From IMG/VR virus record IMGVR_UViG_3300030102_006999: a stretch of DNA of 64,000 bases. One strand, written 5' to 3'. Numbering within the stretch: position 1 is the stretch's first letter; each line of letters opens with the position of its first letter. The translations under genes were made by a program, and so were the position numbers. Below are positions 1 through 64,000 of the stretch, one piece after another. The DNA comes from an uncultured virus (IMG/VR IMGVR_UViG_3300030102_006999) (Duplodnaviria > Heunggongvirae > Uroviricota > Caudoviricetes). The notes below the pieces were generated by a model. The model was not told the origin of the DNA. It saw only the letters and a program-made list of their open reading frames with translations, and did no database searches.

Positions 1-876
1 TTTCATTTAGCTGGCATCATTCCCGTAGCGGGCCAGCCCCTTGATTTTAAAATGGACTGGCATGATTCACTTATGCCCATCGCACCAGACTACCTTGCAG
101 TTGAGAGAGCAGTCTTTGAATGCGCTTGGGCTGGATGCGAAACAATCTGGATTGTAGCCAACGATGATATGGCACCGCTTATCCGACATAGACTAGGAGA
201 GTGGGTACAAGATCCTGTATGGATTGGTCGCAGCATGGACCCTTACCCATCACAGACAAGAAAAAGAATCCCAATTTATTATGTTCCGGTAAGAGCAAAA
301 GACATCGGCAAGCGTGATTGTTTGGCGTGGTCTGTCTTACATGGCGCTGTGACAGCATTCGAAGTATCTGCAAGGTTAAGTAAGTGGATTATTCCAAAGA
401 GAAATTATGTAGCTTTTCCTTATGGAATATATGATCCAGAGATTTTAAGAGAACATAGAAAAAATATTTCCCTTGACAAACCTTTCATGTTGAGCTATAA
501 TAATAAGACAGTCCAAGATGGAGAATATCTTGGATTTACTTTTGATAAAGAAGATTTTATCAACGCGCGCCGCGAGATTAGAAAAGGCACAGGAGAATAC
601 AATTCAGACATCCTCGAAGACGGATTATATCCCAGAGACAAGCTACCAAAAGAAGAAAGATGGTCTGCACGTTATTTTTCTCTTGACAAAATCTTCAAAC
701 CTGTTATAATATATAAAGAAAACAAAGTAGAAGTCCCATGGTATCACAACATAGATTCTTGGGATGGCTATTGTAAATATCTGGGGTCAGAACATAGAGA
801 GCTAGTTGAGAGGCCTCACCCAATCTTTATGAAATACCACGAGTGGAACGAAATAGGAGTAGATGATGAAGAGTAA
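1..876 (+). CDS. 5'-truncated sugar-phosphate nucleotidyltransferase-like (GT-A/NTP_transferase) protein
   Basis: Frame is open from base 1 (FHLAGIIPVAGQPLDFKMDW...). AGIIPVAG resembles the N-terminal strand of NTP-transferases; ETIWIV and C-terminal WYHNIDSW also fit. The GxGTRL loop is degenerate. Confidence 0.55.
   Translation, partial: FHLAGIIPVAGQPLDFKMDWHDSLMPIAPDYLAVERAVFECAWAGCETIWIVANDDMAPLIRHRLGEWVQDPVWIGRSMDPYPSQTRKRIPIYYVPVRAKDIGKRDCLAWSVLHGAVTAFEVSARLSKWIIPKRNYVAFPYGIYDPEILREHRKNISLDKPFMLSYNNKTVQDGEYLGFTFDKEDFINARREIRKGTGEYNSDILEDGLYPRDKLPKEERWSARYFSLDKIFKPVIIYKENKVEVPWYHNIDSWDGYCKYLGSEHRELVERPHPIFMKYHEWNEIGVDDEE
473..501 (+). promoter_or_regulatory. sigma70-type promoter inside ORF1
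   Basis: TTGACA(473-478)-17 bp-TATAAT(496-501). Confidence 0.65.
683..710 (+). promoter_or_regulatory. sigma70-type promoter inside ORF1, upstream of dnaE
   Basis: TTGACA(683-688)-16 bp-TATAAT(705-710) with TGn extended -10. Confidence 0.6.
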
Positions 877-1042
877 AACAAAAGCACAATTACAGAAAGA
901 GCTTTCAGAGCTTAATAAAGATGCTGAAAACATTCGCTATGCAGCGGGTCGATTGCGTCGTGATGTATTTGAGCTAGAACTATCGCCACAAGATCGAGGC
1001 GCGGTCATCGCTCTAATCGACACTTTCTTAAACACTCTATAA
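863..1042 (+). CDS. small hypothetical protein, 59 aa (not in ORF track)
   Basis: MMKSKTKAQLQKELSELNKD...FLNTL*; AGGAG RBS at 855-859; fills the gap before dnaE. Confidence 0.7.
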   Translation: MMKSKTKAQLQKELSELNKDAENIRYAAGRLRRDVFELELSPQDRGAVIALIDTFLNTL

Positions 1043-1060
1043 TAAATCGGAGATATATAG

Positions 1061-4000
1061 ATGACAAAGATTCCATTCGTTGGGCTACACGCCCATTCGG
1101 TTGCTGGTTCAATTTTCGATGCACTTGGATATCCACAAGAGCATATGGACTTTGCCTATGAAAATGGCATGGATGCACTCGCACTTACAGACCACGGCAA
1201 CATGAATGGCTTGCCGCATCAAGTTCTGCATGCCAAGAAGATGAAAGAAGCGGGTAAAGAGTTCAAGCCTATCTTTGGTGTTGAAGCCTACTTTCTTCCG
1301 TCAATTGAGGACTGGAAGCAAGATTACGAAGATGCCAAGGCTGATAAGAAACGCAGCAAGACCCTAAGCAAAGACGTTACTGCCACAACAGTTGAGGATG
1401 AGGACGCATCCAAGAAGGCAGTTCGAAACATTCTTAACCGCCGCCGCCACCTTATTCTATTGGCACAAAACCAAGAAGGCCTTAACAACCTGTTCTCTCT
1501 TATCTCCGAATCTTTTGGTCCCGGTAATTATTACCGATATCCGCGAGTAGACTATCGTTTGCTAAAAAAGTATTCTGACGGCGTTATAGCGGCCTCTGCT
1601 TGTCTGGGTGGTGTCTACGCTGGTAACTACTGGGAAAACCGCGAGAACGGCGACGAGGCTGTCTTAAACGCCATGCGTGAAACTACAAAACAAATGGTTG
1701 ATATCTTTGGTGATCGATGGTACGGCGAGCTTCAATGGAACAATGTTCCGGAACAACATATCTTAAACAAATTCATCATTAAGATGCATGAAGAGTTTGA
1801 TATCGGCTTGATTTCCACATCAGACTCACACTATCCAAACCCTACGGCTTGGAAGGATCGAGAGCTATACAAGCGCCTTGGCTGGCTGGGCAAATCAAAG
1901 CCAGCATATGAGAGTTCTGAAATTCCTGACGGTGTTGAGGAGATCGGCTACGAGCTTTATCCTCGTAATGGGAATCAGATGTGGGATGCTTACAAAAAGT
2001 ATTCTACCGAGTGTGGAGTGGAATACGATGACGACTTGGTAATGAAGTCTATTACGAATACTCATCATATTGCACACAATCGGATTGCGAACTTCTTGCC
2101 GGACAACTCCGTACAATTGCCGGACTTTGTTATTCCTGCTGGAGAGACAGCCGACTCTGCTTTGGAAAAGTTCTGTATCGAAGGCTTACGCCTGAAGGGG
2201 CTGCATACGAACTCTGAATACACAGAGCGTCTACGAATGGAGTTGACTGTAATTTCAGACCGAGGTTTCTCTAAGTATTTCTTGACAATGAATGAAATCA
2301 GTAAGAAAGCTAACGAAGTCATGCTTACTGGTCCCGGTCGAGGCTCTGCAGCGGGCTCATTGGTGGCTTACGCCTTAGATATTACTCAGGTTGATCCGCT
2401 CAAGTATGGTCTTCAGTTCTCTCGATTCCTTCGCGCCGATGCCACTGACTATCCTGATATTGACTACGATGTAGCCGACAGCATGGAATTGAAAGAGATG
2501 CTTATTTCGGAATGGGGTGAAGATAAGGTTGCTCCTATTTCGAACTGGAATACTTTACAGTTAAAGTCTTTGATTAAAGACATCTCAAAGTTCTATGGCA
2601 TTGAGTTCCGCGAGGTCAATGAGGTCACCAGTGTTATGATGACCGAAGCTATTGGTCCCGCCAAGAAGAAACACGGCATCAAGACTGGAGTCTATACTCC
2701 CACTTTTGAAGAGGTTATGGAGTTCAGTTCGACTCTACAATCTTTCTTACAGCGATATCCAGAAGTCAAAACACACGTTGAAACTTTGTATGGCCAAGTT
2801 CGTTCATGTTCTCGTCACGCTGGTGGTGTTGTTATTGGAGAAAACCTTAATCAACGTATGCCTTTAATTAACTCTGGTGGCGTACGTCAGACTCCATGGT
2901 CAGAAGGTCAGAACGTTCGACACTTAGAGCCTATGGGCTTTATTAAGTTTGATGTCTTGGGCCTATCAACACTCAAGATGATCGAGGGTGCCATTCGACA
3001 TATCTTAGTTCGACACCACAATATCCCGGAGCCAACTTTTGAGGATATTCAAGCTTTCTACAATAAGAACTTACATCCAGACGTAATTGATTTCGATGAT
3101 CAAGAAGTTTATAAGAACATTTTCCATGCAGGTAAGTGGGCCGGGGTGTTTCAATTTACCGAAACAGGCGCCCAGCGATTCTGCCAGCAAGTAAAGCCGA
3201 ATAACTTGATTGACCTTGCGGCTATTACCTCCATTTATCGCCCCGGCCCACTTGGTGCAGATGTGCACCTTGATTTTGTGGAGGCCAGAGAAAATCCACA
3301 ACGCTTGAAGTTTATCAATCAAGAGCATGAAGACGTGACTTCGGAAACATTTGGATTTCTTATTTTCCAAGAGCAGATTGCATTGTTGGCCCACAAGCTA
3401 GGCGAAGATATTTCTCTAGATGAAGGAAACATGCTTCGGAAAGTTCTAACTAAGAAAGGAACAGGTAAGGAAGCCAAGGTTAAAAACAAATTGCGAGCTA
3501 AATTTGTAAAGGGCTGCGTCAACAAAGGTCTCCGAAAAACAACTGGTGAGCGTTTGTGGGATACTTTTGAGTATTTCTCTGGCTATGGTTTCAATAAATC
3601 GCATGCTGTTTCTTATTGTATTATCTCATACCAGTGTGCTTGGTTACTTAACTATTATCAAGTCGAGTGGCTGGCAGCTTTCCTAGACAAAGAGCCAGAG
3701 TCTCGAAAAGAAAAGGCCATTAATGTTGCAAAGTCTTTCGGCCTTGGTATTAAAGGGTTAGATGTAAATTCTTCTGGTCGAGTTTGGGAAATCTCCAAAG
3801 ACGGATCAATGCTAATTCAGCCCTTATCTTCGATTAAGGGTTTGGGTGACGCTGCTATCGATCAGATTGTCAAACACCGACCTTTCAATCAAGTTGAAGA
3901 CTTCTTATTCAACGATGAAATTATATATTCTAAGCTGAATAAAAAGGCGCTAGATGTGTTATGTCGCTCTGGCGCAATGACAGCTTTGGAAGATAAAAGG

Positions 4001-4480
4001 TTTTCAGGCGGCAAGCACTTTTGGTCGGCAGTCTGCGTTGACCGCCCACGAAAACAAAAGAACCTAGATGAAAACATAGAAGCCTACAAGCCAGAAGGAG
4101 ATTTCTCCGACGAAGAGAAAATCAGTTATCAAGTAGAGTTAACGGGAGTGTTTCCATTCAATCGAGTGATGAAAGAAGATCTATACAAGCAATTGAATGA
4201 TAATCATATTCCAGCGATTGCAAACTATGATCCCCAACTATGTCAGGCAGTCTGGTTTATTCCACGTAATGTTGTCACAAAGAAAACCAAAAATGGTAAA
4301 CCTTATTGGATTCTTGAGGTGATCGACGATACAAACTCTTTGACAAAGATTCGTTGTTGGGGAATCCAAGAGTATGATAGGATTTACGTCAATCGTCCAT
4401 ATATGGCGAAGCTAGACTATAATGATAAGTGGGGCTTCTCGACACGAAGTCTTCGAAGAAATTTTAGGATTTTAGCTTGA
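1061..4480 (+). CDS. dnaE: DNA polymerase III alpha subunit (family C, DnaE)
   Basis: PHP motifs LHAHS/TDHG/GVEAY/SDSH; GPGRGSAAGSLV; PDIDYD; HAGGVV; KFDVLGL; GYGFNKSHA. Confidence 0.97.
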   Translation: MTKIPFVGLHAHSVAGSIFDALGYPQEHMDFAYENGMDALALTDHGNMNGLPHQVLHAKKMKEAGKEFKPIFGVEAYFLPSIEDWKQDYEDAKADKKRSKTLSKDVTATTVEDEDASKKAVRNILNRRRHLILLAQNQEGLNNLFSLISESFGPGNYYRYPRVDYRLLKKYSDGVIAASACLGGVYAGNYWENRENGDEAVLNAMRETTKQMVDIFGDRWYGELQWNNVPEQHILNKFIIKMHEEFDIGLISTSDSHYPNPTAWKDRELYKRLGWLGKSKPAYESSEIPDGVEEIGYELYPRNGNQMWDAYKKYSTECGVEYDDDLVMKSITNTHHIAHNRIANFLPDNSVQLPDFVIPAGETADSALEKFCIEGLRLKGLHTNSEYTERLRMELTVISDRGFSKYFLTMNEISKKANEVMLTGPGRGSAAGSLVAYALDITQVDPLKYGLQFSRFLRADATDYPDIDYDVADSMELKEMLISEWGEDKVAPISNWNTLQLKSLIKDISKFYGIEFREVNEVTSVMMTEAIGPAKKKHGIKTGVYTPTFEEVMEFSSTLQSFLQRYPEVKTHVETLYGQVRSCSRHAGGVVIGENLNQRMPLINSGGVRQTPWSEGQNVRHLEPMGFIKFDVLGLSTLKMIEGAIRHILVRHHNIPEPTFEDIQAFYNKNLHPDVIDFDDQEVYKNIFHAGKWAGVFQFTETGAQRFCQQVKPNNLIDLAAITSIYRPGPLGADVHLDFVEARENPQRLKFINQEHEDVTSETFGFLIFQEQIALLAHKLGEDISLDEGNMLRKVLTKKGTGKEAKVKNKLRAKFVKGCVNKGLRKTTGERLWDTFEYFSGYGFNKSHAVSYCIISYQCAWLLNYYQVEWLAAFLDKEPESRKEKAINVAKSFGLGIKGLDVNSSGRVWEISKDGSMLIQPLSSIKGLGDAAIDQIVKHRPFNQVEDFLFNDEIIYSKLNKKALDVLCRSGAMTALEDKRFSGGKHFWSAVCVDRPRKQKNLDENIEAYKPEGDFSDEEKISYQVELTGVFPFNRVMKEDLYKQLNDNHIPAIANYDPQLCQAVWFIPRNVVTKKTKNGKPYWILEVIDDTNSLTKIRCWGIQEYDRIYVNRPYMAKLDYNDKWGFSTRSLRRNFRILA

Positions 4481-4505
4481 CATGGGGCTATTCATAGGCT
4501 ATAAT
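4477..4505 (+). promoter_or_regulatory. sigma70-type promoter for purA
   Basis: TTGACA-17-TATAAT; the -35 contains the dnaE TGA stop; GGAGG RBS follows. Confidence 0.8.
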
Positions 4506-4533
4506 ATATAATAGATAACAGGAGGTAGTATAA

Positions 4534-5535
4534 ATGTTAAACGTTGATGTTATTATTGGCATCCAGCATGGAGATGAAGGTAAAGGAAAAGTTACACACT
4601 CATTATTAGAATCTGGAAAATATACACACTGTATACGATATAATGGTGGTTGCAATGCCGGTCACACAATATATCACAAAGGCACAAAGTTTGTAACACA
4701 TCATATCCCCGCCGGCGTATTTTTCGGAATCAAGAGTATCATTGGTCCCGGATGTGTCGTTGATGTTGATAAATTCAAAGAAGAGATCAAAATGCTCAAC
4801 GATGGGGGTATAAATACTGAAGGACTGGTATTTATCGCGGAGAATGCCCATATTATCACCGAGCGTCATCGCTGGAGTGACTCTGGAGAAATCAAGATTG
4901 GCACTACTCGAACAGGCAACGGCCCTTGTTATTCATCTAAGTACGCCAGAGAAGGATGGCCGGCCAACACCGTTAATGAGCTTGCGCCTTACCTGATCGA
5001 TATGTACGAAGAATTCTACTACAATCATCCTCAAGCAGAAGTACTGTGTGAGGGCGCGCAGGGTTTTGCACTAGACATTGATTGGGGCGACTATCCTTAT
5101 GTCACTAGTAGTCATTGTACTACAGCCGGCGCCTTACTAAATGGCTTCCCGCCTAGTTCGATTAGGAAAGTTTATGGCGTTGCCAAAGCTTACGAGACCT
5201 ATGTTGGGTCAAAAAAGTTTCAACCTAAAGGTCGAACTTTCGAAGTGATTCAGGAATTAGGAAAAGAGTTTGGTGCAACTACGGGCCGGCCCCGTCAATG
5301 TAACTGGGCAAATTTGGTTCATATGCAAAAGGCCTGTCGCATTAATGGAGTTACTGATTTAATTATTAATAAAGTTGATATTTTGGAGCAGGTCAATCGC
5401 TGGACAGTCTATGTCGGCTCTAAAGACGAAGCAAGCATGATGACATTCATGAATAAAGAGCAATTTTGCGACTACATTGAATACTACTTTGATGGCATTA
5501 AAGTTATTTTTTCTGGAAGTCCAGAGAGAATCTGA
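4534..5535 (+). CDS. purA: adenylosuccinate synthetase (short form)
   Basis: GIQHGDEGKGK, GGCNAGHT, EGAQG, YPYVTSS, EFGATTGRPR, NKVD. Confidence 0.92.
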   Translation: MLNVDVIIGIQHGDEGKGKVTHSLLESGKYTHCIRYNGGCNAGHTIYHKGTKFVTHHIPAGVFFGIKSIIGPGCVVDVDKFKEEIKMLNDGGINTEGLVFIAENAHIITERHRWSDSGEIKIGTTRTGNGPCYSSKYAREGWPANTVNELAPYLIDMYEEFYYNHPQAEVLCEGAQGFALDIDWGDYPYVTSSHCTTAGALLNGFPPSSIRKVYGVAKAYETYVGSKKFQPKGRTFEVIQELGKEFGATTGRPRQCNWANLVHMQKACRINGVTDLIINKVDILEQVNRWTVYVGSKDEASMMTFMNKEQFCDYIEYYFDGIKVIFSGSPERI

Positions 5536-5786
5536 TGCAAGATCGCTACCCTATCTTAGATTTACACGGCGAGAAACATGAAGCAGCAGATTATCTTATT
5601 GAAAAGTTTATAACTGATAATTTTGATAACCTGCCGGTTCTTGTGATTACTGGGTATTCTGACTTTTTTGTTGGCAAGACAAAAGAAATTGTGGAAAAGC
5701 ACAAGCTTTTTTGCTATAAACAACACCATCAGAACAATGGATGTTATGTTGTTTTAAACAGCCCTTGGTTTAATAAGAAGAGATAA
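5535..5786 (+). CDS. stand-alone Smr-domain protein
   Basis: LDLHG near N-terminus, VLVITG, C-terminal NNGCYVV; 83 aa. Confidence 0.8.
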   Translation: MQDRYPILDLHGEKHEAADYLIEKFITDNFDNLPVLVITGYSDFFVGKTKEIVEKHKLFCYKQHHQNNGCYVVLNSPWFNKKR

Positions 5787-5788
5787 AT

Positions 5789-6163
5789 ATGAAAAACCGT
5801 AATATTTTAATTGCAGCATTAGCCCTTGGCTGCTATACACCACAGTCTCCAGATATATATCACACCCAAGTATCTTGTCACTGGAATCAAAGCTTGCAGG
5901 GTTATATCTGGGTACTACAAGCGTGGGTCTACCACCCCGCCCCCGGAGGATACATTACTGACGTCGGCGCGCATCTTTCAGATATGGATCAATCCGCGCT
6001 ATTGACACTGGAAAATCAAGACGGGCCTTATTGGGAGTCTGTTTATACAGAGAACTCTACTGGCTTGGTCTGTGGACGTAGCTATTCTGTTTCTTTCATC
6101 GCTTTCGACGAACTTAGTAACTCCGATGCAGAAACATTTTACTATCAGCAAAATAACCCTTGA
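5789..6163 (+). CDS. putative lipoprotein
   Basis: MKNRNILIAALALGC lipobox-like signal. Confidence 0.6.
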   Translation: MKNRNILIAALALGCYTPQSPDIYHTQVSCHWNQSLQGYIWVLQAWVYHPAPGGYITDVGAHLSDMDQSALLTLENQDGPYWESVYTENSTGLVCGRSYSVSFIAFDELSNSDAETFYYQQNNP

Positions 6164-6188
6164 CACAAAGATTAATACGTGTTATATT
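6160..6188 (+). promoter_or_regulatory. sigma70-type promoter
   Basis: TTGACA-17-TATATT; overlaps upstream TGA stop. Confidence 0.7.
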
Positions 6189-6207
6189 TAATAGATTGGA
6201 GAAATAG

Positions 6208-7230
6208 ATGAAATCTTTGTTTATGTGGGCTGGTGGAAAGAAAAAGCTCCTAAAGAAATATGAACCTCATTTGCCTGACAACTTCACATCGTACCACGAA
6301 CCTTTCTTCGGTGGCGGAGCGATGTTTGTTTGGGCATATAATAAAAATCCTAATGCTACCTTTTATATCAATGACATAAATGAGCACATAATTGGAATAT
6401 ACAAAGCAATAAGAGATGATGTAGATAGCTTCTGTGCTAACGTAGATAAGTTGCAATCTATTTATTTAATGCTTCCGGGTCCGAAAGATGAGGGCGGCGA
6501 AACTAATAAAGAGTTAGAGAAGAAACATTCTTTAGGAAAAGGTCGCCGAGACTGGGAAAAGATATATAATGAACAAAAGTCTCGAAGACATTTTTATTTT
6601 GCAGTGCGCGATTTCTATGCTTGGGACTACGAAAAGTTCTCTGAAACTAGAGAAGCTGCAACTTTATATTTTCTAATGAAAACTGGCTTCAACGGAGTCT
6701 GGCAATTAAACAACAATACGAATGGAAGATTTGGTACTCCATGCGGATTGATGAATCATACAGATAAAGTTTATGATAAAGATAACGTAATGGAATGGCA
6801 CGAGGCCTTACAAAACTGTAAGATTACATCAGGAGACTATAAACAAACTTTGGGCGATATTGGTAAAGGCTCCTACGTTTTTCTGGATCCTCCTTATCGT
6901 GGAGGCTTTGCTGATTATGGTACAGAGAAAGACGACAACTTTCAAGAAGGAGTTATTGAATACTTAAACAGCNNNNNNNNNNAATACTTTGATGTAACAT
7001 ATACTGTCGGTCGTAGGAAGAAAAAACTTGATGAACAAGGTAACGTAATAACAAAGCCAAAGCTTGATAAGCAAGGGAATCCAGAGCTAGATGAGCAAGG
7101 TGAAGCAATCTATGAAGTGCAATTTCAAGAAGCAGTAAAAGCTAGAGAAATTTTAATGATTGGGCTTGACAGCGAGAACAAATCATGCTATATTAATAAT
7201 ACAAACAAACAGGAGTGTAACACACAATGA
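6208..7230 (+). CDS. Dam-like (D12 class) N6-adenine DNA methyltransferase; contains an assembly gap
   Basis: FMWAGGK, EPFFGGGA (SAM motif I), FLDPPY (motif IV); Ns at 6973-6982. Confidence 0.88.
   Translation: MKSLFMWAGGKKKLLKKYEPHLPDNFTSYHEPFFGGGAMFVWAYNKNPNATFYINDINEHIIGIYKAIRDDVDSFCANVDKLQSIYLMLPGPKDEGGETNKELEKKHSLGKGRRDWEKIYNEQKSRRHFYFAVRDFYAWDYEKFSETREAATLYFLMKTGFNGVWQLNNNTNGRFGTPCGLMNHTDKVYDKDNVMEWHEALQNCKITSGDYKQTLGDIGKGSYVFLDPPYRGGFADYGTEKDDNFQEGVIEYLNSXXXXYFDVTYTVGRRKKKLDEQGNVITKPKLDKQGNPELDEQGEAIYEVQFQEAVKAREILMIGLDSENKSCYINNTNKQECNTQ
7166..7194 (+). promoter_or_regulatory. sigma70-type promoter inside the MTase 3' end
   Basis: TTGACA-17-TATATT with TG extension. Confidence 0.65.
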
Positions 7231-7538
7231 TGAGTGGTTTTGAGATTTTTGAAAACGTAGTTGAAATTCATGCAGAAGAAAATGAAGTTGAGGCTACATC
7301 GAAAGAAGAAAAGATGGTTGAGTATGTTCGGAGCTTGAAGGCTCTTGAAGATGCTATGGAACCATACAAAGAACAAAAGCGAGAACTAAAGCAAGAGTTC
7401 AAAGAGCAAGGCTGGTTGACAGGAGATGAAATCTCCATGACAGTCAAAGCATATCGCATGATGAAATCAGAGAACTTTGACTTTGATGAGTTCACGAAGA
7501 TTTATGAATCTCTTGCTAAACTTACAGGACGTGCATAA
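7227..7538 (+). CDS. GapR/T4 DsbA-like dsDNA-binding protein
   Basis: Helical pattern YVRSLKALEDAM...KRELKQEFKEQG...KAYRMMK resembles the GapR/DUF2312 family. Confidence 0.5.
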   Translation: MMSGFEIFENVVEIHAEENEVEATSKEEKMVEYVRSLKALEDAMEPYKEQKRELKQEFKEQGWLTGDEISMTVKAYRMMKSENFDFDEFTKIYESLAKLTGRA

Positions 7539-8083
7539 TGATTTTGGAATATTATCGAACACGGCATGATGCTGTCCCGCCAACACGAGCAAATCCATCA
7601 GATGCTGGATTGGACGTACACTTTAATCCAGACGATGCATCAATCGAAGGAGTTAATCTTCAGCCGGGAGAAAGTAAACTATTTTCTACTGGATTAAAGT
7701 TTGGAATCCCTCATGGATACATGCTGGAAGTCAAGAACCGCAGTGGCAACGCATCGAAGCGAAGCCTTCTTGTAGGTGCATGCGTCGTTGATTCTGGGTA
7801 TGATGGAGAGGTGTTTGTAAATCTCCACAATGTTGGAACAGAGACGCAGTTCATTCCACGAGGAATGAAGATTGCTCAAGTGGTAATGGTGCCGGTTGTT
7901 CATTTTCGCGCTCTTGAAACTACAAGTGACAATCTTTATAACTGGTATCCAATTACTATGTCAGGCCGAGGCGCCGGCGCACTGGGTTCTACTGATAAAC
8001 TAAACAAAGCAACGCAGCATGTCGATCCATTTGACATGCCAAAGAGCCCCAGTCATTGGGAGTTAGGAGACCCACAAGGATGA
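7538..8083 (+). CDS. dut: trimeric dUTPase
   Basis: DAGLD, RSG, VVDSGYDGE, IAQ, RGAGALGST. Confidence 0.95.
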   Translation: MILEYYRTRHDAVPPTRANPSDAGLDVHFNPDDASIEGVNLQPGESKLFSTGLKFGIPHGYMLEVKNRSGNASKRSLLVGACVVDSGYDGEVFVNLHNVGTETQFIPRGMKIAQVVMVPVVHFRALETTSDNLYNWYPITMSGRGAGALGSTDKLNKATQHVDPFDMPKSPSHWELGDPQG

Positions 8084-9105
8084 AACTAGATAAGTGTTTG
8101 TCGTATGACGATGTTCTGCTTGTGCCACAATATTCGGACATCAAGACTAGAAAAGAAGTTGACCTGTCATCTAAGTTAGATGATAGCTTAACCTTCAGTC
8201 TACCTGTTATATCCTCTCCTATGGATACAGTTACCGAATCACACATGGCTGCTGCCATGTTTCGACACGGAGGTTTTGGCGTTGTTCATCGATACAACAC
8301 TATTGAAGAGCAAGTAAAACTTCTACAAACTTTAGACAAATTGGAGCCTTCCTCGATAAAAGCAGCCGCCGTTGGTATCAGCGGAGATTATTTCGAGCGC
8401 GCTTCAGAATTAGTAAATGCGGGCGCACAAATCTTGTGCTTAGATGTTGCCCATGGCCATCACGTTATGATGAAGTCAGCACTCAAGGCTCTCCGCCAAA
8501 ATTTTTCTGTGCACTTGATGGCTGGCAACGTAGCCACAAAAGAAGGTTTTGAAGACCTCGCCGCATGGGGAGCTAATTCTGTAAGATGTAATATCGGGGG
8601 AGGCTCCATTTGCTCCACTAGAGTCCAAACAGGACATGGCATGCCCGGCCTACAAACAATTCTTGATTGTGCTGATTCACCTTTGGCTCAAGATGTCAAA
8701 GTGATTGCCGATGGAGGTTTAAAGAGCAGTGGAGACATTGTTAAAGCCCTTGGCGCCGGCGCAGACTTTGTGATGGTTGGTTCGCTATTGGCAGGATCGA
8801 TTGAGACTCCGGGTAGAATTATTGTCACCAAGGATGGTAGCAGTCATAAAATCTATAGGGGAATGGCCAGCAAGTCTGCCCAAAACTCTTGGAGAAACAA
8901 GACGAGTTCTATTGAAGGGGTATCAACCACCGTACCATTTAAAGGACCAGTGGGAGATATACTAGAAGAGTTGGCAGTAGGTGTTCGTTCCGGATTATCT
9001 TACTCTGGCAGCCGCTCCATAACGGAGTTTCAATCAAAGGCTAAGTTTGTTATACAAACGTCTGCCGGCCAATTTGAGAGCGCCGCTCACATTTTAAGGA
9101 GGTAG
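8080..9105 (+). CDS. guaB: IMP dehydrogenase/GMP reductase family, CBS-less (GuaB-like)
   Basis: YDDVLLVP, SSPMDTVT, DVAHGH, GSICSTR (catalytic Cys), IADGG, YRGMAS; start at ATGA overlap with dut. Confidence 0.85.
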   Translation: MKLDKCLSYDDVLLVPQYSDIKTRKEVDLSSKLDDSLTFSLPVISSPMDTVTESHMAAAMFRHGGFGVVHRYNTIEEQVKLLQTLDKLEPSSIKAAAVGISGDYFERASELVNAGAQILCLDVAHGHHVMMKSALKALRQNFSVHLMAGNVATKEGFEDLAAWGANSVRCNIGGGSICSTRVQTGHGMPGLQTILDCADSPLAQDVKVIADGGLKSSGDIVKALGAGADFVMVGSLLAGSIETPGRIIVTKDGSSHKIYRGMASKSAQNSWRNKTSSIEGVSTTVPFKGPVGDILEELAVGVRSGLSYSGSRSITEFQSKAKFVIQTSAGQFESAAHILRR

Positions 9106-9106
9106 T

Positions 9107-9430
9107 ATGGAGAATTACGGGAAACTTGATAAGCGAATATCTTTTATGGATACCGACAAAAGAAACGCAGATTTTTTGATCAGACTAAAACACGATGGTT
9201 TGACAAAGACAAAGTTCTTCCGTATGATTTTAACAGGGTATCTAACAAGAGACGAGGACTTGCTAAACTTTATGAAAAAGCAAGACGCGTCTTCTAACAG
9301 CGAAAATAAAAATAAAGTTATAGAAAAATTAGAAGAAAAAGGTAAAGAAACAAAAAAGAAGTTTGGATTGGATAATAAAGATATCGAAAGTATTTTTGAT
9401 TTATTAGAAAAAGAGAATCCAGATTTATAA
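9107..9430 (+). CDS. hypothetical protein (possible ribbon-helix-helix)
   Basis: GGAGG RBS; KRISF strand followed by two helices. Confidence 0.55.
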   Translation: MENYGKLDKRISFMDTDKRNADFLIRLKHDGLTKTKFFRMILTGYLTRDEDLLNFMKKQDASSNSENKNKVIEKLEEKGKETKKKFGLDNKDIESIFDLLEKENPDL

Positions 9431-9455
9431 ACTTTGGCGTTTTTAAAAAAACAGA

Positions 9456-9463
9456 ACTATTTA
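9456..9463 (+). promoter_or_regulatory. candidate phage late-promoter motif ACTATTTA
   Basis: Recurs before many virion-like genes (see findings). Confidence 0.55.
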
Positions 9464-9512
9464 TTAAGTGAAAAACTACCATTTTGTACAAATGGTTGCG
9501 GGAGATAATATT

Positions 9513-10166
9513 ATGAGCAAGAAGCTTTTAAACGAGACTACTATTCGACGATTTGCGGCGCTGTCCGGAATCAGAGCTGATGTTGTATCTAACTTCATTA
9601 ATGAAGAATGGCAGCAGACTGGTGAAGAGGCCGTAAACGAGGAAGAAGAAGCAGAGATGGAAGAGAAAGAAGGCGCCGATGAAATGGACGCAGAAATGGA
9701 CATGATGGACGACGATGAATCTGACGAAGAAGCTGGCGAAGAAGAAATGGACATGGACACGGACATGGACCTCGATACCGAAGATGCTGGCGAAGAAGGC
9801 GATGCCCAAGGCTTGGTTCAGGCAATCGTTGACCAATTGCAACAGTTAGCTCAAATGGCTGGCGTTGAGATGGACGTTGAAGAGCCGGAAGCTGGAGACA
9901 TGGACATGGATCTTGGCGGAGAAGAAGAGACTCTAGAAGAAATTCTTGATGCAATCTTGGCTGAAGACGCGGAAGAAGAAACTTTGGAAGAAGCCGAAGA
10001 GGAAGAACTAGAAGAAATGCACTGCTCTTCTTCAAAGCGAGATGACAAAGACAAAGATAAAGCCCCAGCCAAGCGCGACGGTTCCTACATGCAAGAAGAT
10101 CTTGTTCAAGAAGTTCTTAAAAGAGTTAAAGCCCGCTTAACTCAGCTTTCTCAAACTCAAGAGTAA
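9513..10166 (+). CDS. highly acidic low-complexity protein, scaffold/prohead-core-like
   Basis: MSKKLLNETTIRRFAALSGI; E/D-rich with repeated LEE sites; GGAG RBS. Confidence 0.55.
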   Translation: MSKKLLNETTIRRFAALSGIRADVVSNFINEEWQQTGEEAVNEEEEAEMEEKEGADEMDAEMDMMDDDESDEEAGEEEMDMDTDMDLDTEDAGEEGDAQGLVQAIVDQLQQLAQMAGVEMDVEEPEAGDMDMDLGGEEETLEEILDAILAEDAEEETLEEAEEEELEEMHCSSSKRDDKDKDKAPAKRDGSYMQEDLVQEVLKRVKARLTQLSQTQE

Positions 10167-10186
10167 AACATAACTCACCCCCCAAA

Positions 10187-10223
10187 AAATACCTCGACCA
10201 ACTTTTAAGTTATCGGGGTATTT
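10187..10223 (+). terminator. hairpin, probable terminator
   Basis: AAATACCTCGA...TCGGGGTATTT inverted repeat after the acidic protein. Confidence 0.5.
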
Positions 10224-10241
10224 GCATTTATAGGATAGATA

Positions 10242-10655
10242 ATGACATCGTGGATAATATTTGTTTTAGGAACCCTGTGTGGGTATATGTTCAGTCGAGC
10301 ATATACAGTTCTTAGAGGCGCCTCTTTGGACATGAAGATGTTTCGAGTAGCGGAACTATATTGTCTACAGATGCTGACTACTTGTCTGGAAGATAGAGTA
10401 TTTATAAAAGAAGTTAAATACAGGGTAATGCGATCAAATCCAGAGTTTGGAGAAAATAAAGCTAAAATATCTAAAAACGAAGATGAGTACTCTCTTTCTT
10501 TGTGGAAAGATAATGTCATTAGGCATATGATTTCTGTGTATCCTCCACACTACAAAGGAATTATCAGATATAATGATTGGAAGGGTGCAATGGCGTGGTT
10601 GAACTATTTTACACAAAAAAAAGTTGACAACGATTCCATAATCCGTTATAATTAA
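10242..10655 (+). CDS. hypothetical protein with N-terminal TM helix
   Basis: Hydrophobic N-terminus; packs between neighbours. Confidence 0.6.
   Translation: MTSWIIFVLGTLCGYMFSRAYTVLRGASLDMKMFRVAELYCLQMLTTCLEDRVFIKEVKYRVMRSNPEFGENKAKISKNEDEYSLSLWKDNVIRHMISVYPPHYKGIIRYNDWKGAMAWLNYFTQKKVDNDSIIRYN
10624..10652 (+). promoter_or_regulatory. sigma70-type promoter
   Basis: TTGACA-17-TATAAT. Confidence 0.78.
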
Positions 10656-10675
10656 TAATATAGTCGGAGAAGATT

Positions 10676-10996
10676 ATGAAAGCAGTAGCATGGAAAGAAA
10701 GAAAAACAAACAACAAACTAATGTACATCCTTCAAATTGACGGGATTAAGGGGGTTAGAAGTGAAAATAGGGTCACAAAAGATCTGTCAGGATGGCAAGC
10801 ATATGCCGAAGGGTACGATGCTGTAAATAAAGCCAAGACAATTATATTTAAAAACTATTTCGACACGGAAGACGATTGGAAGAAATGGGCTAGAGAGTTT
10901 CCTTACTCGCTAACAGAGATCGGCAAGAGCGGAAAGGAAAAGCCTTATAAACTGGGTCTTGACTATATTAATTCACCCCGAAGGAGAGCATCGTAA
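10676..10996 (+). CDS. hypothetical protein
   Basis: GGAG RBS; coupled to clpP (TAATG). Confidence 0.7.
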   Translation: MKAVAWKERKTNNKLMYILQIDGIKGVRSENRVTKDLSGWQAYAEGYDAVNKAKTIIFKNYFDTEDDWKKWAREFPYSLTEIGKSGKEKPYKLGLDYINSPRRRAS

Positions 10997-11595
10997 TGTC
11001 TAAAGAAAATCAAACAGAAGAAAATCAAACAGAAGAAAATCAAACAGAAGGGTTGGGGCAAGAAGATCTATTACAAAAAATACCCCAAGAGCCTAGAGCA
11101 ATTGGAATCTTTCAAGACATTGACGAGAAAAAGGCAGAAGAACTTATATACGCTCTCACTTTATACGCGGCAGATAATAAAGATCCGGTAGAGTTTTACA
11201 TTTCCACCAATGGCGGATCTGCAACTGACATGTTTGCTGTATATGATTATGTTCGCACTCTGCGAGATGATATAGATATTTGCACTTATGGTCTTGGGAA
11301 AGTAATGTCTGCTGGCGTTTTGCTTTTAGCGTGCGGTACGCCGGGAAAGAGAAAGATTGGTAAATATTGCAGAGTTATGATTCATTCTGTTATTGGCTTA
11401 AACTCAGGCGCCCTACACGACTTAGAAAATGAAATGCAGGAAATACACAAGATTCAAGAAATATATATTGAGGCTCTGTGTGCAGAAACTAAATTTACAA
11501 AAAAGAAACTAAAAGATTTGATTTCAAAGAATGTCAATGTTTATTTATCGGCAGAGGAGGCAGTAAGTTACGGTATTGCTGACATTATAGTCTAG
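10996..11595 (+). CDS. clpP: ClpP-family protease subunit
   Basis: YISTNGGS, GKVMSAG (Ser), RVMIH (His), YLSAEEAVSYGIAD; the catalytic Asp position reads Asn. Confidence 0.88.
   Translation: MSKENQTEENQTEENQTEGLGQEDLLQKIPQEPRAIGIFQDIDEKKAEELIYALTLYAADNKDPVEFYISTNGGSATDMFAVYDYVRTLRDDIDICTYGLGKVMSAGVLLLACGTPGKRKIGKYCRVMIHSVIGLNSGALHDLENEMQEIHKIQEIYIEALCAETKFTKKKLKDLISKNVNVYLSAEEAVSYGIADIIV
11005..11049 (+). repeat. 3x15-bp tandem repeat (ENQTE x3) at the ClpP N-terminus
   Basis: GAAAATCAAACAGAA x3. Confidence 0.9.
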
Positions 11596-11609
11596 GAGGT
11601 AAATGGATC

Positions 11610-12248
11610 ATGTCTACTATTAAAGGTTTGCACGCCAAAATGATTGCAGAACAAGTAAAGCAAGTAATGGATAAGAAAGGTTATGTTTTCTTTGAGAAGG
11701 GCAAATTTAATGTCAATATAATTGGTGTTAGAAGTTCTTCTAAAAAATCTAATCTATTCGATGATTACATGCTTTTAATCTATAAGAACAAAAAGGATCA
11801 GTGGGAAGTTCAATCTTCAGTTATAACGACGGATCCCGGAGAAAAGTATTTAGTCAACCCTATTAACGATAAAGGTGCGGCTATTTTGGTACCAAACCAA
11901 TATAGGGGAGTCTATCGGCTAGACATACATGCCAGAAGCAATAGCAGATTCGCTCACGAAGCCCTTTGTCAACGTGGAGCACCACTGCAAGTGTGGAGAG
12001 ACAATAATAAAGATAAGGTTCTGGACCACGACCCAGAAACGACAGATGAGGGATGGTTTGGGATTAACATCCATCGCAGTAAATCATCAGGAGAAGCAGA
12101 TTACGTCGGATCTTACTCAGCCGGCTGCCAAGTTTTTAAAAACAGTACAGACTTCAAGATATTTTTAGATGTTATCAAGAGAGCTAAGAGTTTGTACGGA
12201 AATAGTTTTAGCTATACTCTCTTGGAAGAAACTGATTTCGAGGACTAA
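11610..12248 (+). CDS. L,D-transpeptidase/YkuD-like cysteine peptidase, possible lysin
   Basis: GINIH...SAGCQ matches the His...SxGC catalytic motif. Confidence 0.55.
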   Translation: MSTIKGLHAKMIAEQVKQVMDKKGYVFFEKGKFNVNIIGVRSSSKKSNLFDDYMLLIYKNKKDQWEVQSSVITTDPGEKYLVNPINDKGAAILVPNQYRGVYRLDIHARSNSRFAHEALCQRGAPLQVWRDNNKDKVLDHDPETTDEGWFGINIHRSKSSGEADYVGSYSAGCQVFKNSTDFKIFLDVIKRAKSLYGNSFSYTLLEETDFED

Positions 12249-12256
12249 TTAGTATT

Positions 12257-13939
12257 ATGAATGAACTAGAAAACTTAATAGAAGAACACTATTCAAAAAA
12301 ACAAAATAATAAGTTTGCATTTCAAGACCTAATTGATTTGGTTGAATCATTATATGATGACTTCGCCCCGGTGCTAAATGAGAGAAAGTCTCCCCCAAGA
12401 ACTGCACAAAGTATGAACGTCGAAATGTCCTTCATTCCCGAAATCAATGTCAGTGAATTGGGCTGGTCAGATGTCTCTACGAACGAAGCCGGGGAAACCA
12501 TCAAAGGACCACAACGCCGCTTGCTAGAGGATTATTTAAATAATATCGCCGGTAGCACCTTGTCAGAAAAAATCGCCAGCCTAGAGGCCTTTTACGAAGA
12601 TGGTGATCAAACTCTCTTAGACGACGCAGAGAATCGTTCAGAAGTAATCAAGAAGGTCATGTCTTACTTGGTTTTCTATAAAACTTTGACAAAGGTTATT
12701 ACTAACTTCAACGCATCTTCAGCTGGATTTAGTTTTGAATCGTTTCTTGCAACGCTGTTAGATGGAAAACAGATCCCTGCTTCTGGCGCAAATACAATTG
12801 CCGACTTCACTACAGGAGATAATATCCCAATCAGTCTCAAGCTGTACGCCGAGAAATCTCTTCAAGTAGGTGGCAGTTATGTTGCCTTGGTAGATGACTT
12901 GGTTGAACCTAAATTCAATCACCCCGGTATGAGATATGTCGTTTGCACCAAGAACCTGCAAGGTAAAGGCTTGGAGCAAAATGGATCTATTAAATTTTAT
13001 GAGTTTGATATTGATATAAACAATGTTGCTAATATTATTGGCGTAAGCAGCGACAAATCAGCAAAATGTATTAGACTTCCTCGTGCAATTGAGACGGCTG
13101 ATGCTGATTACGACATTAACGCTACACTGCCATCAGCTAGAAATATGCCTAGTATCGAAGATCTGAAGAAGATTTATGAAGACAATGTTCGAAAAAACTT
13201 GAAGGATAATGGGTCAACTATCTCTGAAGAAGAACTTAGGGCCCTTTTGGATAAAATTGGCTGGGGCACAAAAGAGGATGTATTCAAGCCCGCCAATCCT
13301 GACCGTTTTGGTGGTGTGGAACAAGGCGTTGTTTTCGGAATCTCCAAGACAGATAGAACAAAGTTGGGTAACCTTCTTATGCCCGATACCCAAGCCGAGA
13401 ATGACGTTAGAAAAGCTATTGGCTTTAATGACAAAAGAGCGATTATTTCAGTCTTTACAAAAGCTAATGATGATCTTGTTTCTCAATTCACAAGAGCAAA
13501 ACTTAGTGGAGAAAGGGGAAAGCAATTGGCAGCTATGGCCAAGTCTGGAGAGTTTTTGTCCCCGGAAGATTCAGTGAAGTTATACAATACATTGTCTGAA
13601 GATATGAAAAGGGTTGCTCTCAAAAACTCTCTAGGATATTTAGAAACTTACCAGTGGCACCTAAACAGAACACAGGCTACAAACACTTCTGCACCACTAA
13701 ACGCAGAATACCAAGGCGAAATCCAAGTAGGTGCTCAAGCCGTAGTAAAGTTGTTGAACGATGTTAGAGACCTACTAAACCAACAGGTATTTCAGATTTT
13801 CAGTTCTTTGAAATCTTTATCTGATAATCTTAACTCTTATTTTGCTGGCGGTCTCGCTGATGATAGACGAGCAGCTGGCGCAATTGATGACGCGCAACAG
13901 ATCGAAGCAAACACTATTGAAATAAAAGATCAAAAATAA
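12257..13939 (+). CDS. 560-aa protein with PD-(D/E)xK-like nuclease motif
   Basis: AGFSFESFL...IADF...ISLKLY; ATG lies 5 nt after ACTAATTA. Confidence 0.5.
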   Translation: MNELENLIEEHYSKKQNNKFAFQDLIDLVESLYDDFAPVLNERKSPPRTAQSMNVEMSFIPEINVSELGWSDVSTNEAGETIKGPQRRLLEDYLNNIAGSTLSEKIASLEAFYEDGDQTLLDDAENRSEVIKKVMSYLVFYKTLTKVITNFNASSAGFSFESFLATLLDGKQIPASGANTIADFTTGDNIPISLKLYAEKSLQVGGSYVALVDDLVEPKFNHPGMRYVVCTKNLQGKGLEQNGSIKFYEFDIDINNVANIIGVSSDKSAKCIRLPRAIETADADYDINATLPSARNMPSIEDLKKIYEDNVRKNLKDNGSTISEEELRALLDKIGWGTKEDVFKPANPDRFGGVEQGVVFGISKTDRTKLGNLLMPDTQAENDVRKAIGFNDKRAIISVFTKANDDLVSQFTRAKLSGERGKQLAAMAKSGEFLSPEDSVKLYNTLSEDMKRVALKNSLGYLETYQWHLNRTQATNTSAPLNAEYQGEIQVGAQAVVKLLNDVRDLLNQQVFQIFSSLKSLSDNLNSYFAGGLADDRRAAGAIDDAQQIEANTIEIKDQK

Positions 13940-13942
13940 TAC

Positions 13943-13971
13943 TTGACACATAGTACAAATGTGGTTATAAT
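13943..13971 (+). promoter_or_regulatory. sigma70-type promoter for groEL
   Basis: TTGACA-17-TATAAT. Confidence 0.8.
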
Positions 13972-14001
13972 ATAATATAGTCAAAAAGAAAGAGGTGTAA
14001 T

Positions 14002-15573
14002 TTGACAAAGCATTATGATTCTGGTTCTAGCATGAATCAAAAGATTTTATCTGGTGTTAATATTCTTGCGGATAATGTAGCATCTACACTAGGCCCTCGC
14101 GGCCGAAACGTGATCCTGCAAGAGAAAGGTAAACGACCTATTATCACTAAGGACGGAGTAACTGTGGCGGAGTTTGTGGATCTTGAAGATCCATTCGAGA
14201 ACGCCGGAGTTCAGATTATTAAACAAGCAGCAGCACAAACTAATCTCGATGCTGGTGATGGAACAACAACTTCCACAGTATTATCTCGCGCCATCTTAAA
14301 CGAGGCTCAAAAGTATATTTCATCCGGTATCCCACCAATTGAACTTCAGCGAGGCATTGAACTAGCCGTTGATGCAATCACTGAAGAGCTAAAGTCAGTC
14401 GCTCGCCCTGTGATGTCCGAAGAGGATATCAGCCACGTAGCAACCATTTCAGCTAATAACGACAAGACCATTGGATTCTTGATTGGCAAGGCCGTCGCAG
14501 CCGCTGGCAAGGATGGTGCAATTACTGTAGAAGAAGCTCGGTCTATGAAAACAAGTCTTGACCTAGTAGAAGGTTTCCGAATGGATGCTGGCTATGCTGC
14601 TTCTGCTTTTATCACCGACGAGCGCCGGCGCGCCGCAACTTATGATGACCCTCTCTTGCTTGTGACGGATGAGAAGATCGACCGCGTTCAAGATATTATG
14701 CACATCTTAGAACTTGCTGCTAGAGAGTCTCGCCCTCTTATCTTTATTGCAACAGAGATTGAAGGTCAAGCATTGGCCGCTATGATTATGAACGCTATCA
14801 AAGGAACTCTAAAAGTAGCAGCTATCAAGGCTCCACGATACGGCGAAGAGCGTAAGAATATCTTGCAAGACTTGGCAACTTCCACTGGAGCGACTTTTAT
14901 CTCTCGCTCTCAAGGTAAGAAGCTCCAAGACGTAAAACTCGTTGACTTGGGAACTTCAGACCGAATTGATATCACCCGATACCAAACTACGATTGTTGGA
15001 GGTAACGGAGATCAAGACGAGATCGAAGTACGATTAGACAACCTGCGAGAAGATTTAACTAGAGAAGATAATCTAAACGAGTGTGAAAAGATTCAAGACC
15101 GAATCGCACGTTTGTCTAGCGGTATCGCAATCATTCGCGTAGGTGCCTCAACTGAAGTAGAAATGATTGAAAAGAAGCACAGGATCGAAGATGCCCTTGA
15201 AGCAGTGAAGTCGGCACAATTAGAAGGCATCGTACCCGGTGGTGGCTGTGCTCTCTTGTCAGCAGTAAGAGTGTTAGATAATGTTTCTTGTCCAAATAGC
15301 GACCAAGTATTGGGTGTAGAGATTATCAGGCAAGCAGCCTCGGCACCTCTTCGTCAGATGGCAATCAACGCCGGCGAATCTCCAGATATTATTTGTGCCA
15401 AAGTATGTGAAACTGATTCCGATACAGGATATGATTTTGTAACAGGACAAGTAGTTAACATGTGGGATAAAGGTATCCTTGACCCCGTTAAAGTTACTCG
15501 CACAGCTTTGCAGAACGCTGCTTCTGTTTCTGGCACATTATTAACTACAAATTGTGCAGTCATTCAAAAGTGA
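14002..15573 (+). CDS. groEL: chaperonin GroEL (TTG start)
   Basis: TLGPRGRNV, ITKDGVTVA, AGDGTTT, RIEDAL, GIVPGGG, ILDPVKV; GAGGTG RBS. Confidence 0.96.
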   Translation: MTKHYDSGSSMNQKILSGVNILADNVASTLGPRGRNVILQEKGKRPIITKDGVTVAEFVDLEDPFENAGVQIIKQAAAQTNLDAGDGTTTSTVLSRAILNEAQKYISSGIPPIELQRGIELAVDAITEELKSVARPVMSEEDISHVATISANNDKTIGFLIGKAVAAAGKDGAITVEEARSMKTSLDLVEGFRMDAGYAASAFITDERRRAATYDDPLLLVTDEKIDRVQDIMHILELAARESRPLIFIATEIEGQALAAMIMNAIKGTLKVAAIKAPRYGEERKNILQDLATSTGATFISRSQGKKLQDVKLVDLGTSDRIDITRYQTTIVGGNGDQDEIEVRLDNLREDLTREDNLNECEKIQDRIARLSSGIAIIRVGASTEVEMIEKKHRIEDALEAVKSAQLEGIVPGGGCALLSAVRVLDNVSCPNSDQVLGVEIIRQAASAPLRQMAINAGESPDIICAKVCETDSDTGYDFVTGQVVNMWDKGILDPVKVTRTALQNAASVSGTLLTTNCAVIQK

Positions 15574-15638
15574 GCTACTACTTAGGAAGTGATATGAGAA
15601 ACTTAACTTTCATAAATCAGCAGGAGGAGGTGGCTTTT

Positions 15639-15917
15639 ATGTCTGAAGATGATGTAAAGATGACTGACATTGTTGAGATTGACGGTAAGCTCGATAGGCT
15701 AGTAGACAATCTCGATGTGATGCGCCAGTGCCAATTTAGAATGACCGAGGACATTTCTAAGATTAAAGAGGCCGTGTACAACCCAGACCAAGGTTTATAT
15801 GCTAGATTAAAAGCAATTGAACAATGGAAAGAACAAACTTCAAAAGTTGTGTGGGTGATAATGACTAGTGTTATTGGCTTGGCATGTGCAACAATGTGGC
15901 AAACTTTTTTTAACTAG
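15639..15917 (+). CDS. coiled-coil protein with C-terminal TM helix (XhlA/holin-like)
   Basis: GGAGGAGG RBS; RLKAIEQW followed by hydrophobic tail. Confidence 0.55.
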   Translation: MSEDDVKMTDIVEIDGKLDRLVDNLDVMRQCQFRMTEDISKIKEAVYNPDQGLYARLKAIEQWKEQTSKVVWVIMTSVIGLACATMWQTFFN

Positions 15918-15928
15918 AGAGGTGCGCT

Positions 15929-16210
15929 TTGCGCGTAAATATATCTTATTCAATAGACGTAGAAGAAATCCCTACTGAAGTAGACAGAATGCTCGAAGAA
16001 TCCAAAGAGATTTTTTTGTCTGCTACAAATGACCTTGAGCGTACTATCGGAAGAAATCCGTTAGAAGTTATAGAAAACATTCAAGACATTAGAAAGTTCT
16101 TAGTTAATATAGATCAGAGATTAGCAGACTGTTCAGCAATTCTATCTGGCTATATAGACATAATTAAACCCTCGGCCCAACCGCAAGTGCCAGAGAATAC
16201 GGATGAATAG
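15929..16210 (+). CDS. hypothetical protein
   Basis: GAGGTG RBS, TTG start, operonic packing. Confidence 0.65.
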   Translation: MRVNISYSIDVEEIPTEVDRMLEESKEIFLSATNDLERTIGRNPLEVIENIQDIRKFLVNIDQRLADCSAILSGYIDIIKPSAQPQVPENTDE

Positions 16211-16424
16211 TTTTAGTAAAGGTGACTACGTGCATGTTCCCGGCGGAACAAACATCTTTCAATTTGATATAGGCGGAAGTGTAAAAATGTTTCGGCATAT
16301 ATCAAAACCTTCGGCTTTAATGTTCTTAGGAGAATCAGGAGAATATTATAAAGTATTCTATACTGGAGAAGTTTACTTAATAAACAAGAAAAATGTTTAT
16401 AACTTAGGAGATGATGATGAATAA
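16203..16424 (+). CDS. small KOW/SH3-like protein
   Basis: FSKGDYVHV start motif. Confidence 0.55.
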   Translation: MNSFSKGDYVHVPGGTNIFQFDIGGSVKMFRHISKPSALMFLGESGEYYKVFYTGEVYLINKKNVYNLGDDDE

Positions 16425-16710
16425 TATCAGGTTTGTAGAGATTTACAATAAGTCAGGAACTCCAGCTTTTAAGGAGTATTCTTTAAGAGAGGTTTATATT
16501 AACCCAGATCATGTGGTGTGTTTGCGAGAAAATAATGATGTAACACGGTTACTAATCGAAGGCTCACTCCCAGATGAGCTAGACCCACGACAGCAATTTA
16601 CAACAGTGAGTTTAAATAAGGGAACATATGGTCAAGATATCATCGTAATCGGCCCAGTTCGAGAGACTCACGAAAAACTATATGCCCAAAAAACATTATT
16701 GCAAGGTTGA
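16411..16710 (+). CDS. FlbD-like small protein
   Basis: VYINPDHVVCL...IIVIGPVRETHEKL pattern. Confidence 0.45.
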   Translation: MMMNNIRFVEIYNKSGTPAFKEYSLREVYINPDHVVCLRENNDVTRLLIEGSLPDELDPRQQFTTVSLNKGTYGQDIIVIGPVRETHEKLYAQKTLLQG

Positions 16711-16714
16711 TGAT

Positions 16715-17146
16715 ATGAAAGAGATTGAATGTGTATTTGAAGAAGTCGATGAATGGAATGGCCTTTTGGACTCAAAAACAGACAAGACAAAATTTGGCAG
16801 ATATGATGGGTCTAATATTAAGGCTGAAGGTGTGGGTGTGACATGTTGGCCAATTGTGGCTAATATATTGCCAGAGAATAGCATTAGAGAGATGCTAGAG
16901 TCTGGTATGTCAGAAAGTGACATCGTACATATGTGTGTTAAGTTTCTGAATAAAAAACCTTATCGGGCACGCAAGTTGCGCTACGGTGAGTTAAAGGTTA
17001 AGCACTTTATTATAAACGTAGATAAAAATAAGATTAGTGCGTCTTTGACAACTACCGAGAGAAATAGTAAATTCTTCTGGGGTCGCGGCTCTTTTAAAAA
17101 AATGGGCAAGCTATCAAAACGAGGCCGCCCCCGTAAGAGCGCATAG
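16715..17146 (+). CDS. hypothetical protein, basic C-terminus
   Basis: ORF track; KRGRPRK AT-hook-like tail. Confidence 0.6.
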   Translation: MKEIECVFEEVDEWNGLLDSKTDKTKFGRYDGSNIKAEGVGVTCWPIVANILPENSIREMLESGMSESDIVHMCVKFLNKKPYRARKLRYGELKVKHFIINVDKNKISASLTTTERNSKFFWGRGSFKKMGKLSKRGRPRKSA

Positions 17147-17149
17147 AAA

Positions 17150-17614
17150 ATGGAATACGAAGATAAAATCTCTCAAGATATAAACTGCATAGAGTTTATG
17201 CTCCTAGATAAATACGGAGTATCTGTAGACTTTGACGAGAACGGGGAAAATGAATATTGGTTCGATCCAGATGATCGAGAAGATATGGGTCTGATTACAA
17301 TCGACTCTTCTATGGAACTCTTAGAGCAGCTTTTTGTCTTGTTGCACGAGGCTGGCCACGTTGTTTTGAGAAGTAATAAGGAAGACTTCTTAAAAAGGTT
17401 TCCTAATTTGGACCGAAATACTTTATCAGGCCGCGTGGAGATACTTAGAGAAGAAGTTATGGCTTGGGACGAGGCCGCAAACCTAATCAAAAAGTATGGA
17501 ATAGACCGGTCCGATCACTTTGATTTAAATGCTTGGAGGCAAAACTATAGAAGTGCTCTTGCTATGTATGCGTCTTGGGTAGAAAAAGGAGATTGTCATG
17601 TCAATCCGAGTTGA
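17150..17614 (+). CDS. zincin metallopeptidase (ImmA/IrrE-like)
   Basis: LLHEAGH with downstream EEVMAW. Confidence 0.65.
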   Translation: MEYEDKISQDINCIEFMLLDKYGVSVDFDENGENEYWFDPDDREDMGLITIDSSMELLEQLFVLLHEAGHVVLRSNKEDFLKRFPNLDRNTLSGRVEILREEVMAWDEAANLIKKYGIDRSDHFDLNAWRQNYRSALAMYASWVEKGDCHVNPS

Positions 17615-17930
17615 AAAACCTTGGGGTTTTGAGATTATATGGGCAAAAACAGATGATTATGTAGGCAAGCTGCTTCATATAAATGCAGGACATCGCTTGT
17701 CAAAGCAATATCACGAGCAGAAAGAAGAAACAGTCTACGTCTTATCTGGTATTTTATATAATTACGACAAAGACGACAAGATAGAAAAGGTATTGCCGGG
17801 TAAATCGTTTCACGTTAAGCCGGGACAGATTCATCGTTTTGGCGCAATGGAGTCGGCTGTGGAAGTTATAGAAGTTAGCACAAACTACCTAGAAGATGTT
17901 GTTAGGTTAGAAGACGACTATAGGAGATAG
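17598..17930 (+). CDS. cupin, mannose-6-phosphate isomerase type II C-terminal-like
   Basis: KPWG, LSKQYH..KEET, IHRF, IEVST..EDVVRLEDDY. Confidence 0.8.
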   Translation: MSIRVEKPWGFEIIWAKTDDYVGKLLHINAGHRLSKQYHEQKEETVYVLSGILYNYDKDDKIEKVLPGKSFHVKPGQIHRFGAMESAVEVIEVSTNYLEDVVRLEDDYRR

Positions 17931-17932
17931 GC

Positions 17933-18280
17933 ATGACCTACAAGTTTTATTTAGCATGTTTGCTTATACTAGCAGGACACGTTATGTCTTGGTATGCCAC
18001 TTATTCCCAGTTCCTTTATGATTGGTGTAAACAAAATGTTATTCTTTTGCCTTTGATATTTTCAATCCCTACGGGCTATTTCTTTACCTATGGAATGAGA
18101 TTCGCGGTACAAGAGATGGATGAAGTTTGGGGGCCAAGGCTATTAGGCTTTGGGCTATCTTATTTGGTCTTTCCGGCTTTAACGTATTATTATTTCAACG
18201 AAAGCATGTTTGAACCTAAAACATTAATTTGTATTTTGTTGTCATTTGTGATCGTTGGAATACAGGTATTTTGGAAATAG
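17933..18280 (+). CDS. 4-TM membrane protein (SMR/DMT-like)
   Basis: 115 aa with four hydrophobic segments. Confidence 0.5.
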   Translation: MTYKFYLACLLILAGHVMSWYATYSQFLYDWCKQNVILLPLIFSIPTGYFFTYGMRFAVQEMDEVWGPRLLGFGLSYLVFPALTYYYFNESMFEPKTLICILLSFVIVGIQVFWK

Positions 18281-18311
18281 AACAAACTATTTATATTCAA
18301 GGAAGATTAAA

Positions 18312-18668
18312 ATGAGCCTAGATATTATTATAGACGAAGCTATCGAAAGATTAAAAGAAGAAAAATATAAACTAAGAACTTTCCAAGTAGAGTTACTTTT
18401 GAAGATTGACTCTGAATACGGTGTAGAGGAAACTCTTCAGGATATTCGCTCAATAGGGGGAGTTACTGTGGTCACTGCTCTTGATTCTTTATTTAGAAAA
18501 GATAGTGGAAGTTATTTAAGTCATATTAAAATTAAGTTTCACCCCCAAGAAGACTCGACTACCGCTAAAAAGTTTGTAAAAGACCATCTCCTTCCGATTA
18601 TTAGGTCGACTGAAATACCCGGCACGACTGTCGTGAGAGTAGTCGCATCTGTCCAGCAAATCGCATAA
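18312..18668 (+). CDS. hypothetical protein (putative late/virion)
   Basis: ACTATTTA at 18286-18293 upstream; DIRSIGGVTVV. Confidence 0.6.
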   Translation: MSLDIIIDEAIERLKEEKYKLRTFQVELLLKIDSEYGVEETLQDIRSIGGVTVVTALDSLFRKDSGSYLSHIKIKFHPQEDSTTAKKFVKDHLLPIIRSTEIPGTTVVRVVASVQQIA

Positions 18669-18742
18669 TATAAATATTTTCAACTTTTGATATTTTCTTT
18701 TATATTTACTAACAGGGGGTAAGCCCCAAGAGGTGAGTATGA

Positions 18743-19549
18743 ATGGATTTATTAAAACAGTTTAAAAGATTGCTTTTGTTGTTGATGTCGGTATCTACAG
18801 TAAGTTGCCAAGCGGAGAGTTCTATTGTTGAACTTGCAGCCACAACAGCAAAAGCCGCACAAGAGTATAATACTCTTTCATGGGAAAATAAGTATAATGT
18901 TGCTAAAGATGTATCTTCTTATGATACGATTGCCGCGAAGCTATCTCGCAAATCGGCAGTTAGAGTACAAATTGATTACGGCCAAGCCGTCATTAGCGGT
19001 TCGGGAACATATTTTAAATATAAGGGTGGTCATATAGTTGTCACTGCTGCACACCTGTTCGCACTAGGCGGCGGCCATGTTTTGCACGACAGAGGGATTA
19101 TTACTACTCCTAGTGAGCAAGTTACCGGAAGATTGGTTTATATAGACAGGATCACTGATATTGCTATTTTCGATGTGCCTAAATTGCCAAGTCGAAAAGC
19201 TGCTACGTTCACGAGAGCTAAGAGTTATCCAATCGGATCAAAGGTATACTATTCGGGCTTCCCCGGAGCCAACAATCTTTTAACTTTCACGGGAACTCTG
19301 TCTGGTGAGGGTTTTGGAACAGATATTGCCATGCACTCATTTGCATGGGGTGGCTCTTCTGGTTCGGGTGTATTCGACGAGAACGGACAATTCGTAGGCA
19401 CTCTAGTATCAATAATGGTCGGCAGAGGATTTCAAGGCCCGCAACTGGTAGGCTCTGTAGTTTATATCGCGCCAGCGACTCTGATAGATACAGGGTGGCT
19501 AAAAGATAATATTAGAAAATCTAGGGGAATGAAGAACAATGGTTTTTAG
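18743..19549 (+). CDS. trypsin-like serine protease, putative lipoprotein
   Basis: VTAAH, TDIAI, GSSGSG triad motifs; signal ending TVSC. Confidence 0.85.
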   Translation: MDLLKQFKRLLLLLMSVSTVSCQAESSIVELAATTAKAAQEYNTLSWENKYNVAKDVSSYDTIAAKLSRKSAVRVQIDYGQAVISGSGTYFKYKGGHIVVTAAHLFALGGGHVLHDRGIITTPSEQVTGRLVYIDRITDIAIFDVPKLPSRKAATFTRAKSYPIGSKVYYSGFPGANNLLTFTGTLSGEGFGTDIAMHSFAWGGSSGSGVFDENGQFVGTLVSIMVGRGFQGPQLVGSVVYIAPATLIDTGWLKDNIRKSRGMKNNGF

Positions 19550-20562
19550 ATTATTCTTTATATCTTTTGCTATTTTATTTTCTATATCTTGTACTGATAC
19601 TGATTACGGACTTGTGATCGGCACAACAGAAACAGAGATCGTCACAGAAGTTGTAGAAGTGGAGCCAGAAATTGAAATATGGGTTGAGTCTTTCACGCAG
19701 GTCGGCGCGTTTGATGAAATGGATATTCTGTGGGTCATTGACCAATCTTGCTCAATGGACATACATCATGCCCAGTTATTGAATGGCGTAGAATCTATGA
19801 TGAATAACTTACCCGGTGATGTAAACTGGCGATTAAAGATGATCACAGCAGGAAATCACAGCTGGCTAGTTCAATCAACTATGTTTCCTTTAACGCGAGG
19901 TGATGATATAGACGATGCACTCGATATGCTAAATAATCTACCTTACGACGGCGGTGAAGCCGGCTTTGGCGCGGTACAGAATTATGTCAACAATGACGCA
20001 TATGCAAAGACATGGATGCGCCCTGACGCTGCTTTGTTGACAGTTTTTGTCTCCGATGAGCCAGAGCAAAGCGGTATCGCTCCTTTAGATTTTGTATGGT
20101 GGTACGAGTNNNNNNNNNNACGAATCCCAGAGAGACAGTGTGTTTGCGGCATCTATCGTAAACGTACCGGCATCAGAGTCTGTATGTTCAATTGCGCCGG
20201 GTGGCTTATTGGTTGGCCAACAGTATATTGATGCTACAAATCTTCTGGGCGGAACAGTTGTGGACATCTGTAACCCAGACTGGGCTACAGCAGTGGAGGA
20301 CGCTACGCAAGAGATCGAGCCTTTTGAAGATTGGCAATTGCTACACAAGCCATACGAAAGTACAATAGTTGTGTTTGTAGAGAACGAACCATTTGCCGAT
20401 TGGTATTATAAGAAATCAGAAAATCGTATCTATTTTGACGTAATGCCGATGGAAGGCGAGCTAGTAGAAATAGCTTACGCTATAGAAGAGTATAACCATA
20501 TCACAAACCATGAAGTTACAGTGGATGTGAATTCTTCTCCAAGTAATAATATTTCTCCTTGA
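19539..20562 (+). CDS. VWA-domain lipoprotein; one gene split by the scaffold gap at 20110-20119
   Basis: FSISC lipobox, DILWVIDQSCSM MIDAS, FVSDE; gap flanks overlap (TACGAGT/ACGAAT). Confidence 0.75.
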
Positions 20563-20587
20563 CAACAGGTTAATAATAGGATATATT
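20559..20587 (+). promoter_or_regulatory. sigma70-type promoter, followed by ACTATTTA at 20600-20607
   Basis: TTGACA-17-TATATT. Confidence 0.65.
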
Positions 20588-20631
20588 AGTATACAGAAAA
20601 CTATTTATTATTAACAATATGGAGAAATATT

Positions 20632-20919
20632 ATGTTATATAGATTGTGGGTAAAAGTTTTATCTTTTTTTAGACTTGCTCCGGCAAGAGAAAAAGAAGAA
20701 CTATTACTAGAAGTGTTCAAGCTAGAGAGAGAGGCAGATGCTCTTGTCAAAGAAATTGAACGCCTGACGGACGAGAACAAGTCTGTTTGGGATTTAATAG
20801 ACGAGCTTCAAGAGTCTTCTAAAATCACTCCTGCGACCGTTGATAGCTTTGTAGAGGATGTTAGAGAATCAGTGTTAAACGACATGCTGAAAAACTTTAA
20901 GCCAGCAGGTGAGGCATAA
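20632..20919 (+). CDS. coiled-coil hypothetical protein
   Basis: GGAG RBS; coupled to next gene. Confidence 0.65.
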   Translation: MLYRLWVKVLSFFRLAPAREKEELLLEVFKLEREADALVKEIERLTDENKSVWDLIDELQESSKITPATVDSFVEDVRESVLNDMLKNFKPAGEA

Positions 20920-21647
20920 TGAATCATGGAGATGTGTTTGTTTTCGACATTGACGGAACACTAACGCCTCCCCGACAAACGATGTCAAAAGACTTTGAAG
21001 AAGTCTTTAGCCAATTAGTTTGTAAGGAAGATGTTTATTTGGTTTCTGGAAGTGATATAACTAAGATAAGAGAGCAGGTGCCAGAACACATCTTATTAAA
21101 ATGCAAGGGAGTTTTTGGTAGTTCTGGAAACGAGCTTTGGGTTGATAATACAGAAGTATATAAAAAATCATATAATCCTAAAAAGTCCCTCACAAATAAA
21201 TTAGAAAGTTTTCTAGCAGGATCTCCTTACGAAACTAAAACCGGAAAACACATTGAGCACCGGCCGGGAATGATAAACTTCAGTATTGTCGGAAGAAACG
21301 CCACTTTGAAGCAAAGAAAAGATTATCACAAATGGGATAAGAAAAACCAAGAGAGAAAAAAGATGGCGATACTTTTAATGACTAGCAATCCCGAAGTGAC
21401 AGTCTCCGTTGGCGGCGAAATTTCTATAGATATTTACCCTACAGGGCTTGACAAATCTCAAGCAATAAGTTATATTAAAGAAGAGTACGGTGAAAAGTAT
21501 AGTAAAATAAACTTTTTCGGCGACAAAACAAATCCAGACGGGAATGATTACAGTGCCGTATGTGCCTTATCTGAATCAGATAGTGTATATTCAGTAAACA
21601 ACTGTGACCAAACTTTGGAAATACTGCGAACTTTTTTGGAGAAGTAA
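20919..21647 (+). CDS. HAD-superfamily IIB phosphomannomutase (PMM/Sec53-type)
   Basis: FDIDGTLTPPR, VSGSD, IEHRPGMINFS, GGEISIDIYP, FFGDK...GNDY. Confidence 0.88.
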   Translation: MNHGDVFVFDIDGTLTPPRQTMSKDFEEVFSQLVCKEDVYLVSGSDITKIREQVPEHILLKCKGVFGSSGNELWVDNTEVYKKSYNPKKSLTNKLESFLAGSPYETKTGKHIEHRPGMINFSIVGRNATLKQRKDYHKWDKKNQERKKMAILLMTSNPEVTVSVGGEISIDIYPTGLDKSQAISYIKEEYGEKYSKINFFGDKTNPDGNDYSAVCALSESDSVYSVNNCDQTLEILRTFLEK

Positions 21648-21650
21648 ACA

Positions 21651-21998
21651 ATGAATAATGAAGATGAAGAGTCTATTATAGAAGGGGAGGAAGTCGAGGC
21701 GGAAGCTGAAGACCTCAAACCAAAACCCCCTTCCAAACTAGCCCCGCGAGGTATTCAAACATTTACAGTTTGTCGTCAGCATGACGAGACAGGTGTGTCA
21801 GGCGAGGGTGTTATCATTGAAGGTGTGGTTTTAGGCACTGGCCAGTGTATAGTTCATTGGCTTTATCCTCCACCACGAGGTGGTATCGCAATCTTTGATT
21901 CGATGTCTGATTTTGTCAAAGTCCACATTCAACCCCACCCCGGAAATAAAACGATTATTACCTATCAAGATGGGGAACAAGAGCTTTATGGTGACTAA
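21651..21998 (+). CDS. conserved-looking phage hypothetical protein
   Basis: DETGVSGEGVIIEG motif. Confidence 0.65.
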   Translation: MNNEDEESIIEGEEVEAEAEDLKPKPPSKLAPRGIQTFTVCRQHDETGVSGEGVIIEGVVLGTGQCIVHWLYPPPRGGIAIFDSMSDFVKVHIQPHPGNKTIITYQDGEQELYGD

Positions 21999-22022
21999 TT
22001 ACAATCTAGGAGAAGTTACTAA

Positions 22023-22307
22023 ATGAAACTGACGAGAAAAAGATTGATTGATATTATCAAAGAAGAGATGGACTCATCACTGAAGCCCGTTGCGCTATCT
22101 CCCGATGCATCCAATCCCAAGTTTATAAATCCTTCAGCCCCAAAAACTAAATATGATTCTGACCCTACGGTGCAAGACCTAATGTTCAAGATTGAGAAAT
22201 TGATGACTAGAGTTGAAAAGCTAGAAAGAATGCTACAAACCAAACCATCTCCCTCTCAAGAAGATAACTATGGGGATACAGACTATGCGGAGAAGCCCTT
22301 ACCATGA
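22023..22307 (+). CDS. putative virion-internal protein (MKLTxxxLxxIIxEE N-terminus)
   Basis: ACTAATTA at 21994-22001; AGGAG RBS. Confidence 0.6.
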   Translation: MKLTRKRLIDIIKEEMDSSLKPVALSPDASNPKFINPSAPKTKYDSDPTVQDLMFKIEKLMTRVEKLERMLQTKPSPSQEDNYGDTDYAEKPLP

Positions 22308-23203
22308 CAACAGAATGGGATGAATACAAAAATATTTTAAGCGAACTTGAGCCTTACCAGAAATGGGCTAAAGGGCAAAATCGCCGATTCAAAAAGTGGA
22401 TGAGAACAGGCAAAAAACGACCAGCATCCCCTTATACCAAAGAGCCTGTCCTGCAAGGCAAGTCAGGCTTGGGTCCATTAGAAGAAGTTTCTAACATACC
22501 AGAGATTAAAGAGGAACTTAATACTGACATTTGGACTGCTGACGAAAAACTAAAGCCAGAAATCTCTGAAAAGCTGATGGCAATTGCAGAAGATTTTTAT
22601 GAAAAACTAGATTTACCCGCTCCTATTTTGGACATAACCTTTACAGGCTCTTTGGCAAACTATAACTGGACAGAGATGTCAGATATTGATTTGCACATCC
22701 TCATTGATTATGCAGATGTAAACGAGGATATCGAGCTTGTTAGAAAGTATCTTATGGAAGCCAAGACAAATTGGAACCGTAACCACGAGATTACCATTAA
22801 AGGCCACGAGGTCGAGATATATGTTCAAAACGCAGTAGAACCACATCATTCCACAGGAGTTTACTCTATTATGAATGATGAGTGGGACATCAAGCCGGAG
22901 CCACAAACTTTCAGCGTAAGTGAAGACGCAGTAAATCAGAAGGCAGAAGCGTTAATGTCGTCTGTCGAAATGATTGAGAAACTAAAATCAGAAGGCAAGT
23001 TTGAAGAAGTTTATGGTGAAGCAGATAGGTTGAGAGATAAACTTTCCAAGTATAGGCAGTCCGGTTTGGAAACAGGCGGCGAGTTTTCTGTAGAAAATTT
23101 AGTTTTTAAGGCATTAAGGAACAACGAGTACCTAAGTAGGTTGTCTGATTTAAAGCGCGAAGCATACGACGAATTAATGACAGTCAAAGAAAACGAAAGG
23201 TAA
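22304..23203 (+). CDS. Pol-beta-superfamily nucleotidyltransferase
   Basis: FTGSLANYNW..SDIDLH (GS...DxD) and VEIYVQ. Confidence 0.8.
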   Translation: MTTEWDEYKNILSELEPYQKWAKGQNRRFKKWMRTGKKRPASPYTKEPVLQGKSGLGPLEEVSNIPEIKEELNTDIWTADEKLKPEISEKLMAIAEDFYEKLDLPAPILDITFTGSLANYNWTEMSDIDLHILIDYADVNEDIELVRKYLMEAKTNWNRNHEITIKGHEVEIYVQNAVEPHHSTGVYSIMNDEWDIKPEPQTFSVSEDAVNQKAEALMSSVEMIEKLKSEGKFEEVYGEADRLRDKLSKYRQSGLETGGEFSVENLVFKALRNNEYLSRLSDLKREAYDELMTVKENER

Positions 23204-23212
23204 AAATATGAA

Positions 23213-23512
23213 GTGAGTGAGGAAAAACTATTTCAACTGGGAGATGTTGTCAGGTGGAGACTTCCAAGCAAGTCCGACAAATCATTCAGCTACGGGCTTG
23301 TGATTCAACCCGAAAGTTTCATTCGTCACGGAACATATTCGTTCGCCAGTATTTTAGACACAGAAGCTACTCCTTTGAAACTGGCTAAAGTGCCTATATT
23401 TTCATTAACTGTTTACTCTTTCTCTACCCAGAAGGTTATGACCCTATACCAAAGTCCAGAGGAAGTACCTTTATTTATAGAAAAAGTTGATTTTCCTAAA
23501 AAAAGTGCTTGA
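23213..23512 (+). CDS. small KOW/SH3-like protein
   Basis: FQLGDVVRW...YGLVI. Confidence 0.55.
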   Translation: MSEEKLFQLGDVVRWRLPSKSDKSFSYGLVIQPESFIRHGTYSFASILDTEATPLKLAKVPIFSLTVYSFSTQKVMTLYQSPEEVPLFIEKVDFPKKSA

Positions 23513-23537
23513 CATTTGAAACTCCAGCGTGTATAAT
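23509..23537 (+). promoter_or_regulatory. consensus sigma70 promoter opening the early region
   Basis: TTGACA-17-TATAAT, GTGTATAAT. Confidence 0.85.
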
Positions 23538-23558
23538 TGATGTAACATTGGAGGAAAT

Positions 23559-23957
23559 ATGACAAATGATTTAGAGCCAACAGAAATAGAGCTTTATGCG
23601 ACTCTTGAAATGCTATTAGGCAAACTACAAGAGAAGTTAGATGACTGGGAGCAAAAGAAAGCGCTGCCAAAAAAAATGATTATTGGAAAAACATTCTTAG
23701 AAGATTCTCTAAATCCCGTACTAGAAATTGAGAAAAGAGGCCGAAAGTATTGGAAAATAATCAAGGTTAATAGAAACGATTTTGGTGGTTCTTCCAAGTC
23801 AGTCTATGCTTTTATCAGAAAATCTGATGGAGCTATCCTTAGACCTGCTACATGGTCAAAACCAGAAACTAGAACCCGAACCGCCGTACGAGGACACATC
23901 ACTGATGAATGGGCGGTAGACTATTTTACACCTTTTGGAGTTGTATATGCATTTTGA
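23559..23957 (+). CDS. conserved-looking phage early protein
   Basis: GRKYWKI...SVYAFI...GAILRPATWSKP; GGAGG RBS. Confidence 0.7.
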   Translation: MTNDLEPTEIELYATLEMLLGKLQEKLDDWEQKKALPKKMIIGKTFLEDSLNPVLEIEKRGRKYWKIIKVNRNDFGGSSKSVYAFIRKSDGAILRPATWSKPETRTRTAVRGHITDEWAVDYFTPFGVVYAF

Positions 23958-24099
23958 AACACAGAGACTCATTATCGAGCTTCTGAATCAGGAACTTAAA
24001 AAGGCCAACCGAATCCCCACTTTGGCTTACCATAAAGAAGTCGAGGACGCAAAAAAAGACTTTATAACCTTTATGATCAAAAACAGTTCGAGGATTTAA
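23947..24099 (+). CDS. small hypothetical protein, 50 aa (not in ORF track)
   Basis: MHFETQRLIIELLNQELKK...; GGAG RBS. Confidence 0.55.
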   Translation: MHFETQRLIIELLNQELKKANRIPTLAYHKEVEDAKKDFITFMIKNSSRI

Positions 24100-24100
24100 A

Positions 24101-24307
24101 ATGGGAAATAAAAGAAAACACTTTGGAACTTGCGGGATGGTTTACACGATTGTATATCAAGAGTATAATGGCCAATCCGCCACCGCCTTGGTGTACGGTC
24201 CACCAGACCAAAAAAAGATGATGACTTTGGTAATGAGAGAGTACAAGCGATTGTTGTGTTTGATAAAGGGAAATCAGCAAGTTTTCTTTCCACCTAGTAA
24301 GTCTTGA
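24101..24307 (+). CDS. hypothetical protein
   Basis: GAGG RBS; stop is the TGA of the first repeat hexamer. Confidence 0.6.
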   Translation: MGNKRKHFGTCGMVYTIVYQEYNGQSATALVYGPPDQKKMMTLVMREYKRLLCLIKGNQQVFFPPSKS

Positions 24308-24358
24308 CATTCTCTTGACAACTTTTTTGTTGACGCGAGCCGTCAGCCATGCTAAATT
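24304..24358 (+). promoter_or_regulatory. compound promoter repeat copy 1
   Basis: TTGACA 24304, TTGACA 24315, TTGACG 24330, TAAATT 24353. Confidence 0.85.
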
Positions 24359-24387
24359 ATTATTACAAATCACACAGGAGTCCGTAA

Positions 24388-26313
24388 ATGGAAAACGATT
24401 TATCTTTAAACATTTCAACACACTTTGATATGGATTGTTGGCTTGCAGAAAATGACGGTCAAGATTTAGTAATCCCAATGGGGAAGAGTAAGCGCGACCC
24501 TGATGCGACATATTCTAAATCTGGTTGTTTGCAGGGTTTGAGAAAATATCAAGAAAACTTAGCGGCTGATGCACTAGTTCCAGAAACCTATTACTACGAT
24601 TCTTCTATGGCAGCCGGTATCGATATATATACATATATCGCAGGAAGTGACAATGTTCACATCACTCTGGTAGCCCAAACCCAGAGTGGCAAGACATCTG
24701 TTGCTTTCGCAACTTTTACGATGGTTAAAATTCACCACCCTACTTCGAAGCATATGGTGTATATTTCTATGCCAGCAGACAAAGATTTGGCAAAACAATC
24801 TGGACGAAGGCTAAAGCCGTTATCAAAAGTAGTTGTCGGTAGAGGTTGCTTGAGTAACATTTATTTAAACGCAGTTTATTGGTATGATAAGTGGTCTGCG
24901 TGCAATACTGAAGATGAACGACGGAAGGTGGAGCTAGACGCATTGACAGTGCAAGCAGCCCAAGGTAATGACTGGCTTGCTGCCCCGGTTATTTTCGACA
25001 ATACAGTCCTTTTTCTGGATGAATCTCATTTTGGAGCACAAAACACAAGCCAAATAAACAGAGTGCTTGAGCTTTGGGGTGTTCCTTTAAATAAGGACCC
25101 GGTGACATGGGAACGCTCTAATGTAAAGATTGTTACATCTAGTGCAACCCCTCATGCAGAAGTCGCATCATTGCGTTTGAGGCCTTGGAGCAAGAAAGTT
25201 ATTATGCGTCCGGGTAAAGGTTACATTGGACTACCAGAAATGCTGGCGGCAAACAAAATCATGGAAAGCTGGACTCTAAAGACTGAAAAAGACGTAGAGA
25301 GGCTAGTAGGCGAAGTAATTGAGCCACATTTGCTTACGCTCGGCACTGGCTATGGCTTAATCCGCCGAAGGACTCGACGACGCGGCTTGAATTTGCCATT
25401 ATCTCTTGAGAGGAAATTAAAATCTAAAGGATTTAGGGTGAAAAAAGGTATTCCAAAGTCAGGTGATGAACGACAATATGATGTAGCAATCATTGAATAT
25501 GACCAAGCAAGCAGGGATCAAAAAATGGATGATTTTCTTACAACCCCGGCGGCAAAAGTAGTGTCGAATGGAAAGTGGTTATCAAATCAGCCCCCTATAC
25601 CAACTATTATTTTAGTGAAGGAGAAGTGTAAACTAGGCGATACTGTGTCGAACCAGCATGTTAAGTTTGTTTTTGAGCGTATTAGCGTTAAGAAAAACGA
25701 CCCTGCTTTTCACGAGCAGTCATTAGCGGGCCGAATGACAGGATATGAAACTCATATACCAATGATTTATTCGCATACGCCATCAATTGTCCATTCCTGT
25801 TTTCACATTATTAGCGGATACCAGCCGGAAACAACTCCAAACGGTGCAAAATATGTAAAAACTAAGTCAAAAAGAGGATATCCGGCTATGTCTTTGACTT
25901 TGGACTTGAGCAAGATGTCAGATGAAGAACTTTCGGAAGTTCTTTGCAAGGGGAGGGCACAAAGTTTGCAAGGTAAAGCTATGGCATACAAGGCAATTTA
26001 TCGAGAATCTTTAGAGGCATCATCTGGGAGTTTAAAAGAGAAACTGAAAAGCATTAAAGATAAAAGAGGTAGAAGATATTCAATGTGGAACTGGGATGAC
26101 GCTGACAGCCGCTCCTATGTACACCCAGAAAAAGGCGAAGAGATTCAGCAAAATAGCAAATATATGTCGCATGGAAATCCGGCTTGTGTTTTTGTTGACA
26201 AAGAAGGGGACAGCAATACTTTGAAAGTTAGTTGGTATTTTGCTAAAGATGAAGTCACTGTCAAAGAAACATCATTGAATAATAAGAGCATGTATGCTAT
26301 TGCGGCAAAGTAG
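24388..26313 (+). CDS. SF2 (DExH) helicase-like protein
   Basis: AQTQSGKT Walker A, FLDESH, SAT motif III, EQSLAGRMTG motif VI-like. Confidence 0.75.
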   Translation: MENDLSLNISTHFDMDCWLAENDGQDLVIPMGKSKRDPDATYSKSGCLQGLRKYQENLAADALVPETYYYDSSMAAGIDIYTYIAGSDNVHITLVAQTQSGKTSVAFATFTMVKIHHPTSKHMVYISMPADKDLAKQSGRRLKPLSKVVVGRGCLSNIYLNAVYWYDKWSACNTEDERRKVELDALTVQAAQGNDWLAAPVIFDNTVLFLDESHFGAQNTSQINRVLELWGVPLNKDPVTWERSNVKIVTSSATPHAEVASLRLRPWSKKVIMRPGKGYIGLPEMLAANKIMESWTLKTEKDVERLVGEVIEPHLLTLGTGYGLIRRRTRRRGLNLPLSLERKLKSKGFRVKKGIPKSGDERQYDVAIIEYDQASRDQKMDDFLTTPAAKVVSNGKWLSNQPPIPTIILVKEKCKLGDTVSNQHVKFVFERISVKKNDPAFHEQSLAGRMTGYETHIPMIYSHTPSIVHSCFHIISGYQPETTPNGAKYVKTKSKRGYPAMSLTLDLSKMSDEELSEVLCKGRAQSLQGKAMAYKAIYRESLEASSGSLKEKLKSIKDKRGRRYSMWNWDDADSRSYVHPEKGEEIQQNSKYMSHGNPACVFVDKEGDSNTLKVSWYFAKDEVTVKETSLNNKSMYAIAAK

Positions 26314-26336
26314 CTAGTCGTATAGTATATTGTCTC

Positions 26337-26391
26337 TTGACATTTTCTTGACAACTTTTTTGTTGACAGTCAGAACAGGACGTGCTAAATT
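26337..26391 (+). promoter_or_regulatory. compound promoter repeat copy 2
   Basis: hexamers at 26337, 26348, 26363; TAAATT 26386. Confidence 0.85.
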
Positions 26392-26414
26392 TACATTACA
26401 AAACGAGGTGACTT

Positions 26415-26600
26415 ATGTCTAAAAACTTGGAGAGATATTGGCAGCTAGAATATCAGTTGCAGCTTTTGTGGGAAATGCCCCGCGACTGCCGCGACCATAA
26501 GCATATTGAAAAGCTGACAAATGAACAAAAAACCATTATCAATAATCTTCGAGATGACGAACGTCGCCTGTTTGAAGATTCGTTTTTATCCCATCACTAG
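26415..26600 (+). CDS. hypothetical protein
   Basis: GAGGTG RBS after repeat. Confidence 0.7.
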   Translation: MSKNLERYWQLEYQLQLLWEMPRDCRDHKHIEKLTNEQKTIINNLRDDERRLFEDSFLSHH

Positions 26601-26610
26601 AGAGAAAACC

Positions 26611-26841
26611 ATGAAAGATGCTGTAGCACACATAAATGATAACCTGTCTGTAGATATTGAGCTTCTACGCACACAACGTAATACCCTTCTGGAGATTCTG
26701 GAATGTGTCGATGGTTCAAAGCCTGACTTGTTAGAGGACTTTTTCGGTCTGGATAAACAACGGGCTTTCGACGCACTAAACGGAGTGACAAACTTTCTCG
26801 ATGCTGTCTTGGATGATGTCGAGCTTGGCCACACATTATAA
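26611..26841 (+). CDS. hypothetical protein
   Basis: Internal ATG start MKDAVAH. Confidence 0.6.
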   Translation: MKDAVAHINDNLSVDIELLRTQRNTLLEILECVDGSKPDLLEDFFGLDKQRAFDALNGVTNFLDAVLDDVELGHTL

Positions 26842-26863
26842 ATTTAACTAAGGAACAAACTAA

Positions 26864-27220
26864 ATGATTAAAGAATGTAAACACTGTCAAATCGAATTCG
26901 ACCTTTACTCACGTCGCAAAAAGCACGTCGGCGGCTATATTAACGAGTGTCCTGATTGTGTAGAAGAAAACGGAGGTGACCAATCACCACCGCGATATCT
27001 CGGTGTCACCGCTGGTAATGGCAAAATGTGCGATGTTACTATTCTAAAGTTTGAAGACCAAGCATCTCGCAACTCATTTCAGAAAGCATGGCGCAATAAT
27101 TCAGGACAAAACTTAGGAAAGGAGTGCCAGCTAGGCGAACATATTTCATCAACCGCTGGATTAAAGTTCAGTATTGTATCAGAAAATCGAGGTAATGATA
27201 ATCACAAAGGAAAGTTCTAA
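26864..27220 (+). CDS. Zn-ribbon protein
   Basis: CKHC...CPDC; AAGGA RBS. Confidence 0.65.
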   Translation: MIKECKHCQIEFDLYSRRKKHVGGYINECPDCVEENGGDQSPPRYLGVTAGNGKMCDVTILKFEDQASRNSFQKAWRNNSGQNLGKECQLGEHISSTAGLKFSIVSENRGNDNHKGKF

Positions 27221-27342
27221 TGGAGCATTTAACTAACTGTCATGGCGAGTGGACGATACTTGCCGCCTCAATGGGCTATTTCTCGTTTGTTATTTTGTGG
27301 ATAAGATTAAGATGGCAGACGTTCAAAGGAGATAGAGGATGA
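27220..27342 (+). CDS. small membrane peptide, 40 aa (not in ORF track)
   Basis: MEHLTNCHGEWTILAASMGYFSFVILWIRLRW...; TAATG coupling. Confidence 0.55.
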   Translation: MEHLTNCHGEWTILAASMGYFSFVILWIRLRWQTFKGDRG

Positions 27343-27482
27343 AAAAGAAAGCAAAAAAGCGAAATATCGTAGCCCTACAGATGCAACACCGACACAAAAA
27401 TGGAGGGTCTGCGGGCTTTCACAGTAAGAAAGGTTACTCTCGAAAGGAGAAACATAAAAAATGCGTTTTGACATTCTCTTGA
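27339..27482 (+). CDS. ArfA-like basic peptide, 47 aa (not in ORF track)
   Basis: MKKKAKKRNIVALQMQHRHKNGGSAGFHSKKGYSRKEKHKKCVLTFS; AAGGAG/GAGG RBS. Confidence 0.55.
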   Translation: MKKKAKKRNIVALQMQHRHKNGGSAGFHSKKGYSRKEKHKKCVLTFS

Positions 27483-27522
27483 CAAAATAACTGTTGACTT
27501 ACCACAAAATAATCTGTATAAT
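27468..27522 (+). promoter_or_regulatory. compound promoter repeat copy 3
   Basis: hexamers at 27468, 27479, 27494; TATAAT 27517. Confidence 0.85.
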
Positions 27523-27552
27523 TACTTCATAAACCAACACAGGAGCAACCAA

Positions 27553-27711
27553 ATGCCATTCGACCCAAACTATAAGCACATCGTAAGTTCAGAAGAATAC
27601 TATGAAAATATGTACGACTTCGGCGGAGACTATGATTCAATGCCGGAAGATATGGAGGATGAATGTCCAGAATGGATTCAAGAGCAGCTTGATGAAGAAC
27701 TGCCATTCTAA
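27553..27711 (+). CDS. acidic 52-aa peptide ending DEELPF, SSB-tail-like (not in ORF track)
   Basis: AGGAG RBS; first gene after repeat 3. Confidence 0.7.
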   Translation: MPFDPNYKHIVSSEEYYENMYDFGGDYDSMPEDMEDECPEWIQEQLDEELPF

Positions 27712-27715
27712 ATAA

Positions 27716-27961
27716 ATGCAGATAGAACCGGGCCAAATCCTCGACGAATATGATGTCTTGACAAATGAGCTTCTAGCTAGGTATATTGTTGTTGATACTA
27801 CAGATACATTTTCGTCGAATCGTATCAATGTTTTATGCGTGTACGATTCTCAAGAGTTTGATGTGCCCGGTTCTATCACATGCTTAGATGATAGTAGTAT
27901 ATTGGGAAATATCACTATTTACTGGAAATTGGATGGAGTGAGGATACTGGATGAAGATTAA
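27716..27961 (+). CDS. small beta-barrel paralogue family member
   Basis: IEPGQIL..ARYIVV..PGS..YWK. Confidence 0.7.
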   Translation: MQIEPGQILDEYDVLTNELLARYIVVDTTDTFSSNRINVLCVYDSQEFDVPGSITCLDDSSILGNITIYWKLDGVRILDED

Positions 27962-28232
27962 AAATGGCCAAATGATTGACCAGATGGCAGACTTCACTGC
28001 CCATAGTCAGGCTGTAGACGAAGCCCCATATATAATGTCTCGATATATTGTTATAGGGCAAGATGAAGAACTAGCCCATTTGTATGTTGTAAAGGGGTAT
28101 ACCGACCAACACGAACGAATTATCAATGACGTATCCGTACCGGGCATGATAGAACATTTATCGAAAAAGTATATTGTATCTAAAGAAGAATCCATAAGCA
28201 ACTTCTACTGGGAAGTGGTTAATGATATTTAG
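27951..28232 (+). CDS. small beta-barrel paralogue family member
   Basis: IKNGQMI..SRYIVI..PGM..YWEVV. Confidence 0.7.
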   Translation: MKIKNGQMIDQMADFTAHSQAVDEAPYIMSRYIVIGQDEELAHLYVVKGYTDQHERIINDVSVPGMIEHLSKKYIVSKEESISNFYWEVVNDI

Positions 28233-28518
28233 ATTTTGGGATACGCTAGACTTGAAAGCTGGCGATGTAATACGAATAAACGGAGATGAAATACATTCTT
28301 CTGTGCATATTGTTACACAAACTTATCGCCGTCCGTATGGTGATGGTAAAGTATTCGGAGCAGATGGGTATACTCTTTTATGTGATGAACCTTATTATGA
28401 CGATGATATGAGAGTTGGAGAGATAAACCCGCTCTACTTAGAAGAATTTTTAAAGCGTTCAGAAAGTAACTCTTTGGAAGTGCTATACCGTGTATATCCC
28501 ACTACTAATAAGCCCTAA
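28222..28518 (+). CDS. small beta-barrel paralogue family member
   Basis: LKAGDVI..VHIVT..VGEI. Confidence 0.65.
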   Translation: MIFRFWDTLDLKAGDVIRINGDEIHSSVHIVTQTYRRPYGDGKVFGADGYTLLCDEPYYDDDMRVGEINPLYLEEFLKRSESNSLEVLYRVYPTTNKP

Positions 28519-28780
28519 TCAGGGTGACATTATAGAAAGATATTGCACTCACAGGCGAGAGCTTGTGGGTGTTTTTCTGGTTATAAATCCTAGAAAGAAA
28601 GGAAGAAAGGACTTAATGGAGGCATGGTGTCTTTATAACTGCTACTATGAAGCTAACTTTAATAGGTTCAAAGGACTAAAGGCGGGGTCAAAAGTATCGA
28701 TTCATAGAATCACGCTACTTAGTGAGCATGAAGCCAAGCAAACAGGGGAGGCGAATTACTACGTTGTAAGGAAACAATAG
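28490..28780 (+). CDS. small beta-barrel paralogue family member
   Basis: PNQGDII..VFLVI..AGSKV. Confidence 0.65.
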   Translation: MYIPLLISPNQGDIIERYCTHRRELVGVFLVINPRKKGRKDLMEAWCLYNCYYEANFNRFKGLKAGSKVSIHRITLLSEHEAKQTGEANYYVVRKQ

Positions 28781-28784
28781 ACTC

Positions 28785-28839
28785 TTGACATTTACTTGAC
28801 AACTTTTCTATAGACAAGCCCATCTCAAACGTGTATAAT
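28785..28839 (+). promoter_or_regulatory. compound promoter repeat copy 4
   Basis: 28785, 28796, TAGACA 28811, TATAAT 28834. Confidence 0.85.
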
Positions 28840-28864
28840 GTATATGTAAATCAGGGAGAACTCG

Positions 28865-29104
28865 ATGTCCAACTCAAACAACAATGAAATCGTTAAATTG
28901 TCTACGTTAAACGTAGAATCTATCCAAGACTGGAACCAGATGGTCCCGGTTATTCGAGAGGTTTTCCAAGTTATGAACGGTCATACCGATTGGGCATTTC
29001 ATCACGAAGTGATAATGGACGGCCTTTTGTCTCTTGACCTTTCGGCGACTAAGAAAGCCTGTAGTGCGTTTCTGGAGGTCTTTCGCCCGCAGGAGATTCA
29101 ATAA
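28865..29104 (+). CDS. hypothetical protein
   Basis: GGGAG RBS after repeat. Confidence 0.7.
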   Translation: MSNSNNNEIVKLSTLNVESIQDWNQMVPVIREVFQVMNGHTDWAFHHEVIMDGLLSLDLSATKKACSAFLEVFRPQEIQ

Positions 29105-29105
29105 C

Positions 29106-29306
29106 ATGAACGAACTTGTAGCCACTTATATTATCAATAATTGCCCTTTGGAAGTTTATAAATGCTTTACACATTCTGGTAATGATGCTGAAGCGTTTTA
29201 TGATTTTGAATATCAGGGCCGCTGTATAAACCTTGGAGAACCTTGGTTCGACGACGGAGAAGGTATCCCCTCTAAGGAGGAAATCTGTGAAGTATTTTTC
29301 TCTTGA
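29106..29306 (+). CDS. hypothetical protein
   Basis: AGGAG RBS, MNELVATY; stop inside repeat 5. Confidence 0.6.
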   Translation: MNELVATYIINNCPLEVYKCFTHSGNDAEAFYDFEYQGRCINLGEPWFDDGEGIPSKEEICEVFFS

Positions 29307-29357
29307 CATTCTCTTGACAACTTTTTTGTAGACAAGACTTTTTCAAACGTGTATAAT
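29303..29357 (+). promoter_or_regulatory. compound promoter repeat copy 5
   Basis: 29303, 29314, TAGACA 29329, TATAAT 29352. Confidence 0.85.
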
Positions 29358-29406
29358 GTATATACAAGTTGAGCGATTCACTAACCCAAACAAAGGACTA
29401 TCACAC

Positions 29407-29751
29407 ATGGGAATTAGAAGCGACGTAGCATTAGGAATGACTTTGGAAGTATACCAAGCACTTTCAGATGAAAGTAGAGAAACTATTAGAGAGTGGTGTG
29501 GAGAACACCAAGATATTGGCGACGAAGGTATTTTATTTGTTGCCGATAGTGTGAAATGGTACGCCGATTCATTCGATGATTTAATCGCCTTGTATGAGGA
29601 TTTAGAAGACCAAGACTTCGAGCAGTTTCATGTCATTGTTGCAACACCGGAATACCCCAATAATACAGACTTAGATATCGGCGACTGGTACGATAACCCG
29701 TGGGGAATTTATAAGTATACAAGTTGCGAATTACGATGGGACCACGCATAA
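29407..29751 (+). CDS. acidic phage hypothetical protein
   Basis: MGIRSDVALG...VKWY; AAGGA RBS. Confidence 0.7.
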   Translation: MGIRSDVALGMTLEVYQALSDESRETIREWCGEHQDIGDEGILFVADSVKWYADSFDDLIALYEDLEDQDFEQFHVIVATPEYPNNTDLDIGDWYDNPWGIYKYTSCELRWDHA

Positions 29752-30023
29752 TGCAGGACTTTCCTTATGAAATTGGAGATATTATCTCTACGCCGGATTT
29801 AATCGGCGGAGTAGCTGGAATATTGGTTGAAGTAGAAAAGCTGGATGAGCCTGACGATACCTCGTGTTTGAATGTCACAACGTCTTTTGCGGCTAGGCAT
29901 CACCAGAATACCCGGACGCATCGAATCAAACTGGCTATTATCCAGAGTTGTACCTCTGCCTTCAAACCGGGCGAGGTATGTGACTTTTGGCCGCCACAGG
30001 GGGCGACATGGAAGAAGTGGTAA
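29751..30023 (+). CDS. small beta-barrel paralogue family member
   Basis: YEIGDII..GILV..KPGEV..TWKK. Confidence 0.7.
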   Translation: MQDFPYEIGDIISTPDLIGGVAGILVEVEKLDEPDDTSCLNVTTSFAARHHQNTRTHRIKLAIIQSCTSAFKPGEVCDFWPPQGATWKKW

Positions 30024-30385
30024 CTTCAGAAGATATACAGGTAGGTGATATTATCTCGGAGAGAGGCATAATATCAGAGCGTTGGAATCCAGAATACCGC
30101 GATATGGGCGCATACATGAATGAATTTACTCGCTTCGTCGTATTGTCCAAGGTTAACGTGGAAGATAGGCCAATGCTAATAACAGGCGCACGCCGGTTTT
30201 ATTTCAAAGTAGCTATTCTGTACGCTATTCCAGAAATAAGGGAAGTAATGAATAACGCGCACACTTATAAACTTACTGACTGGGAAGTTGACGATGAAGA
30301 TTACAGCGACGAGGCAACTTATTGGTGCTTAGAAACGGGCGAAGATGCCCCAGTAACACCGAGAGAGTGGGTAAGACTAGGGTGA
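30008..30385 (+). CDS. small beta-barrel paralogue family member
   Basis: IQVGDII..TRFVVL..VAILY..YW. Confidence 0.65.
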   Translation: MEEVVTSEDIQVGDIISERGIISERWNPEYRDMGAYMNEFTRFVVLSKVNVEDRPMLITGARRFYFKVAILYAIPEIREVMNNAHTYKLTDWEVDDEDYSDEATYWCLETGEDAPVTPREWVRLG

Positions 30386-30621
30386 AACTTGAAGATTTAG
30401 AAGTAGGTCATTTGTATAGGTATCAAGTCTTTCCCGGCGCACCCGTAGGGTATTGGATAATATTGGAGGAATTTCCTACCGACTCGCGGAGTGTGCATAG
30501 TAGGGACGGTTCGCCCCACCGAAGGTTCCGCTGGTTTTGCTTACAGGGTCCGGTTCTGAATAGGTACATGATTTTTGATATACCTGAAAGTCAAGTTCAT
30601 GCCTTAACTTTAATCTCTTGA
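30382..30621 (+). CDS. small beta-barrel paralogue family member (GTG start)
   Basis: DLEVGHLY..YWIILEE; stop inside repeat 6. Confidence 0.6.
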   Translation: MKLEDLEVGHLYRYQVFPGAPVGYWIILEEFPTDSRSVHSRDGSPHRRFRWFCLQGPVLNRYMIFDIPESQVHALTLIS

Positions 30622-30672
30622 CATTCTCTTGACAACTTTTTTGTAGACAAGACTCAAAATAACGTGTATAAT
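30618..30672 (+). promoter_or_regulatory. compound promoter repeat copy 6
   Basis: 30618, 30629, TAGACA 30644, TATAAT 30667; 67 bp identical to copy 11. Confidence 0.88.
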
Positions 30673-30699
30673 GTATACATAACTTAAAGGGGTTAATAC

Positions 30700-31296
30700 A
30701 TGAGCGAACAACTTAAACGACTCGAAACTTTCCTAGCGCGTACCGATATCAAGCCTTCGGAGCGCAACTTTGGCGACTCTTTGAAACAATGGTTTGGTGT
30801 GAAAGGCCGCCTGTCTCAAGGCCAGTGGTCTGCATTTCAGAGGATGGAAGCCCGATATGACCCAAAAGTAATTGCCCAGCGTCAAGCATGGTATGACCAG
30901 TGGGATGAAGAAAAGGCAAAAAACATTCGCGTTGCCGCTGAATATTATAAGTCAAACCCTCCTTATTTCGCGGGCGCTTGTCAAACTATCTTAGAAGATG
31001 AGACTTATATTCCTACCGAAAAGCTGTACCGCTCTATGGTAGAGAATAAGTTCGTTCAGAAGGTGCTTAACACTATTAACTCCGAGCCTCAATTTGAAGT
31101 CGGTTCGTTAGTGCAGGTTCGTAAGACTGCATCAAAGTCTGCTTACAAACTCCGCAACCGTGTCGCTATGGTCGTAGCAAACAACGGCCCGGTTCGCAGT
31201 CATGCAAAGGGTGCAAAAGTATATACCATCCTGCCTTTTGGGGAGACCGGGACGGTCCAGATTCAAGAGCGATTTCTAAAGCGGAAGAGAGGTTAA
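30700..31296 (+). CDS. hypothetical protein with C-terminal KOW/SH3-like domain
   Basis: FEVGSLVQVR...AMVV in the C-terminal third. Confidence 0.7.
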   Translation: MSEQLKRLETFLARTDIKPSERNFGDSLKQWFGVKGRLSQGQWSAFQRMEARYDPKVIAQRQAWYDQWDEEKAKNIRVAAEYYKSNPPYFAGACQTILEDETYIPTEKLYRSMVENKFVQKVLNTINSEPQFEVGSLVQVRKTASKSAYKLRNRVAMVVANNGPVRSHAKGAKVYTILPFGETGTVQIQERFLKRKRG

Positions 31297-31297
31297 G

Positions 31298-31576
31298 ATG
31301 TCGTCTATTTATCCAAAGCCCGGTAGCAAACCCCTCTCTCCTTCAGAGGTGAAAGAGGGTGACGTTTTATTCTGTACTTATCATAAGAGTGCCATGGCAG
31401 GTTATAAACCGGCTATTGCGAGAAAGTATCTAGTTTTAAAGGTTGATAAAAGGCCGTGGGCAGGCCCTAAAGTCACTTGTGTTATATTGTACGCCCATCG
31501 ATATAAGAATCCCGGCGAAATAGCTATCTTAGACCTCCCCGCGCTGCCTATCGACGTTTGGGGTATGGAGGCATAA
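31298..31576 (+). CDS. small beta-barrel paralogue family member
   Basis: VKEGDVL..RKYLVL..VILY..PGEI..VW. Confidence 0.7.
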   Translation: MSSIYPKPGSKPLSPSEVKEGDVLFCTYHKSAMAGYKPAIARKYLVLKVDKRPWAGPKVTCVILYAHRYKNPGEIAILDLPALPIDVWGMEA

Positions 31577-31852
31577 TTGGCTTTAGAAGTTGAAAACCCA
31601 CAAGTAGGCGACCTGCTTGACCTATTCTGCGATGGAGAACTTATTTCAAAGTGCCTTGTTGTTGGAAAATCTCCTTCATATGAGTATTATGACGAGGAAC
31701 CCACAGATAAGAATCAGGAGTTTGTACTTACTTTATATAATGTATATAAAAAGTCGCCATCTTCACCAACCTGTCATAAGGTAGGAGAAAGCTGGCCTAT
31801 ATCGAAAAGGATTATGGAGCGTTACGTTTATACTTGGAAGAAGGCCAAATAA
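31577..31852 (+). CDS. small beta-barrel paralogue family member
   Basis: PQVGDLL..KCLVV..VGES..YTWKK. Confidence 0.7.
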   Translation: MALEVENPQVGDLLDLFCDGELISKCLVVGKSPSYEYYDEEPTDKNQEFVLTLYNVYKKSPSSPTCHKVGESWPISKRIMERYVYTWKKAK

Positions 31853-32100
31853 TGGAGGTTTGAACTAGTATCTCAAAGTTAAAACTATATAAAGAGAAAA
31901 CCCAGACCAATATCTGACAGGTCTGGCTTGTCCATTGGCGTACTTAAAACACGATAATGGATAGGGCACCCGCCGAGAGGGTGAATCAATAAAGAAATTG
32001 CAGGTTAGGAAGGCGGGAATCCGAGAAAACCGCTTAGGCTTGTCTACCAATAGTACCAAGCACGCCTTGAGATACTTGTTGAAACCTTGATTATTTACTC

Positions 32101-32155
32101 TTGACATTTACTTGACAACTTTTGTATAGACAGGCCCGCTTCGGACGTGTATAAT
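32101..32155 (+). promoter_or_regulatory. compound promoter repeat copy 7
   Basis: 32101, 32112, TAGACA 32127, TATAAT 32150. Confidence 0.85.
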
Positions 32156-32180
32156 AAACCTATCAAACACGGAGGTTTGA

Positions 32181-33074
32181 ATGTTTTGCGGTGAATCTGT
32201 AACGAATAGAGCTATTAACTTACTTATAGAGAAGCGGGGCCTAAAGGGACACGTTGCTGCTGACAGGTTTGTCTCTGATTTTGTAGCTTATTTGATATCT
32301 ATTGCTCATACGAAAGGTTTTGACCCAAATGAAACTCTTGACTTGCTAGAAAATGATGAAAACTTAACTTGTAACACTATTTTTAGTCAAAACTTTCGTA
32401 AGTCTTTAATGGAGTTAATCTCTCCAAAACTTAGGAACAACGCACTTTTTATGGAAATGTTTCCAGTATTGATGCGAAGCAACGGAAAGGGAATTGGAAT
32501 CGGGGAAATGGTGCTTCCACTTATAATATCTAATTATAGATTCTCTGTAGAGAGCGACGGGGCTTATGGAGAGGGTAAAAAGGCAGAAATAAAAAAGAAC
32601 GGTGCAAGCCTAAAGCCCATGAAAACCGGCGATACCGACAAAGGACTAGTCGATACTCTCAATAGGGAGCTTTGGAAGGGCACAGTTCCCGGCAAAAGAA
32701 GAGAAAAGCTGTTCAGAGCACACTTATCAGCAATTGGCTCAAATCCAGATTATTCCGAATATATCAAAAGACTATATCCCACCGCGAAAGACGAGTATAA
32801 AGCCGAACTTATCGCGGAACTCAATAATAACTATTCCGATAAAGAAGCCGTCTGCAACGCTTTCGGTTTGTTCGCCTTAAAGCAATATAAATCTGTAGAT
32901 GGATGGAGTAATATCTTATACATTGATGACGAAAACGGAAATATCGTAAATATATCTAATATTGATACCTTGAACATCAATGAAATGAAAATAAAGTTTA
33001 CACCCCACTTATATAGAGGTCGAGACACTCAAGCAATTGCAGATGGGTACGTCAATCTCACAATAAAGAAATAG
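32181..33074 (+). CDS. PD-(D/E)xK-like nuclease
   Basis: GIGIGEMVL...SDG...AEIKK; GGAGG RBS. Confidence 0.55.
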   Translation: MFCGESVTNRAINLLIEKRGLKGHVAADRFVSDFVAYLISIAHTKGFDPNETLDLLENDENLTCNTIFSQNFRKSLMELISPKLRNNALFMEMFPVLMRSNGKGIGIGEMVLPLIISNYRFSVESDGAYGEGKKAEIKKNGASLKPMKTGDTDKGLVDTLNRELWKGTVPGKRREKLFRAHLSAIGSNPDYSEYIKRLYPTAKDEYKAELIAELNNNYSDKEAVCNAFGLFALKQYKSVDGWSNILYIDDENGNIVNISNIDTLNINEMKIKFTPHLYRGRDTQAIADGYVNLTIKK

Positions 33075-33084
33075 GAGCTAACCC

Positions 33085-33405
33085 ATGAAGCATTTTGTAG
33101 TCCAGCGAGAAAACCATACTATCCAGCAACGCGATATCGACCTCATATTTGGCCCTGTAGAGGCCCACGAGGATATTTTGGTAGTAGACCATGATGACCT
33201 TGCTGTGATGGCTGTAGAGGCCGGTCTGTTCCCTTCTAGGGGCCAATCAAGGCGCAACGGACTAGGTGGCCCAGCCCCTCACGGTCTGCATCAGATTGGC
33301 ACCAAAAAGAAGCGATTTTGGGTCTGGAATCCAATTGCGGGCGATGAAAAGGTAACTTTAAAGCCTTCTTTTGATAGAACTCAAGGCTGGTTTCGGGGAA
33401 GATAG
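33085..33405 (+). CDS. S4-like RNA-binding protein (TyrRS C-terminal-like)
   Basis: DLAVMAVEAGLFPSRGQSRR...IGTKKKRF. Confidence 0.5.
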   Translation: MKHFVVQRENHTIQQRDIDLIFGPVEAHEDILVVDHDDLAVMAVEAGLFPSRGQSRRNGLGGPAPHGLHQIGTKKKRFWVWNPIAGDEKVTLKPSFDRTQGWFRGR

Positions 33406-33408
33406 GCT

Positions 33409-33606
33409 ATGAAAGTGGAAGATTTAAAGGTGGGCGGTTGTTATAACTTAAAGAAAAGGTCTTTTATCTTGGTCAAAACTAAACAATACAACAATACAGC
33501 TATTACCGGCTATCACGTTTACTGGATTCGTCACCCTAAAAAGCAAGGTGAAACCTCTATTTATTGGCCAATGGAGTTTCAAGAGTTTCTAAATCGATGG
33601 TCTTGA
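33409..33606 (+). CDS. small beta-barrel paralogue family member
   Basis: DLKVGGCY..FILV; stop inside repeat 8. Confidence 0.6.
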   Translation: MKVEDLKVGGCYNLKKRSFILVKTKQYNNTAITGYHVYWIRHPKKQGETSIYWPMEFQEFLNRWS

Positions 33607-33657
33607 CATTTTTTTGACAACTTTTCTATAGACAAATACTTCTCTAGGGTGTATAAT
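33603..33657 (+). promoter_or_regulatory. compound promoter repeat copy 8
   Basis: 33603, 33614, TAGACA 33629, TATAAT 33652. Confidence 0.85.
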
Positions 33658-33689
33658 TACATAGTAACTTAAACAGGAGTCTATCACAC

Positions 33690-34474
33690 ATGGCCTATTC
33701 ATTTAATACATATAAAAGAACTGTTCACTGTTCATATTGTCATCAACCCGGCCACAACCGATCATCTTGCCCGCAATACGCCGCCCGTATCGAGGAGATT
33801 CGCAAAGAATCCGGCGATGATCATTATGCCGTCGTTGCATATGACGCTAAGAAAAGACGTCGAAAAATGTCCGGCAAAGAACGCTCTTGTTCATATTGCG
33901 ATACCAAAGGGCATAATCGCTCGACTTGCCCAGAACTCAAAAATAATATCGCCGAAAGTCAGGTTAAAAGTGCCGCTTTCCGAAAGGTGATTTATGAACG
34001 AATGAAGGCCCATGGTCTTGGCGTGGGTGCCGTTGTATCTTCTGATAGGTTCATGGGCCGCGTCGATTCNNNNNNNNNNATTCTTCTGATACTCAATCGG
34101 ATTTATACCGTGTACCGCAAGTAATCGTGCAAGTGAATTGGAATAATATTTCTCACCACAATCGAGAATATAGTTATTTCGATAAAAATGCGCCATGGCT
34201 AACTAAACCCTTGACTAATATTTCTTATCCATGGTCATCTGATTGCGGGTGGGTTTGGGATAGTGAAGTTATAAAGCATCTTATGGGCGCAGATGTCGCA
34301 GAATCATGGATTGACGGCTCACATTGGCGTGCGGGTAGTAAGATGCAATACTTCTGTGAAGTGACAAGCCCCATTCAAACTGAAGAACCGCCAGAAGGCT
34401 GGTTCGAAGGCGGCGACGTGAAGTATTGGAAGAAAGTCTATAAGAATCGAAAGTCCTACCAAGGTGCTTTGTAA
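33690..34474 (+). CDS. double CCHC zinc-knuckle protein; one gene split by the gap at 34070-34079
   Basis: CSYCHQPGHNRSSC and CSYCDTKGHNRSTC; flanks overlap (GATTC/ATTC), joining into the 34127-34474 frame. Confidence 0.75.
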
Positions 34475-34483
34475 GCACCTTTT
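34461..34483 (+). terminator. hairpin terminator before repeat 9
   Basis: AAGGTGCTT-TGT-AAGCACCTT-TT. Confidence 0.6.
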
Positions 34484-34488
34484 CGCCC

Positions 34489-34543
34489 TTGACATTCTCT
34501 TGACAACTTTCTTATTGACTTAACCTTCCCCGGCGTGTATAAT
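34489..34543 (+). promoter_or_regulatory. compound promoter repeat copy 9
   Basis: 34489, 34500, TTGACT 34515, TATAAT 34538. Confidence 0.85.
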
Positions 34544-34568
34544 TACAGTACAAAACACGGAGAACTCA

Positions 34569-34889
34569 ATGCCGCTTCCTTTCGCCATAGCAGGTAAATC
34601 AGATAAAAAAAGACCTATATATGTAACAAACCCAATGACAGTCCATGATGTCAAGCCGGGCATGCTTTTAACATATCGGCACTATGACTGGTATGATAAT
34701 CCTAAAAATATCACCACCGAAAGTCTCTGGCTGGTTTTGGAGCAGCTTGAATTTCGCAGTAGAGAGGCGACGAAGTTCAGAATAGTTTGCCTTAAATCGG
34801 GACTTCCCGATGCGCCCGATTTAGGTATGACAGTGGATTATCTTTTCGACTATAAAACTATACATAGATTTAGCCCCAGCCAATCTTAA
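34569..34889 (+). CDS. small beta-barrel paralogue family member
   Basis: DVKPGMLL..LWLVLE..IVCL..LGMTV. Confidence 0.7.
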   Translation: MPLPFAIAGKSDKKRPIYVTNPMTVHDVKPGMLLTYRHYDWYDNPKNITTESLWLVLEQLEFRSREATKFRIVCLKSGLPDAPDLGMTVDYLFDYKTIHRFSPSQS

Positions 34890-34899
34890 ATATAATCTC

Positions 34900-34954
34900 T
34901 TGACATTCTCTTGACAACTTTTCTATAGACAAGACCTTTTCAAGCGTGTATAAT
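34900..34954 (+). promoter_or_regulatory. compound promoter repeat copy 10
   Basis: 34900, 34911, TAGACA 34926, TATAAT 34949. Confidence 0.85.
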
Positions 34955-34979
34955 GTATATACAAAACACGGAGAACTTA

Positions 34980-35261
34980 ATGCCTAACACTAATGAGCCA
35001 ACAATGACAGCAGAAGAACGCGACGCAAAAATTAAGCATTACCTTAGACTTATTGAAGAAATGAGCGGCACTTGGCTCGACAGGGACCGATACCGCGATT
35101 GTATCAACAACTTTAGGCGCAATATCCGCGAACTTGAAGGGATGGCAGTCAAAACAAGCTACTCGCATGGAAAATGCAAGGCGGAATTGGCCGATAGCCC
35201 CGACGTTGTTCGTTCTGAAAGCTGGGGCAACGGAACTGTCAGCTTTACAAGCTGGAAATAA
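34980..35261 (+). CDS. hypothetical protein (monocistronic cassette)
   Basis: GGAG RBS; bounded by repeats 10 and 11. Confidence 0.7.
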   Translation: MPNTNEPTMTAEERDAKIKHYLRLIEEMSGTWLDRDRYRDCINNFRRNIRELEGMAVKTSYSHGKCKAELADSPDVVRSESWGNGTVSFTSWK

Positions 35262-35265
35262 TCTC

Positions 35266-35320
35266 TTGACATTCTCTTGACAACTTTTTTGTAGACAAGA
35301 CTCAAAATAACGTGTATAAT
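35266..35320 (+). promoter_or_regulatory. compound promoter repeat copy 11
   Basis: 35266, 35277, TAGACA 35292, TATAAT 35315. Confidence 0.88.
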
Positions 35321-35389
35321 GTATATACATTTTGAGCGATTCACTAACCCACTTACTAACTAAATCACACACTATACTGGAGCTATCAC

Positions 35390-36538
35390 ATGTCAGTTGC
35401 TATCACTTTTGCTAACCTTAAATCTATGATCCCAACCCTTCTTTCAGGCGACGAGCGCGACCTTTATTCCGTTCTTATCCGTGGCCGTCACGGTATCGGC
35501 AAGTCTTGGGTTGCTTATCAGACCGCTTCCGGCCTTGCATGGGACGGCGCAAAGACCCGTCCAATTAAGGACGGCGAAACTTCGCTTCCGGTTGTTGAGA
35601 TTCGTGCATCTCAAATGACCGAGGGTGACTTGCTTGGTCTGCCTTCGCCTCACGATGTAAACGTGAACGGCGAACAAGCGGCTTCCTTACGCCCTTTTGC
35701 TTGGCTTGTCAAAGCCTGTACTGAACCCGTTGTCTTGTTCCTCGACGAAGTTGACCGAGCGACAACCGAGGTTCGTCAAGGGTTTTTCCAATTGGGTGAC
35801 TCTCGCCAGATTAACGGATGGAAACTTCATCCCGGCACCGTTGTATTCGGTGCGGTCAATGGCGGCGTTCATGCTGCACAATACCAAGTCGCTGATATGG
35901 ACCCTGCTGAACTTGACCGCTGGGTTACGTTCGACGTTGAGCCTTCCGTTGAAGATTGGCTTGACTGGGGCAAAACCGAGATTCATGCTATTGTTTGGGA
36001 CTTTATCAACCAGAACCGCGAACACTTAGAGCACAAGGGTGAATTTGAACCGGGTACTGTGTATCCTTCACGCCGCTCATGGCACCGTTTGAATAATACG
36101 CTTGCGAAGGTCAATATGCTCGACGACGAGAAAGCTGACCTTGGTTTGCTTTTCAACCTTTCTCACGGTTTTGTTGGCTTTGAAGCTGCTGTATCTCTAC
36201 GTGACTTCGTTGAAAACTACGAGCGACAAGTAACGATTGAAGATATTCTGGATGCTGGAAAGCTAGATAAGACCAAGGATTTCGGCCTTGTGGACCATGT
36301 AGCCCTTATTGAGAAGATGGATGCTGCTGGCGTATTTACCGCCTCCATCCCCAATTCTCGCTTAATCAATCTTGTCAACTACTTCGACACCCTTCCGTCA
36401 GAAGCTAGGATGAAACTCTTTACTACTCTGACCGCTGCAAACAGTCAGATATCCGCCGAGAATGGCTCGAACTTCCATAAGGAGCTTGCAAACCAAGGTA
36501 AGGTCGAGGCGTTCATTAAGCTACTAGGTGGAAACTAG
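35390..36538 (+). CDS. MoxR-type AAA+ ATPase
   Basis: GRHGIGKS Walker A, LFLDEVDR Walker B, GAVN sensor I, MDPAELDRW, PSRRSW. Confidence 0.88.
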   Translation: MSVAITFANLKSMIPTLLSGDERDLYSVLIRGRHGIGKSWVAYQTASGLAWDGAKTRPIKDGETSLPVVEIRASQMTEGDLLGLPSPHDVNVNGEQAASLRPFAWLVKACTEPVVLFLDEVDRATTEVRQGFFQLGDSRQINGWKLHPGTVVFGAVNGGVHAAQYQVADMDPAELDRWVTFDVEPSVEDWLDWGKTEIHAIVWDFINQNREHLEHKGEFEPGTVYPSRRSWHRLNNTLAKVNMLDDEKADLGLLFNLSHGFVGFEAAVSLRDFVENYERQVTIEDILDAGKLDKTKDFGLVDHVALIEKMDAAGVFTASIPNSRLINLVNYFDTLPSEARMKLFTTLTAANSQISAENGSNFHKELANQGKVEAFIKLLGGN

Positions 36539-36564
36539 TACCCGCGTGTGATAGCAAAGGTTGA

Positions 36565-36590
36565 AGGGGGCGAAAGCCCCCTCCCTTTTC
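36565..36590 (+). terminator. GNRA-tetraloop hairpin terminator
   Basis: AGGGGGC-GAAA-GCCCCCT then CCCTTTTC. Confidence 0.7.
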
Positions 36591-36592
36591 TC

Positions 36593-36647
36593 TTGACATT
36601 TTTTTGACAACTTTTTTGTAGACTTTTGTGCTGCCAGCGTGTATAAT
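36593..36647 (+). promoter_or_regulatory. compound promoter repeat copy 12
   Basis: 36593, 36604, TAGACT 36619, TATAAT 36642. Confidence 0.85.
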
Positions 36648-36672
36648 TATATCATAACTTGGAGCTATTCAC

Positions 36673-37965
36673 ATGACAACTACCGAAACCAAGCCTTTCA
36701 ATCTTGACGAGCACATTGTGTCACTTCTGCGAGATGAGCCTTTCTTCGCCGCTTTATCGCGACGACTCGAAAAGGTTGCTTCTAACTCGGTTCCTACCGC
36801 TGGCGTTCGATTCAATAAGGACCGTTGCCGGTTTGAACTTTACTATAATCCTGCTTTTATGGCAGATATCCACGAGCAAGACCCCAAATTTGTTAAGGGT
36901 GTCTTGTTACATGAGTTTTATCATATCATACTTTTGCACGTAACTTCTCGCATGCCAGAGGGTAAAATGTCACGTAAGTGGAACTTTGCGACCGACTTGG
37001 CGATTAACAGTGAGCTAACTGTCTTTTCGCGAGATGGGTCTACTCCTACTGGCTACGCCGTCGAAAGTTCTCTTTTACCACTTGATAAGGCTCTTATTCC
37101 TACGGTCGGCCAATTTGCTAACTTTGACCCTCACTTATCCGCTGAAGAATATATGAAGCTGCTTCCCGATGGCGAATCAGAAGAAACCCAAGACCAAGCT
37201 GGACAATCAGGCGAACCCGGCGAGGGCGAAGGTCAGCCCGGTCAAGGTGGTGGCAGCGAAAGAGGCCCTAGTTCCAATGGTTTCGACGATCATTCAGACT
37301 GGGGTGACTCCGATGGTACGGATGAAACTCGCAAAATTGCAGAAGAACGCTTAAAAGACGCTATCAAAGAGGCTTATGTCGAGGCCCAAACTCGTGGCTT
37401 TGGGTCTGTATCTTCTGCTATGAAACGAACGATTAAAGAGGTTATAACTCCAAAAGTCAACTGGCGTTCTATCCTTCGTTCTTTCGTCAAAGCTAGTCAA
37501 CGCGCCGACCGTTCTTCCACAATCAAGAGGTTAAACCGTCGCTATGCTTATATCCATCCCGGTAAGAAAGCCAAGCGTCAGGCGAAAATCGCGGTTTCTA
37601 TTGACCAATCGGGCAGTGTCTCCGATAGTATGCTTGCAGCCTTCTATTCGGAGCTTGAGAAGCTGGCTCAACTTGCAGAGTTTACGATTGTTCCCTTCGA
37701 TACTGAAGTATCAACCGAGCATGTTCATGTGTGGAAGAAGGGCGAGCGTCACAACAAAACTCGCTATATGCATGGAGGAACCTGCTTTAACGCCCCAACT
37801 AAATGGGTAAACGAAAACAGCTTTGACGGTCACATCGTATTGACCGATATGGAGGCTCCAAAGCCAATTCCTAGCAAGTGCCAGCGTATGTGGATGACAA
37901 CTAAAGAGTGTGCAGAACGCCCTTACTTCCAGACTAATGAAAGGATTATCGCAATCAATGACTGA
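36673..37965 (+). CDS. zincin peptidase plus VWA-like domain (DUF2201-type), MoxR partner
   Basis: LLHEFYH, WNFATDLAIN, G/E-rich linker, IDQSGS MIDAS, GGT, LTD. Confidence 0.85.
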   Translation: MTTTETKPFNLDEHIVSLLRDEPFFAALSRRLEKVASNSVPTAGVRFNKDRCRFELYYNPAFMADIHEQDPKFVKGVLLHEFYHIILLHVTSRMPEGKMSRKWNFATDLAINSELTVFSRDGSTPTGYAVESSLLPLDKALIPTVGQFANFDPHLSAEEYMKLLPDGESEETQDQAGQSGEPGEGEGQPGQGGGSERGPSSNGFDDHSDWGDSDGTDETRKIAEERLKDAIKEAYVEAQTRGFGSVSSAMKRTIKEVITPKVNWRSILRSFVKASQRADRSSTIKRLNRRYAYIHPGKKAKRQAKIAVSIDQSGSVSDSMLAAFYSELEKLAQLAEFTIVPFDTEVSTEHVHVWKKGERHNKTRYMHGGTCFNAPTKWVNENSFDGHIVLTDMEAPKPIPSKCQRMWMTTKECAERPYFQTNERIIAIND

Positions 37966-38230
37966 TGCAGGATATATGCAAGTACCAGAAGATGTCAAAT
38001 TAGTCAAGTTTGAGACTTATGAATTAGAAAAGGGTGATGTTATCACCCTTTACCGCGCTACGATAGGCGAGGTTGCAAGGTACTTAATCACTAGCGCAGA
38101 CCATTCTATAGTTGGCTGCATCGTTTTGCTCGATAGGACAGGAAACAACTGGACGGGCAACTATATGCACTTTGCGAAATGCGAGTTAGATACTGATAGA
38201 TGGAGGAAACTTGTCAGCACCGCAGCCTAA
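37958..38230 (+). CDS. small beta-barrel paralogue family member
   Basis: LEKGDVI..ARYLIT..CIVL..RWRKL. Confidence 0.7.
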   Translation: MTDAGYMQVPEDVKLVKFETYELEKGDVITLYRATIGEVARYLITSADHSIVGCIVLLDRTGNNWTGNYMHFAKCELDTDRWRKLVSTAA

Positions 38231-38480
38231 CATCGGTGATTTCTTAGTTTGCTACGATCCTTTGAAGGCGCGTGAGATCTTTCGTTGTATCGTAATCGAA
38301 GAAAAGCCAGATAAATACGAGACAATCGTGCTATTACATAATGAAGATGGTGAAGAAAACGGCTTCCGTCCCGGCGATAAGTTCAGCATGGGAAAACCAG
38401 ACTACAAAGAGCTTTTTCGAGCACCGTGTGATATTGACGGTACTTACTGGCGAATCGAGGAAATGATAGATGGGACTTAG
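38211..38480 (+). CDS. small beta-barrel paralogue family member
   Basis: PNIGDFL..FRCIVI..RPGDK..YWRI. Confidence 0.7.
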   Translation: MSAPQPNIGDFLVCYDPLKAREIFRCIVIEEKPDKYETIVLLHNEDGEENGFRPGDKFSMGKPDYKELFRAPCDIDGTYWRIEEMIDGT

Positions 38481-38664
38481 AAGGGGAGATATGATTAAGT
38501 CTAAGATAAACGGCATTGAAGGTATACTATTGAATATTCTAACATCGAAATACAATAGCTATTTTCATAAGGTCGAGATATTTTGTACTTACTCCCCCCA
38601 CAATCCCCAGTTTACTGGTAAAGTAATCGCAATAGACCAGAATAACCTAGTAAGGAAGCACTAA
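38470..38664 (+). CDS. small beta-barrel paralogue family member
   Basis: LRRGDMI..GILL..IFCTY..TGKV. Confidence 0.65.
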   Translation: MGLRRGDMIKSKINGIEGILLNILTSKYNSYFHKVEIFCTYSPHNPQFTGKVIAIDQNNLVRKH

Positions 38665-38889
38665 ATGAAGTTCAAAGCAGGTCAAGTTATTAAAAACTCC
38701 CATTCAACCTTCATTGTGGTGGATATAATACCAGAGGACCGCAACCGCAAATCGCAGTTATTAAAGGTTATTCCTTTACAATCGACTCTTTTGCCCATAG
38801 GCGAAGCAAACCCTTTCCGAATTGCTTATCCCGGTGCATGGGAGGTTGTAAGTGATTTATCGCCGGAGGCGAAAGAGCAAACTATCTAA
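38665..38889 (+). CDS. small beta-barrel paralogue family member
   Basis: FKAGQVI..FIVVD..IGE..AWEVV. Confidence 0.7.
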   Translation: MKFKAGQVIKNSHSTFIVVDIIPEDRNRKSQLLKVIPLQSTLLPIGEANPFRIAYPGAWEVVSDLSPEAKEQTI

Positions 38890-38892
38890 TAT

Positions 38893-39123
38893 GTGGAGAA
38901 AGTATACTTACCGGGCCAATTAATCTTATATCTTCGTACAGGAGCTATATACTTGCTTTTGGAAGAATGTGAGATGACCCGACTAAATCCTGCTTGGAAA
39001 GCAGAAAATGGATGGGCCTTCAGAGCATACGTTGTATATACAGGTCGCTCTTGGTCAAAAGTCGGTTCGGAAGTCGATTTATTTATATTAAAGAAATCTA
39101 TACATTACGAGGTATTGAGTTAA
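38893..39123 (+). CDS. small beta-barrel paralogue family member
   Basis: YLPGQLI..IYLLLEE..AYVVY..VGSE..YEVL. Confidence 0.7.
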   Translation: MEKVYLPGQLILYLRTGAIYLLLEECEMTRLNPAWKAENGWAFRAYVVYTGRSWSKVGSEVDLFILKKSIHYEVLS

Positions 39124-39230
39124 TGCAGGAAGAAGGCGGGCAACCGGCGGCCCCCTTAAAAAGTGATGAGCGTGATTCGCGGATTTTTTTTCGCCCAAAT
39201 TTTTTCAAAACGCCCTTAGAAAGTGATTAA

Positions 39231-39512
39231 ATGACAACAGACGAGAAACCAAAGTTAGACCCTACCGAATACTCAATCGGTGATATGATAGGTATGAAGT
39301 TCCAATATTTCAATCAGGTAACTCAGACCATGGATAATCGAGAGATAAGGGGTATTATTATGGAAAAAGATAATAGTGAAGGTTGGAAGCTACTTTTGAC
39401 CTATGATACACACAAAGGAACATCTTTGTTATCCCCAGTCCAATATTCGATTAGTTGGCTTCGAAACCGCAATAAGAGCGATTCTCTATGGAGGGTTACA
39501 GATGAGCCATAA
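39231..39512 (+). CDS. small beta-barrel paralogue family member
   Basis: YSIGDMI..RGIIM..LLLTY..LWRV. Confidence 0.65.
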   Translation: MTTDEKPKLDPTEYSIGDMIGMKFQYFNQVTQTMDNREIRGIIMEKDNSEGWKLLLTYDTHKGTSLLSPVQYSISWLRNRNKSDSLWRVTDEP

Positions 39513-39789
39513 GCAAATAAACAAGTTTCAACCGGGAAACTTTGTATATCATGTACCAACAAAGTCAAATTGGATAATACTTACTTTTAAGTTGAGCGAT
39601 AGTTATTCAGCTTCAAACTCTTATATCGCCACGGCTTATTGTGTAAACACAGGGTCTAAACAAAAGACTACCGGAAAAGACGGGATTGTCCGAGGTTATT
39701 GGAATCAGGGAGAAATTGATACTTGGAACCTAACCAATCGTGATGTGGACCTAAAAGATAAAATATGGATTGTTAAAAGTCAAGTTTGA
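39502..39789 (+). CDS. small beta-barrel paralogue family member
   Basis: FQPGNFV..NWIIL..AYCV..QGEI..IWIV. Confidence 0.7.
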   Translation: MSHKQINKFQPGNFVYHVPTKSNWIILTFKLSDSYSASNSYIATAYCVNTGSKQKTTGKDGIVRGYWNQGEIDTWNLTNRDVDLKDKIWIVKSQV

Positions 39790-39798
39790 ACGTGACAA

Positions 39799-40089
39799 AT
39801 GGTGCTTAACATGTGTGAGGATAGAAAAAAAAATATATTCCAGCCGGGCGATATTGTAGTTGAAACCCTCGATAACACGCCAATAGGCAAATACATAATA
39901 ACAAGTATCGAAATGAATGATAAGAAAAAAGGTAAGAGCAAACTTAATTATTCTCTCTATGTATTATGGACTAATGGTCATTGGCCCGAAAGCCAAGGTT
40001 CAATCTTCGTAATAACGAATTTACATAACCTGACGAATCGTCGCGACAGACACGGTGACCCATATACATGGAAGAAACTCGATAACTAA
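39799..40089 (+). CDS. small beta-barrel paralogue family member
   Basis: FQPGDIV..GKYIIT..LYVLW..QGSI..YTWKKL. Confidence 0.7.
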   Translation: MVLNMCEDRKKNIFQPGDIVVETLDNTPIGKYIITSIEMNDKKKGKSKLNYSLYVLWTNGHWPESQGSIFVITNLHNLTNRRDRHGDPYTWKKLDN

Positions 40090-40102
40090 AGAAATAAATA
40101 AT

Positions 40103-40483
40103 ATGATAAACTCCAGCAAAATAGGATATGGCGATATAATACTTGAAAGCACACAAATCGATGCTAGAGACGATAAAAAAGAAATATTAGAGGTTGCAAG
40201 GTATATAATCGTTGGTAAGTACATAGAGGAGGTTTATGACAAACCGTTCCAATTAAAGGAGTATGAAACTGAATACTTCAAGGTTATTATGTTATATATA
40301 AATAAACAGAATCAGAGCACATGGGCACAACAGAAAAAGCCCGGTTCAAGGTATCTTTTGAGCGAACACGAAATAACGAACTACCATGACTGGTCATTCA
40401 TAAATAAGCTAGATTTAAACTGGCCTTCTGGTAGTATAGAAGTGGGGGAAAATGGAACAAAGTGGGATGAAGGGGATTGGTAG
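40103..40483 (+). CDS. small beta-barrel paralogue family member
   Basis: IGYGDII..ARYIIV..VIMLY..KPGSR..DWSF. Confidence 0.7.
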   Translation: MINSSKIGYGDIILESTQIDARDDKKEILEVARYIIVGKYIEEVYDKPFQLKEYETEYFKVIMLYINKQNQSTWAQQKKPGSRYLLSEHEITNYHDWSFINKLDLNWPSGSIEVGENGTKWDEGDW

Positions 40484-40652
40484 AAAACGTAGTTATAACT
40501 TAGTGTATTAAAGGATTGTTAATAGATAAGGGAGAAAGGGAGGAGTTTACTGTCTGATATAGTACATTCTAACTAGATAATCAAGTAATAATATGTAATA
40601 ATAAAATGACAATAAAACACTTGACAACAATAAAGGATAATCGAGGATAAAA

Positions 40653-40754
40653 GTGAATAATATGGAACCGCCTCGCATTGTGGAGTTTCTTATTGCGGGA
40701 TCACTAGTCTATATGTCAACTTTGGCATTATGCTATTACATCCTACTATATTAA
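40653..40754 (+). CDS. possible small membrane peptide (not in ORF track)
   Basis: (V)NNMEPPRIVEFLIAGSLVYMSTLALCYYILLY*; GAGG upstream. Confidence 0.35.
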   Translation: MNNMEPPRIVEFLIAGSLVYMSTLALCYYILLY

Positions 40755-40858
40755 GGAACACAACAAAGCGCCCCGCGTGAATAAAATACAAAAGGGCAAC
40801 GTGAAAAAAGTTTAAAAACTTGCATCTTATTGTGCAGGTTTAAACTTGCTTATTCGAC

Positions 40859-40913
40859 TTGACATCTTTTTGACAAGTTTGTTATAGACAAGTGCGTCCA
40901 AAACGAGTATAAT
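40859..40913 (+). promoter_or_regulatory. compound promoter repeat copy 13
   Basis: 40859, 40870, TAGACA 40885, TATAAT 40908. Confidence 0.85.
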
Positions 40914-40993
40914 TACAGTATGAAAACGAGCGATACACACATTTTCACCCTAGCCACGCGGCGCGCCCCTGCGCTCGCGATATTGGAGTTTCT

Positions 40994-41122
40994 ATGCGCC
41001 TTATATGGTATTCTGTCACTTGCCCGAAAGGGTTCACTCGAAAACGCGGTTTCTTCCCCGACAATCTCCCTTTCAAGATTCAGCTTCTGCGCGACGCGGG
41101 CTATACCTGCCATGCTATCTGA
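40994..41122 (+). CDS. possible 42-aa peptide (not in ORF track)
   Basis: GGAG RBS; MRLIWYSVTCPKGFTRKRGFFPDNLPFKIQLLRDAGYTCHAI*. Confidence 0.45.
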   Translation: MRLIWYSVTCPKGFTRKRGFFPDNLPFKIQLLRDAGYTCHAI

Positions 41123-41268
41123 TATTCGCCTTTCAACCCTCACTATGGAGGATTCACCGTCGATGACATTTATTTAAGCGCGTTATGCTCGGAAGTCGCG
41201 CCCCCGTTCGATTGTTCACTTTAAACCTTAACTATCCTTAATCACACAATTTCGAGAGCTATCACAAT

Positions 41269-41691
41269 ATGTCACTTTCTAACGACCAAATCATCCACAT
41301 CGAAAACATCCTTAAAACCGCCATTAACGCCGCTATTGAAGAAACAATTGAGCACGAACTATCAGAGCTTGATAGTGACCTTGATGGCTGGGATATCGCC
41401 GACGACATAAAAACTAAGTTCGAAGCCGATATTGACGAACTCTGTGATAATGCAGGTAATATGCTTATTATGGCGTGCGGTGAGGAACTGGCAAAGGCTA
41501 CAAGTCGAGCCGTTGCAGAATATGAGGATTTCGTATTGCCCAGTATCCAAGCCCGTTATGAGCGGGATGGCGTCGTCGATGGCCCTGCTCGCCGAGAAGC
41601 ATGGTGCAACCTTATTGATTCGCTAAACAAAAATGGAGTTTTCAACGACACTATCGCGGCCCAAATTGACTTTGACGTGGAGGCATTATAA
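41269..41691 (+). CDS. acidic phage early protein
   Basis: C-terminal YERDGVVDGPARREAWCNLIDSL; GAGCTATCACA leader. Confidence 0.7.
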   Translation: MSLSNDQIIHIENILKTAINAAIEETIEHELSELDSDLDGWDIADDIKTKFEADIDELCDNAGNMLIMACGEELAKATSRAVAEYEDFVLPSIQARYERDGVVDGPARREAWCNLIDSLNKNGVFNDTIAAQIDFDVEAL

Positions 41692-41954
41692 TGTTAAATA
41701 CAGTTTCAAACTTAACTTTCGAGACCACAGGCCAATTCCGTCATTGGCTTAAAAAACAGGTTGGAACCTCTTTTTCAGTACCTGTACAAACAAGCGGCTC
41801 TGACTGGGCATTCCAGTATATTGAGGTTACAAAGCGCGCTTTGAGCACCCTGCATATCGATGATAATGAAGTTATTAACGTAGAAATCAACAAGGCGAAA
41901 AGGTCAGGTAGATACTACGCTTTCGTTGAACCTAAAAGAGTAGAGAATATATAA
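41691..41954 (+). CDS. hypothetical protein, paralogue of 42502-42828
   Basis: F..WLKKQVGTSFSVPV..YIEV. Confidence 0.7.
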   Translation: MLNTVSNLTFETTGQFRHWLKKQVGTSFSVPVQTSGSDWAFQYIEVTKRALSTLHIDDNEVINVEINKAKRSGRYYAFVEPKRVENI

Positions 41955-42214
41955 TGACTAAAACCCCCTTTGAAACTGCACAATACAACGCTATGGCCTT
42001 TGGTACTAACCTTATCTATAATGCAGCTTGCAGCGAAACAATTAAGGCCCTAGAGGAAATGCGAGCTGAATCCTCCGCTTTGCTCAAAGACTTTCGAAAC
42101 CTTAAAACTTCTGAACAGCGAATCGCCAATAAAGAAGCTGTAAAGTCCAATGTCGCAGACCGCAAATTCCTACTTGAAACCTTATTTATTAATCCACTTG
42201 AAAAGGACGTTTAA
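41954..42214 (+). CDS. hypothetical protein
   Basis: TAATG coupling. Confidence 0.65.
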   Translation: MTKTPFETAQYNAMAFGTNLIYNAACSETIKALEEMRAESSALLKDFRNLKTSEQRIANKEAVKSNVADRKFLLETLFINPLEKDV

Positions 42215-42217
42215 ACC

Positions 42218-42472
42218 ATGAAAATCACTAATATCGCATCTAACCAAACCCTCGTTGAAACCCCAGTTTTTAAGGCTCTTTTGAGCTATGGCGTCCCACA
42301 AGTCGTTGTCCTGCATAATGAAGGTTTAACCTTGGTTAACAATAAGAAGTATTCAAACACTACCTCAAAGCACCGTAATGCTGCAAAGCGTAATTACCAC
42401 CCTGCAAACTTCACAATGGTCCCTGCCTCTCCTGCAGAGATTCAGGAAGTAACCGGCTTGGAATGCCGATAA
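42218..42472 (+). CDS. phage early hypothetical protein
   Basis: IASNQTLV..LLSY..KYSNTTSKH. Confidence 0.7.
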   Translation: MKITNIASNQTLVETPVFKALLSYGVPQVVVLHNEGLTLVNNKKYSNTTSKHRNAAKRNYHPANFTMVPASPAEIQEVTGLECR

Positions 42473-42501
42473 TCATTAATAGACAATAGGAGAAAATAAT
42501 T

Positions 42502-42828
42502 ATGTTAAAAACTGAACTATACTTCCATAACAAAGCATCATTCCAATCCTTCCTTAAAAAACAGGTTCGTACTAAGTTTTACCTGCCTGTGTCACAATCC
42601 TATACCGACCTGCACAATGACCGGCACTCTTATATCAGTGTAGGTAAAAAACAAATGATTGATTGGGCAGGTTCTAACTGGTTATCTAGTGACCGCATGA
42701 AAGTTAGCATTGAACCTGCTAAATACGAAGGTGGATATACATATGCGTTCTGTTATGTCACCACTAAGGAACTGTTTGATAATCATGGTATAACGCCGGA
42801 TATCACGCAAAACGATTTGTCAGAATAG
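42502..42828 (+). CDS. hypothetical protein, paralogue of 41691-41954
   Basis: F..FLKKQVRTKFYLPV..YISV; AGGAG RBS. Confidence 0.7.
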   Translation: MLKTELYFHNKASFQSFLKKQVRTKFYLPVSQSYTDLHNDRHSYISVGKKQMIDWAGSNWLSSDRMKVSIEPAKYEGGYTYAFCYVTTKELFDNHGITPDITQNDLSE

Positions 42829-42844
42829 GCAAACGATTTGTCAG
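42810..42844 (+). repeat. 14-bp direct repeat with 21-bp period
   Basis: AAACGATTTGTCAG at 42810 and 42831. Confidence 0.8.
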
Positions 42845-43018
42845 GTTAGAAGGGTAAAATGGGGGGGGTCCCCCCCTCCCCCTCCTCTCCGGAAACTAGC
42901 CTCCATACTGGACTATGGGCGGCTCGGTCAGATACACGCGCGATACACACCCCGAAATTTTGCCAAATTAGAAACGCCTTTCAGAGAAGAGACCCCCTAA
43001 AAAACCCGCAGAAAAAAA

Positions 43019-43048
43019 TTGACAGATTTATGCGTTATGTGTTATAAT
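43019..43048 (+). promoter_or_regulatory. sigma70-type promoter
   Basis: TTGACA-18-TATAAT with TG extension. Confidence 0.7.
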
Positions 43049-43069
43049 GGTTATATAAAGGAGAGAGCA

Positions 43070-43483
43070 ATGAGAGTACAAAATATCGAGTGGAACTATT
43101 GGAAAAAGCAAATGGTCGCAGCTACATGTGTTCAATTTGCAAGAGACAGGGGAATAACATCAAAACATGCCTTAAAGCTTCGCTACAAAGATGAAATCGT
43201 GGATGCCTTAGTAGACCTTTTCACTGCTTGTTGCCGCCTTGAGGGAGATGAGGAGTATTGGGAGGCCAAAAGAGTTGCGATTGGGAATCAAGTCGCTTCA
43301 GCCCTTTGTACACGCACAGATGCAGACCTAAGAAGGTCAGCCAGAACCAATGGCCAAACATATAAGCATGAATATAAAACGCTCTTTTACATGTTTGGCT
43401 TTACATTTGATGAAGATTTAACGTTAACAGAGAGAAGAACAAGGGAGATGTATAACAATGTTCGAAATATTTCAGCAAGATGA
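43070..43483 (+). CDS. hypothetical protein
   Basis: AAGGAG RBS; MRVQNIEW. Confidence 0.7.
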   Translation: MRVQNIEWNYWKKQMVAATCVQFARDRGITSKHALKLRYKDEIVDALVDLFTACCRLEGDEEYWEAKRVAIGNQVASALCTRTDADLRRSARTNGQTYKHEYKTLFYMFGFTFDEDLTLTERRTREMYNNVRNISAR

Positions 43484-43613
43484 TGGATTGGTACACCGAC
43501 TTAAGGAGCTAAGAGAGTTCTATAAGAAAGCCGATGAGAAAGAGAAGAGTAAACAGCTTAAAACCAAAGATTCTATATTGAGAAAAGTACTAAAAATCTA
43601 CCCCGGAATGTAG
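43458..43613 (+). CDS. small hypothetical protein, 51 aa (not in ORF track)
   Basis: MFEIFQQDDGLVHRLKELREF...; fills the gap before the uvsE promoter. Confidence 0.5.
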   Translation: MFEIFQQDDGLVHRLKELREFYKKADEKEKSKQLKTKDSILRKVLKIYPGM

Positions 43614-43621
43614 AAAAACCC

Positions 43622-43650
43622 TTGACAGAGACGCGATAATGTGTTAAATT
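43622..43650 (+). promoter_or_regulatory. sigma70-type promoter for uvsE
   Basis: TTGACA-17-TAAATT. Confidence 0.7.
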
Positions 43651-43672
43651 AATAGTATACCAAGGAGCAAAC

Positions 43673-44620
43673 ATGTCAGAACAAGTATTAGGCTACGCAT
43701 GCATCAATATGGGCTTATCCGAGCGACCCAAGAAGCAACGCATTACCACAAATCGCTCTATGATCAAGCGCACATTCAAGGAACGAGGGCCAAAATACGC
43801 TTCAGAACTTGCTTTGCAGAACTCCAAGGACCTAATTAAGATCCTTAAATGGAATACAGAGAATGGAATCAACTTCTTTCGCATGAGTTCAGAGATCTTT
43901 CCATGGGCTTCAGAGTATGATATTAAAGATTTACCTGACTATGACGCCATTGCAGAAGCACTAGGGCAAGCCGGCGCTTACGCGCGGTCAGTAGGTCAAC
44001 GCTTGACAACTCACCCCGGGCCGTTCAACAAGCTCACAAGCCCTAAAGAACATGTTATTCGCAATACAGTACGTGATTTAGAAGTTCATGGTGAACTTAT
44101 GGACCTTCTTGGACAACCACGTACCCCATGGGCAAAGATTAATATTCATGTTGGCGCAACATATGGCGACAAACCCATGGCGATTGGCAACTTTTGCAAG
44201 AACTTCCATCTTCTGTCAGATGCTGTTAAGACCCGTTTGACTGTGGAAAATGACGATAAAGACTCGCTGTACTCGACAGCTGAACTTGTGGAGGAGATTC
44301 ACTCACGAATTGGTATTCCAGTGGTTCACGACTTCCATCATCATCTGTTTACACACCGTGGTATGTCCCAGAAAGAGGCCTTGGGCCTTGCTGTAGGCAC
44401 TTGGGGTGATGTTATTCCTGTTGTCCACTACTCTGAATCCCGCGCAAAAGAACACAACAACCCGAAGATTCGACCCCAAGCTCACTCCGACCGCATCAAA
44501 GATTATATTGATACGTTTGGATACAACGTTCATATTATGATTGAGGCGAAACACAAAGAACTTGCACTTCTTGAATATCGGGAACGGCACAATCGCGAAG
44601 TCTTAACAGAAGCGGCGTAA
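43673..44620 (+). CDS. uvsE: UV DNA damage endonuclease
   Basis: LGYACIN, FFRMSS, HPGPF, INIHVG, LTVENDD, DFHHH, HYSE, AHSD, MIEAKHKE. Confidence 0.93.
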   Translation: MSEQVLGYACINMGLSERPKKQRITTNRSMIKRTFKERGPKYASELALQNSKDLIKILKWNTENGINFFRMSSEIFPWASEYDIKDLPDYDAIAEALGQAGAYARSVGQRLTTHPGPFNKLTSPKEHVIRNTVRDLEVHGELMDLLGQPRTPWAKINIHVGATYGDKPMAIGNFCKNFHLLSDAVKTRLTVENDDKDSLYSTAELVEEIHSRIGIPVVHDFHHHLFTHRGMSQKEALGLAVGTWGDVIPVVHYSESRAKEHNNPKIRPQAHSDRIKDYIDTFGYNVHIMIEAKHKELALLEYRERHNREVLTEAA

Positions 44621-44635
44621 AAAAACCGCTTTTTT
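44610..44635 (+). terminator. intrinsic terminator after uvsE
   Basis: AAGCGG-N10-CCGCTT-TTTT. Confidence 0.55.
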
Positions 44636-44683
44636 AAAAATAAAAAGACTAATTAATACCGTTAATATTAAGGAGAACTCAAA

Positions 44684-45160
44684 ATGAAGTTCACATTAGA
44701 CCAAATTAAGACGATTATTGCTGAAGAAGTAGCAAATGTAACCAAAGAAGCGTATGGAGACGAAGATCCAAACTTACGCATGGGATATGCAAACAAGGGA
44801 CGCTATGAAGACCCCGAAGACACTCAACGACGATGGGATGACAATGCTGATTTGCCTCCCAAAGAAAGATCTGGTGGATCTGAAGTTGGTGGTGAATCAA
44901 AGGCTAGACCTTTAGCTGACACTATTGAACATTTCTTTCGTAAAGCGCTAAAAGACGAAGATTTCGTTGCTGCTGACTTTGACGTAATGAACTCAAAGCA
45001 TTATTCTCAACTAAAAAGTGCTGTTAAAGATGAAAATGACGAAAACCGAGCGCACTTAATGGCTGCATTTGAGGCTAACGGAACAAATAAAAACGACATT
45101 CTCATGTTTTTGGACTGGGTTGGTAGAGGATACGGCCTTCCTATGTCGTTTACAAAGTAA
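44684..45160 (+). CDS. putative virion-internal protein
   Basis: MKFTLDQIKTIIAEE; ACTAATTA at 44648. Confidence 0.6.
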   Translation: MKFTLDQIKTIIAEEVANVTKEAYGDEDPNLRMGYANKGRYEDPEDTQRRWDDNADLPPKERSGGSEVGGESKARPLADTIEHFFRKALKDEDFVAADFDVMNSKHYSQLKSAVKDENDENRAHLMAAFEANGTNKNDILMFLDWVGRGYGLPMSFTK

Positions 45161-45197
45161 TTTTAAAAAAAATTTTAGGGAAAAGGAACTTAATCAC

Positions 45198-45518
45198 ATG
45201 GAAATCACAAGAGAGCGACTCAAGCGCATCATCGCGGAAGAAATCGACCTTATGGGCGCCGAAGAAGGCGAAAAAGAAGAAAAAACAGAAAAATTTAGTC
45301 TTGATGCGACCATCGGTGAAGTTTCTGAAGGTGTTGAGAATATTACTCCTGAAAATATCGCCATTATTATGAAAGCTTTGGGTATTATTGTTGGTAATTT
45401 GTCGCCGGCCTTACTTATTGGGCTACTTGGCAAGACAGCTTACGACGCAATTAAGGCTGCAACTGGTGAAATGCCTCCGGAATCTAGCGAAGAAGAGACT
45501 TTGGTCTATAAAAAATAA
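45198..45518 (+). CDS. putative virion-internal protein with hydrophobic segment
   Basis: MEITRERLKRIIAEE. Confidence 0.6.
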   Translation: MEITRERLKRIIAEEIDLMGAEEGEKEEKTEKFSLDATIGEVSEGVENITPENIAIIMKALGIIVGNLSPALLIGLLGKTAYDAIKAATGEMPPESSEEETLVYKK

Positions 45519-45578
45519 AAATTTAGCGAAAAAAAATAATAAAAATTTTTCGTTTCAAAAAACAAGGAAGAATCTTTA

Positions 45579-45851
45579 ATGAAACTCACAAAAGAGTCAC
45601 TAATCAAGTTAATCAAGGAAAGCTGGGAAGAAATGTTGTCTGCCCAAGCCCAAATTGATGCTGAAAGTGACTCTGGTGATGAAGAAATCCTTGAAAGAAT
45701 ATTCGATTTAGCTCAAGATATGAGCACACAACTCACCGCTATGCAAAATAAGCCCGGACAAGCAGCAATTATGGCTAAAGTTAACGGAATACTTGATATT
45801 ATTCAAGAGATGATGCTTGAACAAGAAGAAAATGAAAGAGAAAACCGATAA
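45579..45851 (+). CDS. putative virion-internal protein
   Basis: MKLTKESLIKLIKES. Confidence 0.6.
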   Translation: MKLTKESLIKLIKESWEEMLSAQAQIDAESDSGDEEILERIFDLAQDMSTQLTAMQNKPGQAAIMAKVNGILDIIQEMMLEQEENERENR

Positions 45852-45902
45852 AATAAAAATAAAATATTTGGTTTTTTAAAAAACGCTCTCATAGTTACTA
45901 TT

Positions 45903-46370
45903 ATGAGGGCATTCTTTTTATTCCTATTAACAATACCGTTGGTCTGCTTTCTGGTTTGCTGTAAAGACGAGGGCCCAACTGGCTATAAAGCTGGTGTTAC
46001 GGGCCCCGATGACAGTTATATTGTAGAAACTTGTAAAGAAGAAGAATTTTTGCAAAAATGGTGGAGCATTGAGACTGATAATGTCATTGCAAACACCCTT
46101 GTTCCTTCTTATAAAGATTATTGCACCTATATTGACGAGAGTCTGGTGTTCTTTTGGCACCTTGAAGAGCAATATGGTTACTATAACTACGATTTTTACT
46201 GGAAGTGTGCCAACGAAAACACAATGTATATCACAAATGAGTCAACTGGTGATGAAATTGAGATGAGAATATATGGCCAAACCGCGCCGGGCTGCTATGA
46301 TGTTAAAATTACCTACGGTGTAAACATTATTAACGCAGATCTTTGCAGCTGTGAGTACAACGGACCATAA
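45903..46370 (+). CDS. Cys-containing putative lipoprotein
   Basis: Hydrophobic signal ending LVCC. Confidence 0.6.
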   Translation: MRAFFLFLLTIPLVCFLVCCKDEGPTGYKAGVTGPDDSYIVETCKEEEFLQKWWSIETDNVIANTLVPSYKDYCTYIDESLVFFWHLEEQYGYYNYDFYWKCANENTMYITNESTGDEIEMRIYGQTAPGCYDVKITYGVNIINADLCSCEYNGP

Positions 46371-46430
46371 ACTTTTGATTTTATCATTAAAATAGACTAT
46401 TTATGTTATATGCATATGGAGTACTTTGCT

Positions 46431-47174
46431 ATGAAAGTTCTAAAAAACAAAAGAAGAATCGATCCAAGATATCATTTGGACGAAAAAAGAGAGCATTCAG
46501 CTCAAAAATCTAACTCTGAAATCGCAGAAGAGATTCAAAAGTCCTTTAGTGGACAGTTTTCCTTTGATTCTTGGCTTAATGAGTCAGATAAAGATTGTAA
46601 ACCCGACTATCCTGATTTAGATAAAGATGGAGACGAGGATGAGTGCATCTCTGATGCTGCAAAAGATGCAGAAAAAGTTGATGAAATTGTAGGACCTCAA
46701 GGCCCAGAGCCAAGATTATCTATGATGATAGACGATGAAGAAGAGTTTCCCGGAGGAACAATCGCCGATATGCCGGCTGAAGTTCCAGAAAGTCCTTGCG
46801 CTGCAAAAGAAAAAGGCTCTTTTGAAGTTGCTTCTAGGTTTGGCATACTTACAACCCCTGACAAATCAGCAGATTCTCTCAAAGCAGCCTCTAACTTTGC
46901 GATGCACTTACTGCATAACATGGGCTTAAGTCCAGAAGAGGTCCAAATGAGTCCAGAAATTTCTGCAGTCGTTACCGAATCTGATACTCCAGAGAGTGTT
47001 GAAGAAGAGTTGGAGACTGCTTCAAGCGATCCTCGTACTGTCGCCCTTAATGCCGCTTTAAAAGTATCGTATAATACAGACCTCGATCCAGAAGAAGCAG
47101 CGGCTGATATATTAACAGTGGTTGAGGAATTCCTGTCTAAAAAGCTCGGTATGCCCATAGAATTGAGATATTAG
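46431..47174 (+). CDS. acidic hypothetical protein with DxDxDG motif (putative virion)
   Basis: PDYPDLDKDGDEDE; ACTATTTA at 46396. Confidence 0.6.
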   Translation: MKVLKNKRRIDPRYHLDEKREHSAQKSNSEIAEEIQKSFSGQFSFDSWLNESDKDCKPDYPDLDKDGDEDECISDAAKDAEKVDEIVGPQGPEPRLSMMIDDEEEFPGGTIADMPAEVPESPCAAKEKGSFEVASRFGILTTPDKSADSLKAASNFAMHLLHNMGLSPEEVQMSPEISAVVTESDTPESVEEELETASSDPRTVALNAALKVSYNTDLDPEEAAADILTVVEEFLSKKLGMPIELRY

Positions 47175-47331
47175 TATGAAAAAGGTTGAAAGAAGAGAGA
47201 CGATCAGTCTAATCGTTAATTATCATGGTTTTCGCATTTATTGACATTCTTACACTGCCACAACTTATATTTGTAGCGTTTATTATGTTTATTTTAATAT
47301 CTATTTGCCTCTGGAATGACAGGGATTTATA

Positions 47332-47556
47332 ATGGACAATAATCAATTAATAAAAGACATATTAGAAGCCATTAAAGTCAATGTTGAAGCATACGAAGAG
47401 AATGAGAAATCAATACTTAAATGGTTAAATGCTTATAAAAAATCAAAAAACATCAGAATAGACTTAGAATTTCAAAAAAGAGTATTAGAAGAAGCTATCG
47501 AAGCATTAAAATATAGGGAAAGATTTCCAAATGACGCTAAGAATCGTGAAGAATGA
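47332..47556 (+). CDS. hypothetical protein
   Basis: ORF track; packing. Confidence 0.55.
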   Translation: MDNNQLIKDILEAIKVNVEAYEENEKSILKWLNAYKKSKNIRIDLEFQKRVLEEAIEALKYRERFPNDAKNREE

Positions 47557-47695
47557 TGAGGTTCCAGAACCGGAACCAGAAAAAATTAAAATTCCTATAA
47601 AAGATTACTTGACTTTTGCTGTATCTAGTGTTATAATGTTAGTATTCTTTGTTGCTCTATTGTGGCTAGCTCTATCAATGAATGGTTATTTATAA
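47531..47695 (+). CDS. small membrane protein, 54 aa (not in ORF track)
   Basis: ...DYLTFAVSSVIMLVFFVALLWLALSMNGYL*. Confidence 0.5.
   Translation: MTLRIVKNDEVPEPEPEKIKIPIKDYLTFAVSSVIMLVFFVALLWLALSMNGYL
47609..47637 (+). promoter_or_regulatory. sigma70-type promoter upstream of the Cys-rich peptide and tmRNA
   Basis: TTGACT-17-TATAAT. Confidence 0.7.
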
Positions 47696-47753
47696 TTACT
47701 TAACTGTTAAGTTATGAAGAGACTATCTATTTCATCATCAAAGGAGACTTATC

Positions 47754-47828
47754 ATGAAATTTACTGAAGAAACATGTAAGTGTTGCGATTGCTGCGAATG
47801 TGATTGTGACAAGTGTAAGTGCTGTTAA
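47754..47828 (+). CDS. metallothionein-like 24-aa peptide with 10 Cys (not in ORF track)
   Basis: AAGGAG RBS; MKFTEETCKCCDCCECDCDKCKCC*. Confidence 0.65.
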   Translation: MKFTEETCKCCDCCECDCDKCKCC

Positions 47829-47836
47829 ACTTACCG

Positions 47837-48180
<344 letters not shown>

Positions 48181-48219
48181 TTTATTTTGTTTTAGTCAAA
48201 AAGCAAACTATTTATACAC

Positions 48220-49521
48220 ATGAGCATAAAAGTATTTATAAAAGCAAAAAAACAAATTAAAAAGTTAATTTGCCCACCGGCAACCCAAGATTTAGAACTT
48301 AACACAAAAAATAGAAATTCTGCAATTAAATCTGAACATATTCAGTATGGTCCACTAAACTTAAACGACGAATCTTACTGGGTCAGGGTAGCAGAACACT
48401 GGAAGACAACTCCAGAAGTAGCTAAGGAATCAAATTGTTCTAATTGTGCAGCTTTTGACATCTCTCCTAGAATGGAAGAATGTATGCCCGGATCTTTACA
48501 GGAAGATGGTAGGCTAGGTTATTGTTGGATGCATCACTTCAAATGCCACTCTGCTCGTACTTGCTATACTTGGGCAGCAGGTGGACCAATCAATAAGGAT
48601 GCTGTTTCAGCTGAATGGCAGGAGAGAAACATGAAAAACTTACAAGAATCTGAAGATAGAATTAGAAAACTCGAAGACATGGTTATAGATGCCGCCTTGA
48701 AAGGAAGACATAATCCCACTGCTATAGGCGAACTAACGAAAATGTCCAAGAGAGGCCAATATGATATGGAAAGACTAAAGAAAAAAGTTAAAGATGCGAA
48801 AAAATCTAAAACTAATGAAGAATTGGAATCCGTCATTGACGAGAAAAAGAAAAAAAGAAAAAAGAAGAAATCTAAAAAGAAAAAAGGTGACCGCTGTACA
48901 AGGATAGCTAAGAGAAAATATGATGTTTGGCCTTCAGCTTACGCTTCTGGGGCCGTCGTCCGATGTCGACAGGGTAAAATTTGGAAAGGTCTAAGTGAAC
49001 AAGAGTTCGATTCAATCGTAGCTGAAGTTGTCGCTGAAACTCTTGAAGAAGCCCTAGTACAAAAAATAACCAAAGCTTTAAAAGATGAAGGTGGCGCTGC
49101 AGGTATGAAAGCTCTCATGGATCATACTAAAGCCAAAAAAGCGGAAATTGAAAAAGCGATTAAAAACACAGAAAAGTTTGTAAAGCACACCAATGGCGAT
49201 ATCATTCTAAAAGATAAAAGTTTGGACGAAAAAAAAAAGAAAAAGTCTAAAAAGAAAAAAGCTGGTACCGAATCTAGCAAAGAGTCGTCTTTGAGAGATT
49301 GGTTTGGCAGAAAAGGCGCAAAAGGTAAAAAAGGTGGATGGGTAGACTGCAACACTTGTCGTAAAGACAAGAAAACTGGTCGTAAGACTTGTAAGTCTTG
49401 TGGCCGGCAAAAAGGTGAAAAAAGATCTAAATATCCATCTTGCAGACCTACGCCGGGAGCTTGCGGAGAAAAGGGTAGAGGAAAAAGCTGGGGCAAAAAA
49501 TCAGCTAAAGGAAAAAAATAA
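48220..49521 (+). CDS. Lys-rich multidomain Cys-containing protein (putative virion)
   Basis: CSNC..CWMHHFKC, WPSAYASGAVVRCR, SLRDWF..WVDC; ATG 5 nt after ACTATTTA. Confidence 0.65.
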   Translation: MSIKVFIKAKKQIKKLICPPATQDLELNTKNRNSAIKSEHIQYGPLNLNDESYWVRVAEHWKTTPEVAKESNCSNCAAFDISPRMEECMPGSLQEDGRLGYCWMHHFKCHSARTCYTWAAGGPINKDAVSAEWQERNMKNLQESEDRIRKLEDMVIDAALKGRHNPTAIGELTKMSKRGQYDMERLKKKVKDAKKSKTNEELESVIDEKKKKRKKKKSKKKKGDRCTRIAKRKYDVWPSAYASGAVVRCRQGKIWKGLSEQEFDSIVAEVVAETLEEALVQKITKALKDEGGAAGMKALMDHTKAKKAEIEKAIKNTEKFVKHTNGDIILKDKSLDEKKKKKSKKKKAGTESSKESSLRDWFGRKGAKGKKGGWVDCNTCRKDKKTGRKTCKSCGRQKGEKRSKYPSCRPTPGACGEKGRGKSWGKKSAKGKK

Positions 49522-49937
49522 TGTTATTAACTAAAAAATATCTTGTTGAACTCATTAGGGAACAAGTTGAAGATTTAACTCTTGAATATACTTCCCATAC
49601 ACATATTTCTATTGGTGACGCAACATTTGACGATGGAACTATTGCCGAAGACCTTGGATTCTGGGACGATGATTTAATGGAAGCGTATTATCAGGGACGT
49701 AAAGTTACCTTAAATAAACCAACTCGCGGGGATGTTAAGAAATTTAAAGTTTATGTTAACTCTGGTAAGAAAGATAGTAAAGGTAGAATCAAGGCTAAAA
49801 AAGTAAACTTTGGCGATAAAAATATGAAAATTAAAAAATCCAACCCGAAAAGAAGAAAATCTTTTAGAGCCAGACACAACTGTGATAATCCGGGACCAAA
49901 AACGAAAGCACGTTACTGGTCTTGTAAAAAGTGGTAA
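49521..49937 (+). CDS. basic phage protein (putative virion)
   Basis: MLLTKKYLVELIRE; KKVNFGD..RRKSFRARHNC..ARYWSC. Confidence 0.7.
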   Translation: MLLTKKYLVELIREQVEDLTLEYTSHTHISIGDATFDDGTIAEDLGFWDDDLMEAYYQGRKVTLNKPTRGDVKKFKVYVNSGKKDSKGRIKAKKVNFGDKNMKIKKSNPKRRKSFRARHNCDNPGPKTKARYWSCKKW

Positions 49938-50269
49938 TGTATGAATATAGCGCAAAATTAATCCGAGTTATCGATGGAGACACAGTAGATGCCATGATCG
50001 ACCTCGGATTTAGTGTATGGGTAGAAAAGAGGATTAGATTATACGGCATTGACGCGCCGGAAACCCGTACTAGGAACCTTGAAGAGAAAAAGAAAGGTAT
50101 CGAGACGAAAAAAAGGCTCCAAGAGCTTCTCGAAGCTAACAGAAACGTTTTTATTGTTAAATCTCACGGTGTAGGAAAATATGGTAGATGTTTGGGAACC
50201 TTGATTATTGATGACGTCAATTTAAATGAAAGATTACTTAGAGAAGGATATGCCAAGGAGTATAAATAA
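49937..50269 (+). CDS. thermonuclease (SNase-like)
   Basis: RVIDGDT, IRLYGIDAPE, GKYGRCL, LLREGYA. Confidence 0.9.
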   Translation: MYEYSAKLIRVIDGDTVDAMIDLGFSVWVEKRIRLYGIDAPETRTRNLEEKKKGIETKKRLQELLEANRNVFIVKSHGVGKYGRCLGTLIIDDVNLNERLLREGYAKEYK

Positions 50270-50404
50270 TCATGAATGTTTTAAAAGCATTTCTTACTTT
50301 TTTCATTATTCTTCCCGGATACAGCAAGAAAAAAGAAATATTATCGCCTGACTCATCTGTTAATCGTCAAACTTTAGATTTATCAAAATCAAATATAAAA
50401 AAGC

Positions 50405-50433
50405 TTGACAAATAGTACTAAACGTGCTATTAT
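50405..50433 (+). promoter_or_regulatory. sigma70-type promoter
   Basis: TTGACA-17-TATTAT with TG extension. Confidence 0.7.
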
Positions 50434-50451
50434 ATAAAGTGAGGAAAAAAA

Positions 50452-50802
50452 ATGAAAGTATTTGTATATGGAACATTAAGAAAAGACGAATATAATCACA
50501 TATTTGTAGAAAACAGCAAGTTCATAAAAAATACCTACACAAAACCAGAGTGGATTTTTTATGATTTAGGAGGCTTTCCAGCTGCGTGTCCCAATGGCTC
50601 GACTGCCATATTTGGCGAAGTTTATGAAGTTGACCAAGATACTTTAGACAGGCTAGATGTTTTAGAGTCTCACCCAGAATTTTATGTTCGCAAAACTATC
50701 ACTTTAGAAGATGATGAAAAAGTATTTGCTTATATTTTAAGGGATGCACACTGCAGTGGTTGTAGAGTTATTGAATCCGGAGATTGGAAAAATAAAAAAT
50801 AG
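50452..50802 (+). CDS. gamma-glutamylcyclotransferase (GGCT/AIG2-like)
   Basis: VFVYGTLR, GEVYEV, LDVLE..Y.R. Confidence 0.9.
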   Translation: MKVFVYGTLRKDEYNHIFVENSKFIKNTYTKPEWIFYDLGGFPAACPNGSTAIFGEVYEVDQDTLDRLDVLESHPEFYVRKTITLEDDEKVFAYILRDAHCSGCRVIESGDWKNKK

Positions 50803-50819
50803 GAGCTATTTTGTACAAT

Positions 50820-51468
50820 ATGGAATCTAACATGGAAATCGAATATAAGTTTTGGGCTGGCAACGTCAGCAAAGAACAATTTCATTCTATCTTGGAGACA
50901 GCTATAGAGANNNNNNNNNNCTAAGCAAGATTTTCATAATACTCTAGAAGAGGCTATAGGAAGAAGATTCGAGCCGATGTATGTTTGTTCTTGCGATGAT
51001 TATTATACAAATCAAGATACTGATTCTTTTTTAAGATATCGAAAAGGCGGAAATTGCACAGAAATAACATTAAAACAAAAAAGAAATGGAAATGTTGTTA
51101 GGAAAGAAATCAATTTAGATGTAGCAAATAATGACGATTCCTCTATTGTAGAGTTCCTTGATTTAAGTGGTTACGAAAAAGTATTTTCTGTTTTTAAAGA
51201 AGCTTGGATCTGGGACTTTGAAGATTGTGATGTGTCATATTATACATTATCCGATGGAAGAAGCGTAGTAGAACTCGAAGCTAAACATGGCTACTTCAAA
51301 GAAACACAAGAAGGAATAGATATTATTGATAAATGGTCTGAAAAGTTAAACTGCGATATCTTAACAAGAGAGAGTAGGTCGCTGTTTGAGATTTTCACCG
51401 AAGAAGCCAACACCATATGTTCACAGAGAAGGTGCGAAGTATCTAGTGAAAATGATGTTTGTTGTTAA
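50820..51468 (+). CDS. CYTH-domain triphosphate tunnel metalloenzyme; spans the gap at 50911-50920
   Basis: MEIEYKF (ExExK) before the gap; DDYY, FLRYR, EITLK, KEIN, VELE after it. Confidence 0.75.
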
Positions 51469-51504
51469 AAATAGATAAACTATTTAGTATAAAGGAGAAG
51501 AACA

Positions 51505-51636
51505 ATGCTTGAACGTATTTCCGATTTCAAGGATCTCTGTAGAGATCTTTTGATGCTACAAGCACCAGCGCAATTGTACTGGCTCGTGGCATTAGTTTGG
51601 ATTTCTGGCGCTTTTTTTGGTCGCTGGTTTTTATAA
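51505..51636 (+). CDS. small membrane protein, 43 aa (not in ORF track)
   Basis: ACTATTTA at 51479; AAGGAG RBS; C-terminal TM helix; hairpin after. Confidence 0.65.
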   Translation: MLERISDFKDLCRDLLMLQAPAQLYWLVALVWISGAFFGRWFL

Positions 51637-51644
51637 AACTATTG

Positions 51645-51673
51645 CACCCTTTGGCAAAAAATGCCAAAGGGTG
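51645..51673. terminator. perfect 12-bp stem hairpin
   Basis: CACCCTTTGGCA-AAAAA-TGCCAAAGGGTG. Confidence 0.65.
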
Positions 51674-51771
51674 TTGTCATAATATATTTAAAAAATAATA
51701 AACTCTATTTTTGAAATTGTTTGAGACTAATTAGAACAAAATATTTATGATTTCAAAAAGGATTTATAAAC

Positions 51772-54357
51772 ATGAAAAAATGGAATACTTTTTTACAAGA
51801 ACAAAAAAGTGAAATAATCACGGAGTTCAATAGAAAAGACGAAGAGTCTATTATGGCAGTCGAAGATCGATTTTCTGTTGCTTTTGAGATTGAACTCGAA
51901 ACAGAAGGTGACCCATCCAATAGCGGCGACTGGGAATATGACATGGAAGACGCCATGGACAGGGCGCGCCGAGAAAGTGCACTGAATTATATTCACGATA
52001 CTGACGAATGGTTTCGGCAAGGTGCACGAGATTATGATGTAGAATACTACATAGAAAATCTACCAGAGGATGGTACCGAGTTTTTCGAGTGGTATTATGA
52101 TAATATTAAGCCAATGACTTATGCTAACCTCGATATGATAAGATTAGCAATTGCTTTGGACACAGAATATTCAGATGATTATAGCGAAGCACGAGAAGAA
52201 ATAGATAAAGTTTGGATGGGAGTAATGGAAGATCCCATGAAACTTTTGAGAGCGATAAATCAAAATGGTGCTAGAAGAAACGAACTTCAGGATCTTTTAG
52301 GGTGGAGTGACCAACAAATGACCCTGCCTTTTGAAAAAGAAGGTGGAAAAGCTTTCCACCCCGGATATGAATCTATTGTTAAAGATCCTAAAATCATGAT
52401 GAAAATATTAGAATATTTCGTTGGAGATATCGGAAGCTTGCCGAATGAAAAAGAAATCTTTTCCAAAGCAAAGCATCCTAAAGCAATCATAGATATAGAA
52501 AGTCTTTTTCTATTATATGGCGCTGATTGGGATAAAATTATGGATATCTCAAACAATGTAGTAGAAGAACATATCACAGACTCATTAGGAGGTACATTCG
52601 AAGATACCTTCAATAATCTCCCGACTTTCACTAGGGCTGGCACATGGACAGAGCGCGTTTCCGACAAGATGTTTGCATATGTGGAATCTGCCCTTGATGA
52701 ATTAGTTGATTCACAAATTTTAGAGTTCGAAAATGATCCTGTGGAATATTTGGATCAAATGGGCATTGAAGATTATTTCGATGAATGGAGTTTCCGAGAT
52801 GACTATGAGATGGAATACGGCAGAGGGGGCGACTGCGATGTGGATTCTCTCGAAAGCCTTATGTATGACTATTTTCCAAGATTTATGAGGAAATATGACA
52901 GTACTCTAGACTTTACAGAAGATGGATCTTTAACATGTGGTATAGAATTTAAACAAGACAATCCTCCTTACATGACAGGATTAGAGGAAGCCATCGAATA
53001 TCTTACAGATTTTTTTGATGAATATGATGACCAAGAATATTTCCAGATGACGGAAGCCACCGGCCTTCACACTAACATTGGGTGGCTTGGAGAAGATGGC
53101 GAACCTGTCGATAATTATAATCTTTTCAAAGGTTTGATGTTCATTAATCACACTTACGCAACAAAGGGTGTTGGATTTCCTAGTAGAGAATATAGCCAGT
53201 GGTCAGGGGATTTAAAAGAGCCAGCCATTAGAAATATCAAAGCATTTATTATGAAACTTCAAGACGAATCCGAGCATGAACGTGTTTTAACAAAGAAAAG
53301 TTTTATGAAAAAATATCTTTCACGGAACTTTGATGAGCTTGGAGAAATATTATCAAACCGTGTATTGGACGCTGCTCGGCAACAGGGTTCAAAACGTATT
53401 GGTTTTAATGTAAATTATACTCCAAGTAGAAATTATATTGAGTATAGATACCCGGGTGAAGATGATCCAAATCTAGAAAATATGACAAAGGCGCTGAAGT
53501 ATTATGCTTTTGTAACAAGAGCGGCGGGCGAACCTGACTATAAAAAGAAAGAGTACATTAAAGATCTTATTGGATTTATTAATAACTTAGAAGGTGAAAA
53601 ACTTAGAGTCAGTGACTTAAAATTTCTTAAAGGGCAGGATAAGCTTAAAAAAGGAGATCTACTTCTAAAATCTGGATATAGTAATAGTTTATTCCGAGCA
53701 ATTGAAAAGGCATACGAACAATCATTGGAATCTACTCGTGATAATAAAGCAATGGGTGAGCTAGACATAGGAAGAGCATCTTATTCCTATTCTAACGACG
53801 GCATATGGACTTACGCTAGAGCAAAGGATATCCCGGCTTCATTCTTTTCTAGAATTATGAGAGATCAATATCCTGTATATTATCGAGGTCTCCAAGGAGG
53901 AAAAGTTGTCCTTGACACAATTAAAACTAGCGAAGTGTCCGAGGGTAGAAGAGTCGTAGTCAAAAGGGAATATGTAGATCCCAAAATATTTCAAGAAGAG
54001 ATGAGTTCAGGCTTGTACGAAAAGACTAAGCATTTTGGAGAGAAAGCTCTTGGTGCTTATACAGATCTTATTAGACTAATGGTTAAAAATAAAGATTCTT
54101 ATTTAGATTTAGCAAAAGCATTTCATAAAGTTGTAGAAGATATAACACCAGATAATGAGACAAATTCCTTAGAACTTTATAATATGGTGTGGAAAGAAAA
54201 AGAAAGTGAGAATACCAAAAGTACCAAAAAAATGAGAAAAGGTAGCGAAGAGGCCGAAAATGAAGCCGAAGCGGAGAAACTTACTGATTGGCTCATTAAT
54301 GACATATTGGGTGAATCTGTTCTTTATGGTAAGTTCGAGATAAATAAAACTACTTAA
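51772..54357 (+). CDS. putative amidoligase (COOH-NH2 ligase type 2) with large acidic insert
   Basis: AFEIELE, EDGSL..GIEF, TGLHTNIG, YIEYRYPG. Confidence 0.7.
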   Translation: MKKWNTFLQEQKSEIITEFNRKDEESIMAVEDRFSVAFEIELETEGDPSNSGDWEYDMEDAMDRARRESALNYIHDTDEWFRQGARDYDVEYYIENLPEDGTEFFEWYYDNIKPMTYANLDMIRLAIALDTEYSDDYSEAREEIDKVWMGVMEDPMKLLRAINQNGARRNELQDLLGWSDQQMTLPFEKEGGKAFHPGYESIVKDPKIMMKILEYFVGDIGSLPNEKEIFSKAKHPKAIIDIESLFLLYGADWDKIMDISNNVVEEHITDSLGGTFEDTFNNLPTFTRAGTWTERVSDKMFAYVESALDELVDSQILEFENDPVEYLDQMGIEDYFDEWSFRDDYEMEYGRGGDCDVDSLESLMYDYFPRFMRKYDSTLDFTEDGSLTCGIEFKQDNPPYMTGLEEAIEYLTDFFDEYDDQEYFQMTEATGLHTNIGWLGEDGEPVDNYNLFKGLMFINHTYATKGVGFPSREYSQWSGDLKEPAIRNIKAFIMKLQDESEHERVLTKKSFMKKYLSRNFDELGEILSNRVLDAARQQGSKRIGFNVNYTPSRNYIEYRYPGEDDPNLENMTKALKYYAFVTRAAGEPDYKKKEYIKDLIGFINNLEGEKLRVSDLKFLKGQDKLKKGDLLLKSGYSNSLFRAIEKAYEQSLESTRDNKAMGELDIGRASYSYSNDGIWTYARAKDIPASFFSRIMRDQYPVYYRGLQGGKVVLDTIKTSEVSEGRRVVVKREYVDPKIFQEEMSSGLYEKTKHFGEKALGAYTDLIRLMVKNKDSYLDLAKAFHKVVEDITPDNETNSLELYNMVWKEKESENTKSTKKMRKGSEEAENEAEAEKLTDWLINDILGESVLYGKFEINKTT

Positions 54358-54365
54358 GTGCAAGT

Positions 54366-54441
54366 GGGGGTGTAGCTCAACTGGGAGAGCGTCAGATTTG
54401 CATTCTGAAGGTCGCAGGTTCGATCCCTGTCACCTCCACCA
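54366..54441 (+). tRNA. tRNA-Ala(UGC), CCA encoded
   Basis: GGGGGTG/CACCTCC acceptor with G3:U70; TCAGA-TTTGCAT-TCTGA anticodon arm; GGTTCGATCCC T-arm; 76 nt. Confidence 0.97.
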
Positions 54442-54458
54442 CTTTTCAAAGGCCATTC

Positions 54459-55007
54459 ATGAGATTAGATCATATAGCTTACAGAGTTGCAGATAAAGAA
54501 AAAACAGCTCAATTTTTTATTGATTTTATGGGATACAAAAAGCCCGAAGATCTTCAAGAGGGATTTGATATTCAATTTGAAGATGGTACGTGGGCCAAAT
54601 GCTTGGTTTTGGAACCTAGCGAAAAAACTTCTAACAATAATTCGTGGACCATTGGTGCGCCTCATTCCGGTGTTGAGTATCATATGGCTCCAGAAATCTT
54701 TATTTCAAACGGGAGTCCGGGCTCTATAGTCGAACAGTGGGTCCAAAACAAAGGGGGCATAGGTGGTATTCATCACATTGCATATCAAGTTACTTCGGTC
54801 GAAGCTGTAGTTGAAGAATGGAGATCTAAGGGCTTTGCGGAATTCGCCTCTGAAGAGCCTCTGACCTGTCCGGGGCTTGTTCAAATATTTACTAAGCCCT
54901 TGGCTCACACCGGAGTTATTTACGAGTTTATAGAGCGAACTACGCAAGGTTTTTGTGCTAAGAATGTTAAAAACCTGATGAATAGTACAAAAGACAATAA
55001 ATTTTAA
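54459..55007 (+). CDS. VOC/glyoxalase family protein (HPPD-like)
   Basis: LDHIAYRV, GGIHHIAYQV, LVQIFTKP, YEFIER..GF. Confidence 0.8.
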   Translation: MRLDHIAYRVADKEKTAQFFIDFMGYKKPEDLQEGFDIQFEDGTWAKCLVLEPSEKTSNNNSWTIGAPHSGVEYHMAPEIFISNGSPGSIVEQWVQNKGGIGGIHHIAYQVTSVEAVVEEWRSKGFAEFASEEPLTCPGLVQIFTKPLAHTGVIYEFIERTTQGFCAKNVKNLMNSTKDNKF

Positions 55008-55144
55008 TCGTTGCATTGGCATTTTTCTAATGATTCCGTAATTTGTTGAACGCCTTGCTGCGCTAAATAGTGAACGTAGTAAAATAACCCGATGGCCATT
55101 GACAGTGAGATAATATAAACTAAAGATTTACTTTTGAAAACCAT
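55004..55144 (-). CDS. leaderless 46-aa membrane peptide, the only credible minus-strand gene (not in ORF track)
   Basis: MVFKSKSLVYIISLSMAIGLFYYVHYLAQQGVQQITESLEKCQCND*; ATG at the predicted +1 of a minus-strand promoter. Confidence 0.6.
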   Translation of the reverse strand: MVFKSKSLVYIISLSMAIGLFYYVHYLAQQGVQQITESLEKCQCND

Positions 55145-55150
55145 ATTATT

Positions 55151-55179
55151 AATATAACAGGTTAAATGCCTGTTGTCAA
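55151..55179 (-). promoter_or_regulatory. minus-strand sigma70 promoter with palindromic spacer
   Basis: TTGACA-17-TATATT on the minus strand; AACAGG-N7-CCTGTT at 55156-55174. Confidence 0.7.
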
Positions 55180-55239
55180 GAAAAAAAACATTTTTATAAT
55201 ATTTTATTGATAGTTATTATAGACGGAGGTGTTTATGAA

Positions 55240-55812
55240 ATGAAAACACAAAGAATATTAAGATTTTTAGCAATATTTGCTATTACATGGCTTGTTTTGA
55301 CGTGGCTGATGGGGTGTTCCGGGTGTCTTTCGAATATTGATCAGTCGATTGATAAAGATGGCTGTGAAAATTCTCTTGGTAATGTGGCATGCAACTTTGC
55401 TATGATGAACCAAGACGGCACAACAGAAAGATTATATGATCACTACGGAAAGATAATTATTTTAGATTTTAGTGCAATGTGGTGCGGCCCTTGCCAGCTA
55501 GCTGGGCTAGATGCTGATGGGCTTGTTGAGAAATATGGTGAAGAAAACGTTGTTTATATCACGGTCCTTATCGAAAATTCAAGTGGTCACGACCCTAGGT
55601 TAAGAGACTTACAAACTTGGTCTGAAGGTTTGGGTATTCATAATAATCCAGTTTTAGGTACTAACAGAGAATGGCTGCGTGATAGTGGGTATTTTTTAGA
55701 AGCATGGCCTACTTTTTATGTTATTACTCCGACTATGGTGGTCAAAGAGTATCAAAGAGGCTATAGGAAGCATGATTTGGAAGATGCTATTGAGAATTTA
55801 TTAAATGAATGA
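55240..55812 (+). CDS. TlpA/redoxin-family thiol-disulfide oxidoreductase, putative lipoprotein
   Basis: DFSAMWCGPC, cis-Pro WPT, signal LMGC. Confidence 0.85.
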   Translation: MKTQRILRFLAIFAITWLVLTWLMGCSGCLSNIDQSIDKDGCENSLGNVACNFAMMNQDGTTERLYDHYGKIIILDFSAMWCGPCQLAGLDADGLVEKYGEENVVYITVLIENSSGHDPRLRDLQTWSEGLGIHNNPVLGTNREWLRDSGYFLEAWPTFYVITPTMVVKEYQRGYRKHDLEDAIENLLNE

Positions 55813-55987
55813 TAAAAAGTTTAATGGCTGGTTTGTTTATTGGTCAGCACTTGTACTAATAAATTTCATAGTTTTTCTACTCTCGGTGATGAATAGTGAT
55901 TTTTTTTCTTGCACTATTAGTGGAATCATGTTAATATTTTGTATTATAGCTTTAAACGAAAACTACATTAAGTCCAACGAGGAATAA
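55805..55987 (+). CDS. 2-TM small membrane protein
   Basis: Two hydrophobic segments. Confidence 0.55.
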   Translation: MNDKKFNGWFVYWSALVLINFIVFLLSVMNSDFFSCTISGIMLIFCIIALNENYIKSNEE

Positions 55988-56328
55988 TGAAAGGGTCTTT
56001 AGTAAAATATAATTTGCCTTATTCTGGGGTTGATTATATTGGTGTTGTTATCGACTATATGGAAGGCTACAATCTTCGTAAAACTTGGTCTGAAAAGTGT
56101 GAGTTTATTGAAGACCCTTTAATAAAAATATTTTGGTTTGCATGCCCAAATCCCAAGCCGCCAAGCGCCACTAGGGAAATCGGAGCTAATTGGAATATCT
56201 CTCCGCAGTTAACTTTTGGTTTTGCACAGAATATGAATAATTATACAATAGATGAGTGGGGAAGATTGCTTGCAGAACCTGATTGGTATTCTATTGTTCA
56301 TTTTTCTATTATTAAGGAGGCCGAATAA
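55987..56328 (+). CDS. KOW/SH3-like hypothetical protein
   Basis: MKGSLVKY..IGVVI..IKIFW. Confidence 0.6.
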   Translation: MKGSLVKYNLPYSGVDYIGVVIDYMEGYNLRKTWSEKCEFIEDPLIKIFWFACPNPKPPSATREIGANWNISPQLTFGFAQNMNNYTIDEWGRLLAEPDWYSIVHFSIIKEAE

Positions 56329-56329
56329 T

Positions 56330-56578
56330 ATGGCATGGACAATGCCAGATACTCCACATTTTGATTCCGGAGATCTTGTAAAATATTGCAGAATTGAGTA
56401 TTTTGCAACAGATACCGATTCTATCGATTCCTATTCCGAAGAAAAAATAGGAATGTTTTTAGATTTTTGGGACATGGATTCTTTCGATGCTTGTCGCGTT
56501 TATATTTTTAGTGATCAAAAAACGATAACAGTGTCAGTTAGAGATCTTTCTTTATTGTCCAAAAACAAAAAGTCTTAG
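56330..56578 (+). CDS. KOW/SH3-like hypothetical protein
   Basis: FDSGDLVKY..IGMFL; AAGGAGG RBS. Confidence 0.65.
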   Translation: MAWTMPDTPHFDSGDLVKYCRIEYFATDTDSIDSYSEEKIGMFLDFWDMDSFDACRVYIFSDQKTITVSVRDLSLLSKNKKS

Positions 56579-56603
56579 CTATTTATATAAGAGTGGAGGA
56601 TAT

Positions 56604-56912
56604 ATGTCTTTGAGTGATGATAAGGCCGACAAAATATTAGAAATGGTAGAATCGTTGTTGGGGCCGGGCAGTGGATTTGATGATACAGATAATAAGGTAA
56701 GTCTACCGTATGAACTTTTAATATTTCCACAAGATATGGGAATGTATGGATGGTTCTTAGATCCAGTTTCCAAGAAAATGGTAAGATTACCAAATAATAG
56801 TGAAGTTGTTAGAATAACTGATCCAGATTCGAGTGAAAAAGTCATAATAAAATATCCAGATGGATATGCTCTTGTTCCTCAAAAATATGTAGTAGAAATA
56901 GGATTTAACTAA
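56604..56912 (+). CDS. hypothetical protein
   Basis: GCTATTTA at 56578; GGAGG RBS. Confidence 0.65.
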   Translation: MSLSDDKADKILEMVESLLGPGSGFDDTDNKVSLPYELLIFPQDMGMYGWFLDPVSKKMVRLPNNSEVVRITDPDSSEKVIIKYPDGYALVPQKYVVEIGFN

Positions 56913-56913
56913 A

Positions 56914-57282
56914 ATGAAAGATATAACAAAAAAAGAAATTCTAGATATTGTAAAAGAATCCAACAAAAAAGAACTAGAAGAGTACTCGCAAACTTACGCT
57001 GATGAATTGGGTTCGGCTCGGGCAGAAATCTTAAAAAGATACAGTAATTTTGTGGAGAGTGCACAAAAGTTTCTCCAACAAATGGTTGAAAAAGCAAGAA
57101 TGGATTACCAAGAAGGAGTGATTCAAGATGCTGATATAGACCATTTGATTAATAATCAATTGCAAGATAACATGCGCTATGCAGTTGATTATGCTATTTC
57201 TAGCCTCGATGCAATAACCAAAGGCGGCATCAAGGATCAAGAAAAAGGACCGTGGTACCCCACTGATGGATATGGAGAATAA
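56914..57282 (+). CDS. putative virion-internal protein
   Basis: MKDITKKEILDIVKES. Confidence 0.6.
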   Translation: MKDITKKEILDIVKESNKKELEEYSQTYADELGSARAEILKRYSNFVESAQKFLQQMVEKARMDYQEGVIQDADIDHLINNQLQDNMRYAVDYAISSLDAITKGGIKDQEKGPWYPTDGYGE

Positions 57283-57285
57283 ATT

Positions 57286-57747
57286 ATGTGGTTCTCTGGT
57301 TCTGGTGTTGAGACAGAAATAGAAGAAATAATGAATCACATCAAGAAACACAGTAGAAAAAACGGCTGTGTTTTTATCGGTTGTGACAGTCAAATAACAA
57401 GAGATAAGTGTACTTTTTCAACTGTAATATGTTTACATGGTGCTGATAGACAGAAAGGTGGATATTATTTTTTCAAAAGAGAAAAAACAGAAAGAAAATC
57501 GTATCCAACAATGATTGCGAGACTACTTAGAGAAGTCGAGTTATCCATACAAATGGGTTATGAAATTACAGAAAGATTTCCAGAAGCAAGCATAGAAATA
57601 CACATTGATGCAAATTCTAAGAAAGAGGCTTCAACAACTAGATTTGCGGATATGTTAATGGGGTATGCTAAAGGCGCTGGATTCAGATGTAAGGTCAAGC
57701 CTGAAGCGTGGGCCTCTAATTCAATAGCGGATAAACATTCTAAGTAA
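57286..57747 (+). CDS. RNase H-like YkuK/DUF458 family protein
   Basis: FIGCDSQ, RLLREVELS, IEIHID, KPEAWAS..AD. Confidence 0.85.
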   Translation: MWFSGSGVETEIEEIMNHIKKHSRKNGCVFIGCDSQITRDKCTFSTVICLHGADRQKGGYYFFKREKTERKSYPTMIARLLREVELSIQMGYEITERFPEASIEIHIDANSKKEASTTRFADMLMGYAKGAGFRCKVKPEAWASNSIADKHSK

Positions 57748-57751
57748 AATA

Positions 57752-57994
57752 ATGAGTCATAGAGATTTACCAGTCATAGGAGAAGGCCTCCTAGATATTT
57801 TTGGAAAAGGTGATTTAGTAAAATACTGCGCCGACGATATGGTTAAAATGAAAACTGGTATTATTTTGGATGTATATAATATTGCACTTTCCGAAAGAAA
57901 ATTTCCGCATGCAGACGTATACGTGATGGGTGAGCATAAGACTGAAACTGTTCTGCTTGGAAATTTAACTATGCTTTCTAAAGTTTCTGACTAA
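57752..57994 (+). CDS. KOW/SH3-like hypothetical protein
   Basis: FGKGDLVKY..TGIIL. Confidence 0.6.
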   Translation: MSHRDLPVIGEGLLDIFGKGDLVKYCADDMVKMKTGIILDVYNIALSERKFPHADVYVMGEHKTETVLLGNLTMLSKVSD

Positions 57995-58049
57995 TTATAA
58001 AACGATAAAATATATTTTTTACGTCATTTTACAATTGGAGAAACAAAAA

Positions 58050-60077
58050 ATGAGTAAGTTTGATTTTAAGTCTTTCATTAAAGACGCATATTTAGAAAAA
58101 CTAGGAAACCAGAAAGTACATATTCTTAAAGAATCTTATCAGCGCAATCTTTTAAATAAAGCCTCTAAAGATTATGTACTAGATGAAGGCTTATTGTTCG
58201 AACAAGTCATGTTATCTGAAGATATCTTAGAAGAAGGCCTTTGGTCAAAAATTAAACATTTTGGCGCCAAAGTTGTTGGATCTGCCGAAAAGGGCGGAAA
58301 ACTATTCGGGCGAAAAGAACAGGAAAGAAAAGCCATAGCTCAATATGAAAAAATGCTTGAAAAAACCGTCGATGGTTTGCTAAAAAAGTTTATGGATACT
58401 ATAGAAAAGGAATATCCGGGTTTTCCCAATATGGAAAGCGAGGAAGAATTTAACACGGCTGTAGGTGAAATTTACACGTTCTACGATGCAATCTCTCAAG
58501 CTGCTTTATCTCCTGAAGATATGAAAAATAATGAGAAGGCTATCAAAGCTGCTCTTGATGTAGGAAAGATGGACCCAGCTACAGCGAATGCTATTATTAG
58601 AGATATGAGAGTGATGATGTCAAAAGTCTTAGATTATGACTTGGCAGATGTATATAAACACTTTGATGAGTCCTTAGAGCAAGATGGTGAGCAGCTAGAA
58701 GAAATTTTTGGAAAAAGAGGATGGGAGAAAGAAGCCGAAAAGCAAGAGAAAGAAGCCGCAGCTGCAGCCGGGGAAGAAGAGGAAGAAGCCGATGAAGACG
58801 AAAATGTATTGTCTGGTGACGAGGGCGGCGACTCTGCTTCTATGAAAAGTATGAAATCAAATGTACTACCATTAGCCCTAGGTCTTGTGGGCGCCTCTGG
58901 CGTGCTTGGTGCTCTCCTTATGAAAGCCGGATGGTTTACTGCAGCAGTACCAAAACCGGGAACTCCTCCAGCTGCAGTTAAGACTGCAGCCGCAAAAATT
59001 GTTAATACTCTATCTCCTGATCCGGGTGAAGGCGTTACACAAATGCTCGGTAGAATTATTAACGGCGATCCTGCAAGTTTATCCCCCACCGCAACTTGGG
59101 GAGATCTTACAAAGGCTATGAATGCAGCAGGAATCAAAGATGCCACCAACCCCACAGAACTTGTCGACCTAGCAATGGATCCCAAAGGATTCCTACCAGA
59201 TTGGACTGCTTCTATAAAAAGTGCTGTGGGCGGTGCAGGTCCGTTGGATCCAAATACTCCTCTTGGAGATATATTTCCGGGTAATGGATTAGGACCGAAG
59301 GGTGCACTTGGGCTAAAGCTAGGTCAAAAAGTAGTTATTCCTATTATTACGGCAGCTTCAAAATCAGCTGTTGGAGGCGGCGCGGGAGCGGCGGCGGGGG
59401 CTGCCGTCACTAAGGGCGCTGCTGCCACAGGGCTTGGATGGCTTGGTCTCGCTGCTGGTAGTGTTGCGGCCGCAATTAAACTTTTAAGAATTAAGGGTCA
59501 AAAATCCTCAAGACTAGAAAAACTACAAAAGTTAAGAAATGCTATGAAAGATATTCAAGGCGTGCCAGAGATTGTTGATAATAAGCCTGAAGAAAAGGGT
59601 GATCCTCCGAATGATAATCCGGGCGATGACGATGAATTTGAAAGACAAGACACAGAAGAAATCCCAAGAGACGACGATGGTGGAGGCGAAGAAGATGACG
59701 GAGACGAAGATTTTTTCAACATTGTTTTAACAAAAGACGGAACAATAAAGATCACTGCTTTGAATAAAAAATCTCTAAGAGAAGAGATTCAAATGAGGCT
59801 TTTGGAAAAGAAAAATAAAATGAAAGCAAAGGATTTAAGATATAAAAAAGGTGGTAAAGATTTTAAAAAGGGTAAGAAAAGATACTCTATACAGCTAAAA
59901 AAACCAATGGTCAAAAAATTAAAGAAGATGGATTCAAGCAAGAGAAGAAAGCTTATTCTTAAATATATTGAAAGATTAGCTGATAAAGGTAAACTTGGAA
60001 AATTCAAAGCCAAACACATTATGCAGGCCTTGAATGGTAAAAAAGGCAAGTCATTTAGATTTAAAGATAAAATGTAA
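58050..60077 (+). CDS. large putative virion/ejection protein with Gly/Ala-rich hydrophobic segments
   Basis: ACTAATTA at 57990; LxE-rich N-terminus; two hydrophobic G/A-rich stretches; acidic then basic C-terminus. Confidence 0.55.
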   Translation: MSKFDFKSFIKDAYLEKLGNQKVHILKESYQRNLLNKASKDYVLDEGLLFEQVMLSEDILEEGLWSKIKHFGAKVVGSAEKGGKLFGRKEQERKAIAQYEKMLEKTVDGLLKKFMDTIEKEYPGFPNMESEEEFNTAVGEIYTFYDAISQAALSPEDMKNNEKAIKAALDVGKMDPATANAIIRDMRVMMSKVLDYDLADVYKHFDESLEQDGEQLEEIFGKRGWEKEAEKQEKEAAAAAGEEEEEADEDENVLSGDEGGDSASMKSMKSNVLPLALGLVGASGVLGALLMKAGWFTAAVPKPGTPPAAVKTAAAKIVNTLSPDPGEGVTQMLGRIINGDPASLSPTATWGDLTKAMNAAGIKDATNPTELVDLAMDPKGFLPDWTASIKSAVGGAGPLDPNTPLGDIFPGNGLGPKGALGLKLGQKVVIPIITAASKSAVGGGAGAAAGAAVTKGAAATGLGWLGLAAGSVAAAIKLLRIKGQKSSRLEKLQKLRNAMKDIQGVPEIVDNKPEEKGDPPNDNPGDDDEFERQDTEEIPRDDDGGGEEDDGDEDFFNIVLTKDGTIKITALNKKSLREEIQMRLLEKKNKMKAKDLRYKKGGKDFKKGKKRYSIQLKKPMVKKLKKMDSSKRRKLILKYIERLADKGKLGKFKAKHIMQALNGKKGKSFRFKDKM

Positions 60078-60078
60078 T

Positions 60079-60561
60079 ATGAAAATAACGAATAACTCAA
60101 ATCGTGATATAAAAGAGATTTCTGAAATGATGGAATCTTTCTACCCTTTTGCAAAAAAGCGTTTAGATTTTGACCAAGAACCTACAGCTGTTTTTGAGTC
60201 AGATCCCCAAAATGCAGAAAATGCATTAGGCAAAACAGCGCATTATGAGCCGGCCTCGATGACTATCACTGTATATGTTGATGGCCGACATCCAAAAGAT
60301 ATTATGAGATCCTTCTCTCACGAGTTAGTTCATCATGCACAAAACTGTGCTGGTGAATTCGATAACATGGGAGAGGTTGGCGAAGGTTATGCTCAAGCAG
60401 ATGAGCACCTTAGAAATATGGAAAAAGACGCATACCTAAGAGGAAATATGTGCTTTAGAGACTGGGAAGACAATTATAAAAACAATAACTGGTCTTTTCA
60501 TAAATCTTTAAATGAAAGAAAAGAAAGGCTTTTTTATAAATTAACAAAAAAGCTATGGTAA
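60079..60561 (+). CDS. zincin metallopeptidase-like protein
   Basis: RSFSHELVHH, MEKDAY. Confidence 0.7.
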   Translation: MKITNNSNRDIKEISEMMESFYPFAKKRLDFDQEPTAVFESDPQNAENALGKTAHYEPASMTITVYVDGRHPKDIMRSFSHELVHHAQNCAGEFDNMGEVGEGYAQADEHLRNMEKDAYLRGNMCFRDWEDNYKNNNWSFHKSLNERKERLFYKLTKKLW

Positions 60562-60579
60562 TATAAAAGGAGACTAGTC

Positions 60580-61713
60580 ATGCCCATTTCTACTGATTTA
60601 GTATCTCATTATAAGTGTGCAAATGAGTTTGACGATATACGAGGTACTCCTGCAGGCGATGCTACTCTTCACAATGCCTTAGTCGTTTCTCAAGTAGGCG
60701 ATACTAAATGTGGCTCATATTTAGATTTCGCAAACGGTTTGGGAATAGGAAACACTTTTGAAATACCAGTCATTTCATACAGTCCTACCACACAAACTCT
60801 ATTTACTTTTGCTGCTTGGGTAAAAGACCCATACACAGGGGCTAATCCAACGTTTTTTTTAAATGGTTCGGGTCACTCTCCCTTGGCTTTGAATGCCTCT
60901 GGTGATGTCGCCTTTTTACAAGATTGCTTTGGTACTAAAACTCGTCTTGCAAATTTTAATTTAAGAAATTTAACCAATGACGGTCAGTGGCACAGACTTG
61001 TTGTTACCATTTTTAGTGACCCGGGTGGAAGTATCCATGAGGCGCGCTATTATGTTGATGGCTCTGAAGTTGGAAATGCAAACCTTTTAACGGGACCATG
61101 CGTCCCGTTAAGTCAAGGATTAAAATGGATAAACGGAGGTGATCCTTCCTCTTTTAATAATTCTCCATTTGGACAGGTAACTGATATTGCAGTTTGGCAA
61201 AGAATATTAAGTGCTGGTGAGATCTCTGATATTTCAACCGCCTGTATTGAAGATCTTTTACCTTCTGCTAATGTAGGGAATATATCAGGCACAGTGGGAA
61301 CACCGGCAACATTTGATGGCTCTCCAAGCGTGTCGGCCGCTTTTTATAAATGGACATTTCAATCAGTTCCGGTTGGAAGCTCTATTACTACTGGCTCTAC
61401 TGTTAACACTACCCCGATAAGTTCTTTTACTTTCACTCCAGATATCGAAGGTTTGTATGAAATTGAATTAGAAGTAGATACAGGCGTTTCCAAACTTGCA
61501 GACGCTACTATTTCTTTACCACCACCACCGCCGCCACCGCCAACTCCGGCAACTCCACCAGAAAAATTAGTATCATCTGACTACAGTTTAAAATATTCTT
61601 CTGGCGCCACCCGGCAGCGCGCGAAAAACGTAGGCCAAGTTCCTTTTTCAGTCGCCACTAAGTCACCATTATCTATCAGAAAAAGCTCTGATTCAGATTT
61701 TGAAGATTCTTAA
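60580..61713 (+). CDS. LamG/concanavalin-like plus PKD/Ig-like protein (putative virion surface)
   Basis: FTFAAWV, DGQWHRLVVT, YVDG, DIAVWQRILS; WTFQSVP..FTPDIEGLYEIEL; poly-Pro linker. Confidence 0.75.
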   Translation: MPISTDLVSHYKCANEFDDIRGTPAGDATLHNALVVSQVGDTKCGSYLDFANGLGIGNTFEIPVISYSPTTQTLFTFAAWVKDPYTGANPTFFLNGSGHSPLALNASGDVAFLQDCFGTKTRLANFNLRNLTNDGQWHRLVVTIFSDPGGSIHEARYYVDGSEVGNANLLTGPCVPLSQGLKWINGGDPSSFNNSPFGQVTDIAVWQRILSAGEISDISTACIEDLLPSANVGNISGTVGTPATFDGSPSVSAAFYKWTFQSVPVGSSITTGSTVNTTPISSFTFTPDIEGLYEIELEVDTGVSKLADATISLPPPPPPPPTPATPPEKLVSSDYSLKYSSGATRQRAKNVGQVPFSVATKSPLSIRKSSDSDFEDS

Positions 61714-61753
61714 TAAAAAATAAACTATTTATTACATATAAGGAGATTTTACC

Positions 61754-61984
61754 ATGAATCCTAGAAAGAGAAAATTAATTAAACGACACCTAGCTGGTTT
61801 AAAAGCAAAAAAAGAAGCTGAAGCGGCTGCAAAAGTTAAAGCAGCAGCAGAAGCTAAAGCTGCAGCTGAAGCAAAAGCTAAGGCAGAGGCGAAGGCTGCA
61901 GCTGAAGCAAAAGCTGAAGCAAAAGCCGAAGCAAAAGCCGAATCAAAATCTAAAAAAAGAAAATCGTCTAAAAAGGAAGAATAA
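61754..61984 (+). CDS. Ala/Glu/Lys-repeat low-complexity basic protein
   Basis: (AEAK)n repeats; ACTATTTA at 61724; AAGGAG RBS. Confidence 0.65.
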   Translation: MNPRKRKLIKRHLAGLKAKKEAEAAAKVKAAAEAKAAAEAKAKAEAKAAAEAKAEAKAEAKAESKSKKRKSSKKEE

Positions 61985-61987
61985 GTT

Positions 61988-62260
61988 ATGAACTGGGACA
62001 AAATGACTCGTAATTTTCTATCAGAAAATTGGAATAAAGGCGCTTCTATTATGTCAAGAGCAAGAGCTATAAAAGAAGCTTTAGAGAGTTTGAAACCTAG
62101 AACTATTAAGGAAAGACAAAGAGTGGAGTTGGCTCTTGAAAATCTAACACACCTTCGAAGAGGTTACAGAAAGTTAGAAGAAAAAAATAGACTTTTAGAA
62201 GAAGAAAACAACTCTCTTAATGAAAGACTCTCTTTATTAGAAGAGAGCAAGGGAGAATAA
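61988..62260 (+). CDS. coiled-coil hypothetical protein
   Basis: MNWDKMTRNFLSE N-terminus; heptad C-terminus. Confidence 0.65.
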   Translation: MNWDKMTRNFLSENWNKGASIMSRARAIKEALESLKPRTIKERQRVELALENLTHLRRGYRKLEEKNRLLEEENNSLNERLSLLEESKGE

Positions 62261-62263
62261 TAG

Positions 62264-64000
62264 ATGATTTTATTAGAGGGAGGGGTAGGTGGACATATGT
62301 CTCACCTCTATGATAACCCACGATTAACATTTGCGACCATTAAAAAAATAATGCAAGCAGCGGCCGATGGAGAACTTCAAGGCACAGAAAAAACAGATGG
62401 GCAAAATTTATTTATTTCGTTTTCGGTTCCGGAACAAAAAGCTAAAGGTGCAAGAAATAAGTCAAATATTAAAGCAGGTGGTCTAGATGTTAAGGGGCTT
62501 GCCGCCAAATTTAAAGGCAAAGGACAACTAGAAAAAACGTTTTCAGAATCTCTTGCAGCGTTTGAAGATGTTGTAAAATCAATGCCAAAGGATCAGCAAG
62601 TAGAAATATTTGGACCAGATACTAATATATATTATAGTGCAGAAATCATTGACCCTAGATCTCAAAATGTTATCAGTTATGATACAAAAACTTTAGCTAT
62701 TCACAGAAACGGAGCCGAGTTTGACAAAGAAACCGGTGTTCCTGTAACGGTCGATATTGAAGATCCCAACTATCCGGGAAGTATTATACAGGCCCCTAAA
62801 GATGTAAGCAAAAATGCCGAACTTCTAGATAACTTATTGTCTGACAGACAAGACCAAATAAAAGAGAAAAATTATGGTGTTCAAATGGACGCCATTAAGA
62901 CTTTGCAAGCACTTGAAGACAAGACAGCTCTAAATACTGCACTTTCTGAACTGGAAAAAGAAATTAGTTCCGAGGGGATCTCTGATAATCAAACCGTGAT
63001 TAATTACGTCATGGCCAAACTGTCAAACTTTTTTACAGAAGAAGGCCTTCAGCTGCCAGTAGAACTTGAGAAAAAAGTTTTGGAAAAGATTTTATTAACA
63101 AATCCTTCTTATCGTTATGCCTATGGTTACCCGGAAAAGCTAGATAAAGAGTGGAATCTTGGTACAATGGCAAAAGGGCTACCAGCAGATCAAAAAGCTA
63201 AATTAAGAGATGTTATTGGTAGGTCAAAAGAAATTTTAGCCACGGCTATCCGCCCTATTGAAGAAATCATTCATGATTTCTCTGTTGAGATGATCCGAGG
63301 TTTGGAAAGTGTTTTTATTCTTGATAACCAACAAGAATTAGATAGACAAATCAATGATTTAAGAAAAGCAATCGATGCGATTGAGAAAACAGAACACCCA
63401 GTTGCTCTTGAATTTCTAAATAAACAAATGGAAAAATTAAAAAAAGTTGAAAATATTTCTTCCGCAGCAGAAGGATTTGTTTTTGATTATGATGGACACA
63501 CATATAAATTTACAGGAAACTTTGCTCCGATGAATCAATTGATGGGGCTTTTCAAATACGGCAGAAAAGATATTCCTGCTATGGAAAAAATAGAGGAAGA
63601 AGAAGAAGAAGTCAATGAGATTTTCGGAAATCGCACTAAAAAAGAAGCGGATATTAGTGTTGGAGATCTGGCTGGTTTTTCTTTTAATATAGAGCGTATT
63701 GGCGAATACATCGAAACCATAGAAAAAACATCCGGTGAGTTTGCAAAAATGCATCTTGAAGCTCTAATAAAAGTTTACGAAGAAAATATAGACCCAATGA
63801 TTTCTAGATTAATGATCGCGCAAAGCCAAATGGAGAAAGGTACTCACACCTTAAATCCTTCAGTTATTGAAAAAGTGGGAACTTATAAAAACTTATACAT
63901 AGTTTCATGGGATAGCGAAGCCGATTTGGTTAGGCAACTTTTGGAAACGGCCCATAACCTTAGAAACAAAGCCTTGGGAGCTTACAAAAAATACAGAAAT
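62264..64000 (+). CDS. 3'-truncated ligase-type covalent nucleotidyltransferase-like protein (absent from ORF track, runs off window)
   Basis: MILLEGGVGGHMSH..., EKTDGQN (KxDG motif I), AEII, AEGFVF (motif IV), YKFTG; GGGAG RBS. Confidence 0.7.
   Translation, partial: MILLEGGVGGHMSHLYDNPRLTFATIKKIMQAAADGELQGTEKTDGQNLFISFSVPEQKAKGARNKSNIKAGGLDVKGLAAKFKGKGQLEKTFSESLAAFEDVVKSMPKDQQVEIFGPDTNIYYSAEIIDPRSQNVISYDTKTLAIHRNGAEFDKETGVPVTVDIEDPNYPGSIIQAPKDVSKNAELLDNLLSDRQDQIKEKNYGVQMDAIKTLQALEDKTALNTALSELEKEISSEGISDNQTVINYVMAKLSNFFTEEGLQLPVELEKKVLEKILLTNPSYRYAYGYPEKLDKEWNLGTMAKGLPADQKAKLRDVIGRSKEILATAIRPIEEIIHDFSVEMIRGLESVFILDNQQELDRQINDLRKAIDAIEKTEHPVALEFLNKQMEKLKKVENISSAAEGFVFDYDGHTYKFTGNFAPMNQLMGLFKYGRKDIPAMEKIEEEEEEVNEIFGNRTKKEADISVGDLAGFSFNIERIGEYIETIEKTSGEFAKMHLEALIKVYEENIDPMISRLMIAQSQMEKGTHTLNPSVIEKVGTYKNLYIVSWDSEADLVRQLLETAHNLRNKALGAYKKYRN

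What the first reader, a model, noticed from the sequence alone, without database searches (positions are those of the whole stretch)
5535..54441. Dispersed phage-encoded ribosome-rescue / translation quality-control toolkit
Seen: a stand-alone Smr protein (5535), ClpP (10996), GroEL (14002), an ArfA-like peptide (27339), an S4-like protein (33085), tmRNA (47837), and tRNA-Ala(UGC) (54366), the only tRNA seen in the window. Knowledge: SmrB/MutS2 Smr domains act at collided ribosomes. tmRNA tags products for ClpXP and ArfA is its back-up. Bacterial RQC uses RqcH, the S4-like RqcP/Hsp15 and tRNA-Ala(UGC) for Ala-tailing. Inference: the phage may carry parts of all three rescue routes to keep ribosomes cycling under host mRNase/tRNase defences. 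The genes are not clustered, and the ArfA and S4 calls are motif-level only.
Basis: inference. Interest (0 to 1): 0.78.

Follow-up and report, generated by a model that had tools for sequence, protein, structure and literature searches.

The report
Marine T4-like phage tmRNA and unlinked helpers
This stretch of an uncultured ocean T4-like phage carries a real ribosome-rescue RNA (tmRNA), a chaperonin and an odd ClpP-type protease, but the other proposed rescue parts are unrelated or only look-alikes, so there is no coordinated rescue toolkit.

Summary
The window is about one third of an uncultured ~190-kb marine T4-like phage. It is collinear with a complete IMG/VR contig, G001.

**Confirmed**
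- A full-length tmRNA (Rfam 123.6 bits).
- tRNA-Ala(UGC).
- GroEL.

- The "ClpP" keeps Ser and His but has Asn for the catalytic Asp. It is not the head protease.
- The Smr protein has the Smr fold and the DxH motif. It is a bare 83-aa domain coupled to DNA-metabolism genes.
- The "S4-like" protein resembles the TyrRS C-terminal alpha-L domain only weakly. It does not resemble Hsp15/RqcP.
- The "ArfA-like" peptide is a conserved 47-aa gene. It fails every ArfA test except an 8-residue motif and sits nearer DUF7230.

**Co-occurrence in relatives**
- tmRNA: 4 of 5.
- ClpP and GroEL: 4 of 4.
- S4-like protein: 3 of 8.
- Smr: 2 of 5.
- Peptide: 0 of 5.
- tRNA-Ala: 0 of 4.
- SmpB, RqcH, ArfA, RF-1/ArfB and Pth: 0 of 5 each.

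The members lie behind separate sigma-70-type promoters.

**Verdict:** one SmpB-dependent rescue component of a known kind, plus independently inherited early auxiliary genes. This scan reached the same verdict before on other DNA (note e1-5875820).

The parts
47837..48178 (+). One-piece tmRNA. Tag ANNNNQFKQIALAA, G3:U70 acceptor, encoded CCA.
   Evidence: ARAGORN. Rfam 123.6 bits, model 1-374. Homologues in G001-G004 are 55-71% identical, with intact tags and compensatory stem changes.
47609..47637 (+). Near-consensus sigma-70-type promoter (TTGACT-17-TATAAT, with TG) about 200 nt upstream of the tmRNA. A 24-aa Cys-rich ORF (47754-47828) lies between them.
   Evidence: ORF translation.
54366..54441 (+). 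tRNA-Ala(UGC), the only tRNA of the window. Its acceptor stem plus ACCA is the same as that of the tmRNA.
   Evidence: Absent from G001, G002, G003 and G005.
14002..15573 (+). GroEL chaperonin with its own promoter at 13943-13971.
   Evidence: TIGR02348 586.2 bits. PHROG 5725. Promoter. 54-76% identical in 4 of 4 relatives.
10996..11595 (+). ClpP-family serine peptidase with Ser-His-Asn and a divergent acidic N-terminus. It is not the prohead protease.
   Evidence: Pfam 116.4 bits. NCBIfam models all below cut-off. Alignment with E. coli ClpP. A separate T4 gp21-type protease is present in 4 of 5 relatives.
12257..13939 (+). Conserved 560-aa virus-only protein of unknown function, lying between the ClpP-like gene and GroEL.
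   Evidence: Homologue in 65 of 150 loci. Atlas neighbours are all viral hypothetical proteins. No P-loop motif.
5535..5786 (+). Bare 83-aa Smr-fold domain. The DxH motif is kept and GxG is replaced by G-Y-S. Its start overlaps the stop of the PurA-like gene upstream.
   Evidence: Synteny in 9 of 15 loci behind Pol III alpha, and in 7 of 15 directly behind the PurA-like gene.
33085..33405 (+). 106-aa phage protein (phrog_11006, KVP40.0283-like) with a weak TyrRS C-terminal (alpha-L/S4-type) likeness in residues about 27-87.
27339..27482 (+). 47-aa very basic peptide with the conserved core NGGSAG-H-KGYSRKxKHK. It is DUF7230-like. It has a Shine-Dalgarno sequence and lies just upstream of the promoter at 27494-27522.
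4477..4505 (+). Sigma-70-type promoter ahead of the PurA-like/Smr gene pair.
10624..10652 (+). Sigma-70-type promoter ahead of the unit that holds the ClpP-like gene.

Best explanation
The window is the early region (replication, nucleotide metabolism and auxiliary genes) of an uncultured marine T4-like phage of about 190 kb. Only one of the seven features is a ribosome-rescue component.

**tmRNA.** It is a full-length, one-piece tmRNA that is old in this lineage.
- The phage has no SmpB. I infer that the RNA is transcribed early from a host-type promoter, charged by host AlaRS through G3:U70, and delivered by host SmpB and EF-Tu to ribosomes stalled on broken mRNAs.
- It would add a 13-14-residue tag that keeps the C-terminal (A/R)LAA ending, which host ClpXP-type proteases recognise.
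- The likely benefit is to keep ribosomes cycling while mRNAs are being degraded during infection.

**The other six features** are separately inherited auxiliary genes.
- GroEL and a ClpP-family peptidase with Ser-His-Asn form a conserved block with an unknown 560-aa protein. This block probably serves protein folding and turnover.
- The bare Smr domain most likely nicks nucleic acid within the DNA-metabolism module.
- The TyrRS-C-like protein is probably a small RNA- or tRNA-binding protein.
- tRNA-Ala(UGC) belongs to the lineage's variable set of tRNAs that read A-ending codons.
- The 47-aa peptide is a DUF7230-like basic peptide of unknown role.

**Shown versus inferred.** Shown: the identities, the conservation, the absence of partner genes in relatives, and the separate promoters. 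Inferred: use of host SmpB, the fate of tagged proteins, and the substrates of the Smr and ClpP-like proteins.
For: **What the phage is**
- 65 of 111 window ORFs have collinear homologues in the complete 190-kb contig G001.
- T4 gp21 and gp23 families are found in 4 of 5 relatives, at other places in the genome.

**tmRNA**
- Rfam 123.6 bits.
- Present in 4 of 5 relatives, and in 3 of 3 that are at least 90% complete. Present over cut-off in 6 of 30 more distant or fragmentary records.
- The seven phage tmRNAs are 55-71% identical to the window's. All have open tags beginning AN(N/D)N and ending LAA, and they show paired changes in the acceptor and T stems.
- A promoter lies at 47609-47637.
- A 246-nt contig 96% identical to the tmRNA body is present in one metatranscriptome. 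This is a weak hint only.

**Partner genes absent from relatives (0 of 5 each)**
- SmpB, ArfA, NFACT_N, RF-1, Pth.

**Co-occurrence of the other members**
- Smr in 2 of 5.
- Peptide in 0 of 5.
- tRNA-Ala in 0 of 4.
- S4-like protein in 3 of 8.
- ClpP and GroEL in 4 of 4.

**Transcription and codon use**
- Ten TTGAC-N17-19-TATAAT sites, all on the + strand, against 0.29 expected by chance. Separate sites precede the Smr pair, the ClpP unit, GroEL and the tmRNA.
- GCA and GCT are each 33% of Ala codons. The relatives' tRNAs likewise read A-ending codons: Arg-UCU, Leu-UAA, Thr-UGU.

**Smr synteny**
- The Smr gene lies behind Pol III alpha in 9 of 15 loci and directly behind the PurA-like gene in 7 of 15.
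Against: - The host is unknown, so use of host SmpB, AlaRS and ClpX is untested.
- All members sit behind early-type promoters. They could therefore act at the same time even without being one system.
- tmRNA, the ClpP-like gene and GroEL do travel together in the close relatives, so a functional link among those three cannot be excluded.
- The Smr domain keeps the catalytic DxH motif that SmrB needs (passages of bioRxiv 10.1101/2021.08.16.456513), so an RNA target is possible.
- The peptide shares the YxRKxKH channel-binding motif of ArfA. One distant viral relative (L182) hits the ArfA model at E 0.0036.
- Most relatives beyond G001-G005 are fragments, so absences there are weak evidence.
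Confidence: 0.7

Rival explanations
1. First reader's reading. The seven genes form a coordinated phage toolkit that covers trans-translation, ArfA-type release and RqcH-type Ala-tailing, and it counters host mRNase and tRNase defences.
For: All seven features exist. All lie on one strand in an early region rich in sigma-70-type promoters. Smr, alpha-L and ArfA-tail likenesses are each weakly present.
Against: - Members do not co-occur: peptide 0 of 5, tRNA-Ala 0 of 4, Smr 2 of 5, S4-like 3 of 8.
- RqcH, SmpB, ArfA, RF and Pth are each found in 0 of 5 relatives.
- The S4-like protein is not Hsp15-like: hhalign probability 0.05%.
- The ArfA membership tests fail.
- The members lie in separate transcription units spread over 49 kb.
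Confidence: 0.05
2. Private tagging-and-degradation circuit. The phage tmRNA marks stalled products with a lineage-specific tag (ANNNN-x-F...LAA). The phage ClpP-like protease, working with a host unfoldase, is the enzyme that removes them.
For: tmRNA and the ClpP-like gene are both lineage-conserved: tmRNA in 4 of 5, ClpP in 4 of 4. The front half of the tag is conserved among the phage tmRNAs. An earlier scan note (e1-6039595) raised a similar idea on another phage; I did not check it.
Against: - The ClpP-like protein has Asn for the catalytic Asp.
- It lacks the conserved N-terminal segment seen in E. coli ClpP.
- All ClpP equivalog models are below cut-off.
- No ClpX- or ClpA-like ATPase was found among 112 window ORFs.
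- The two genes are 37 kb apart and have separate promoters.
Confidence: 0.1
3. The 47-aa basic peptide is a phage-encoded alternative rescue factor, or a blocker of the mRNA channel. It would work like ArfA or ArfT by placing its KKGYSRKxKHK tail in the empty mRNA channel.
For: - It is small, very basic and strongly conserved.
- Its YxRKxKH motif aligns with E. coli ArfA residues 38-50.
- The distant relative L182 carries KKGRGSYSRKIKHK and hits Pfam ArfA at E 0.0036.
- ArfT was itself recognised by such a tail despite low overall similarity (passages of PMC6299226).
Against: - No ArfA hit at E <= 10 for the window peptide.
- The family profile finds no ArfA chain in the PDB.
- hhalign probability is 0.6%.
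- 10 of 19 phage members lean to DUF7230, against 1 of 19 to ArfA.
- It is absent from 5 of 5 relatives that have tmRNA and from bacterial genomes.
- Basic low-complexity motifs recur by chance.
Confidence: 0.1
4. The Smr protein is a SmrB/Cue2-type mRNA endonuclease that acts at collided ribosomes and feeds substrates to the tmRNA.
For: It has the Smr fold and an invariant DxH motif. That motif is essential for SmrB activity (passages of bioRxiv 10.1101/2021.08.16.456513).
Against: - The protein starts 8 residues before DxH, so it has no N-terminal hook. An SMR-only SmrB construct does not bind ribosomes (same preprint, passage).
- GxG is replaced by G-Y-S.
- The gene is fixed in the Pol III / PurA-like / UvdE / dUTPase module.
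- It is present in only 2 of 5 relatives and is missing from two that have tmRNA, G002 and G004.
Confidence: 0.12

Closest known systems
Phage-encoded tmRNAs: huge phages in Al-Shayeb et al. 2020 (PMC7162821, passages read), and cultured phages with annotated tmRNA/ssrA such as Stenotrophomonas phages Marzo and vB_SmaM_Bhz51
   Same: A full-length tmRNA gene carried by a large lytic phage and proposed to rescue stalled ribosomes during infection.
   Different: No SmpB accompanies it in this lineage (0 of 5), whereas the paper reports SmpB in huge phages. This lineage is marine, T4-like and about 170-190 kb, and its tags follow the pattern ANNNN(H/Q)F...(A/R)LAA. Only the 3' 30-50 nt match cultured-phage records by blastn.
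E. coli ArfA (Pfam PF03889) and Francisella ArfT (PMC6299226, passages read)
   Same: A small basic protein. [quoted passage not shown]
   Different: No HMM or profile support. No counterpart of the segment that contacts RF2 could be shown. The peptide has its own stop codon, and no hairpin was found in a simple terminator scan.
Pfam DUF7230 (PF23876), function unknown
   Same: 10 of 19 phage peptides in alignment A5 give weak hits (best E 0.0024). 10 of the 30 nearest Atlas clusters are DUF7230.
   Different: All hits shown individually are below the 27-bit cut-off, and the window peptide itself gives no hit. No paper mentions the family (0 papers).
Smr domains: MutS2 Smr (4och, 2zqe), E. coli YdaL/SmrA (3qd7) and SmrB
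   Same: The beta-alpha-beta-alpha-beta-beta fold (TM 0.54-0.71) and the LDLHG (DxH) motif.
   Different: It is a bare 83-aa domain with no N-terminal hook, KOW domain or MutS part. The GxG loop is altered. The gene is tied to phage DNA-metabolism genes.
TyrRS C-terminal domain (Pfam PF22421; 1jh3; E. coli TyrRS residues 349-424); cultured-phage homologue KVP40.0283
   Same: A helix-helix-hairpin arrangement and a PSRGQ(A/S)RK-like motif (hhalign E 0.0018).
Bacterial ClpP (TIGR00493) and phage chaperonins. The virioplankton GroEL paper (PMC5649160) is named in an earlier scan note and was not read here.
   Same: The S14 peptidase fold family with catalytic Ser and His. A full GroEL above the equivalog cut-off.
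   Different: The ClpP-like protein has Asp to Asn, a divergent N-terminus and no phage unfoldase. It is also not the capsid protease, because a T4 gp21-type protease exists separately.

Membership tests
tmRNA (Rfam RF00023) | Covariance-model score above the gathering cut-off over the full model | tested here: met
   123.6 bits vs 47, model positions 1-374.
tmRNA (Rfam RF00023) | tRNA-Ala-like acceptor with G3:U70 and a CCA end | tested here: met
   5' GGGGGUG pairs with 3' CACCUCC, followed by ACCA; read directly.
tmRNA (Rfam RF00023) | Internal tag reading frame that starts at an Ala codon, ends at a stop, and ends in a hydrophobic LAA-type degron | tested here: met
   ANNNNQFKQIALAA*. 7 of 7 phage homologues keep an open tag ending in LAA.
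Autonomous trans-translation system (tmRNA + SmpB) | An SmpB gene | tested here: not met
   PF01668 found in 0 of 5 relatives, with 10 of 14 control genomes positive. No SmpB among 112 window ORFs. The rest of this phage's own genome was not available.
ArfA (Pfam PF03889) | HMM match at or above the cut-off | tested here: not met
   No hit at E <= 10 for the window peptide. The E. coli ArfA control scored E 9e-26 in the same run.
ArfA (Pfam PF03889) | Profile-level similarity to ArfA | tested here: not met
   hhalign probability 0.6%, with only 13 columns aligned. The family profile finds no ArfA chain in the PDB at E <= 10.
ArfA (Pfam PF03889) | Basic C-terminal tail motif (KGKGS-Y-x-RK-x-KH) that binds the mRNA channel | tested here: inconclusive
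   KKG-YSRKEKHKK is present and invariant in the family, but the motif is short and of low complexity.
ArfA (Pfam PF03889) | Recruits RF2 to nonstop ribosomes | not testable with these tools
   Needs biochemistry or cryo-EM.
RqcP/Hsp15 S4 domain (Pfam PF01479) in the RqcH pathway | S4-domain HMM match or profile similarity to Hsp15 | tested here: not met
   No Pfam hit for P0002. 1 of 150 family members hits S4, at E 0.059. hhalign probability vs E. coli Hsp15 is 0.05% and vs uS4 is 0.06%.
RqcP/Hsp15 S4 domain (Pfam PF01479) in the RqcH pathway | The partner RqcH (NFACT_N) is present | tested here: not met
   0 of 5 relatives. None among 112 window ORFs.
TyrRS C-terminal domain (Pfam PF22421) | Sequence or fold match to the alpha-L domain | tested here: inconclusive
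Smr domain (Pfam PF01713) | HMM match at or above the cut-off | tested here: not met
   17.8 bits vs 25.7, E 0.0036.
Smr domain (Pfam PF01713) | Smr fold | tested here: met
   The nine best Foldseek rows are Smr domains or MutS2, with TM 0.54-0.71 and probability 0.98-1.00, although E is only 0.004-0.07.
Smr domain (Pfam PF01713) | Catalytic DxH motif | tested here: met
   L8-D9-L10-H11-G12 is invariant in 9 of 9 sequences.
SmrB-type collision nuclease | N-terminal hook that binds uS2 and is required for ribosome binding | tested here: not met
   The protein has only 8 residues before DxH. The requirement itself is taken from passages of bioRxiv 10.1101/2021.08.16.456513.
ClpP (TIGR00493; Pfam PF00574) | Family HMM | tested here: met
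   Pfam 116.4 bits vs 20.2.
ClpP (TIGR00493; Pfam PF00574) | Equivalog-level score and a Ser-His-Asp triad | tested here: not met
   TIGR00493 88 bits vs 308.6. Ser and His are kept, and Asp is replaced by Asn, in 7 of 7 phage homologues.
GroEL (TIGR02348) | Equivalog HMM above the cut-off | tested here: met
   586.2 vs 582.1 bits.

The most novel reading that the evidence does not exclude
The conserved 47-aa basic peptide (27339-27482) belongs to a phage-borne, DUF7230-like family. [quoted passage not shown] They would act either as a release-factor-dependent back-up rescue factor beside the phage tmRNA, or as a phage tool that occupies or blocks nonstop ribosomes. If so, it would be a virus-encoded alternative rescue factor and would give DUF7230 a function.
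Probability: 0.1. Interest if true: 0.7.

Novelty: new member of a known kind. Interest (0 to 1): 0.3.

Why it matters
The result trims an attractive "three-route rescue toolkit" down to what the evidence supports. What remains is a SmpB-dependent tmRNA that is stably inherited in a lineage of abundant marine T4-like phages, together with a conserved ClpP-like/unknown/GroEL block.

This is useful for annotating ocean viromes. It also warns against reading Smr, S4-like or ArfA-like motifs in phages as ribosome quality control without co-occurrence evidence.

Three small leads are cheap to test at the bench:
- the DUF7230-like peptide with an ArfA-type tail;
- the stand-alone TyrRS-C-like protein family, which has 201 representative clusters;
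- the Ser-His-Asn ClpP variant.

Tried and rejected
**Searches that found nothing**
- An exact search for the window's tmRNA tag region in IMG/VR found nothing, so the source contig itself was not retrieved. No whole genome is held for the window.
- The phage collection holds no close relative by blastn. There is no tblastn hit there for the Smr protein.
- Profile searches of the PDB with the Smr, S4-like and peptide families gave only chance-level rows.
- The Atlas gave nothing informative for the 560-aa protein.

**Host inference failed**
- The peptide profile found no relative in 185,579 bacterial genomes.
- A 27-nt stretch of the tRNA-Ala had no exact match there.
- psbA was found in 0 of 5 relatives.

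**Readings rejected**
- ClpP as the capsid-maturation protease. A T4 gp21-type protease (4 of 5) and gp23 (4 of 5) lie elsewhere in the relatives.
- The tmRNA as a leftover integration-site fragment. It covers the full model, keeps an open tag, and is conserved with compensatory changes in a T4-like lytic lineage.
- Linkage of the peptide to tmRNA. 0 of 8 viral contigs that carry distant peptide relatives have a tmRNA above cut-off.
- tRNA adjacency of the S4-like gene as a general rule. It is seen in G002 and G003 but not in the window, nor in two cultured phages.

**Other limits**
- RNA runs X18 and X19 laid no contigs. This is no proof of absence.
- The complex-prediction job was not used, because no binding claim is made.
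- bioRxiv supplements and figures could not be seen, and no supplements were opened for any paper. The ArfA/ArfT alignment figure of PMC6299226 could therefore not be compared letter by letter.

Full report
**What the window is**

Nearly all long ORFs lie on the + strand. G+C is 36-43%. Pfam and PHROG scans of 112 ORFs show several classes of gene:
- replication and nucleotide-metabolism genes: DnaE-type Pol III alpha, a short PurA-like synthetase, a Dam methylase, a dUTPase and an IMPDH/GMP-reductase-like enzyme;
- a UvdE endonuclease and a MoxR-type ATPase with its VWA partner;
- many small ORFs of unknown function.

No whole genome is held for the window. An exact search for the tmRNA tag region did not find the source contig in IMG/VR.

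Relatives were fetched through three proteins. The complete 190,479-bp contig G001 is collinear with the window, and 65 of 111 window ORFs have tblastn matches in it. The relatives carry the T4 gp21 prohead protease (4 of 5) and the gp23 capsid protein (4 of 5) elsewhere in their genomes. None has psbA (0 of 5).

The window is therefore about one third of a marine T4-like phage of roughly 190 kb, with an unknown host that is probably not a cyanobacterium. Near-identical DNA is present in marine metagenomes: 6 runs from four of the seven studies listed hold at least half of the sampled words.

**The seven features, one by one**

*tmRNA.* ARAGORN and Rfam agree on a full-length one-piece tmRNA at 47837-48178 (123.6 bits, model positions 1-374).
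- It has a G3:U70 acceptor stem and an encoded CCA.
- The tag is ANNNNQFKQIALAA.
- Homologues occur in G001-G004. That is 4 of 5 records, and 3 of 3 records that are at least 90% complete.
- In a wider set, mostly fragments and partly other phage types, 6 of 30 records have a tmRNA over the cut-off.
- The seven phage tmRNAs that I aligned are 55-71% identical to the window's. All keep open tags beginning AN(N/D)N and ending LAA.
- They show paired changes in the stems. Acceptor position 6 is U-A in some and C-G in others. The T stem reads GCGGG/CCCGC, GGGGG/CCCCC, GUGGG/CCCAC or CCGGG/CCCGG.

This is a functional gene, not an integration-site remnant.

*tRNA-Ala(UGC).* It is real and is the only tRNA in the window.

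*GroEL.* It passes the equivalog cut-off (586.2 vs 582.1 bits).

*ClpP.* It is a member of the family by Pfam (116.4 bits) but lies below every NCBIfam ClpP cut-off.
- Aligned with E. coli ClpP, 7 of 7 phage homologues keep the catalytic Ser and His but have Asn in place of Asp.
- They carry a divergent acidic N-terminus where E. coli ClpP has its conserved N-terminal segment.
- The relatives have a separate gp21-type protease, so this is not the capsid-maturation protease.

*Smr.* The Pfam match is below threshold (17.8 vs 25.7 bits).
- The nine family members share an invariant LDLHG.
- The AF2 model (pLDDT 80.7) has Smr domains or MutS2 as its nine best PDB rows (TM 0.54-0.71, E 0.004-0.07).
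- I accept the fold and the DxH motif.
- The protein is a bare domain that starts 8 residues before DxH, and it has G-Y-S where Smr domains have GxG.

*S4-like protein.* It has no Pfam match and belongs to phrog_11006, of unknown function. Homologues occur in Vibrio and Pseudoalteromonas phages, one of them labelled as like KVP40.0283.
- The model (pLDDT 82.9) gives no significant fold match.
- A profile search found 201 representative clusters.
- Of 150 members scanned, 13 weakly hit Pfam SYY_C-terminal (best E 0.0034) and 1 hit S4 (E 0.059).
- hhalign of the family against E. coli TyrRS aligns the PSRGQARK region (E 0.0018, probability 14.6%). Against Hsp15 and uS4 it gives probabilities of 0.05% and 0.06%.
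- "S4-like" therefore holds only loosely, and the nearest relative is not RqcP/Hsp15.

*ArfA-like peptide.* The 47-aa ORF has a Shine-Dalgarno sequence and 15 homologue clusters at 71-94% identity. They share an invariant core, NGGSAG-H-KGYSRK-KHK, so it is a real gene.
- It gives no ArfA hit at E <= 10.
- Its profile finds no ArfA chain in the PDB.
- hhalign against E. coli ArfA aligns only 13 columns around YxRKxKH (probability 0.6%).
- Among 19 phage peptides, 10 weakly hit DUF7230 and 1 (L182) hits ArfA at E 0.0036. The E. coli ArfA control scored 9e-26 in the same run.
- The Atlas also places it near DUF7230 clusters (10 of 30).

**Co-occurrence**

| Feature | Present in relatives |
|---|---|
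| tmRNA | 4 of 5 |
| ClpP-like | 4 of 4 read in full |
| GroEL | 4 of 4 read in full |
| S4-like | 3 of 8 (G001-G003; not G004, G005, G018, G026, G027) |
| Smr | 2 of 5 (G001, G003) |
| 47-aa peptide | 0 of 5 |
| tRNA-Ala | 0 of 4 read in full |
| SmpB | 0 of 5 |
| ArfA | 0 of 5 |
| NFACT_N (RqcH) | 0 of 5 |
| RF-1 domain (RF1/RF2/ArfB) | 0 of 5 |
| Pth | 0 of 5 |

- G004, G018 and G027 have a tmRNA but lack the S4-like gene.
- The relatives carry other tRNAs instead of tRNA-Ala: Arg-UCU, Met, Lys, Ser, Leu-UAA, Thr-UGU and Ile.
- In each of the five family searches that found nothing, the expected bacterial control genomes were positive.
- The distant peptide relatives sit on contigs without a tmRNA above cut-off (0 of 8).

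**Transcription units and context**

The pattern TTGAC-N17-19-TATAAT occurs 10 times, always on the + strand, against 0.29 expected by chance.
- Separate sites precede the PurA-like/Smr pair (4477), the ClpP unit (10624), GroEL (13943) and the tmRNA (47609).
- One site lies just after the peptide gene (27494).
- The members are therefore early-type genes in different units spread over 49 kb.

The Smr gene is fixed in the DNA-metabolism module. Of 15 viral loci with a relative, 9 have Pol III alpha upstream. Seven have the PurA-like gene ending a few bases before the Smr start, and one has UvdE in that position.

The ClpP-like gene, a virus-only 560-aa protein and GroEL form a block. Among 150 loci, 70 have the ClpP homologue, 65 the 560-aa protein and 52 GroEL. 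Note that 68 of those loci were fetched by ClpP similarity, so these counts are not independent.

GCA and GCT each make up 33% of Ala codons. The codons read by the relatives' tRNAs (AGA, TTA, ACA) are likewise among the commonest of their codon families in the window's genes. tRNA-Ala(UGC) fits ordinary codon supply.

**Most likely mechanism**

The tmRNA is made early from a host-type promoter. I infer that host AlaRS charges it and that host SmpB and EF-Tu deliver it to nonstop ribosomes. There it would add a tag whose (A/R)LAA end is the kind recognised by ClpXP-type proteases (from general knowledge of the ssrA tag).

One metatranscriptome holds exact contigs of neighbouring genes, and a 246-nt contig 96% identical to the tmRNA body. 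Contigs cannot prove transcription, so this is only a hint.

The remaining genes are best read as independent auxiliaries, as set out under Best explanation. I put 0.7 on this overall reading.

**Comparison with what is known, and novelty**

Phage tmRNAs are already described. Huge phages carry tmRNA together with SmpB and release factors (PMC7162821, passages read). Several cultured phages have an annotated tmRNA.

From the SmrB preprint I read passages on the DxH and GxG motifs, the N-terminal hook, and the SMR-only construct that does not bind ribosomes. From the ArfT paper I read passages on the KGKGS tail and on how ArfT was recognised despite low similarity. A search for DUF7230 found 0 papers.

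I did not check that record itself.

The finding is a new member of known kinds. The boldest reading that survives is that the DUF7230-like peptide uses its ArfA-type tail on the ribosome, which I put at about 0.1.

**Limits**

- The rest of this phage's own genome was not seen.
- The host is unknown.
- Most distant relatives are fragments.

Noticed in passing
window 4534-5535: A short (333-aa) adenylosuccinate-synthetase-family gene. It hits PHROG 1211, which is named for the PurZ-type enzyme, at E 5e-68. It scores 270.7 bits on PurA (cut-off 402) and 119.9 bits on PurZ (cut-off 300). It is conserved in G001 and G002. Whether it makes normal adenylosuccinate or the 2-aminoadenine (Z-base) precursor is open.
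   Followed up: partly
window 473-47637 (10 sites): Ten TTGAC-N17-19-TATAAT promoter-like sites, all on the + strand, against 0.29 expected by chance. This is a clear set of host-type early promoters that divides the region into units.
   Followed up: partly
window 47754-47828: A 24-codon ORF with 10 cysteines (MKFTEETCKCCDCCECDCDKCKCC). It has a Shine-Dalgarno sequence and ends 8 nt before the tmRNA 5' end, downstream of the tmRNA promoter.
   Followed up: no
window 47837-48178 and 54366-54441: The tmRNA and the tRNA-Ala have the same 7-bp acceptor stem and 3' end (GGGGGUG / CACCUCC-ACCA). Relatives without the tRNA-Ala have either this stem or the C6-G variant.
   Followed up: partly
window 48220-49521: A 433-aa protein just after the tmRNA. 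Its first ~140 residues are very widely conserved in marine viral contigs: 586 tblastn-confirmed stretches, with the best 80 mostly 63-80% identical over that part. It has no Pfam family and hits phrog_727, of unknown function.
   Followed up: no
window 10996-15573: A conserved block of a ClpP-like gene (Ser-His-Asn), a virus-only 560-aa protein without a P-loop, and GroEL. A 121-aa ORF at 15552-15917 is 91% identical in G001.
   Followed up: partly
L149 9268-10312; L150 10001-10392: In two relatives the TyrRS-C-like gene lies beside tRNA genes. In L149, tRNA-Leu and tRNA-Ser end about 550 nt upstream of it. In L150, tRNA-Lys starts 11 nt downstream. This is not so in the window, nor in two cultured phages.
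   Followed up: partly
L183 9478-11330 (contig of 362,810 bp): A distant relative of the 47-aa peptide sits between a cREC_REC 'cyclic-phosphate processing receiver' domain gene (E 4e-23) and a conserved ~380-aa unknown gene. An array of five tRNAs lies about 6 kb upstream. This is a possible RNA-repair neighbourhood.
   Followed up: no
window 35390-37965: A MoxR-type AAA ATPase followed by a DUF2201 metallopeptidase-like/VWA protein. The pair is conserved at 74-84% identity in G001.
   Followed up: no

Follow-up and report, generated by a model that had tools for sequence, protein, structure and literature searches.

The window, by which we mean the whole 64,000-nucleotide stretch of DNA analysed here, derives from a member of a large clade of uncultured marine phages that carry a T4-like capsid gene and a DnaE polymerase. 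It contains a gene cluster served by 13 repeated promoter elements, which we term class B (Table 1). Of the 42 cluster ORFs scanned, 3 scored over the Pfam cut-off (zinc knuckle, AAA ATPase and DUF2201), and there was one weak match. A preliminary description had identified the elements as a pair of TTGACA hexamers at an invariant distance upstream of a core promoter. Our scan of the window confirmed an exact TTGACAT-N4-TTGACAA on the plus strand at all 13 starts. The geometry was identical throughout, with boxes repeating at a period of 11 bp (13 of 13), a -35-type hexamer at +26 and a -10 at +49. When up to two mismatches were allowed, the pair matched 15 times in the window, compared with 1.11 expected matches (maximum 5) over 100 shuffles.

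Table 1 Class B promoters, the gene cluster that they serve and the flanking class A promoters (window coordinates).
Feature	Position	Strand	-35	-10	Description
Left-flanking class A promoter	23509..23537	+	TTGACA	TATAAT	Perfect TTGACA-17-TATAAT; A-tract upstream; without pair
Class B-served gene cluster	24304..43018	+			About 40 ORFs, mainly small, mostly of no known family
Class B promoter 1	24304..24358	+	TTGACG	TAAATT	Boxes at +0/+11; ahead of 641-aa ORF at 24388
Class B promoter 2	26337..26391	+	TTGACA	TAAATT	Sole perfect -35
Class B promoter 3	27468..27522	+	TTGACT	TATAAT	
Class B promoter 4	28785..28839	+	TAGACA	TATAAT	
Class B promoter 5	29303..29357	+	TAGACA	TATAAT	
Class B promoter 6	30618..30672	+	TAGACA		Same as promoter 11 from boxes to +68
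Class B promoter 7	32101..32155	+	TAGACA		Left breakpoint (32123) of natural 1.5-kb cassette deletion
Class B promoter 8	33603..33657	+	TAGACA		Right breakpoint (33646) of 1.5-kb deletion; ahead of zinc-knuckle protein gene
Class B promoter 9	34489..34543	+	TTGACT		Hairpin and T-run immediately upstream
Class B promoter 10	34900..34954	+	TAGACA		
Class B promoter 11	35266..35320	+	TAGACA		Ahead of MoxR-like ATPase gene (35390-36538); breakpoint (35297) of rearranged variant
Class B promoter 12	36593..36647	+	TAGACT		Strong terminator-like hairpin (36565-36582) directly upstream; ahead of VWA/metallopeptidase gene
Class B promoter 13	40859..40913	+	TAGACA		Final one in series
Right-flanking class A promoter	43019..43048	+	TTGACA	TATAAT	TTGACA-18-TATAAT; A-tract upstream; without pair

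All 13 window elements have the composition of a sigma-70-type promoter, namely a -35-like hexamer, a spacer of 17 ± 1 bp, and a -10 with A at position 2 and T at position 6. The -10 was TATAAT in 11 elements and TAAATT in 2. The -35 was TAGACA in eight elements, TTGACT in two, and TAGACT, TTGACG and TTGACA in one each, in agreement with the earlier count of TAGAC in nine and a single perfect hexamer. Mean pairwise identity across the elements was 0.92 in the pair region, 0.84 in the -35 and 0.91 in the -10, as against 0.40 in the 17-bp spacer and 0.37 in the 20 bp upstream. The spacers were said to diverge freely, and this roughly holds, apart from elements 30618 and 35266, which share the same sequence from the boxes through +68. 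The elements had also been described as intergenic, which does not hold for five of the 13, in which the longest upstream ORF (picked by eye) extends into the boxes; in four of these five, its stop codon is a TGA within box 1. Clear hairpins lie upstream of 34489, 35266, 36593 and 40859, with a possible one at 26337 (4-5 of 13), and in most elements without a hairpin the upstream ORF either stops no more than 23 bp away or reaches into box 1.

Class B is a second, discrete class of host sigma-70-type promoters in this phage. The remainder of the window is served by class A promoters, which combine a perfect TTGACA with A-rich sequence upstream and lack the pair. As previously claimed, the pair is absent from the other promoters of the window: none of the 27 core-promoter matches elsewhere on the plus strand carried it. 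Among 92 core promoters from the window and five relatives, chosen on the -35 and -10 alone, 53 had both boxes with at most one mismatch each (41 perfect), 32 had at least three mismatches per box, and 7 were intermediate. UP elements consist of A/T-tracts at about -42 and -52. A-tracts are present in this UP-like zone in class A promoters and in pair-less sister clades, whose cluster promoters have phased A-tracts at -45..-40, -54..-49 and -65..-59. In class B, by contrast, the zone where class A has A-tracts holds C-TTGACA-W boxes at -61 and -50. Class B elements probably mark a separately controlled set of small genes. Of the earlier proposal that they co-regulate the whole early region, the marking of one co-regulated gene block stands, and early expression of the cluster is a point that we only infer.

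We analyzed the conservation of the pair in relatives sharing 70% amino-acid identity in DnaE and 51-92% in the cluster ATPase. At least three pairs were found in 59 of 80 sampled relative loci and none in 20, with 593 pairs lying on the gene strand versus 22 on the other. The family searches imposed the 11-bp step, which fixes the period in relatives; the distance from the pair to the -35, in 424 unique pairs with a recognisable core promoter, was 26 bp in 368, 25 bp in 52 and another value in 4. We also compiled 316 unique family promoters, selected by core-promoter features and thus all sigma-70-type by construction. Their box cores were 97-100% conserved, a figure that follows preselection at no more than one mismatch per box, so that bias is absent only from the way in which mismatches are spread over positions, whereas position 6 of the -35 was A in only 27%. 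These data support the earlier view that selection acts on the upstream pair. The relatives' core promoters are mostly near consensus (TTGACt-17-TATAtT with TGn). Within genomes, variant boxes are dispersed over different promoters, without clade-wise switching, and the specificity of the reader is therefore constant, as expected for a conserved host protein. The exact triple pattern occurred only 4 times in 185,579 species genomes, compared with about 4 by chance according to our own arithmetic. The count is thus about that expected by chance, and these genomes give no indication of a host regulon built on this architecture.

The class B promoters are also sites of genetic exchange. In metagenome contigs, gene cassettes were gained, lost or moved with breakpoints inside class B promoters: the joints 32123->33646 and 35297->28827 were each present in runs of two studies, 26368->30656 was present in one run, and 27460->28783, which ends at the elements, was likewise seen, all in contig data where assembly artefacts at repeats are possible. 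In these natural variants, promoter modules of ~60-80 bp serve as joints for gene-cassette exchange. PeSL (promoter-early stem-loop) cassettes of T4-like phages, as described in the part of PMC4122927 available to us, are comparable, being repeated sigma-70-type promoter modules among small variable genes in a hyperplastic region of phages with T4-type structural genes, and they have been proposed to provide homology for cassette recombination and to be homogenised by gene conversion. In both systems, gene indels and exchanges end at the modules (PMC4122927; here, the contig joints, with the same proviso on artefacts). PeSL modules, however, have an AT-rich zone upstream of the -35 together with a stem-loop, whereas the class B zone holds two TTGACA boxes and a hairpin lies directly upstream of few elements.

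Other known promoter types share some of these features. T4-type early promoters with UP elements combine -35 and -10 hexamers close to consensus with a 17-bp spacer and a further element between -40 and -60. Class A promoters belong to this type, as do the cluster promoters of sister clades that lack the pair. Class B instead has sequence-specific boxes, whose centres at -58 and -47 fall between the positions of the A-tracts. T4 middle promoters (MotA box plus AsiA, "sigma appropriation") are likewise a distinct promoter class of a T4-type phage marked by an extra box. The MotA box takes the place of the -35 at about -30, whereas class B retains its -35 and has its boxes far upstream. In promoter P41 of a Felix O1-like phage, a second conserved TTGACA adjoins the -35 (PMC3185647, in the part available to us). 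Its hexamers are 12 bp apart, the second lying within the spacer, and P41 as described has neither a third hexamer nor the -61/-50 pair.

The boxes proved distinct from a -35. Position 6 was A in 624 of 632 boxes but in 86 of 316 -35s (Fisher p = 2e-134), and position 1 was T in 263 of 316 box 1 copies compared with 315 of 316 -35s (p = 6e-16). In the boxes, A is therefore required at position 6 and C is tolerated at position 1, the reverse of the -35 in the same promoters. The third box is spoiled at position 2 in the window (TAGACA) and at position 6 in relatives (TTGACT/C/G). Three -35-like hexamers in a row could represent three overlapping independent promoters, each -35 with its own -10 at 16-18 bp. 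A -10-like hexamer at this distance followed neither box in any of the 13 window elements, and in the family it followed box 1 in 3 and box 2 in 1 of the 316 promoters. This alternative, in which the upstream hexamers pair with other -10s, had been a concern in the preliminary description and can be dismissed for practical purposes. Because the boxes have no -10 partner and their base preferences are unlike those of the true -35, they are neither promoters nor ordinary sigma sites. RNA polymerase might still read them, as extra docking sites for sigma region 4 or as an unusual substitute for a UP element. Holoenzyme would then be captured beside a deliberately weaker -35, raising occupancy relative to host promoters, or polymerase would be held poised or sequestered. 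In favour of this, the boxes reproduce the -35 consensus exactly and share the flanking C of class A -35s, the variant found most often among them, TTTACA, is common among -35s as well, and they fill the zone where other promoters carry UP-like A-tracts. No phage reader was found in the relatives searched, and the constant specificity over a divergent clade fits a universally conserved reader. However, a holoenzyme contains one sigma, and with no -10 partner its binding at the boxes would be non-productive and compete with the real -35. In addition, box 2 is separated from the -35 by a step of 15 bp, which would place the two on different helical faces, and simple capture needs no strictly fixed 25/26-bp offset. 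The opposite preferences at positions 6 and 1 also weaken the earlier idea that extra -35 copies recruit or sequester holoenzyme, and we consider reading by RNA polymerase unlikely.

Domain and family comparisons in relatives did not find a phage-encoded reader of the boxes, contrary to the phage activator considered earlier. An OmpR-type domain (Trans_reg_C), the MotA C-terminal domain (MotCF) and AsiA were each over the cut-off in 0 of 14 complete relatives, and no HTH family was found in the ORFs scanned of relative G006 (150 of 195 ORFs of at most 400 aa, out of 226 located). A small sigma-region-4-like protein does not track the pair, being present in all three no-pair genomes and missing from 4 of 11 pair genomes. 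All complete genomes encode an RHH-like protein, whose predicted DNA-reading strand differs from one pair genome to another. When three pair genomes were compared with three no-pair genomes, the only pair-specific families were a thioredoxin-like protein, an FKBP and a 99-aa protein, the last of which was also found in no-pair genome G016. The failure of these candidates counts against an unrecognised phage protein that reads all three boxes, including the -35, and switches the cluster off (or on) at a set time, as does the systematic spoiling of the third box. Such a protein would resemble T4 MotA/AsiA in its role as a temporal switch while being unrelated to them. It is common for phages to use factors of their own in the timing of gene classes, and most cluster genes are of no known family. 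Sister clades, moreover, have other clade-specific motifs upstream of their cluster promoters (GAGATCATTGA; CTTTCC..CTTTCCCC), which look as if every clade had its own factor. On balance, we judge this reading distinctly unlikely. It is also conceivable that no trans-acting reader exists and that the modules are alike only as homology for cassette recombination, homogenised by gene conversion. The breakpoints inside promoters, the near-identical modules in the window's subclade and the PeSL precedent in T4-like phages (PMC4122927, in the part available to us) agree with this. Homogenisation works within one genome, however, and cannot keep the 8-bp boxes and the 25/26-bp offset alike between genomes with a protein identity of only 51-56%, in which the sequence that separates and flanks the boxes diverges. 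With upstream hairpins at so few elements as well, this explanation appears very improbable.

We tentatively favor, at somewhat less than an even chance, a reading of the pair as an operator to which a protein binds in head-to-tail tandem, with a host OmpR/PhoB-type regulator as the best fit. The protein would occupy the pair as a head-to-tail tandem dimer in a class-I-type position centred near -52, from which it would contact RNA polymerase. This operator would give the cluster its own control, apart from the other sigma-70 promoters of the phage. The best-fitting reader would be a host winged-helix response regulator of the OmpR/PhoB family, and the second choice an unrecognised phage protein. 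The window elements have the site geometry of this family, two direct repeats of 6-8 bp at a 10-11 bp period, and the resemblance noted earlier, in the 11-bp head-to-tail arrangement and the TGACA/TGTCA core, is upheld by the parts of PMC4415409 and PMC6525291 available to us. HLR1, the site of cyanobacterial RpaB, consists of two 8-nt direct repeats, (G/T)TTACA(T/A)(T/A), and activates when centred about 50 nt upstream; cyanophage genomes are also reported to contain it (PMC6525291). The sites of M. tuberculosis PhoP are direct repeats of 7 bp separated by 4 bp (PMC4832192), and the E. coli PHO box, with the core CTGTCAT, is bound head-to-tail (PMC4415409). Like these sites, as far as these sources describe them, the pair consists of two direct repeats about one helical turn apart that are predicted to be read head-to-tail. 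It shares the TT-x-ACA core of HLR1 and, centred near -52, its activating position (PMC6525291), and its TGACA corresponds, on the other strand, to the TGTCA of CTGTCAT (PMC4415409). Compared with HLR1 (KTTACAWW-N2-KTTACAWW), the boxes match at 7/8 and 6-7/8 positions with one extra spacer base. The pair departs from HLR1, as described, in its period of 11 rather than 10 bp and in G rather than T at position 3, where G occurs in 84-93% of boxes. The PHO box usually has the form CTGTCAT-N4-CTGTCAY and replaces the -35, whereas the pair sits farther upstream than the -35 and in the opposite orientation, with the TGTCA core on the opposite strand only and a 4-bp spacer that is not A/T-rich. These phages lack psbA, so a cyanobacterial host is not indicated. 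Several observations count against an operator: the exact sigma-70 -35 consensus in the boxes, and their likeness to class A -35s of the same genomes, would be a coincidence for a response-regulator site; known sites are matched only imperfectly; the near-consensus core promoters of most relatives should fire without an activator; and the species genomes gave no indication of a corresponding host regulon.

A more specific proposal, which we regard as doubtful, is that this whole clade of abundant phages has placed its variable accessory-gene cluster under the control of a host two-component response regulator, through a tandem site that replaces the UP-element zone. If so, a tandem OmpR/PhoB-type site in every cluster promoter would double as a perfect -35 look-alike. 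The first gene programme of the phage would then sense host physiology, such as phosphate, light/redox or envelope stress, at each infection.

The window carries 13 exact copies of TTGACAT-N4-TTGACAA, all on the plus strand, and a search allowing up to two mismatches returned 15 matches, against a mean of 1.11 and a largest value of 5 in 100 shuffles. The preliminary description had placed 13 compound promoters here, and every one was found at its position (listed in the table of features), and in 13/13 position +26 holds a -35-type hexamer and position +49 a -10. We refer to these promoters as class B and name each by its start; their two upstream TTGACA boxes (box 1 at +0, box 2 at +11) are the pair, and the block of small genes at 24304..43018 is the cluster. 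If the -10 is taken to span -12..-7, box 1 covers -61..-55 and box 2 covers -50..-44. The -35 reads TAGACA in eight elements, TTGACT in two, and TAGACT, TTGACG and TTGACA in one each, while the -10 is TATAAT in 11/13 and TAAATT in 2/13. Mean pairwise identity among the 13 was 0.92 in the pair region, 0.84 in the -35 and 0.91 in the -10, but only 0.40 in the 17-bp spacer and 0.37 in the 20 bp upstream; promoters 30618 and 35266 show no difference through +68. The elements had also been described as intergenic, but in five of the 13 the upstream ORF, picked by eye, enters the boxes. At 24307, 29306, 30621 and 33606 the TGA in box 1 is the stop codon of the longest upstream ORF (again a by-eye choice), so that coding sequence overlaps the regulatory box at four of the 13 elements. 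Untranslated leaders are longest at promoters 29303 and 35266, which have in common a leader of about 20 nt, TTGAGCGATTCACTAACCCA, 3' of the -10; this leader may be a regulatory RNA element.

A core-promoter scan of the window (-35 with at most two mismatches, spacer of 16-18 bp, good -10) gave 39 plus-strand matches. Twelve are compound elements, promoter 24304 falling slightly below the threshold, and none of the remaining 27 has the pair, in agreement with the earlier statement that promoters elsewhere lack it. The strong ones among these 27 make up class A, the other sigma-70-type promoters of the window; their -35 is a perfect TTGACA in every case except 47609 (TTGACT), and most have an A-rich stretch immediately upstream. 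Class B is restricted to 24.3-40.9 kb, where it serves about 40 plus-strand ORFs, mostly small. A Pfam scan of 42 cluster ORFs placed over the cut-off a zinc-knuckle protein, a MoxR-like AAA ATPase and a DUF2201 VWA/metallopeptidase, with one weak match besides. Class A serves both flanks, with genes of DNA metabolism and others, including DnaE, PurA, dUTPase, GMP reductase or IMPDH, ClpP and GroEL.

Features of the window and of related or comparison loci (window coordinates unless a locus is named)
Feature	Coordinates	Strand	Remarks
Class B promoters (starts)	24304, 26337, 27468, 28785, 29303, 30618, 32101, 33603, 34489, 34900, 35266, 36593, 40859	+	pair present
Class A promoters (strong matches)	473, 683, 4477, 6160, 7166, 10624, 13943, 20559, 23509, 43019, 43622, 47609, 50405	+	no pair
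Leader TTGAGCGATTCACTAACCCA	about 29365-29385 and 35328-35348		promoters 29303 and 35266
Adenylosuccinate synthetase	4534-5535
IMPDH/GMP-reductase family enzyme	8056-9105
RHH-like protein	9107-9430	+	107 aa
Very acidic protein	9468-10166		217-232 aa; follows RHH-like gene
ClpP	10996-11595
GroEL-type chaperonin	14002-15573
99-aa protein	16411-16710	+	no known family
Zinc-knuckle protein	33690-34124	+	144 aa; translation broken by N run
UvdE UV endonuclease	43673-44620
tmRNA gene, full length	47837-48178	+	Rfam RF00023, 123.6 bits; tag peptide ANNNNQFKQIALAA
tRNA-Ala(TGC) gene	54366-54441	+
Zinc-ribbon + sigma-70 region 4 protein	L146:2986-3231		81-83 aa; relative G003
Zinc-ribbon + sigma-70 region 4 protein	L147:3737-3988	-	81-83 aa; relative G005
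Doubled TTGACA of P41, then TATAAATA	L290:21515-21560		Felix O1

The phage lies far from cultured ones. Megablast with 12 kb of the window returned no close cultured relative, its 641-aa protein had no match among cultured phages, and its DnaE reached at most 30% identity to theirs. In a motif scan of IMG/VR, the same compound architecture appeared, among the matches listed, on many contigs of 100-200 kb. Five of these have window genes in common, three of them complete; amino-acid identity to the window is 70% for DnaE in the three complete relatives and 56-84% for the cluster ATPase in all five. The three complete relatives carry a distant T4-type major capsid gene; its strongest matches in cultured phages are Flavobacterium phage immuto (45%), Microcystis phage Mel-JY01 (47%) and Rhodothermus phage RM378. 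Between 92 and 96% of the window's sampled words are present in marine metagenome runs from four studies, and the cyanophage marker psbA was found in 0/5 relatives. The complete relative G006 has an additional block with glycosyl- and sulfotransferases and a GDP-mannose dehydratase.

We extended the analysis through the ATPase, which has 337 relatives in IMG/VR, and took 80 loci, each with up to 10 kb on either side. The pair recurs well beyond the window: on the gene strand, at least three pairs occur in 59 of the 80 loci and one or two in a single locus, and 20 loci lack the pair. Over all loci, 593 pairs lie on the gene strand compared with 22 on the opposite strand. In six complete genomes the pairs are gathered in a single 10-15 kb block with one or two strays, and no-pair genomes (relatives without the pair) have 0-2 pairs anywhere. 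The class B promoters are a discrete class: when promoters were collected by -35 and -10 alone in the window and the cluster regions of five relatives (n=92), 53 had both boxes with at most one mismatch each (41 with none), 32 had at least three mismatches in each box and 7 were intermediate.

The distance from boxes to -35 is fixed. A recognisable core promoter lies 3' of the pair in 424 of 536 unique pair-bearing stretches; counted to the -35, the distance is 26 bp for 368 of these, 25 bp for 52 and a different one for 4; the 25-bp offset is concentrated in six loci and is the sole offset in L174 and L190. The boxes are under purifying selection, as had been proposed for the pair. Box positions 2, 4 and 5 stand at 1.0 among the 316 unique class B promoters with the 26-bp offset, a set chosen with at most one mismatch per box, which inflates absolute box frequencies and leaves the positions of mismatches informative. 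The base directly 5' is C in.76 of box 1 and.93 of box 2 copies in this set. The variants CTGACA, TTTACA and TTAACA are dispersed over the promoters within each genome, with no switch by clade. The specificity of the boxes is unlike that of sigma: A6 occurs in 624/632 boxes compared with 86/316 -35s (p = 2e-134), and T1 in 263/316 box 1 copies compared with 315/316 -35s (p = 6e-16).

Base frequencies in 316 class B promoters (box values inflated by the mismatch limit)
Site	1	2	3	4	5	6	7
Box 1	T.83	T 1.0	G.93	A 1.0	C 1.0	A.97	T.79
Box 2	T.93	T 1.0	G.84	A 1.0	C 1.0	A 1.0	A.79
-35	T 1.0	T.94	G.95	A.91	C.89	A.27

Several roles for the boxes were considered and rejected. They are not promoters themselves: a -10-like hexamer follows box 1 or box 2 by 16-18 bp in 0/13 window elements, and across the family it follows box 1 in 3/316 and box 2 in 1/316, compared with 316/316 for the true -35, by construction. 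A divergent minus-strand promoter using the reversed box 2 was seen at just 2/13 elements, and in the relatives the consensus 5' of box 1 shows no conserved -10. In a search for a host regulon of this architecture, the triple pattern had four exact matches in 185,579 species genomes, about the number expected by chance from our own arithmetic, and we rejected the boxes as a copy of such a regulon. The T4 middle-mode system was likewise discarded, with the MotA C-terminal domain and AsiA over the cut-off in 0/14 complete genomes.

We then consider the reader, the protein taken to bind the boxes. The preliminary description had suggested looking for a phage gene of HTH, sigma-region-4-like or response-regulator type. 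A sigma-region-4 gene does exist, initially in 2/3 complete relatives and then in 10/14, adjoining the RHH-like gene; it is missing from the syntenic site in the window (gap 9430-9468) and in the relative G002. It was rejected as reader because it is present in 3/3 no-pair genomes and missing from 4/11 pair genomes, the latter including the window's closest relatives. As for the other types, Trans_reg_C was over the cut-off in 0/14 complete genomes, and no HTH-type Pfam family was found in the 150 ORFs scanned in G006, a complete close relative (226 ORFs located, 195 of at most 400 aa, 150 of these scanned). The RHH-like protein, a homologue of which has a sub-threshold NikA-like/RHH match, occurs in 11/11 complete genomes, no-pair ones included; it was rejected since its predicted DNA-reading N-terminal strand varies among pair genomes, which is at odds with constant box specificity. 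The zinc-knuckle gene comes first after promoter 33603, and each of the five relatives first examined has a homologue in its cluster region. The gene product has two CX2CX4HX4C knuckles; knuckles of this kind, known from retroviral nucleocapsids, usually bind nucleic acid in single-stranded form. Both this protein and a 198-aa cluster protein are present in pair and no-pair loci and were rejected as readers. A crude clustering of gene content in three pair and three no-pair genomes found no pair-specific DNA-binding family and left a thioredoxin-like protein, an FKBP and the 99-aa protein. The clustering had overlooked the 99-aa gene of the no-pair genome G016, which a profile search detected, placing the family in 11/11 pair and 1/3 no-pair complete genomes; its profile gave nothing meaningful against solved structures. 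A phage-encoded reader thus finds no support in these searches.

The boxes are probably the site of a regulator, a host or a phage reader being counted together. Such a protein would bind both boxes head-to-tail on one helix face, given the 11-bp period, and, with its site centred near -52, would influence RNA polymerase from there. As the third box, the -35 would be kept from a good box form, with position 6 altered in the relatives and position 2 in the window; this spoiling fits a reader barred from sitting on the -35. The constant specificity over a divergent clade, together with the lack of a phage candidate, favours a host protein. Phage phi29, which has Spo0A boxes at its early promoters, would be an earlier case of a lytic phage that reads a response regulator of its host. 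Among known kinds of protein, response regulators of the OmpR/PhoB family would, by analogy, fit best. Head-to-tail binding is described for the E. coli PHO box (PMC4415409), whose core CTGTCAT is the phage box core in reverse complement; M. tuberculosis PhoP recognises 7-bp repeats spaced by 4 bp (PMC4832192); and the HLR1 of RpaB, (G/T)TTACA(T/A)(T/A)-N2-repeat, is activating if its centre lies about 50 nt upstream (PMC6525291). No known regulator site, however, matches the boxes fully, and the boxes are identical to the -35 consensus. These two points keep alive a different explanation, in which RNA polymerase itself reads the boxes as extra sigma sites; we regard it as rather unlikely.

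A doubled TTGACA also occurs in Felix O1; in the Felix O1 sequence, promoter P41 (PMC3185647) has two hexamers 12 bp apart, the second within the spacer, and no upstream pair. This doubling is a related oddity with an architecture different from class B. The Felix O1 sequence continues after the doubled TTGACA with TATAAATA. We take TATAAATA to be the T4 late-promoter consensus, and it may be relevant to how P41 is read.

In the no-pair clades, cluster promoters carry other upstream sequences. Those of L217 and L175 (n=22) have phased A-tracts at -45..-40, -54..-49 and -65..-59, a classical UP-like pattern; those of L228 and L219 have the motif GAGATCATTGA at variable distance; and in L220 the motif CTTTCC..CTTTCCCC abuts the -35. 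Since promoters of the same cluster bear A-tracts or other motifs in these clades, the pair occupies the upstream-contact zone, and it is one among several clade-specific solutions for the cluster.

Comparison of contigs from four marine metagenome runs with window 24000-41200 revealed variant joints within class B promoters, read from assembled contigs, so that some may be assembly artefacts at repeats. Joint 32123->33646 occurs in runs of two studies, and its 20 intervening letters rebuild a class B promoter whose +26 hexamer is TTGACC and whose spacer is 17 bp long; a 1.5-kb cassette is therefore absent. Joint 35297->28827, also in runs of two studies, alters gene order, and joints 26368->30656 and 27460->28783 were found in one run each. 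Contig ends tend to coincide with class B promoters. PeSL elements of T4-like phages are described as behaving in the same way (PMC4122927). Unlike PeSL elements, class B promoters have an upstream hairpin in only 4-5/13 cases.

Our literature search found no description of this promoter architecture, which varies on two known themes, sigma-70 phage promoters under regulation and cassettes of the PeSL type. To our knowledge, almost nothing is known of how uncultured marine phages regulate their genes. In a large clade of them, a simple cis-element that can be recognised in the bare sequence divides the sigma-70 promoters into two classes and marks a fast-evolving cluster, and this short, modular element offers a handle for locating the variable cluster and its cassette boundaries in metagenomes. 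Boxes read by RNA polymerase would add a new type to the upstream promoter elements; a host regulator as reader would tie the expression of phage genes to the physiology of the host.

Follow-up and report, generated by a model that had tools for sequence, protein, structure and literature searches.

An acidic microprotein family of uncultured marine T4-type phages with a C-terminus resembling the bacterial SSB tip

Why would a bacteriophage encode a free-standing peptide of 52 amino acids which finishes in residues much like those that bacteria place at the extreme C-terminus of SSB, the protein by which their single-stranded DNA is bound? This question is raised by a small gene on a 64,000-nt stretch of DNA from an uncultured tailed virus (the window). 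A sequence-only reading of the window had proposed that the peptide mimics the SSB tail, and thereby uncouples host genome-maintenance enzymes or acts as a decoy for defences that sense SSB; it had made the proposal depend on conservation of the terminal Leu-Pro-Phe.

The partners of the SSB tip include the chi subunit of Pol III, DnaG primase, PriA, RecQ, RecO and ExoI, that is, proteins of replication, restart, recombination and repair. The tip reads DDDLPF in SSBs of the Firmicutes, and ssb-113 is a Pro-to-Ser mutation. Published work credits the bacterial tip with being the single docking peptide that recruits at least 17 partners to single-stranded DNA (ssDNA). DDDIPF is described as a conserved hub for many partners (PMC5872125, PMC10018359, PMC7145534), for which DnaG and chi compete (PMC3632105), and which also binds back onto the OB fold of SSB itself (PMC3936761).

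The gene, its expression signals and its setting

The open reading frame is real and is exactly that quoted in the sequence-only reading. It occupies 27553..27711 on the plus strand (52 codons and a stop; ATG at 27553, TAA at 27709–27711) and specifies the 52-aa peptide MPFDPNYKHIVSSEEYYENMYDFGGDYDSMPEDMEDECPEWIQEQLDEELPF, the C-terminal letters of which are ...CPEWIQEQLDEELPF. Seventeen residues are Asp or Glu as against one Lys or Arg, the net charge is approximately −16, and nine residues are aromatic; the earlier description of the product as acidic thus holds. Among eight ungapped members of the family described below, 30, 21 and 43 of the 52 first, second and third codon positions, respectively, are variable. 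Since the third positions vary most, the locus fits a translated gene.

Directly upstream lies the third copy (27466..27532, plus strand; repeat search, families D1–D3) of an early-promoter repeat present in eight copies, which start at 24302, 26335, 27466, 28783, 29301, 30616, 32099 and 33601. The peptide gene is the first behind copy 3, as had been claimed. This copy contains a core promoter of the sigma-70 type, TTGACT-17 nt-TATAAT (27494..27522, plus strand), matching the consensus at 11 of 12 positions, and upstream of it TTGACA hexamers at 27468 and 27479. The AGGAG ribosome-binding site noted previously was found at 27541..27545 on the same strand, 7 nt 5' of the ATG. The repeats as a set extend over 24302–33676 and are 33–78 nt in length. 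Every copy stands at the head of a short operon made up of small genes and carries two extra TTGACA sequences 5' of T[TA]GAC[AT]-17-TATAAT, making three −35-like hexamers.

Both signals of the peptide gene are kept among relatives. A promoter with at least 11 of 12 matches is present no more than 150 nt upstream in 32 of the 42 related loci having enough upstream sequence, and AGGAG occurs within 20 nt of the start in 31/48, several of the others having mis-set or cut starts. From the promoter type we infer that the peptide is expressed early. The RNA data comprised one run holding 0.05 of the region's words and three metatranscriptomes from samples containing the region's DNA; the metatranscriptome contigs (contigs only) cover parts of 26800–27043 and 27837–28202, and none lies over the peptide ORF. 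In L001 (2860–2885) and in L084–L086 we noticed by eye, just 5' of the peptide start, a stretch whose end resembles a tRNA gene's 3' end (...GTTCAAATCCTGTCACGACCA), and tRNA genes may replace the upstream promoter repeat in some relatives.

The upstream neighbour (26864..27220, plus strand) specifies a 118-aa Zn-ribbon protein with a CxxC...CxxC arrangement and no match in Pfam or PHROG. It is conserved across loci: of the 34 with more than 700 nt of upstream sequence, 32 have it upstream of the peptide gene. It is a possible functional partner of the peptide. The gene downstream is conserved in only 14/46 loci. The interval from the Zn-ribbon gene to the promoter repeat contains a very basic frame of 47 codons (MKKKAKKRNIVALQ..., 27339–27482), and small genes continue after the peptide gene at 27716–28780 and on to about 33600.

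All the larger frames of the window are on the plus strand. Its genes include those for a PolIII-alpha-type polymerase, a PurA/PurZ-like enzyme, a Dam-type methylase, a dUTPase/DCD-like protein, a GMP-reductase-like protein, ClpP, GroEL and UvdE, together with a tmRNA and a tRNA. At 1061–9105 the polymerase gene is followed by an adenylosuccinate-synthetase-like gene (its PHROG is named for PurZ-type enzymes), and the Dam-type methylase, dUTPase/dCTP-deaminase-like and GMP-reductase/IMPDH-like genes lie in the same interval, which may constitute a nucleotide-modification or base-replacement module. The ClpP-like protease and GroEL-type chaperonin genes are at 10996–15573, the tmRNA (Rfam RF00023, 123.6 bits; tag peptide ANNNNQFKQIALAA) at 47837–48178, and the tRNA-Ala at 54366–54441.

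Neither DNA nor protein of the region matched any of 50,697 records of cultured phages. The window polymerase shares no more than 30% identity with any of these, so that no host can be assigned through a cultured relative. To judge by the strong TTGACA/TATAAT promoters and the AGGAG sites, the host may have signals like those of E. coli. At least half of the sampled words of the region's DNA were recovered from each of six marine metagenome runs, of which two may be the source and four belong to two further studies.

A related viral contig, G001 (167,580 nt, 92% complete by CheckV), carries an orthologue of the peptide in the same gene order. It specifies tail sheath, baseplate wedge, portal, terminase, a UvsX-like recombinase, a DnaB-like helicase, primase, SbcCD, a gp55-like late sigma factor and PolIII alpha, and from this gene content we take it to be a T4-type myovirus, a distant one, whose polymerase is of the bacterial type.

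A PF00436-type SSB is absent from the window (108 ORFs), from G001 and from G002. The SSB of G001 is of the gp32 type (PF08804, 44.9 bits; phrog_1192) and ends ...AAFNELTGN, without the SSB tip; the peptide is the only ORF of at least 40 aa in G001 whose tail is acidic and whose last residue is hydrophobic. Because the gp32-type protein is tip-less, there is no obvious way, judging by this one relative, in which large amounts of a bacterial-type tip would interfere with the SSB that the phage itself makes.

A conserved family and its C-terminal tip

Homologs were sought by a word-indexed search of 5.8 billion proteins, which gave nine small proteins of 51–57 aa, and by a profile search of 1.84 billion representatives, which gave 13 matches: 11 small family members, a chimera of 71 aa and a repeat protein that matched spuriously. 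A scan of metagenomes yielded 445 stretches with the pattern, 49 of which were confirmed (48 family ORFs and one chance internal match). The family thus assembled has 47 distinct members, from marine metagenomes and viral contigs, and no longer homolog or fused form was present among 7997 scored candidates of 131–2000 aa. This is a real, conserved and uncatalogued microprotein family of marine T4-type phages, confined to uncultured marine phages that are abundant.

The peptide has no match in Pfam (E ≤ 0.001; 108 window ORFs scanned), PF00436 included, or in PHROG, including its anti-restriction families; at 52 aa it is, as had been argued, too short for an OB-fold. In the ESM Atlas the best score was 0.82, to unnamed clusters and below the noise level of the tool. 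The best match of a profile search of the PDB, to DsrC ('DDWCPEWVK'), has an E-value of 1.2 and was rejected as chance.

Four candidates match the helix only internally and were set aside as chance matches. Three are a phage tape-measure protein (L004), a 210-aa ORF (L094) and the repeat protein already mentioned (P0010, 1846 aa). The fourth, a 356-aa protein of a Chromatiales MAG (L005), contains EWIREQLDEELPR, which resembles a stretch of the peptide; because this unrelated protein matches by chance, helix-plus-acidic sequences are evidently not unique. The 71-aa chimera (P0021) joins a short-chain-dehydrogenase-like N-terminus (Rossmann GxxxGxG) to the last 17 residues of the family, DDCPSWIQEQLDEELPF, and may be an assembly artefact or a recombinant.

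Alignment A3 contains the 47 distinct sequences. It omits L046 (identical to the window), L056 and L088 (cut by contig ends), exact duplicates, and P0004 and P0015, which differ by a few residues from L047 and L072. The mean column identity is 45%. Six residues are invariant (P5, E14, Y17, C38, P39 and W41) and a further eight are conserved in at least 90% of members (D4, E15, E44, Q45, D47, E48, P51 and F52). In the middle part the acidic positions vary while the aromatic and hydrophobic ones are kept. Two motifs stand out besides the tip: S-E-E-Y-Y, residues 13–17 (27589..27603, plus strand), at the start of a predicted short helix, and C-P-E-W-I-Q-E-Q, residues 38–45 (27664..27687, plus strand), which runs into a predicted amphipathic helix at 40–47.

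AlphaFold2, given 10 and then 47 sequences, returned pLDDT values of 63.6 and 69.7, a pTM of 0.27 and no compact fold. Helices were predicted at 13–20, 32–36 and 40–47, with no strands and with the last five residues as coil; the best-predicted block is the amphipathic helix 40–47 (E-W-I-Q-E-Q-L-D; mean pLDDT 85). Such a low-confidence model is what one expects of a peptide which would fold only on a partner. Since the invariant residues are P5, E14, Y17, C38, P39 and W41 and not the terminal Pro-Phe, a second interface besides the tip is indicated, and judged by this pattern it may even be the main one. None of these residues has a counterpart in SSB.

The tip itself, L-D-E-E-L-P-F (residues 46–52; 27688..27708, plus strand), is followed directly by the stop codon, leaving the carboxylate of F52 free. 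Pro-Phe stands at the C-terminus, likewise with a free carboxylate, in 42 of the 47 distinct members. Among the DNA loci both CCA and CCC and both TTT and TTC are used for these two residues, that is, the codons have undergone synonymous changes. In all 42 of these members position −6 is Leu, Ile or Met and position −5 is Asp; position −4 is Glu, Asp or Ala, and −3 is Glu or Asp. The residue before Pro (−2) is Leu, Ile, Met or Val in 33 of them and Ala or Thr in the other nine.

Two lineages (L069/P0012 and L073) have acquired an insertion of five residues after the helix, and their C-terminus is again DDEIPF. Because the tip was rebuilt after the insertion, the acidic-x-P-F element behaves as a separate unit, independent of its distance from the helix. 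The conservation pattern argues that the terminal Pro-Phe is under selection. Of the terminal Leu-Pro-Phe singled out in the sequence-only reading, then, the Pro-Phe stands (42/47, with synonymous codons and a rebuilt tip) and the Leu does not, its place being taken by any of L, I, M, V, A or T.

Five members end otherwise: IPL (L072), ILF (P0017), NFF (L087), ILNHEV (L065) and PNPRRI (P0002). In L065 (1590–1690; on the same contig as L001), comparison with L063, L064 and L053 reveals a 5-nt deletion just 5' of the ancestral stop, which shifts the reading frame past the old TTC-TAA and on into the start of the next gene; because of this frameshift we regard its ending as a derived lesion and not as an alternative tail. 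The five nevertheless keep the remaining sequence, from which it follows that the tip is dispensable for retention of the gene.

With frames counted from stop to stop and of at least 30 codons, a [DE][DE][DE][ILMV]PF tail occurs in one of 1042 frames of the window and in one of 2839 of G001, in both cases the peptide gene. The expectation for the strict six-residue tail, calculated from composition, is about 1e-6 per protein. Because such tails could arise by chance over many windows, the weight of the argument rests upon conservation (Pro-Phe in 42/47).

Bacterial SSBs were sampled as the best 30 loci of 61 genomes of one bacterial phylum. All 61 genomes had an SSB match, and one of the 30 sampled loci was cut before the tail, leaving 29 complete. 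Every one of the 29 tails ends in Pro-Phe; −2 is Ile (28) or Val (1), positions −3 to −5 are acidic in 27–29 of the 29, and −6 is hydrophobic in 27/29; the usual form is hydrophobic-D-D-D-[IV]-P-F, from which a few positions depart in single cases. As the positions from −6 through Phe match in the family and in the SSBs, the likeness covers seven positions and not Pro-Phe alone.

A proposed free SSB-tip mimic and its competitors

Based upon these features we might suggest that the peptide is a free mimic of the SSB tip, which would occupy the pockets of host genome-maintenance enzymes that read this tip. Host RNA polymerase would transcribe the gene from its early promoter, which is near consensus, and translation would begin from a ribosome-binding site that matches the consensus; this strong pair of signals would fit the high copy number that such competition demands. 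The product, largely unfolded and strongly acidic, would present hydrophobic-D-E-E-x-P-F-COOH to the pockets. As it has no DNA-binding domain, it would fill a pocket without bringing the enzyme to ssDNA, and would in this way block the SSB hub of the host by competition. The helix before the tip (C-P-E-W-I-x-E-Q-L) probably adds contacts which confer affinity or selectivity for one partner, and phage replication need not suffer, given a gp32-type SSB of its own without the tip.

The binding, the target and the action by inhibition rather than recruitment are all things that we infer from the sequence and its conservation. The Pro-Phe conservation and the seven-position pattern speak for the SSB-tail reading; the five members lacking Pro-Phe and the invariant residues elsewhere speak against it. 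Because of these two points and the looser −2 position, and with any binding putative, we place the probability of the mimic reading at about 0.45.

Its boldest form is doubtful: that a marine T4-type lineage mass-produces a natural free SSB tip as a peptide of 50–75 residues from its strongest early promoters, saturates the pockets of host replication restart, recombination and repair, and so would switch off the SSB hub within minutes while replicating with a tip-less gp32-type SSB. An uncontrolled complex prediction of the peptide (alignment A2) with E. coli ExoI (Swiss-Prot EX1_ECOLI), taken as a stand-in for the host enzyme, scored 0.15 and 0.22, the mark being 0.32, and weighs on neither side.

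Phages are well known to make early proteins, small and acidic, that imitate DNA or attach to RNA polymerase, and the peptide might belong among them. On that explanation it would be an acidic early effector with a different target: it might, for example, imitate a nucleic acid to counter restriction or nuclease systems, or bind the host's RNA polymerase or some other hub. The interface would consist of CPxW and EEYY, and Pro-Phe would be a generic hydrophobic anchor. The net charge of about −16, the invariant residues outside the tip and the persistence of members without Pro-Phe (5/47) are all in keeping with it. We consider it rather unlikely, nonetheless, for it is not the acidic residues of the middle part that are positionally conserved, as noted above, and AlphaFold2 predicts no rigid fold which could present a DNA-like array of charges. 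PHROG offers no match, its anti-restriction families included, and the explanation leaves the retention of D-[ED]-[ED]-x-P-F-stop and its rebuilding after an insertion unaccounted for. Membership in the Ocr/ArdA kind of DNA-mimic anti-restriction proteins was rejected on the lack of a PHROG or Pfam match, the pTM of 0.27 and the variable acidic positions of the middle part.

Recruitment in place of blockade is the essence of another alternative, in which the peptide would be a bivalent adaptor supplying the tip in trans: its N-terminal and CPxW parts would bind a putative phage component (for example the tip-less gp32-type SSB, the Zn-ribbon protein or a part of the replisome), and its tip would recruit the host's SSB partners. 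Two conserved modules besides the tip, SEEYY and CPEW, are available for such a role, and in G001 a gp32-type SSB without the tip does occur beside replisome genes of the bacterial type (PolIII alpha, DnaB-like helicase, primase). The neighbouring Zn-ribbon gene is kept in 32/34 loci, and the idea that phage ssDNA-binding proteins use DDDIPF to reach host proteins is already in print (PMC13687109). Against this, most loci have a promoter between the Zn-ribbon gene and the peptide gene, and a chain of 52 residues that is largely disordered can hardly accommodate a stable second domain; on balance we hold the adaptor to be unlikely.

Still less probable, in our view, is that the acidic tail and terminal Phe serve the phage's own replisome, the resemblance to the host SSB tip being incidental. 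The model here is T7 gp2.5, whose C-terminal tail is acidic and unstructured and in which deletion of F232 is reported to prevent contact with T7 DNA polymerase (10.64898/2026.02.22.705581). By analogy the PolIII-alpha-type polymerase encoded in the window would be the partner. The peptide, however, has no DNA-binding or enzyme domain to tether, its seven-position match to SSB includes Pro and goes beyond an acidic stretch plus terminal Phe, and its gene is surrounded by other small early genes, at a distance from the replication module (approximately 153.7 kb as against 117–134 kb in G001). For the same reason it does not belong to the gp2.5-type tail class: the acidic tail and terminal Phe are present, and the DNA-binding domain is absent.

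That the likeness is a short-motif coincidence without functional meaning is very improbable: an expectation of about 1e-6 per protein is not negligible over very many windows, and chance internal matches to the preceding helix exist (L004, L005, L094), but neither accounts for Pro-Phe in 42/47 members with synonymous changes, a variable −2 position and a tip rebuilt after an insertion.

Three other assignments were tried and rejected. The peptide is not a bacterial SSB (PF00436), since it has neither a Pfam match at E ≤ 0.001 nor the predicted strands of an OB-fold. The consensus for beta-clamp binding is QL[SD]LF or QLxLxL; in the peptide Q45 and F52 are seven apart with three acidic residues between them, and the insertion in L069 and L073 alters the spacing and keeps DDEIPF. 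Lastly, the defence decoy put forward in the sequence-only reading finds no footing, as DRT4 and DARNA, in the passages available, concern ssDNA-bound phage SSB, and a sensor of the bacterial SSB tip was not found in that literature. Deletion of F232 in T7 leaves activation of DARNA unchanged (passages including 10.64898/2026.02.22.705581).

Novelty and comparison with known systems

In the non-subscription full-text literature searched, we found no printed description of a stand-alone phage SSB-tip peptide. The closest printed idea found there is that of the DUF669 proteins with DDDIPF, yet these are DNA-binding proteins; what is new here is that the tip-bearing protein, itself not an SSB, has no DNA-binding domain of any kind, and the function proposed for it is plausible. 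If the mimic reading is true, the peptide would represent a new and very economical form of viral host takeover by a stand-alone SSB tip; in the boldest form of that reading it would fall in an undescribed class of phage host-takeover effectors that mimic a short linear motif of SSB. It could then serve as a probe for those SSB partners which matter during infection. The tip is already pursued as an antibacterial target; the peptide would be a natural lead for high-affinity tip mimetics, and its conserved helix may show a route to affinity. Because only abundant uncultured marine phages carry the family, a function would also have been assigned to a piece of marine viral dark matter.

With the C-terminus of bacterial SSB (DDDIPF in E. 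coli) the peptide shares its location at the extreme end of the chain, the order hydrophobic, three acidic, a residue that is aliphatic in most members, Pro and Phe-COOH, and placement in a non-helical and poorly ordered end, the last as predicted for the peptide. It differs from SSB in lacking the OB fold, the tetramer core and the long disordered linker, being 52 aa in all. The tip differs also in its acidic residues, which are mostly Glu, in the freedom at −2 (L/I/M/V/A/T), and in following a conserved amphipathic helix with an invariant Cys-Pro-x-Trp.

Prophage DUF669 proteins, which bind ssDNA and end in DDDIPF, and for which the authors suggest contacts with host proteins (PMC13687109), resemble the peptide, as do PF00436-type phage SSBs, in being mobile-element copies of the host SSB tip that presumably reach host partners. 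These proteins bind ssDNA and can replace SSB as a recruiting platform, whereas the peptide has no DNA-binding domain. The comparison with T7 gp2.5 rests upon an acidic, unstructured tail whose last residue, Phe-232, is reported to be needed for a protein contact (10.64898/2026.02.22.705581); that tail is part of an SSB with an OB fold, and what it binds is the polymerase of the phage itself.

Closest in their proposed mode of action are the synthetic SSB-Ct peptides and small-molecule mimetics, for which the proposed principle is likewise competition by a free tip for the pockets of SSB partners (PMC10143822, PMC5872125) and which are pursued as inhibitors (PMC10143822). Those are man-made; the peptide described here would be their natural, genetically encoded counterpart, with additional conserved parts.
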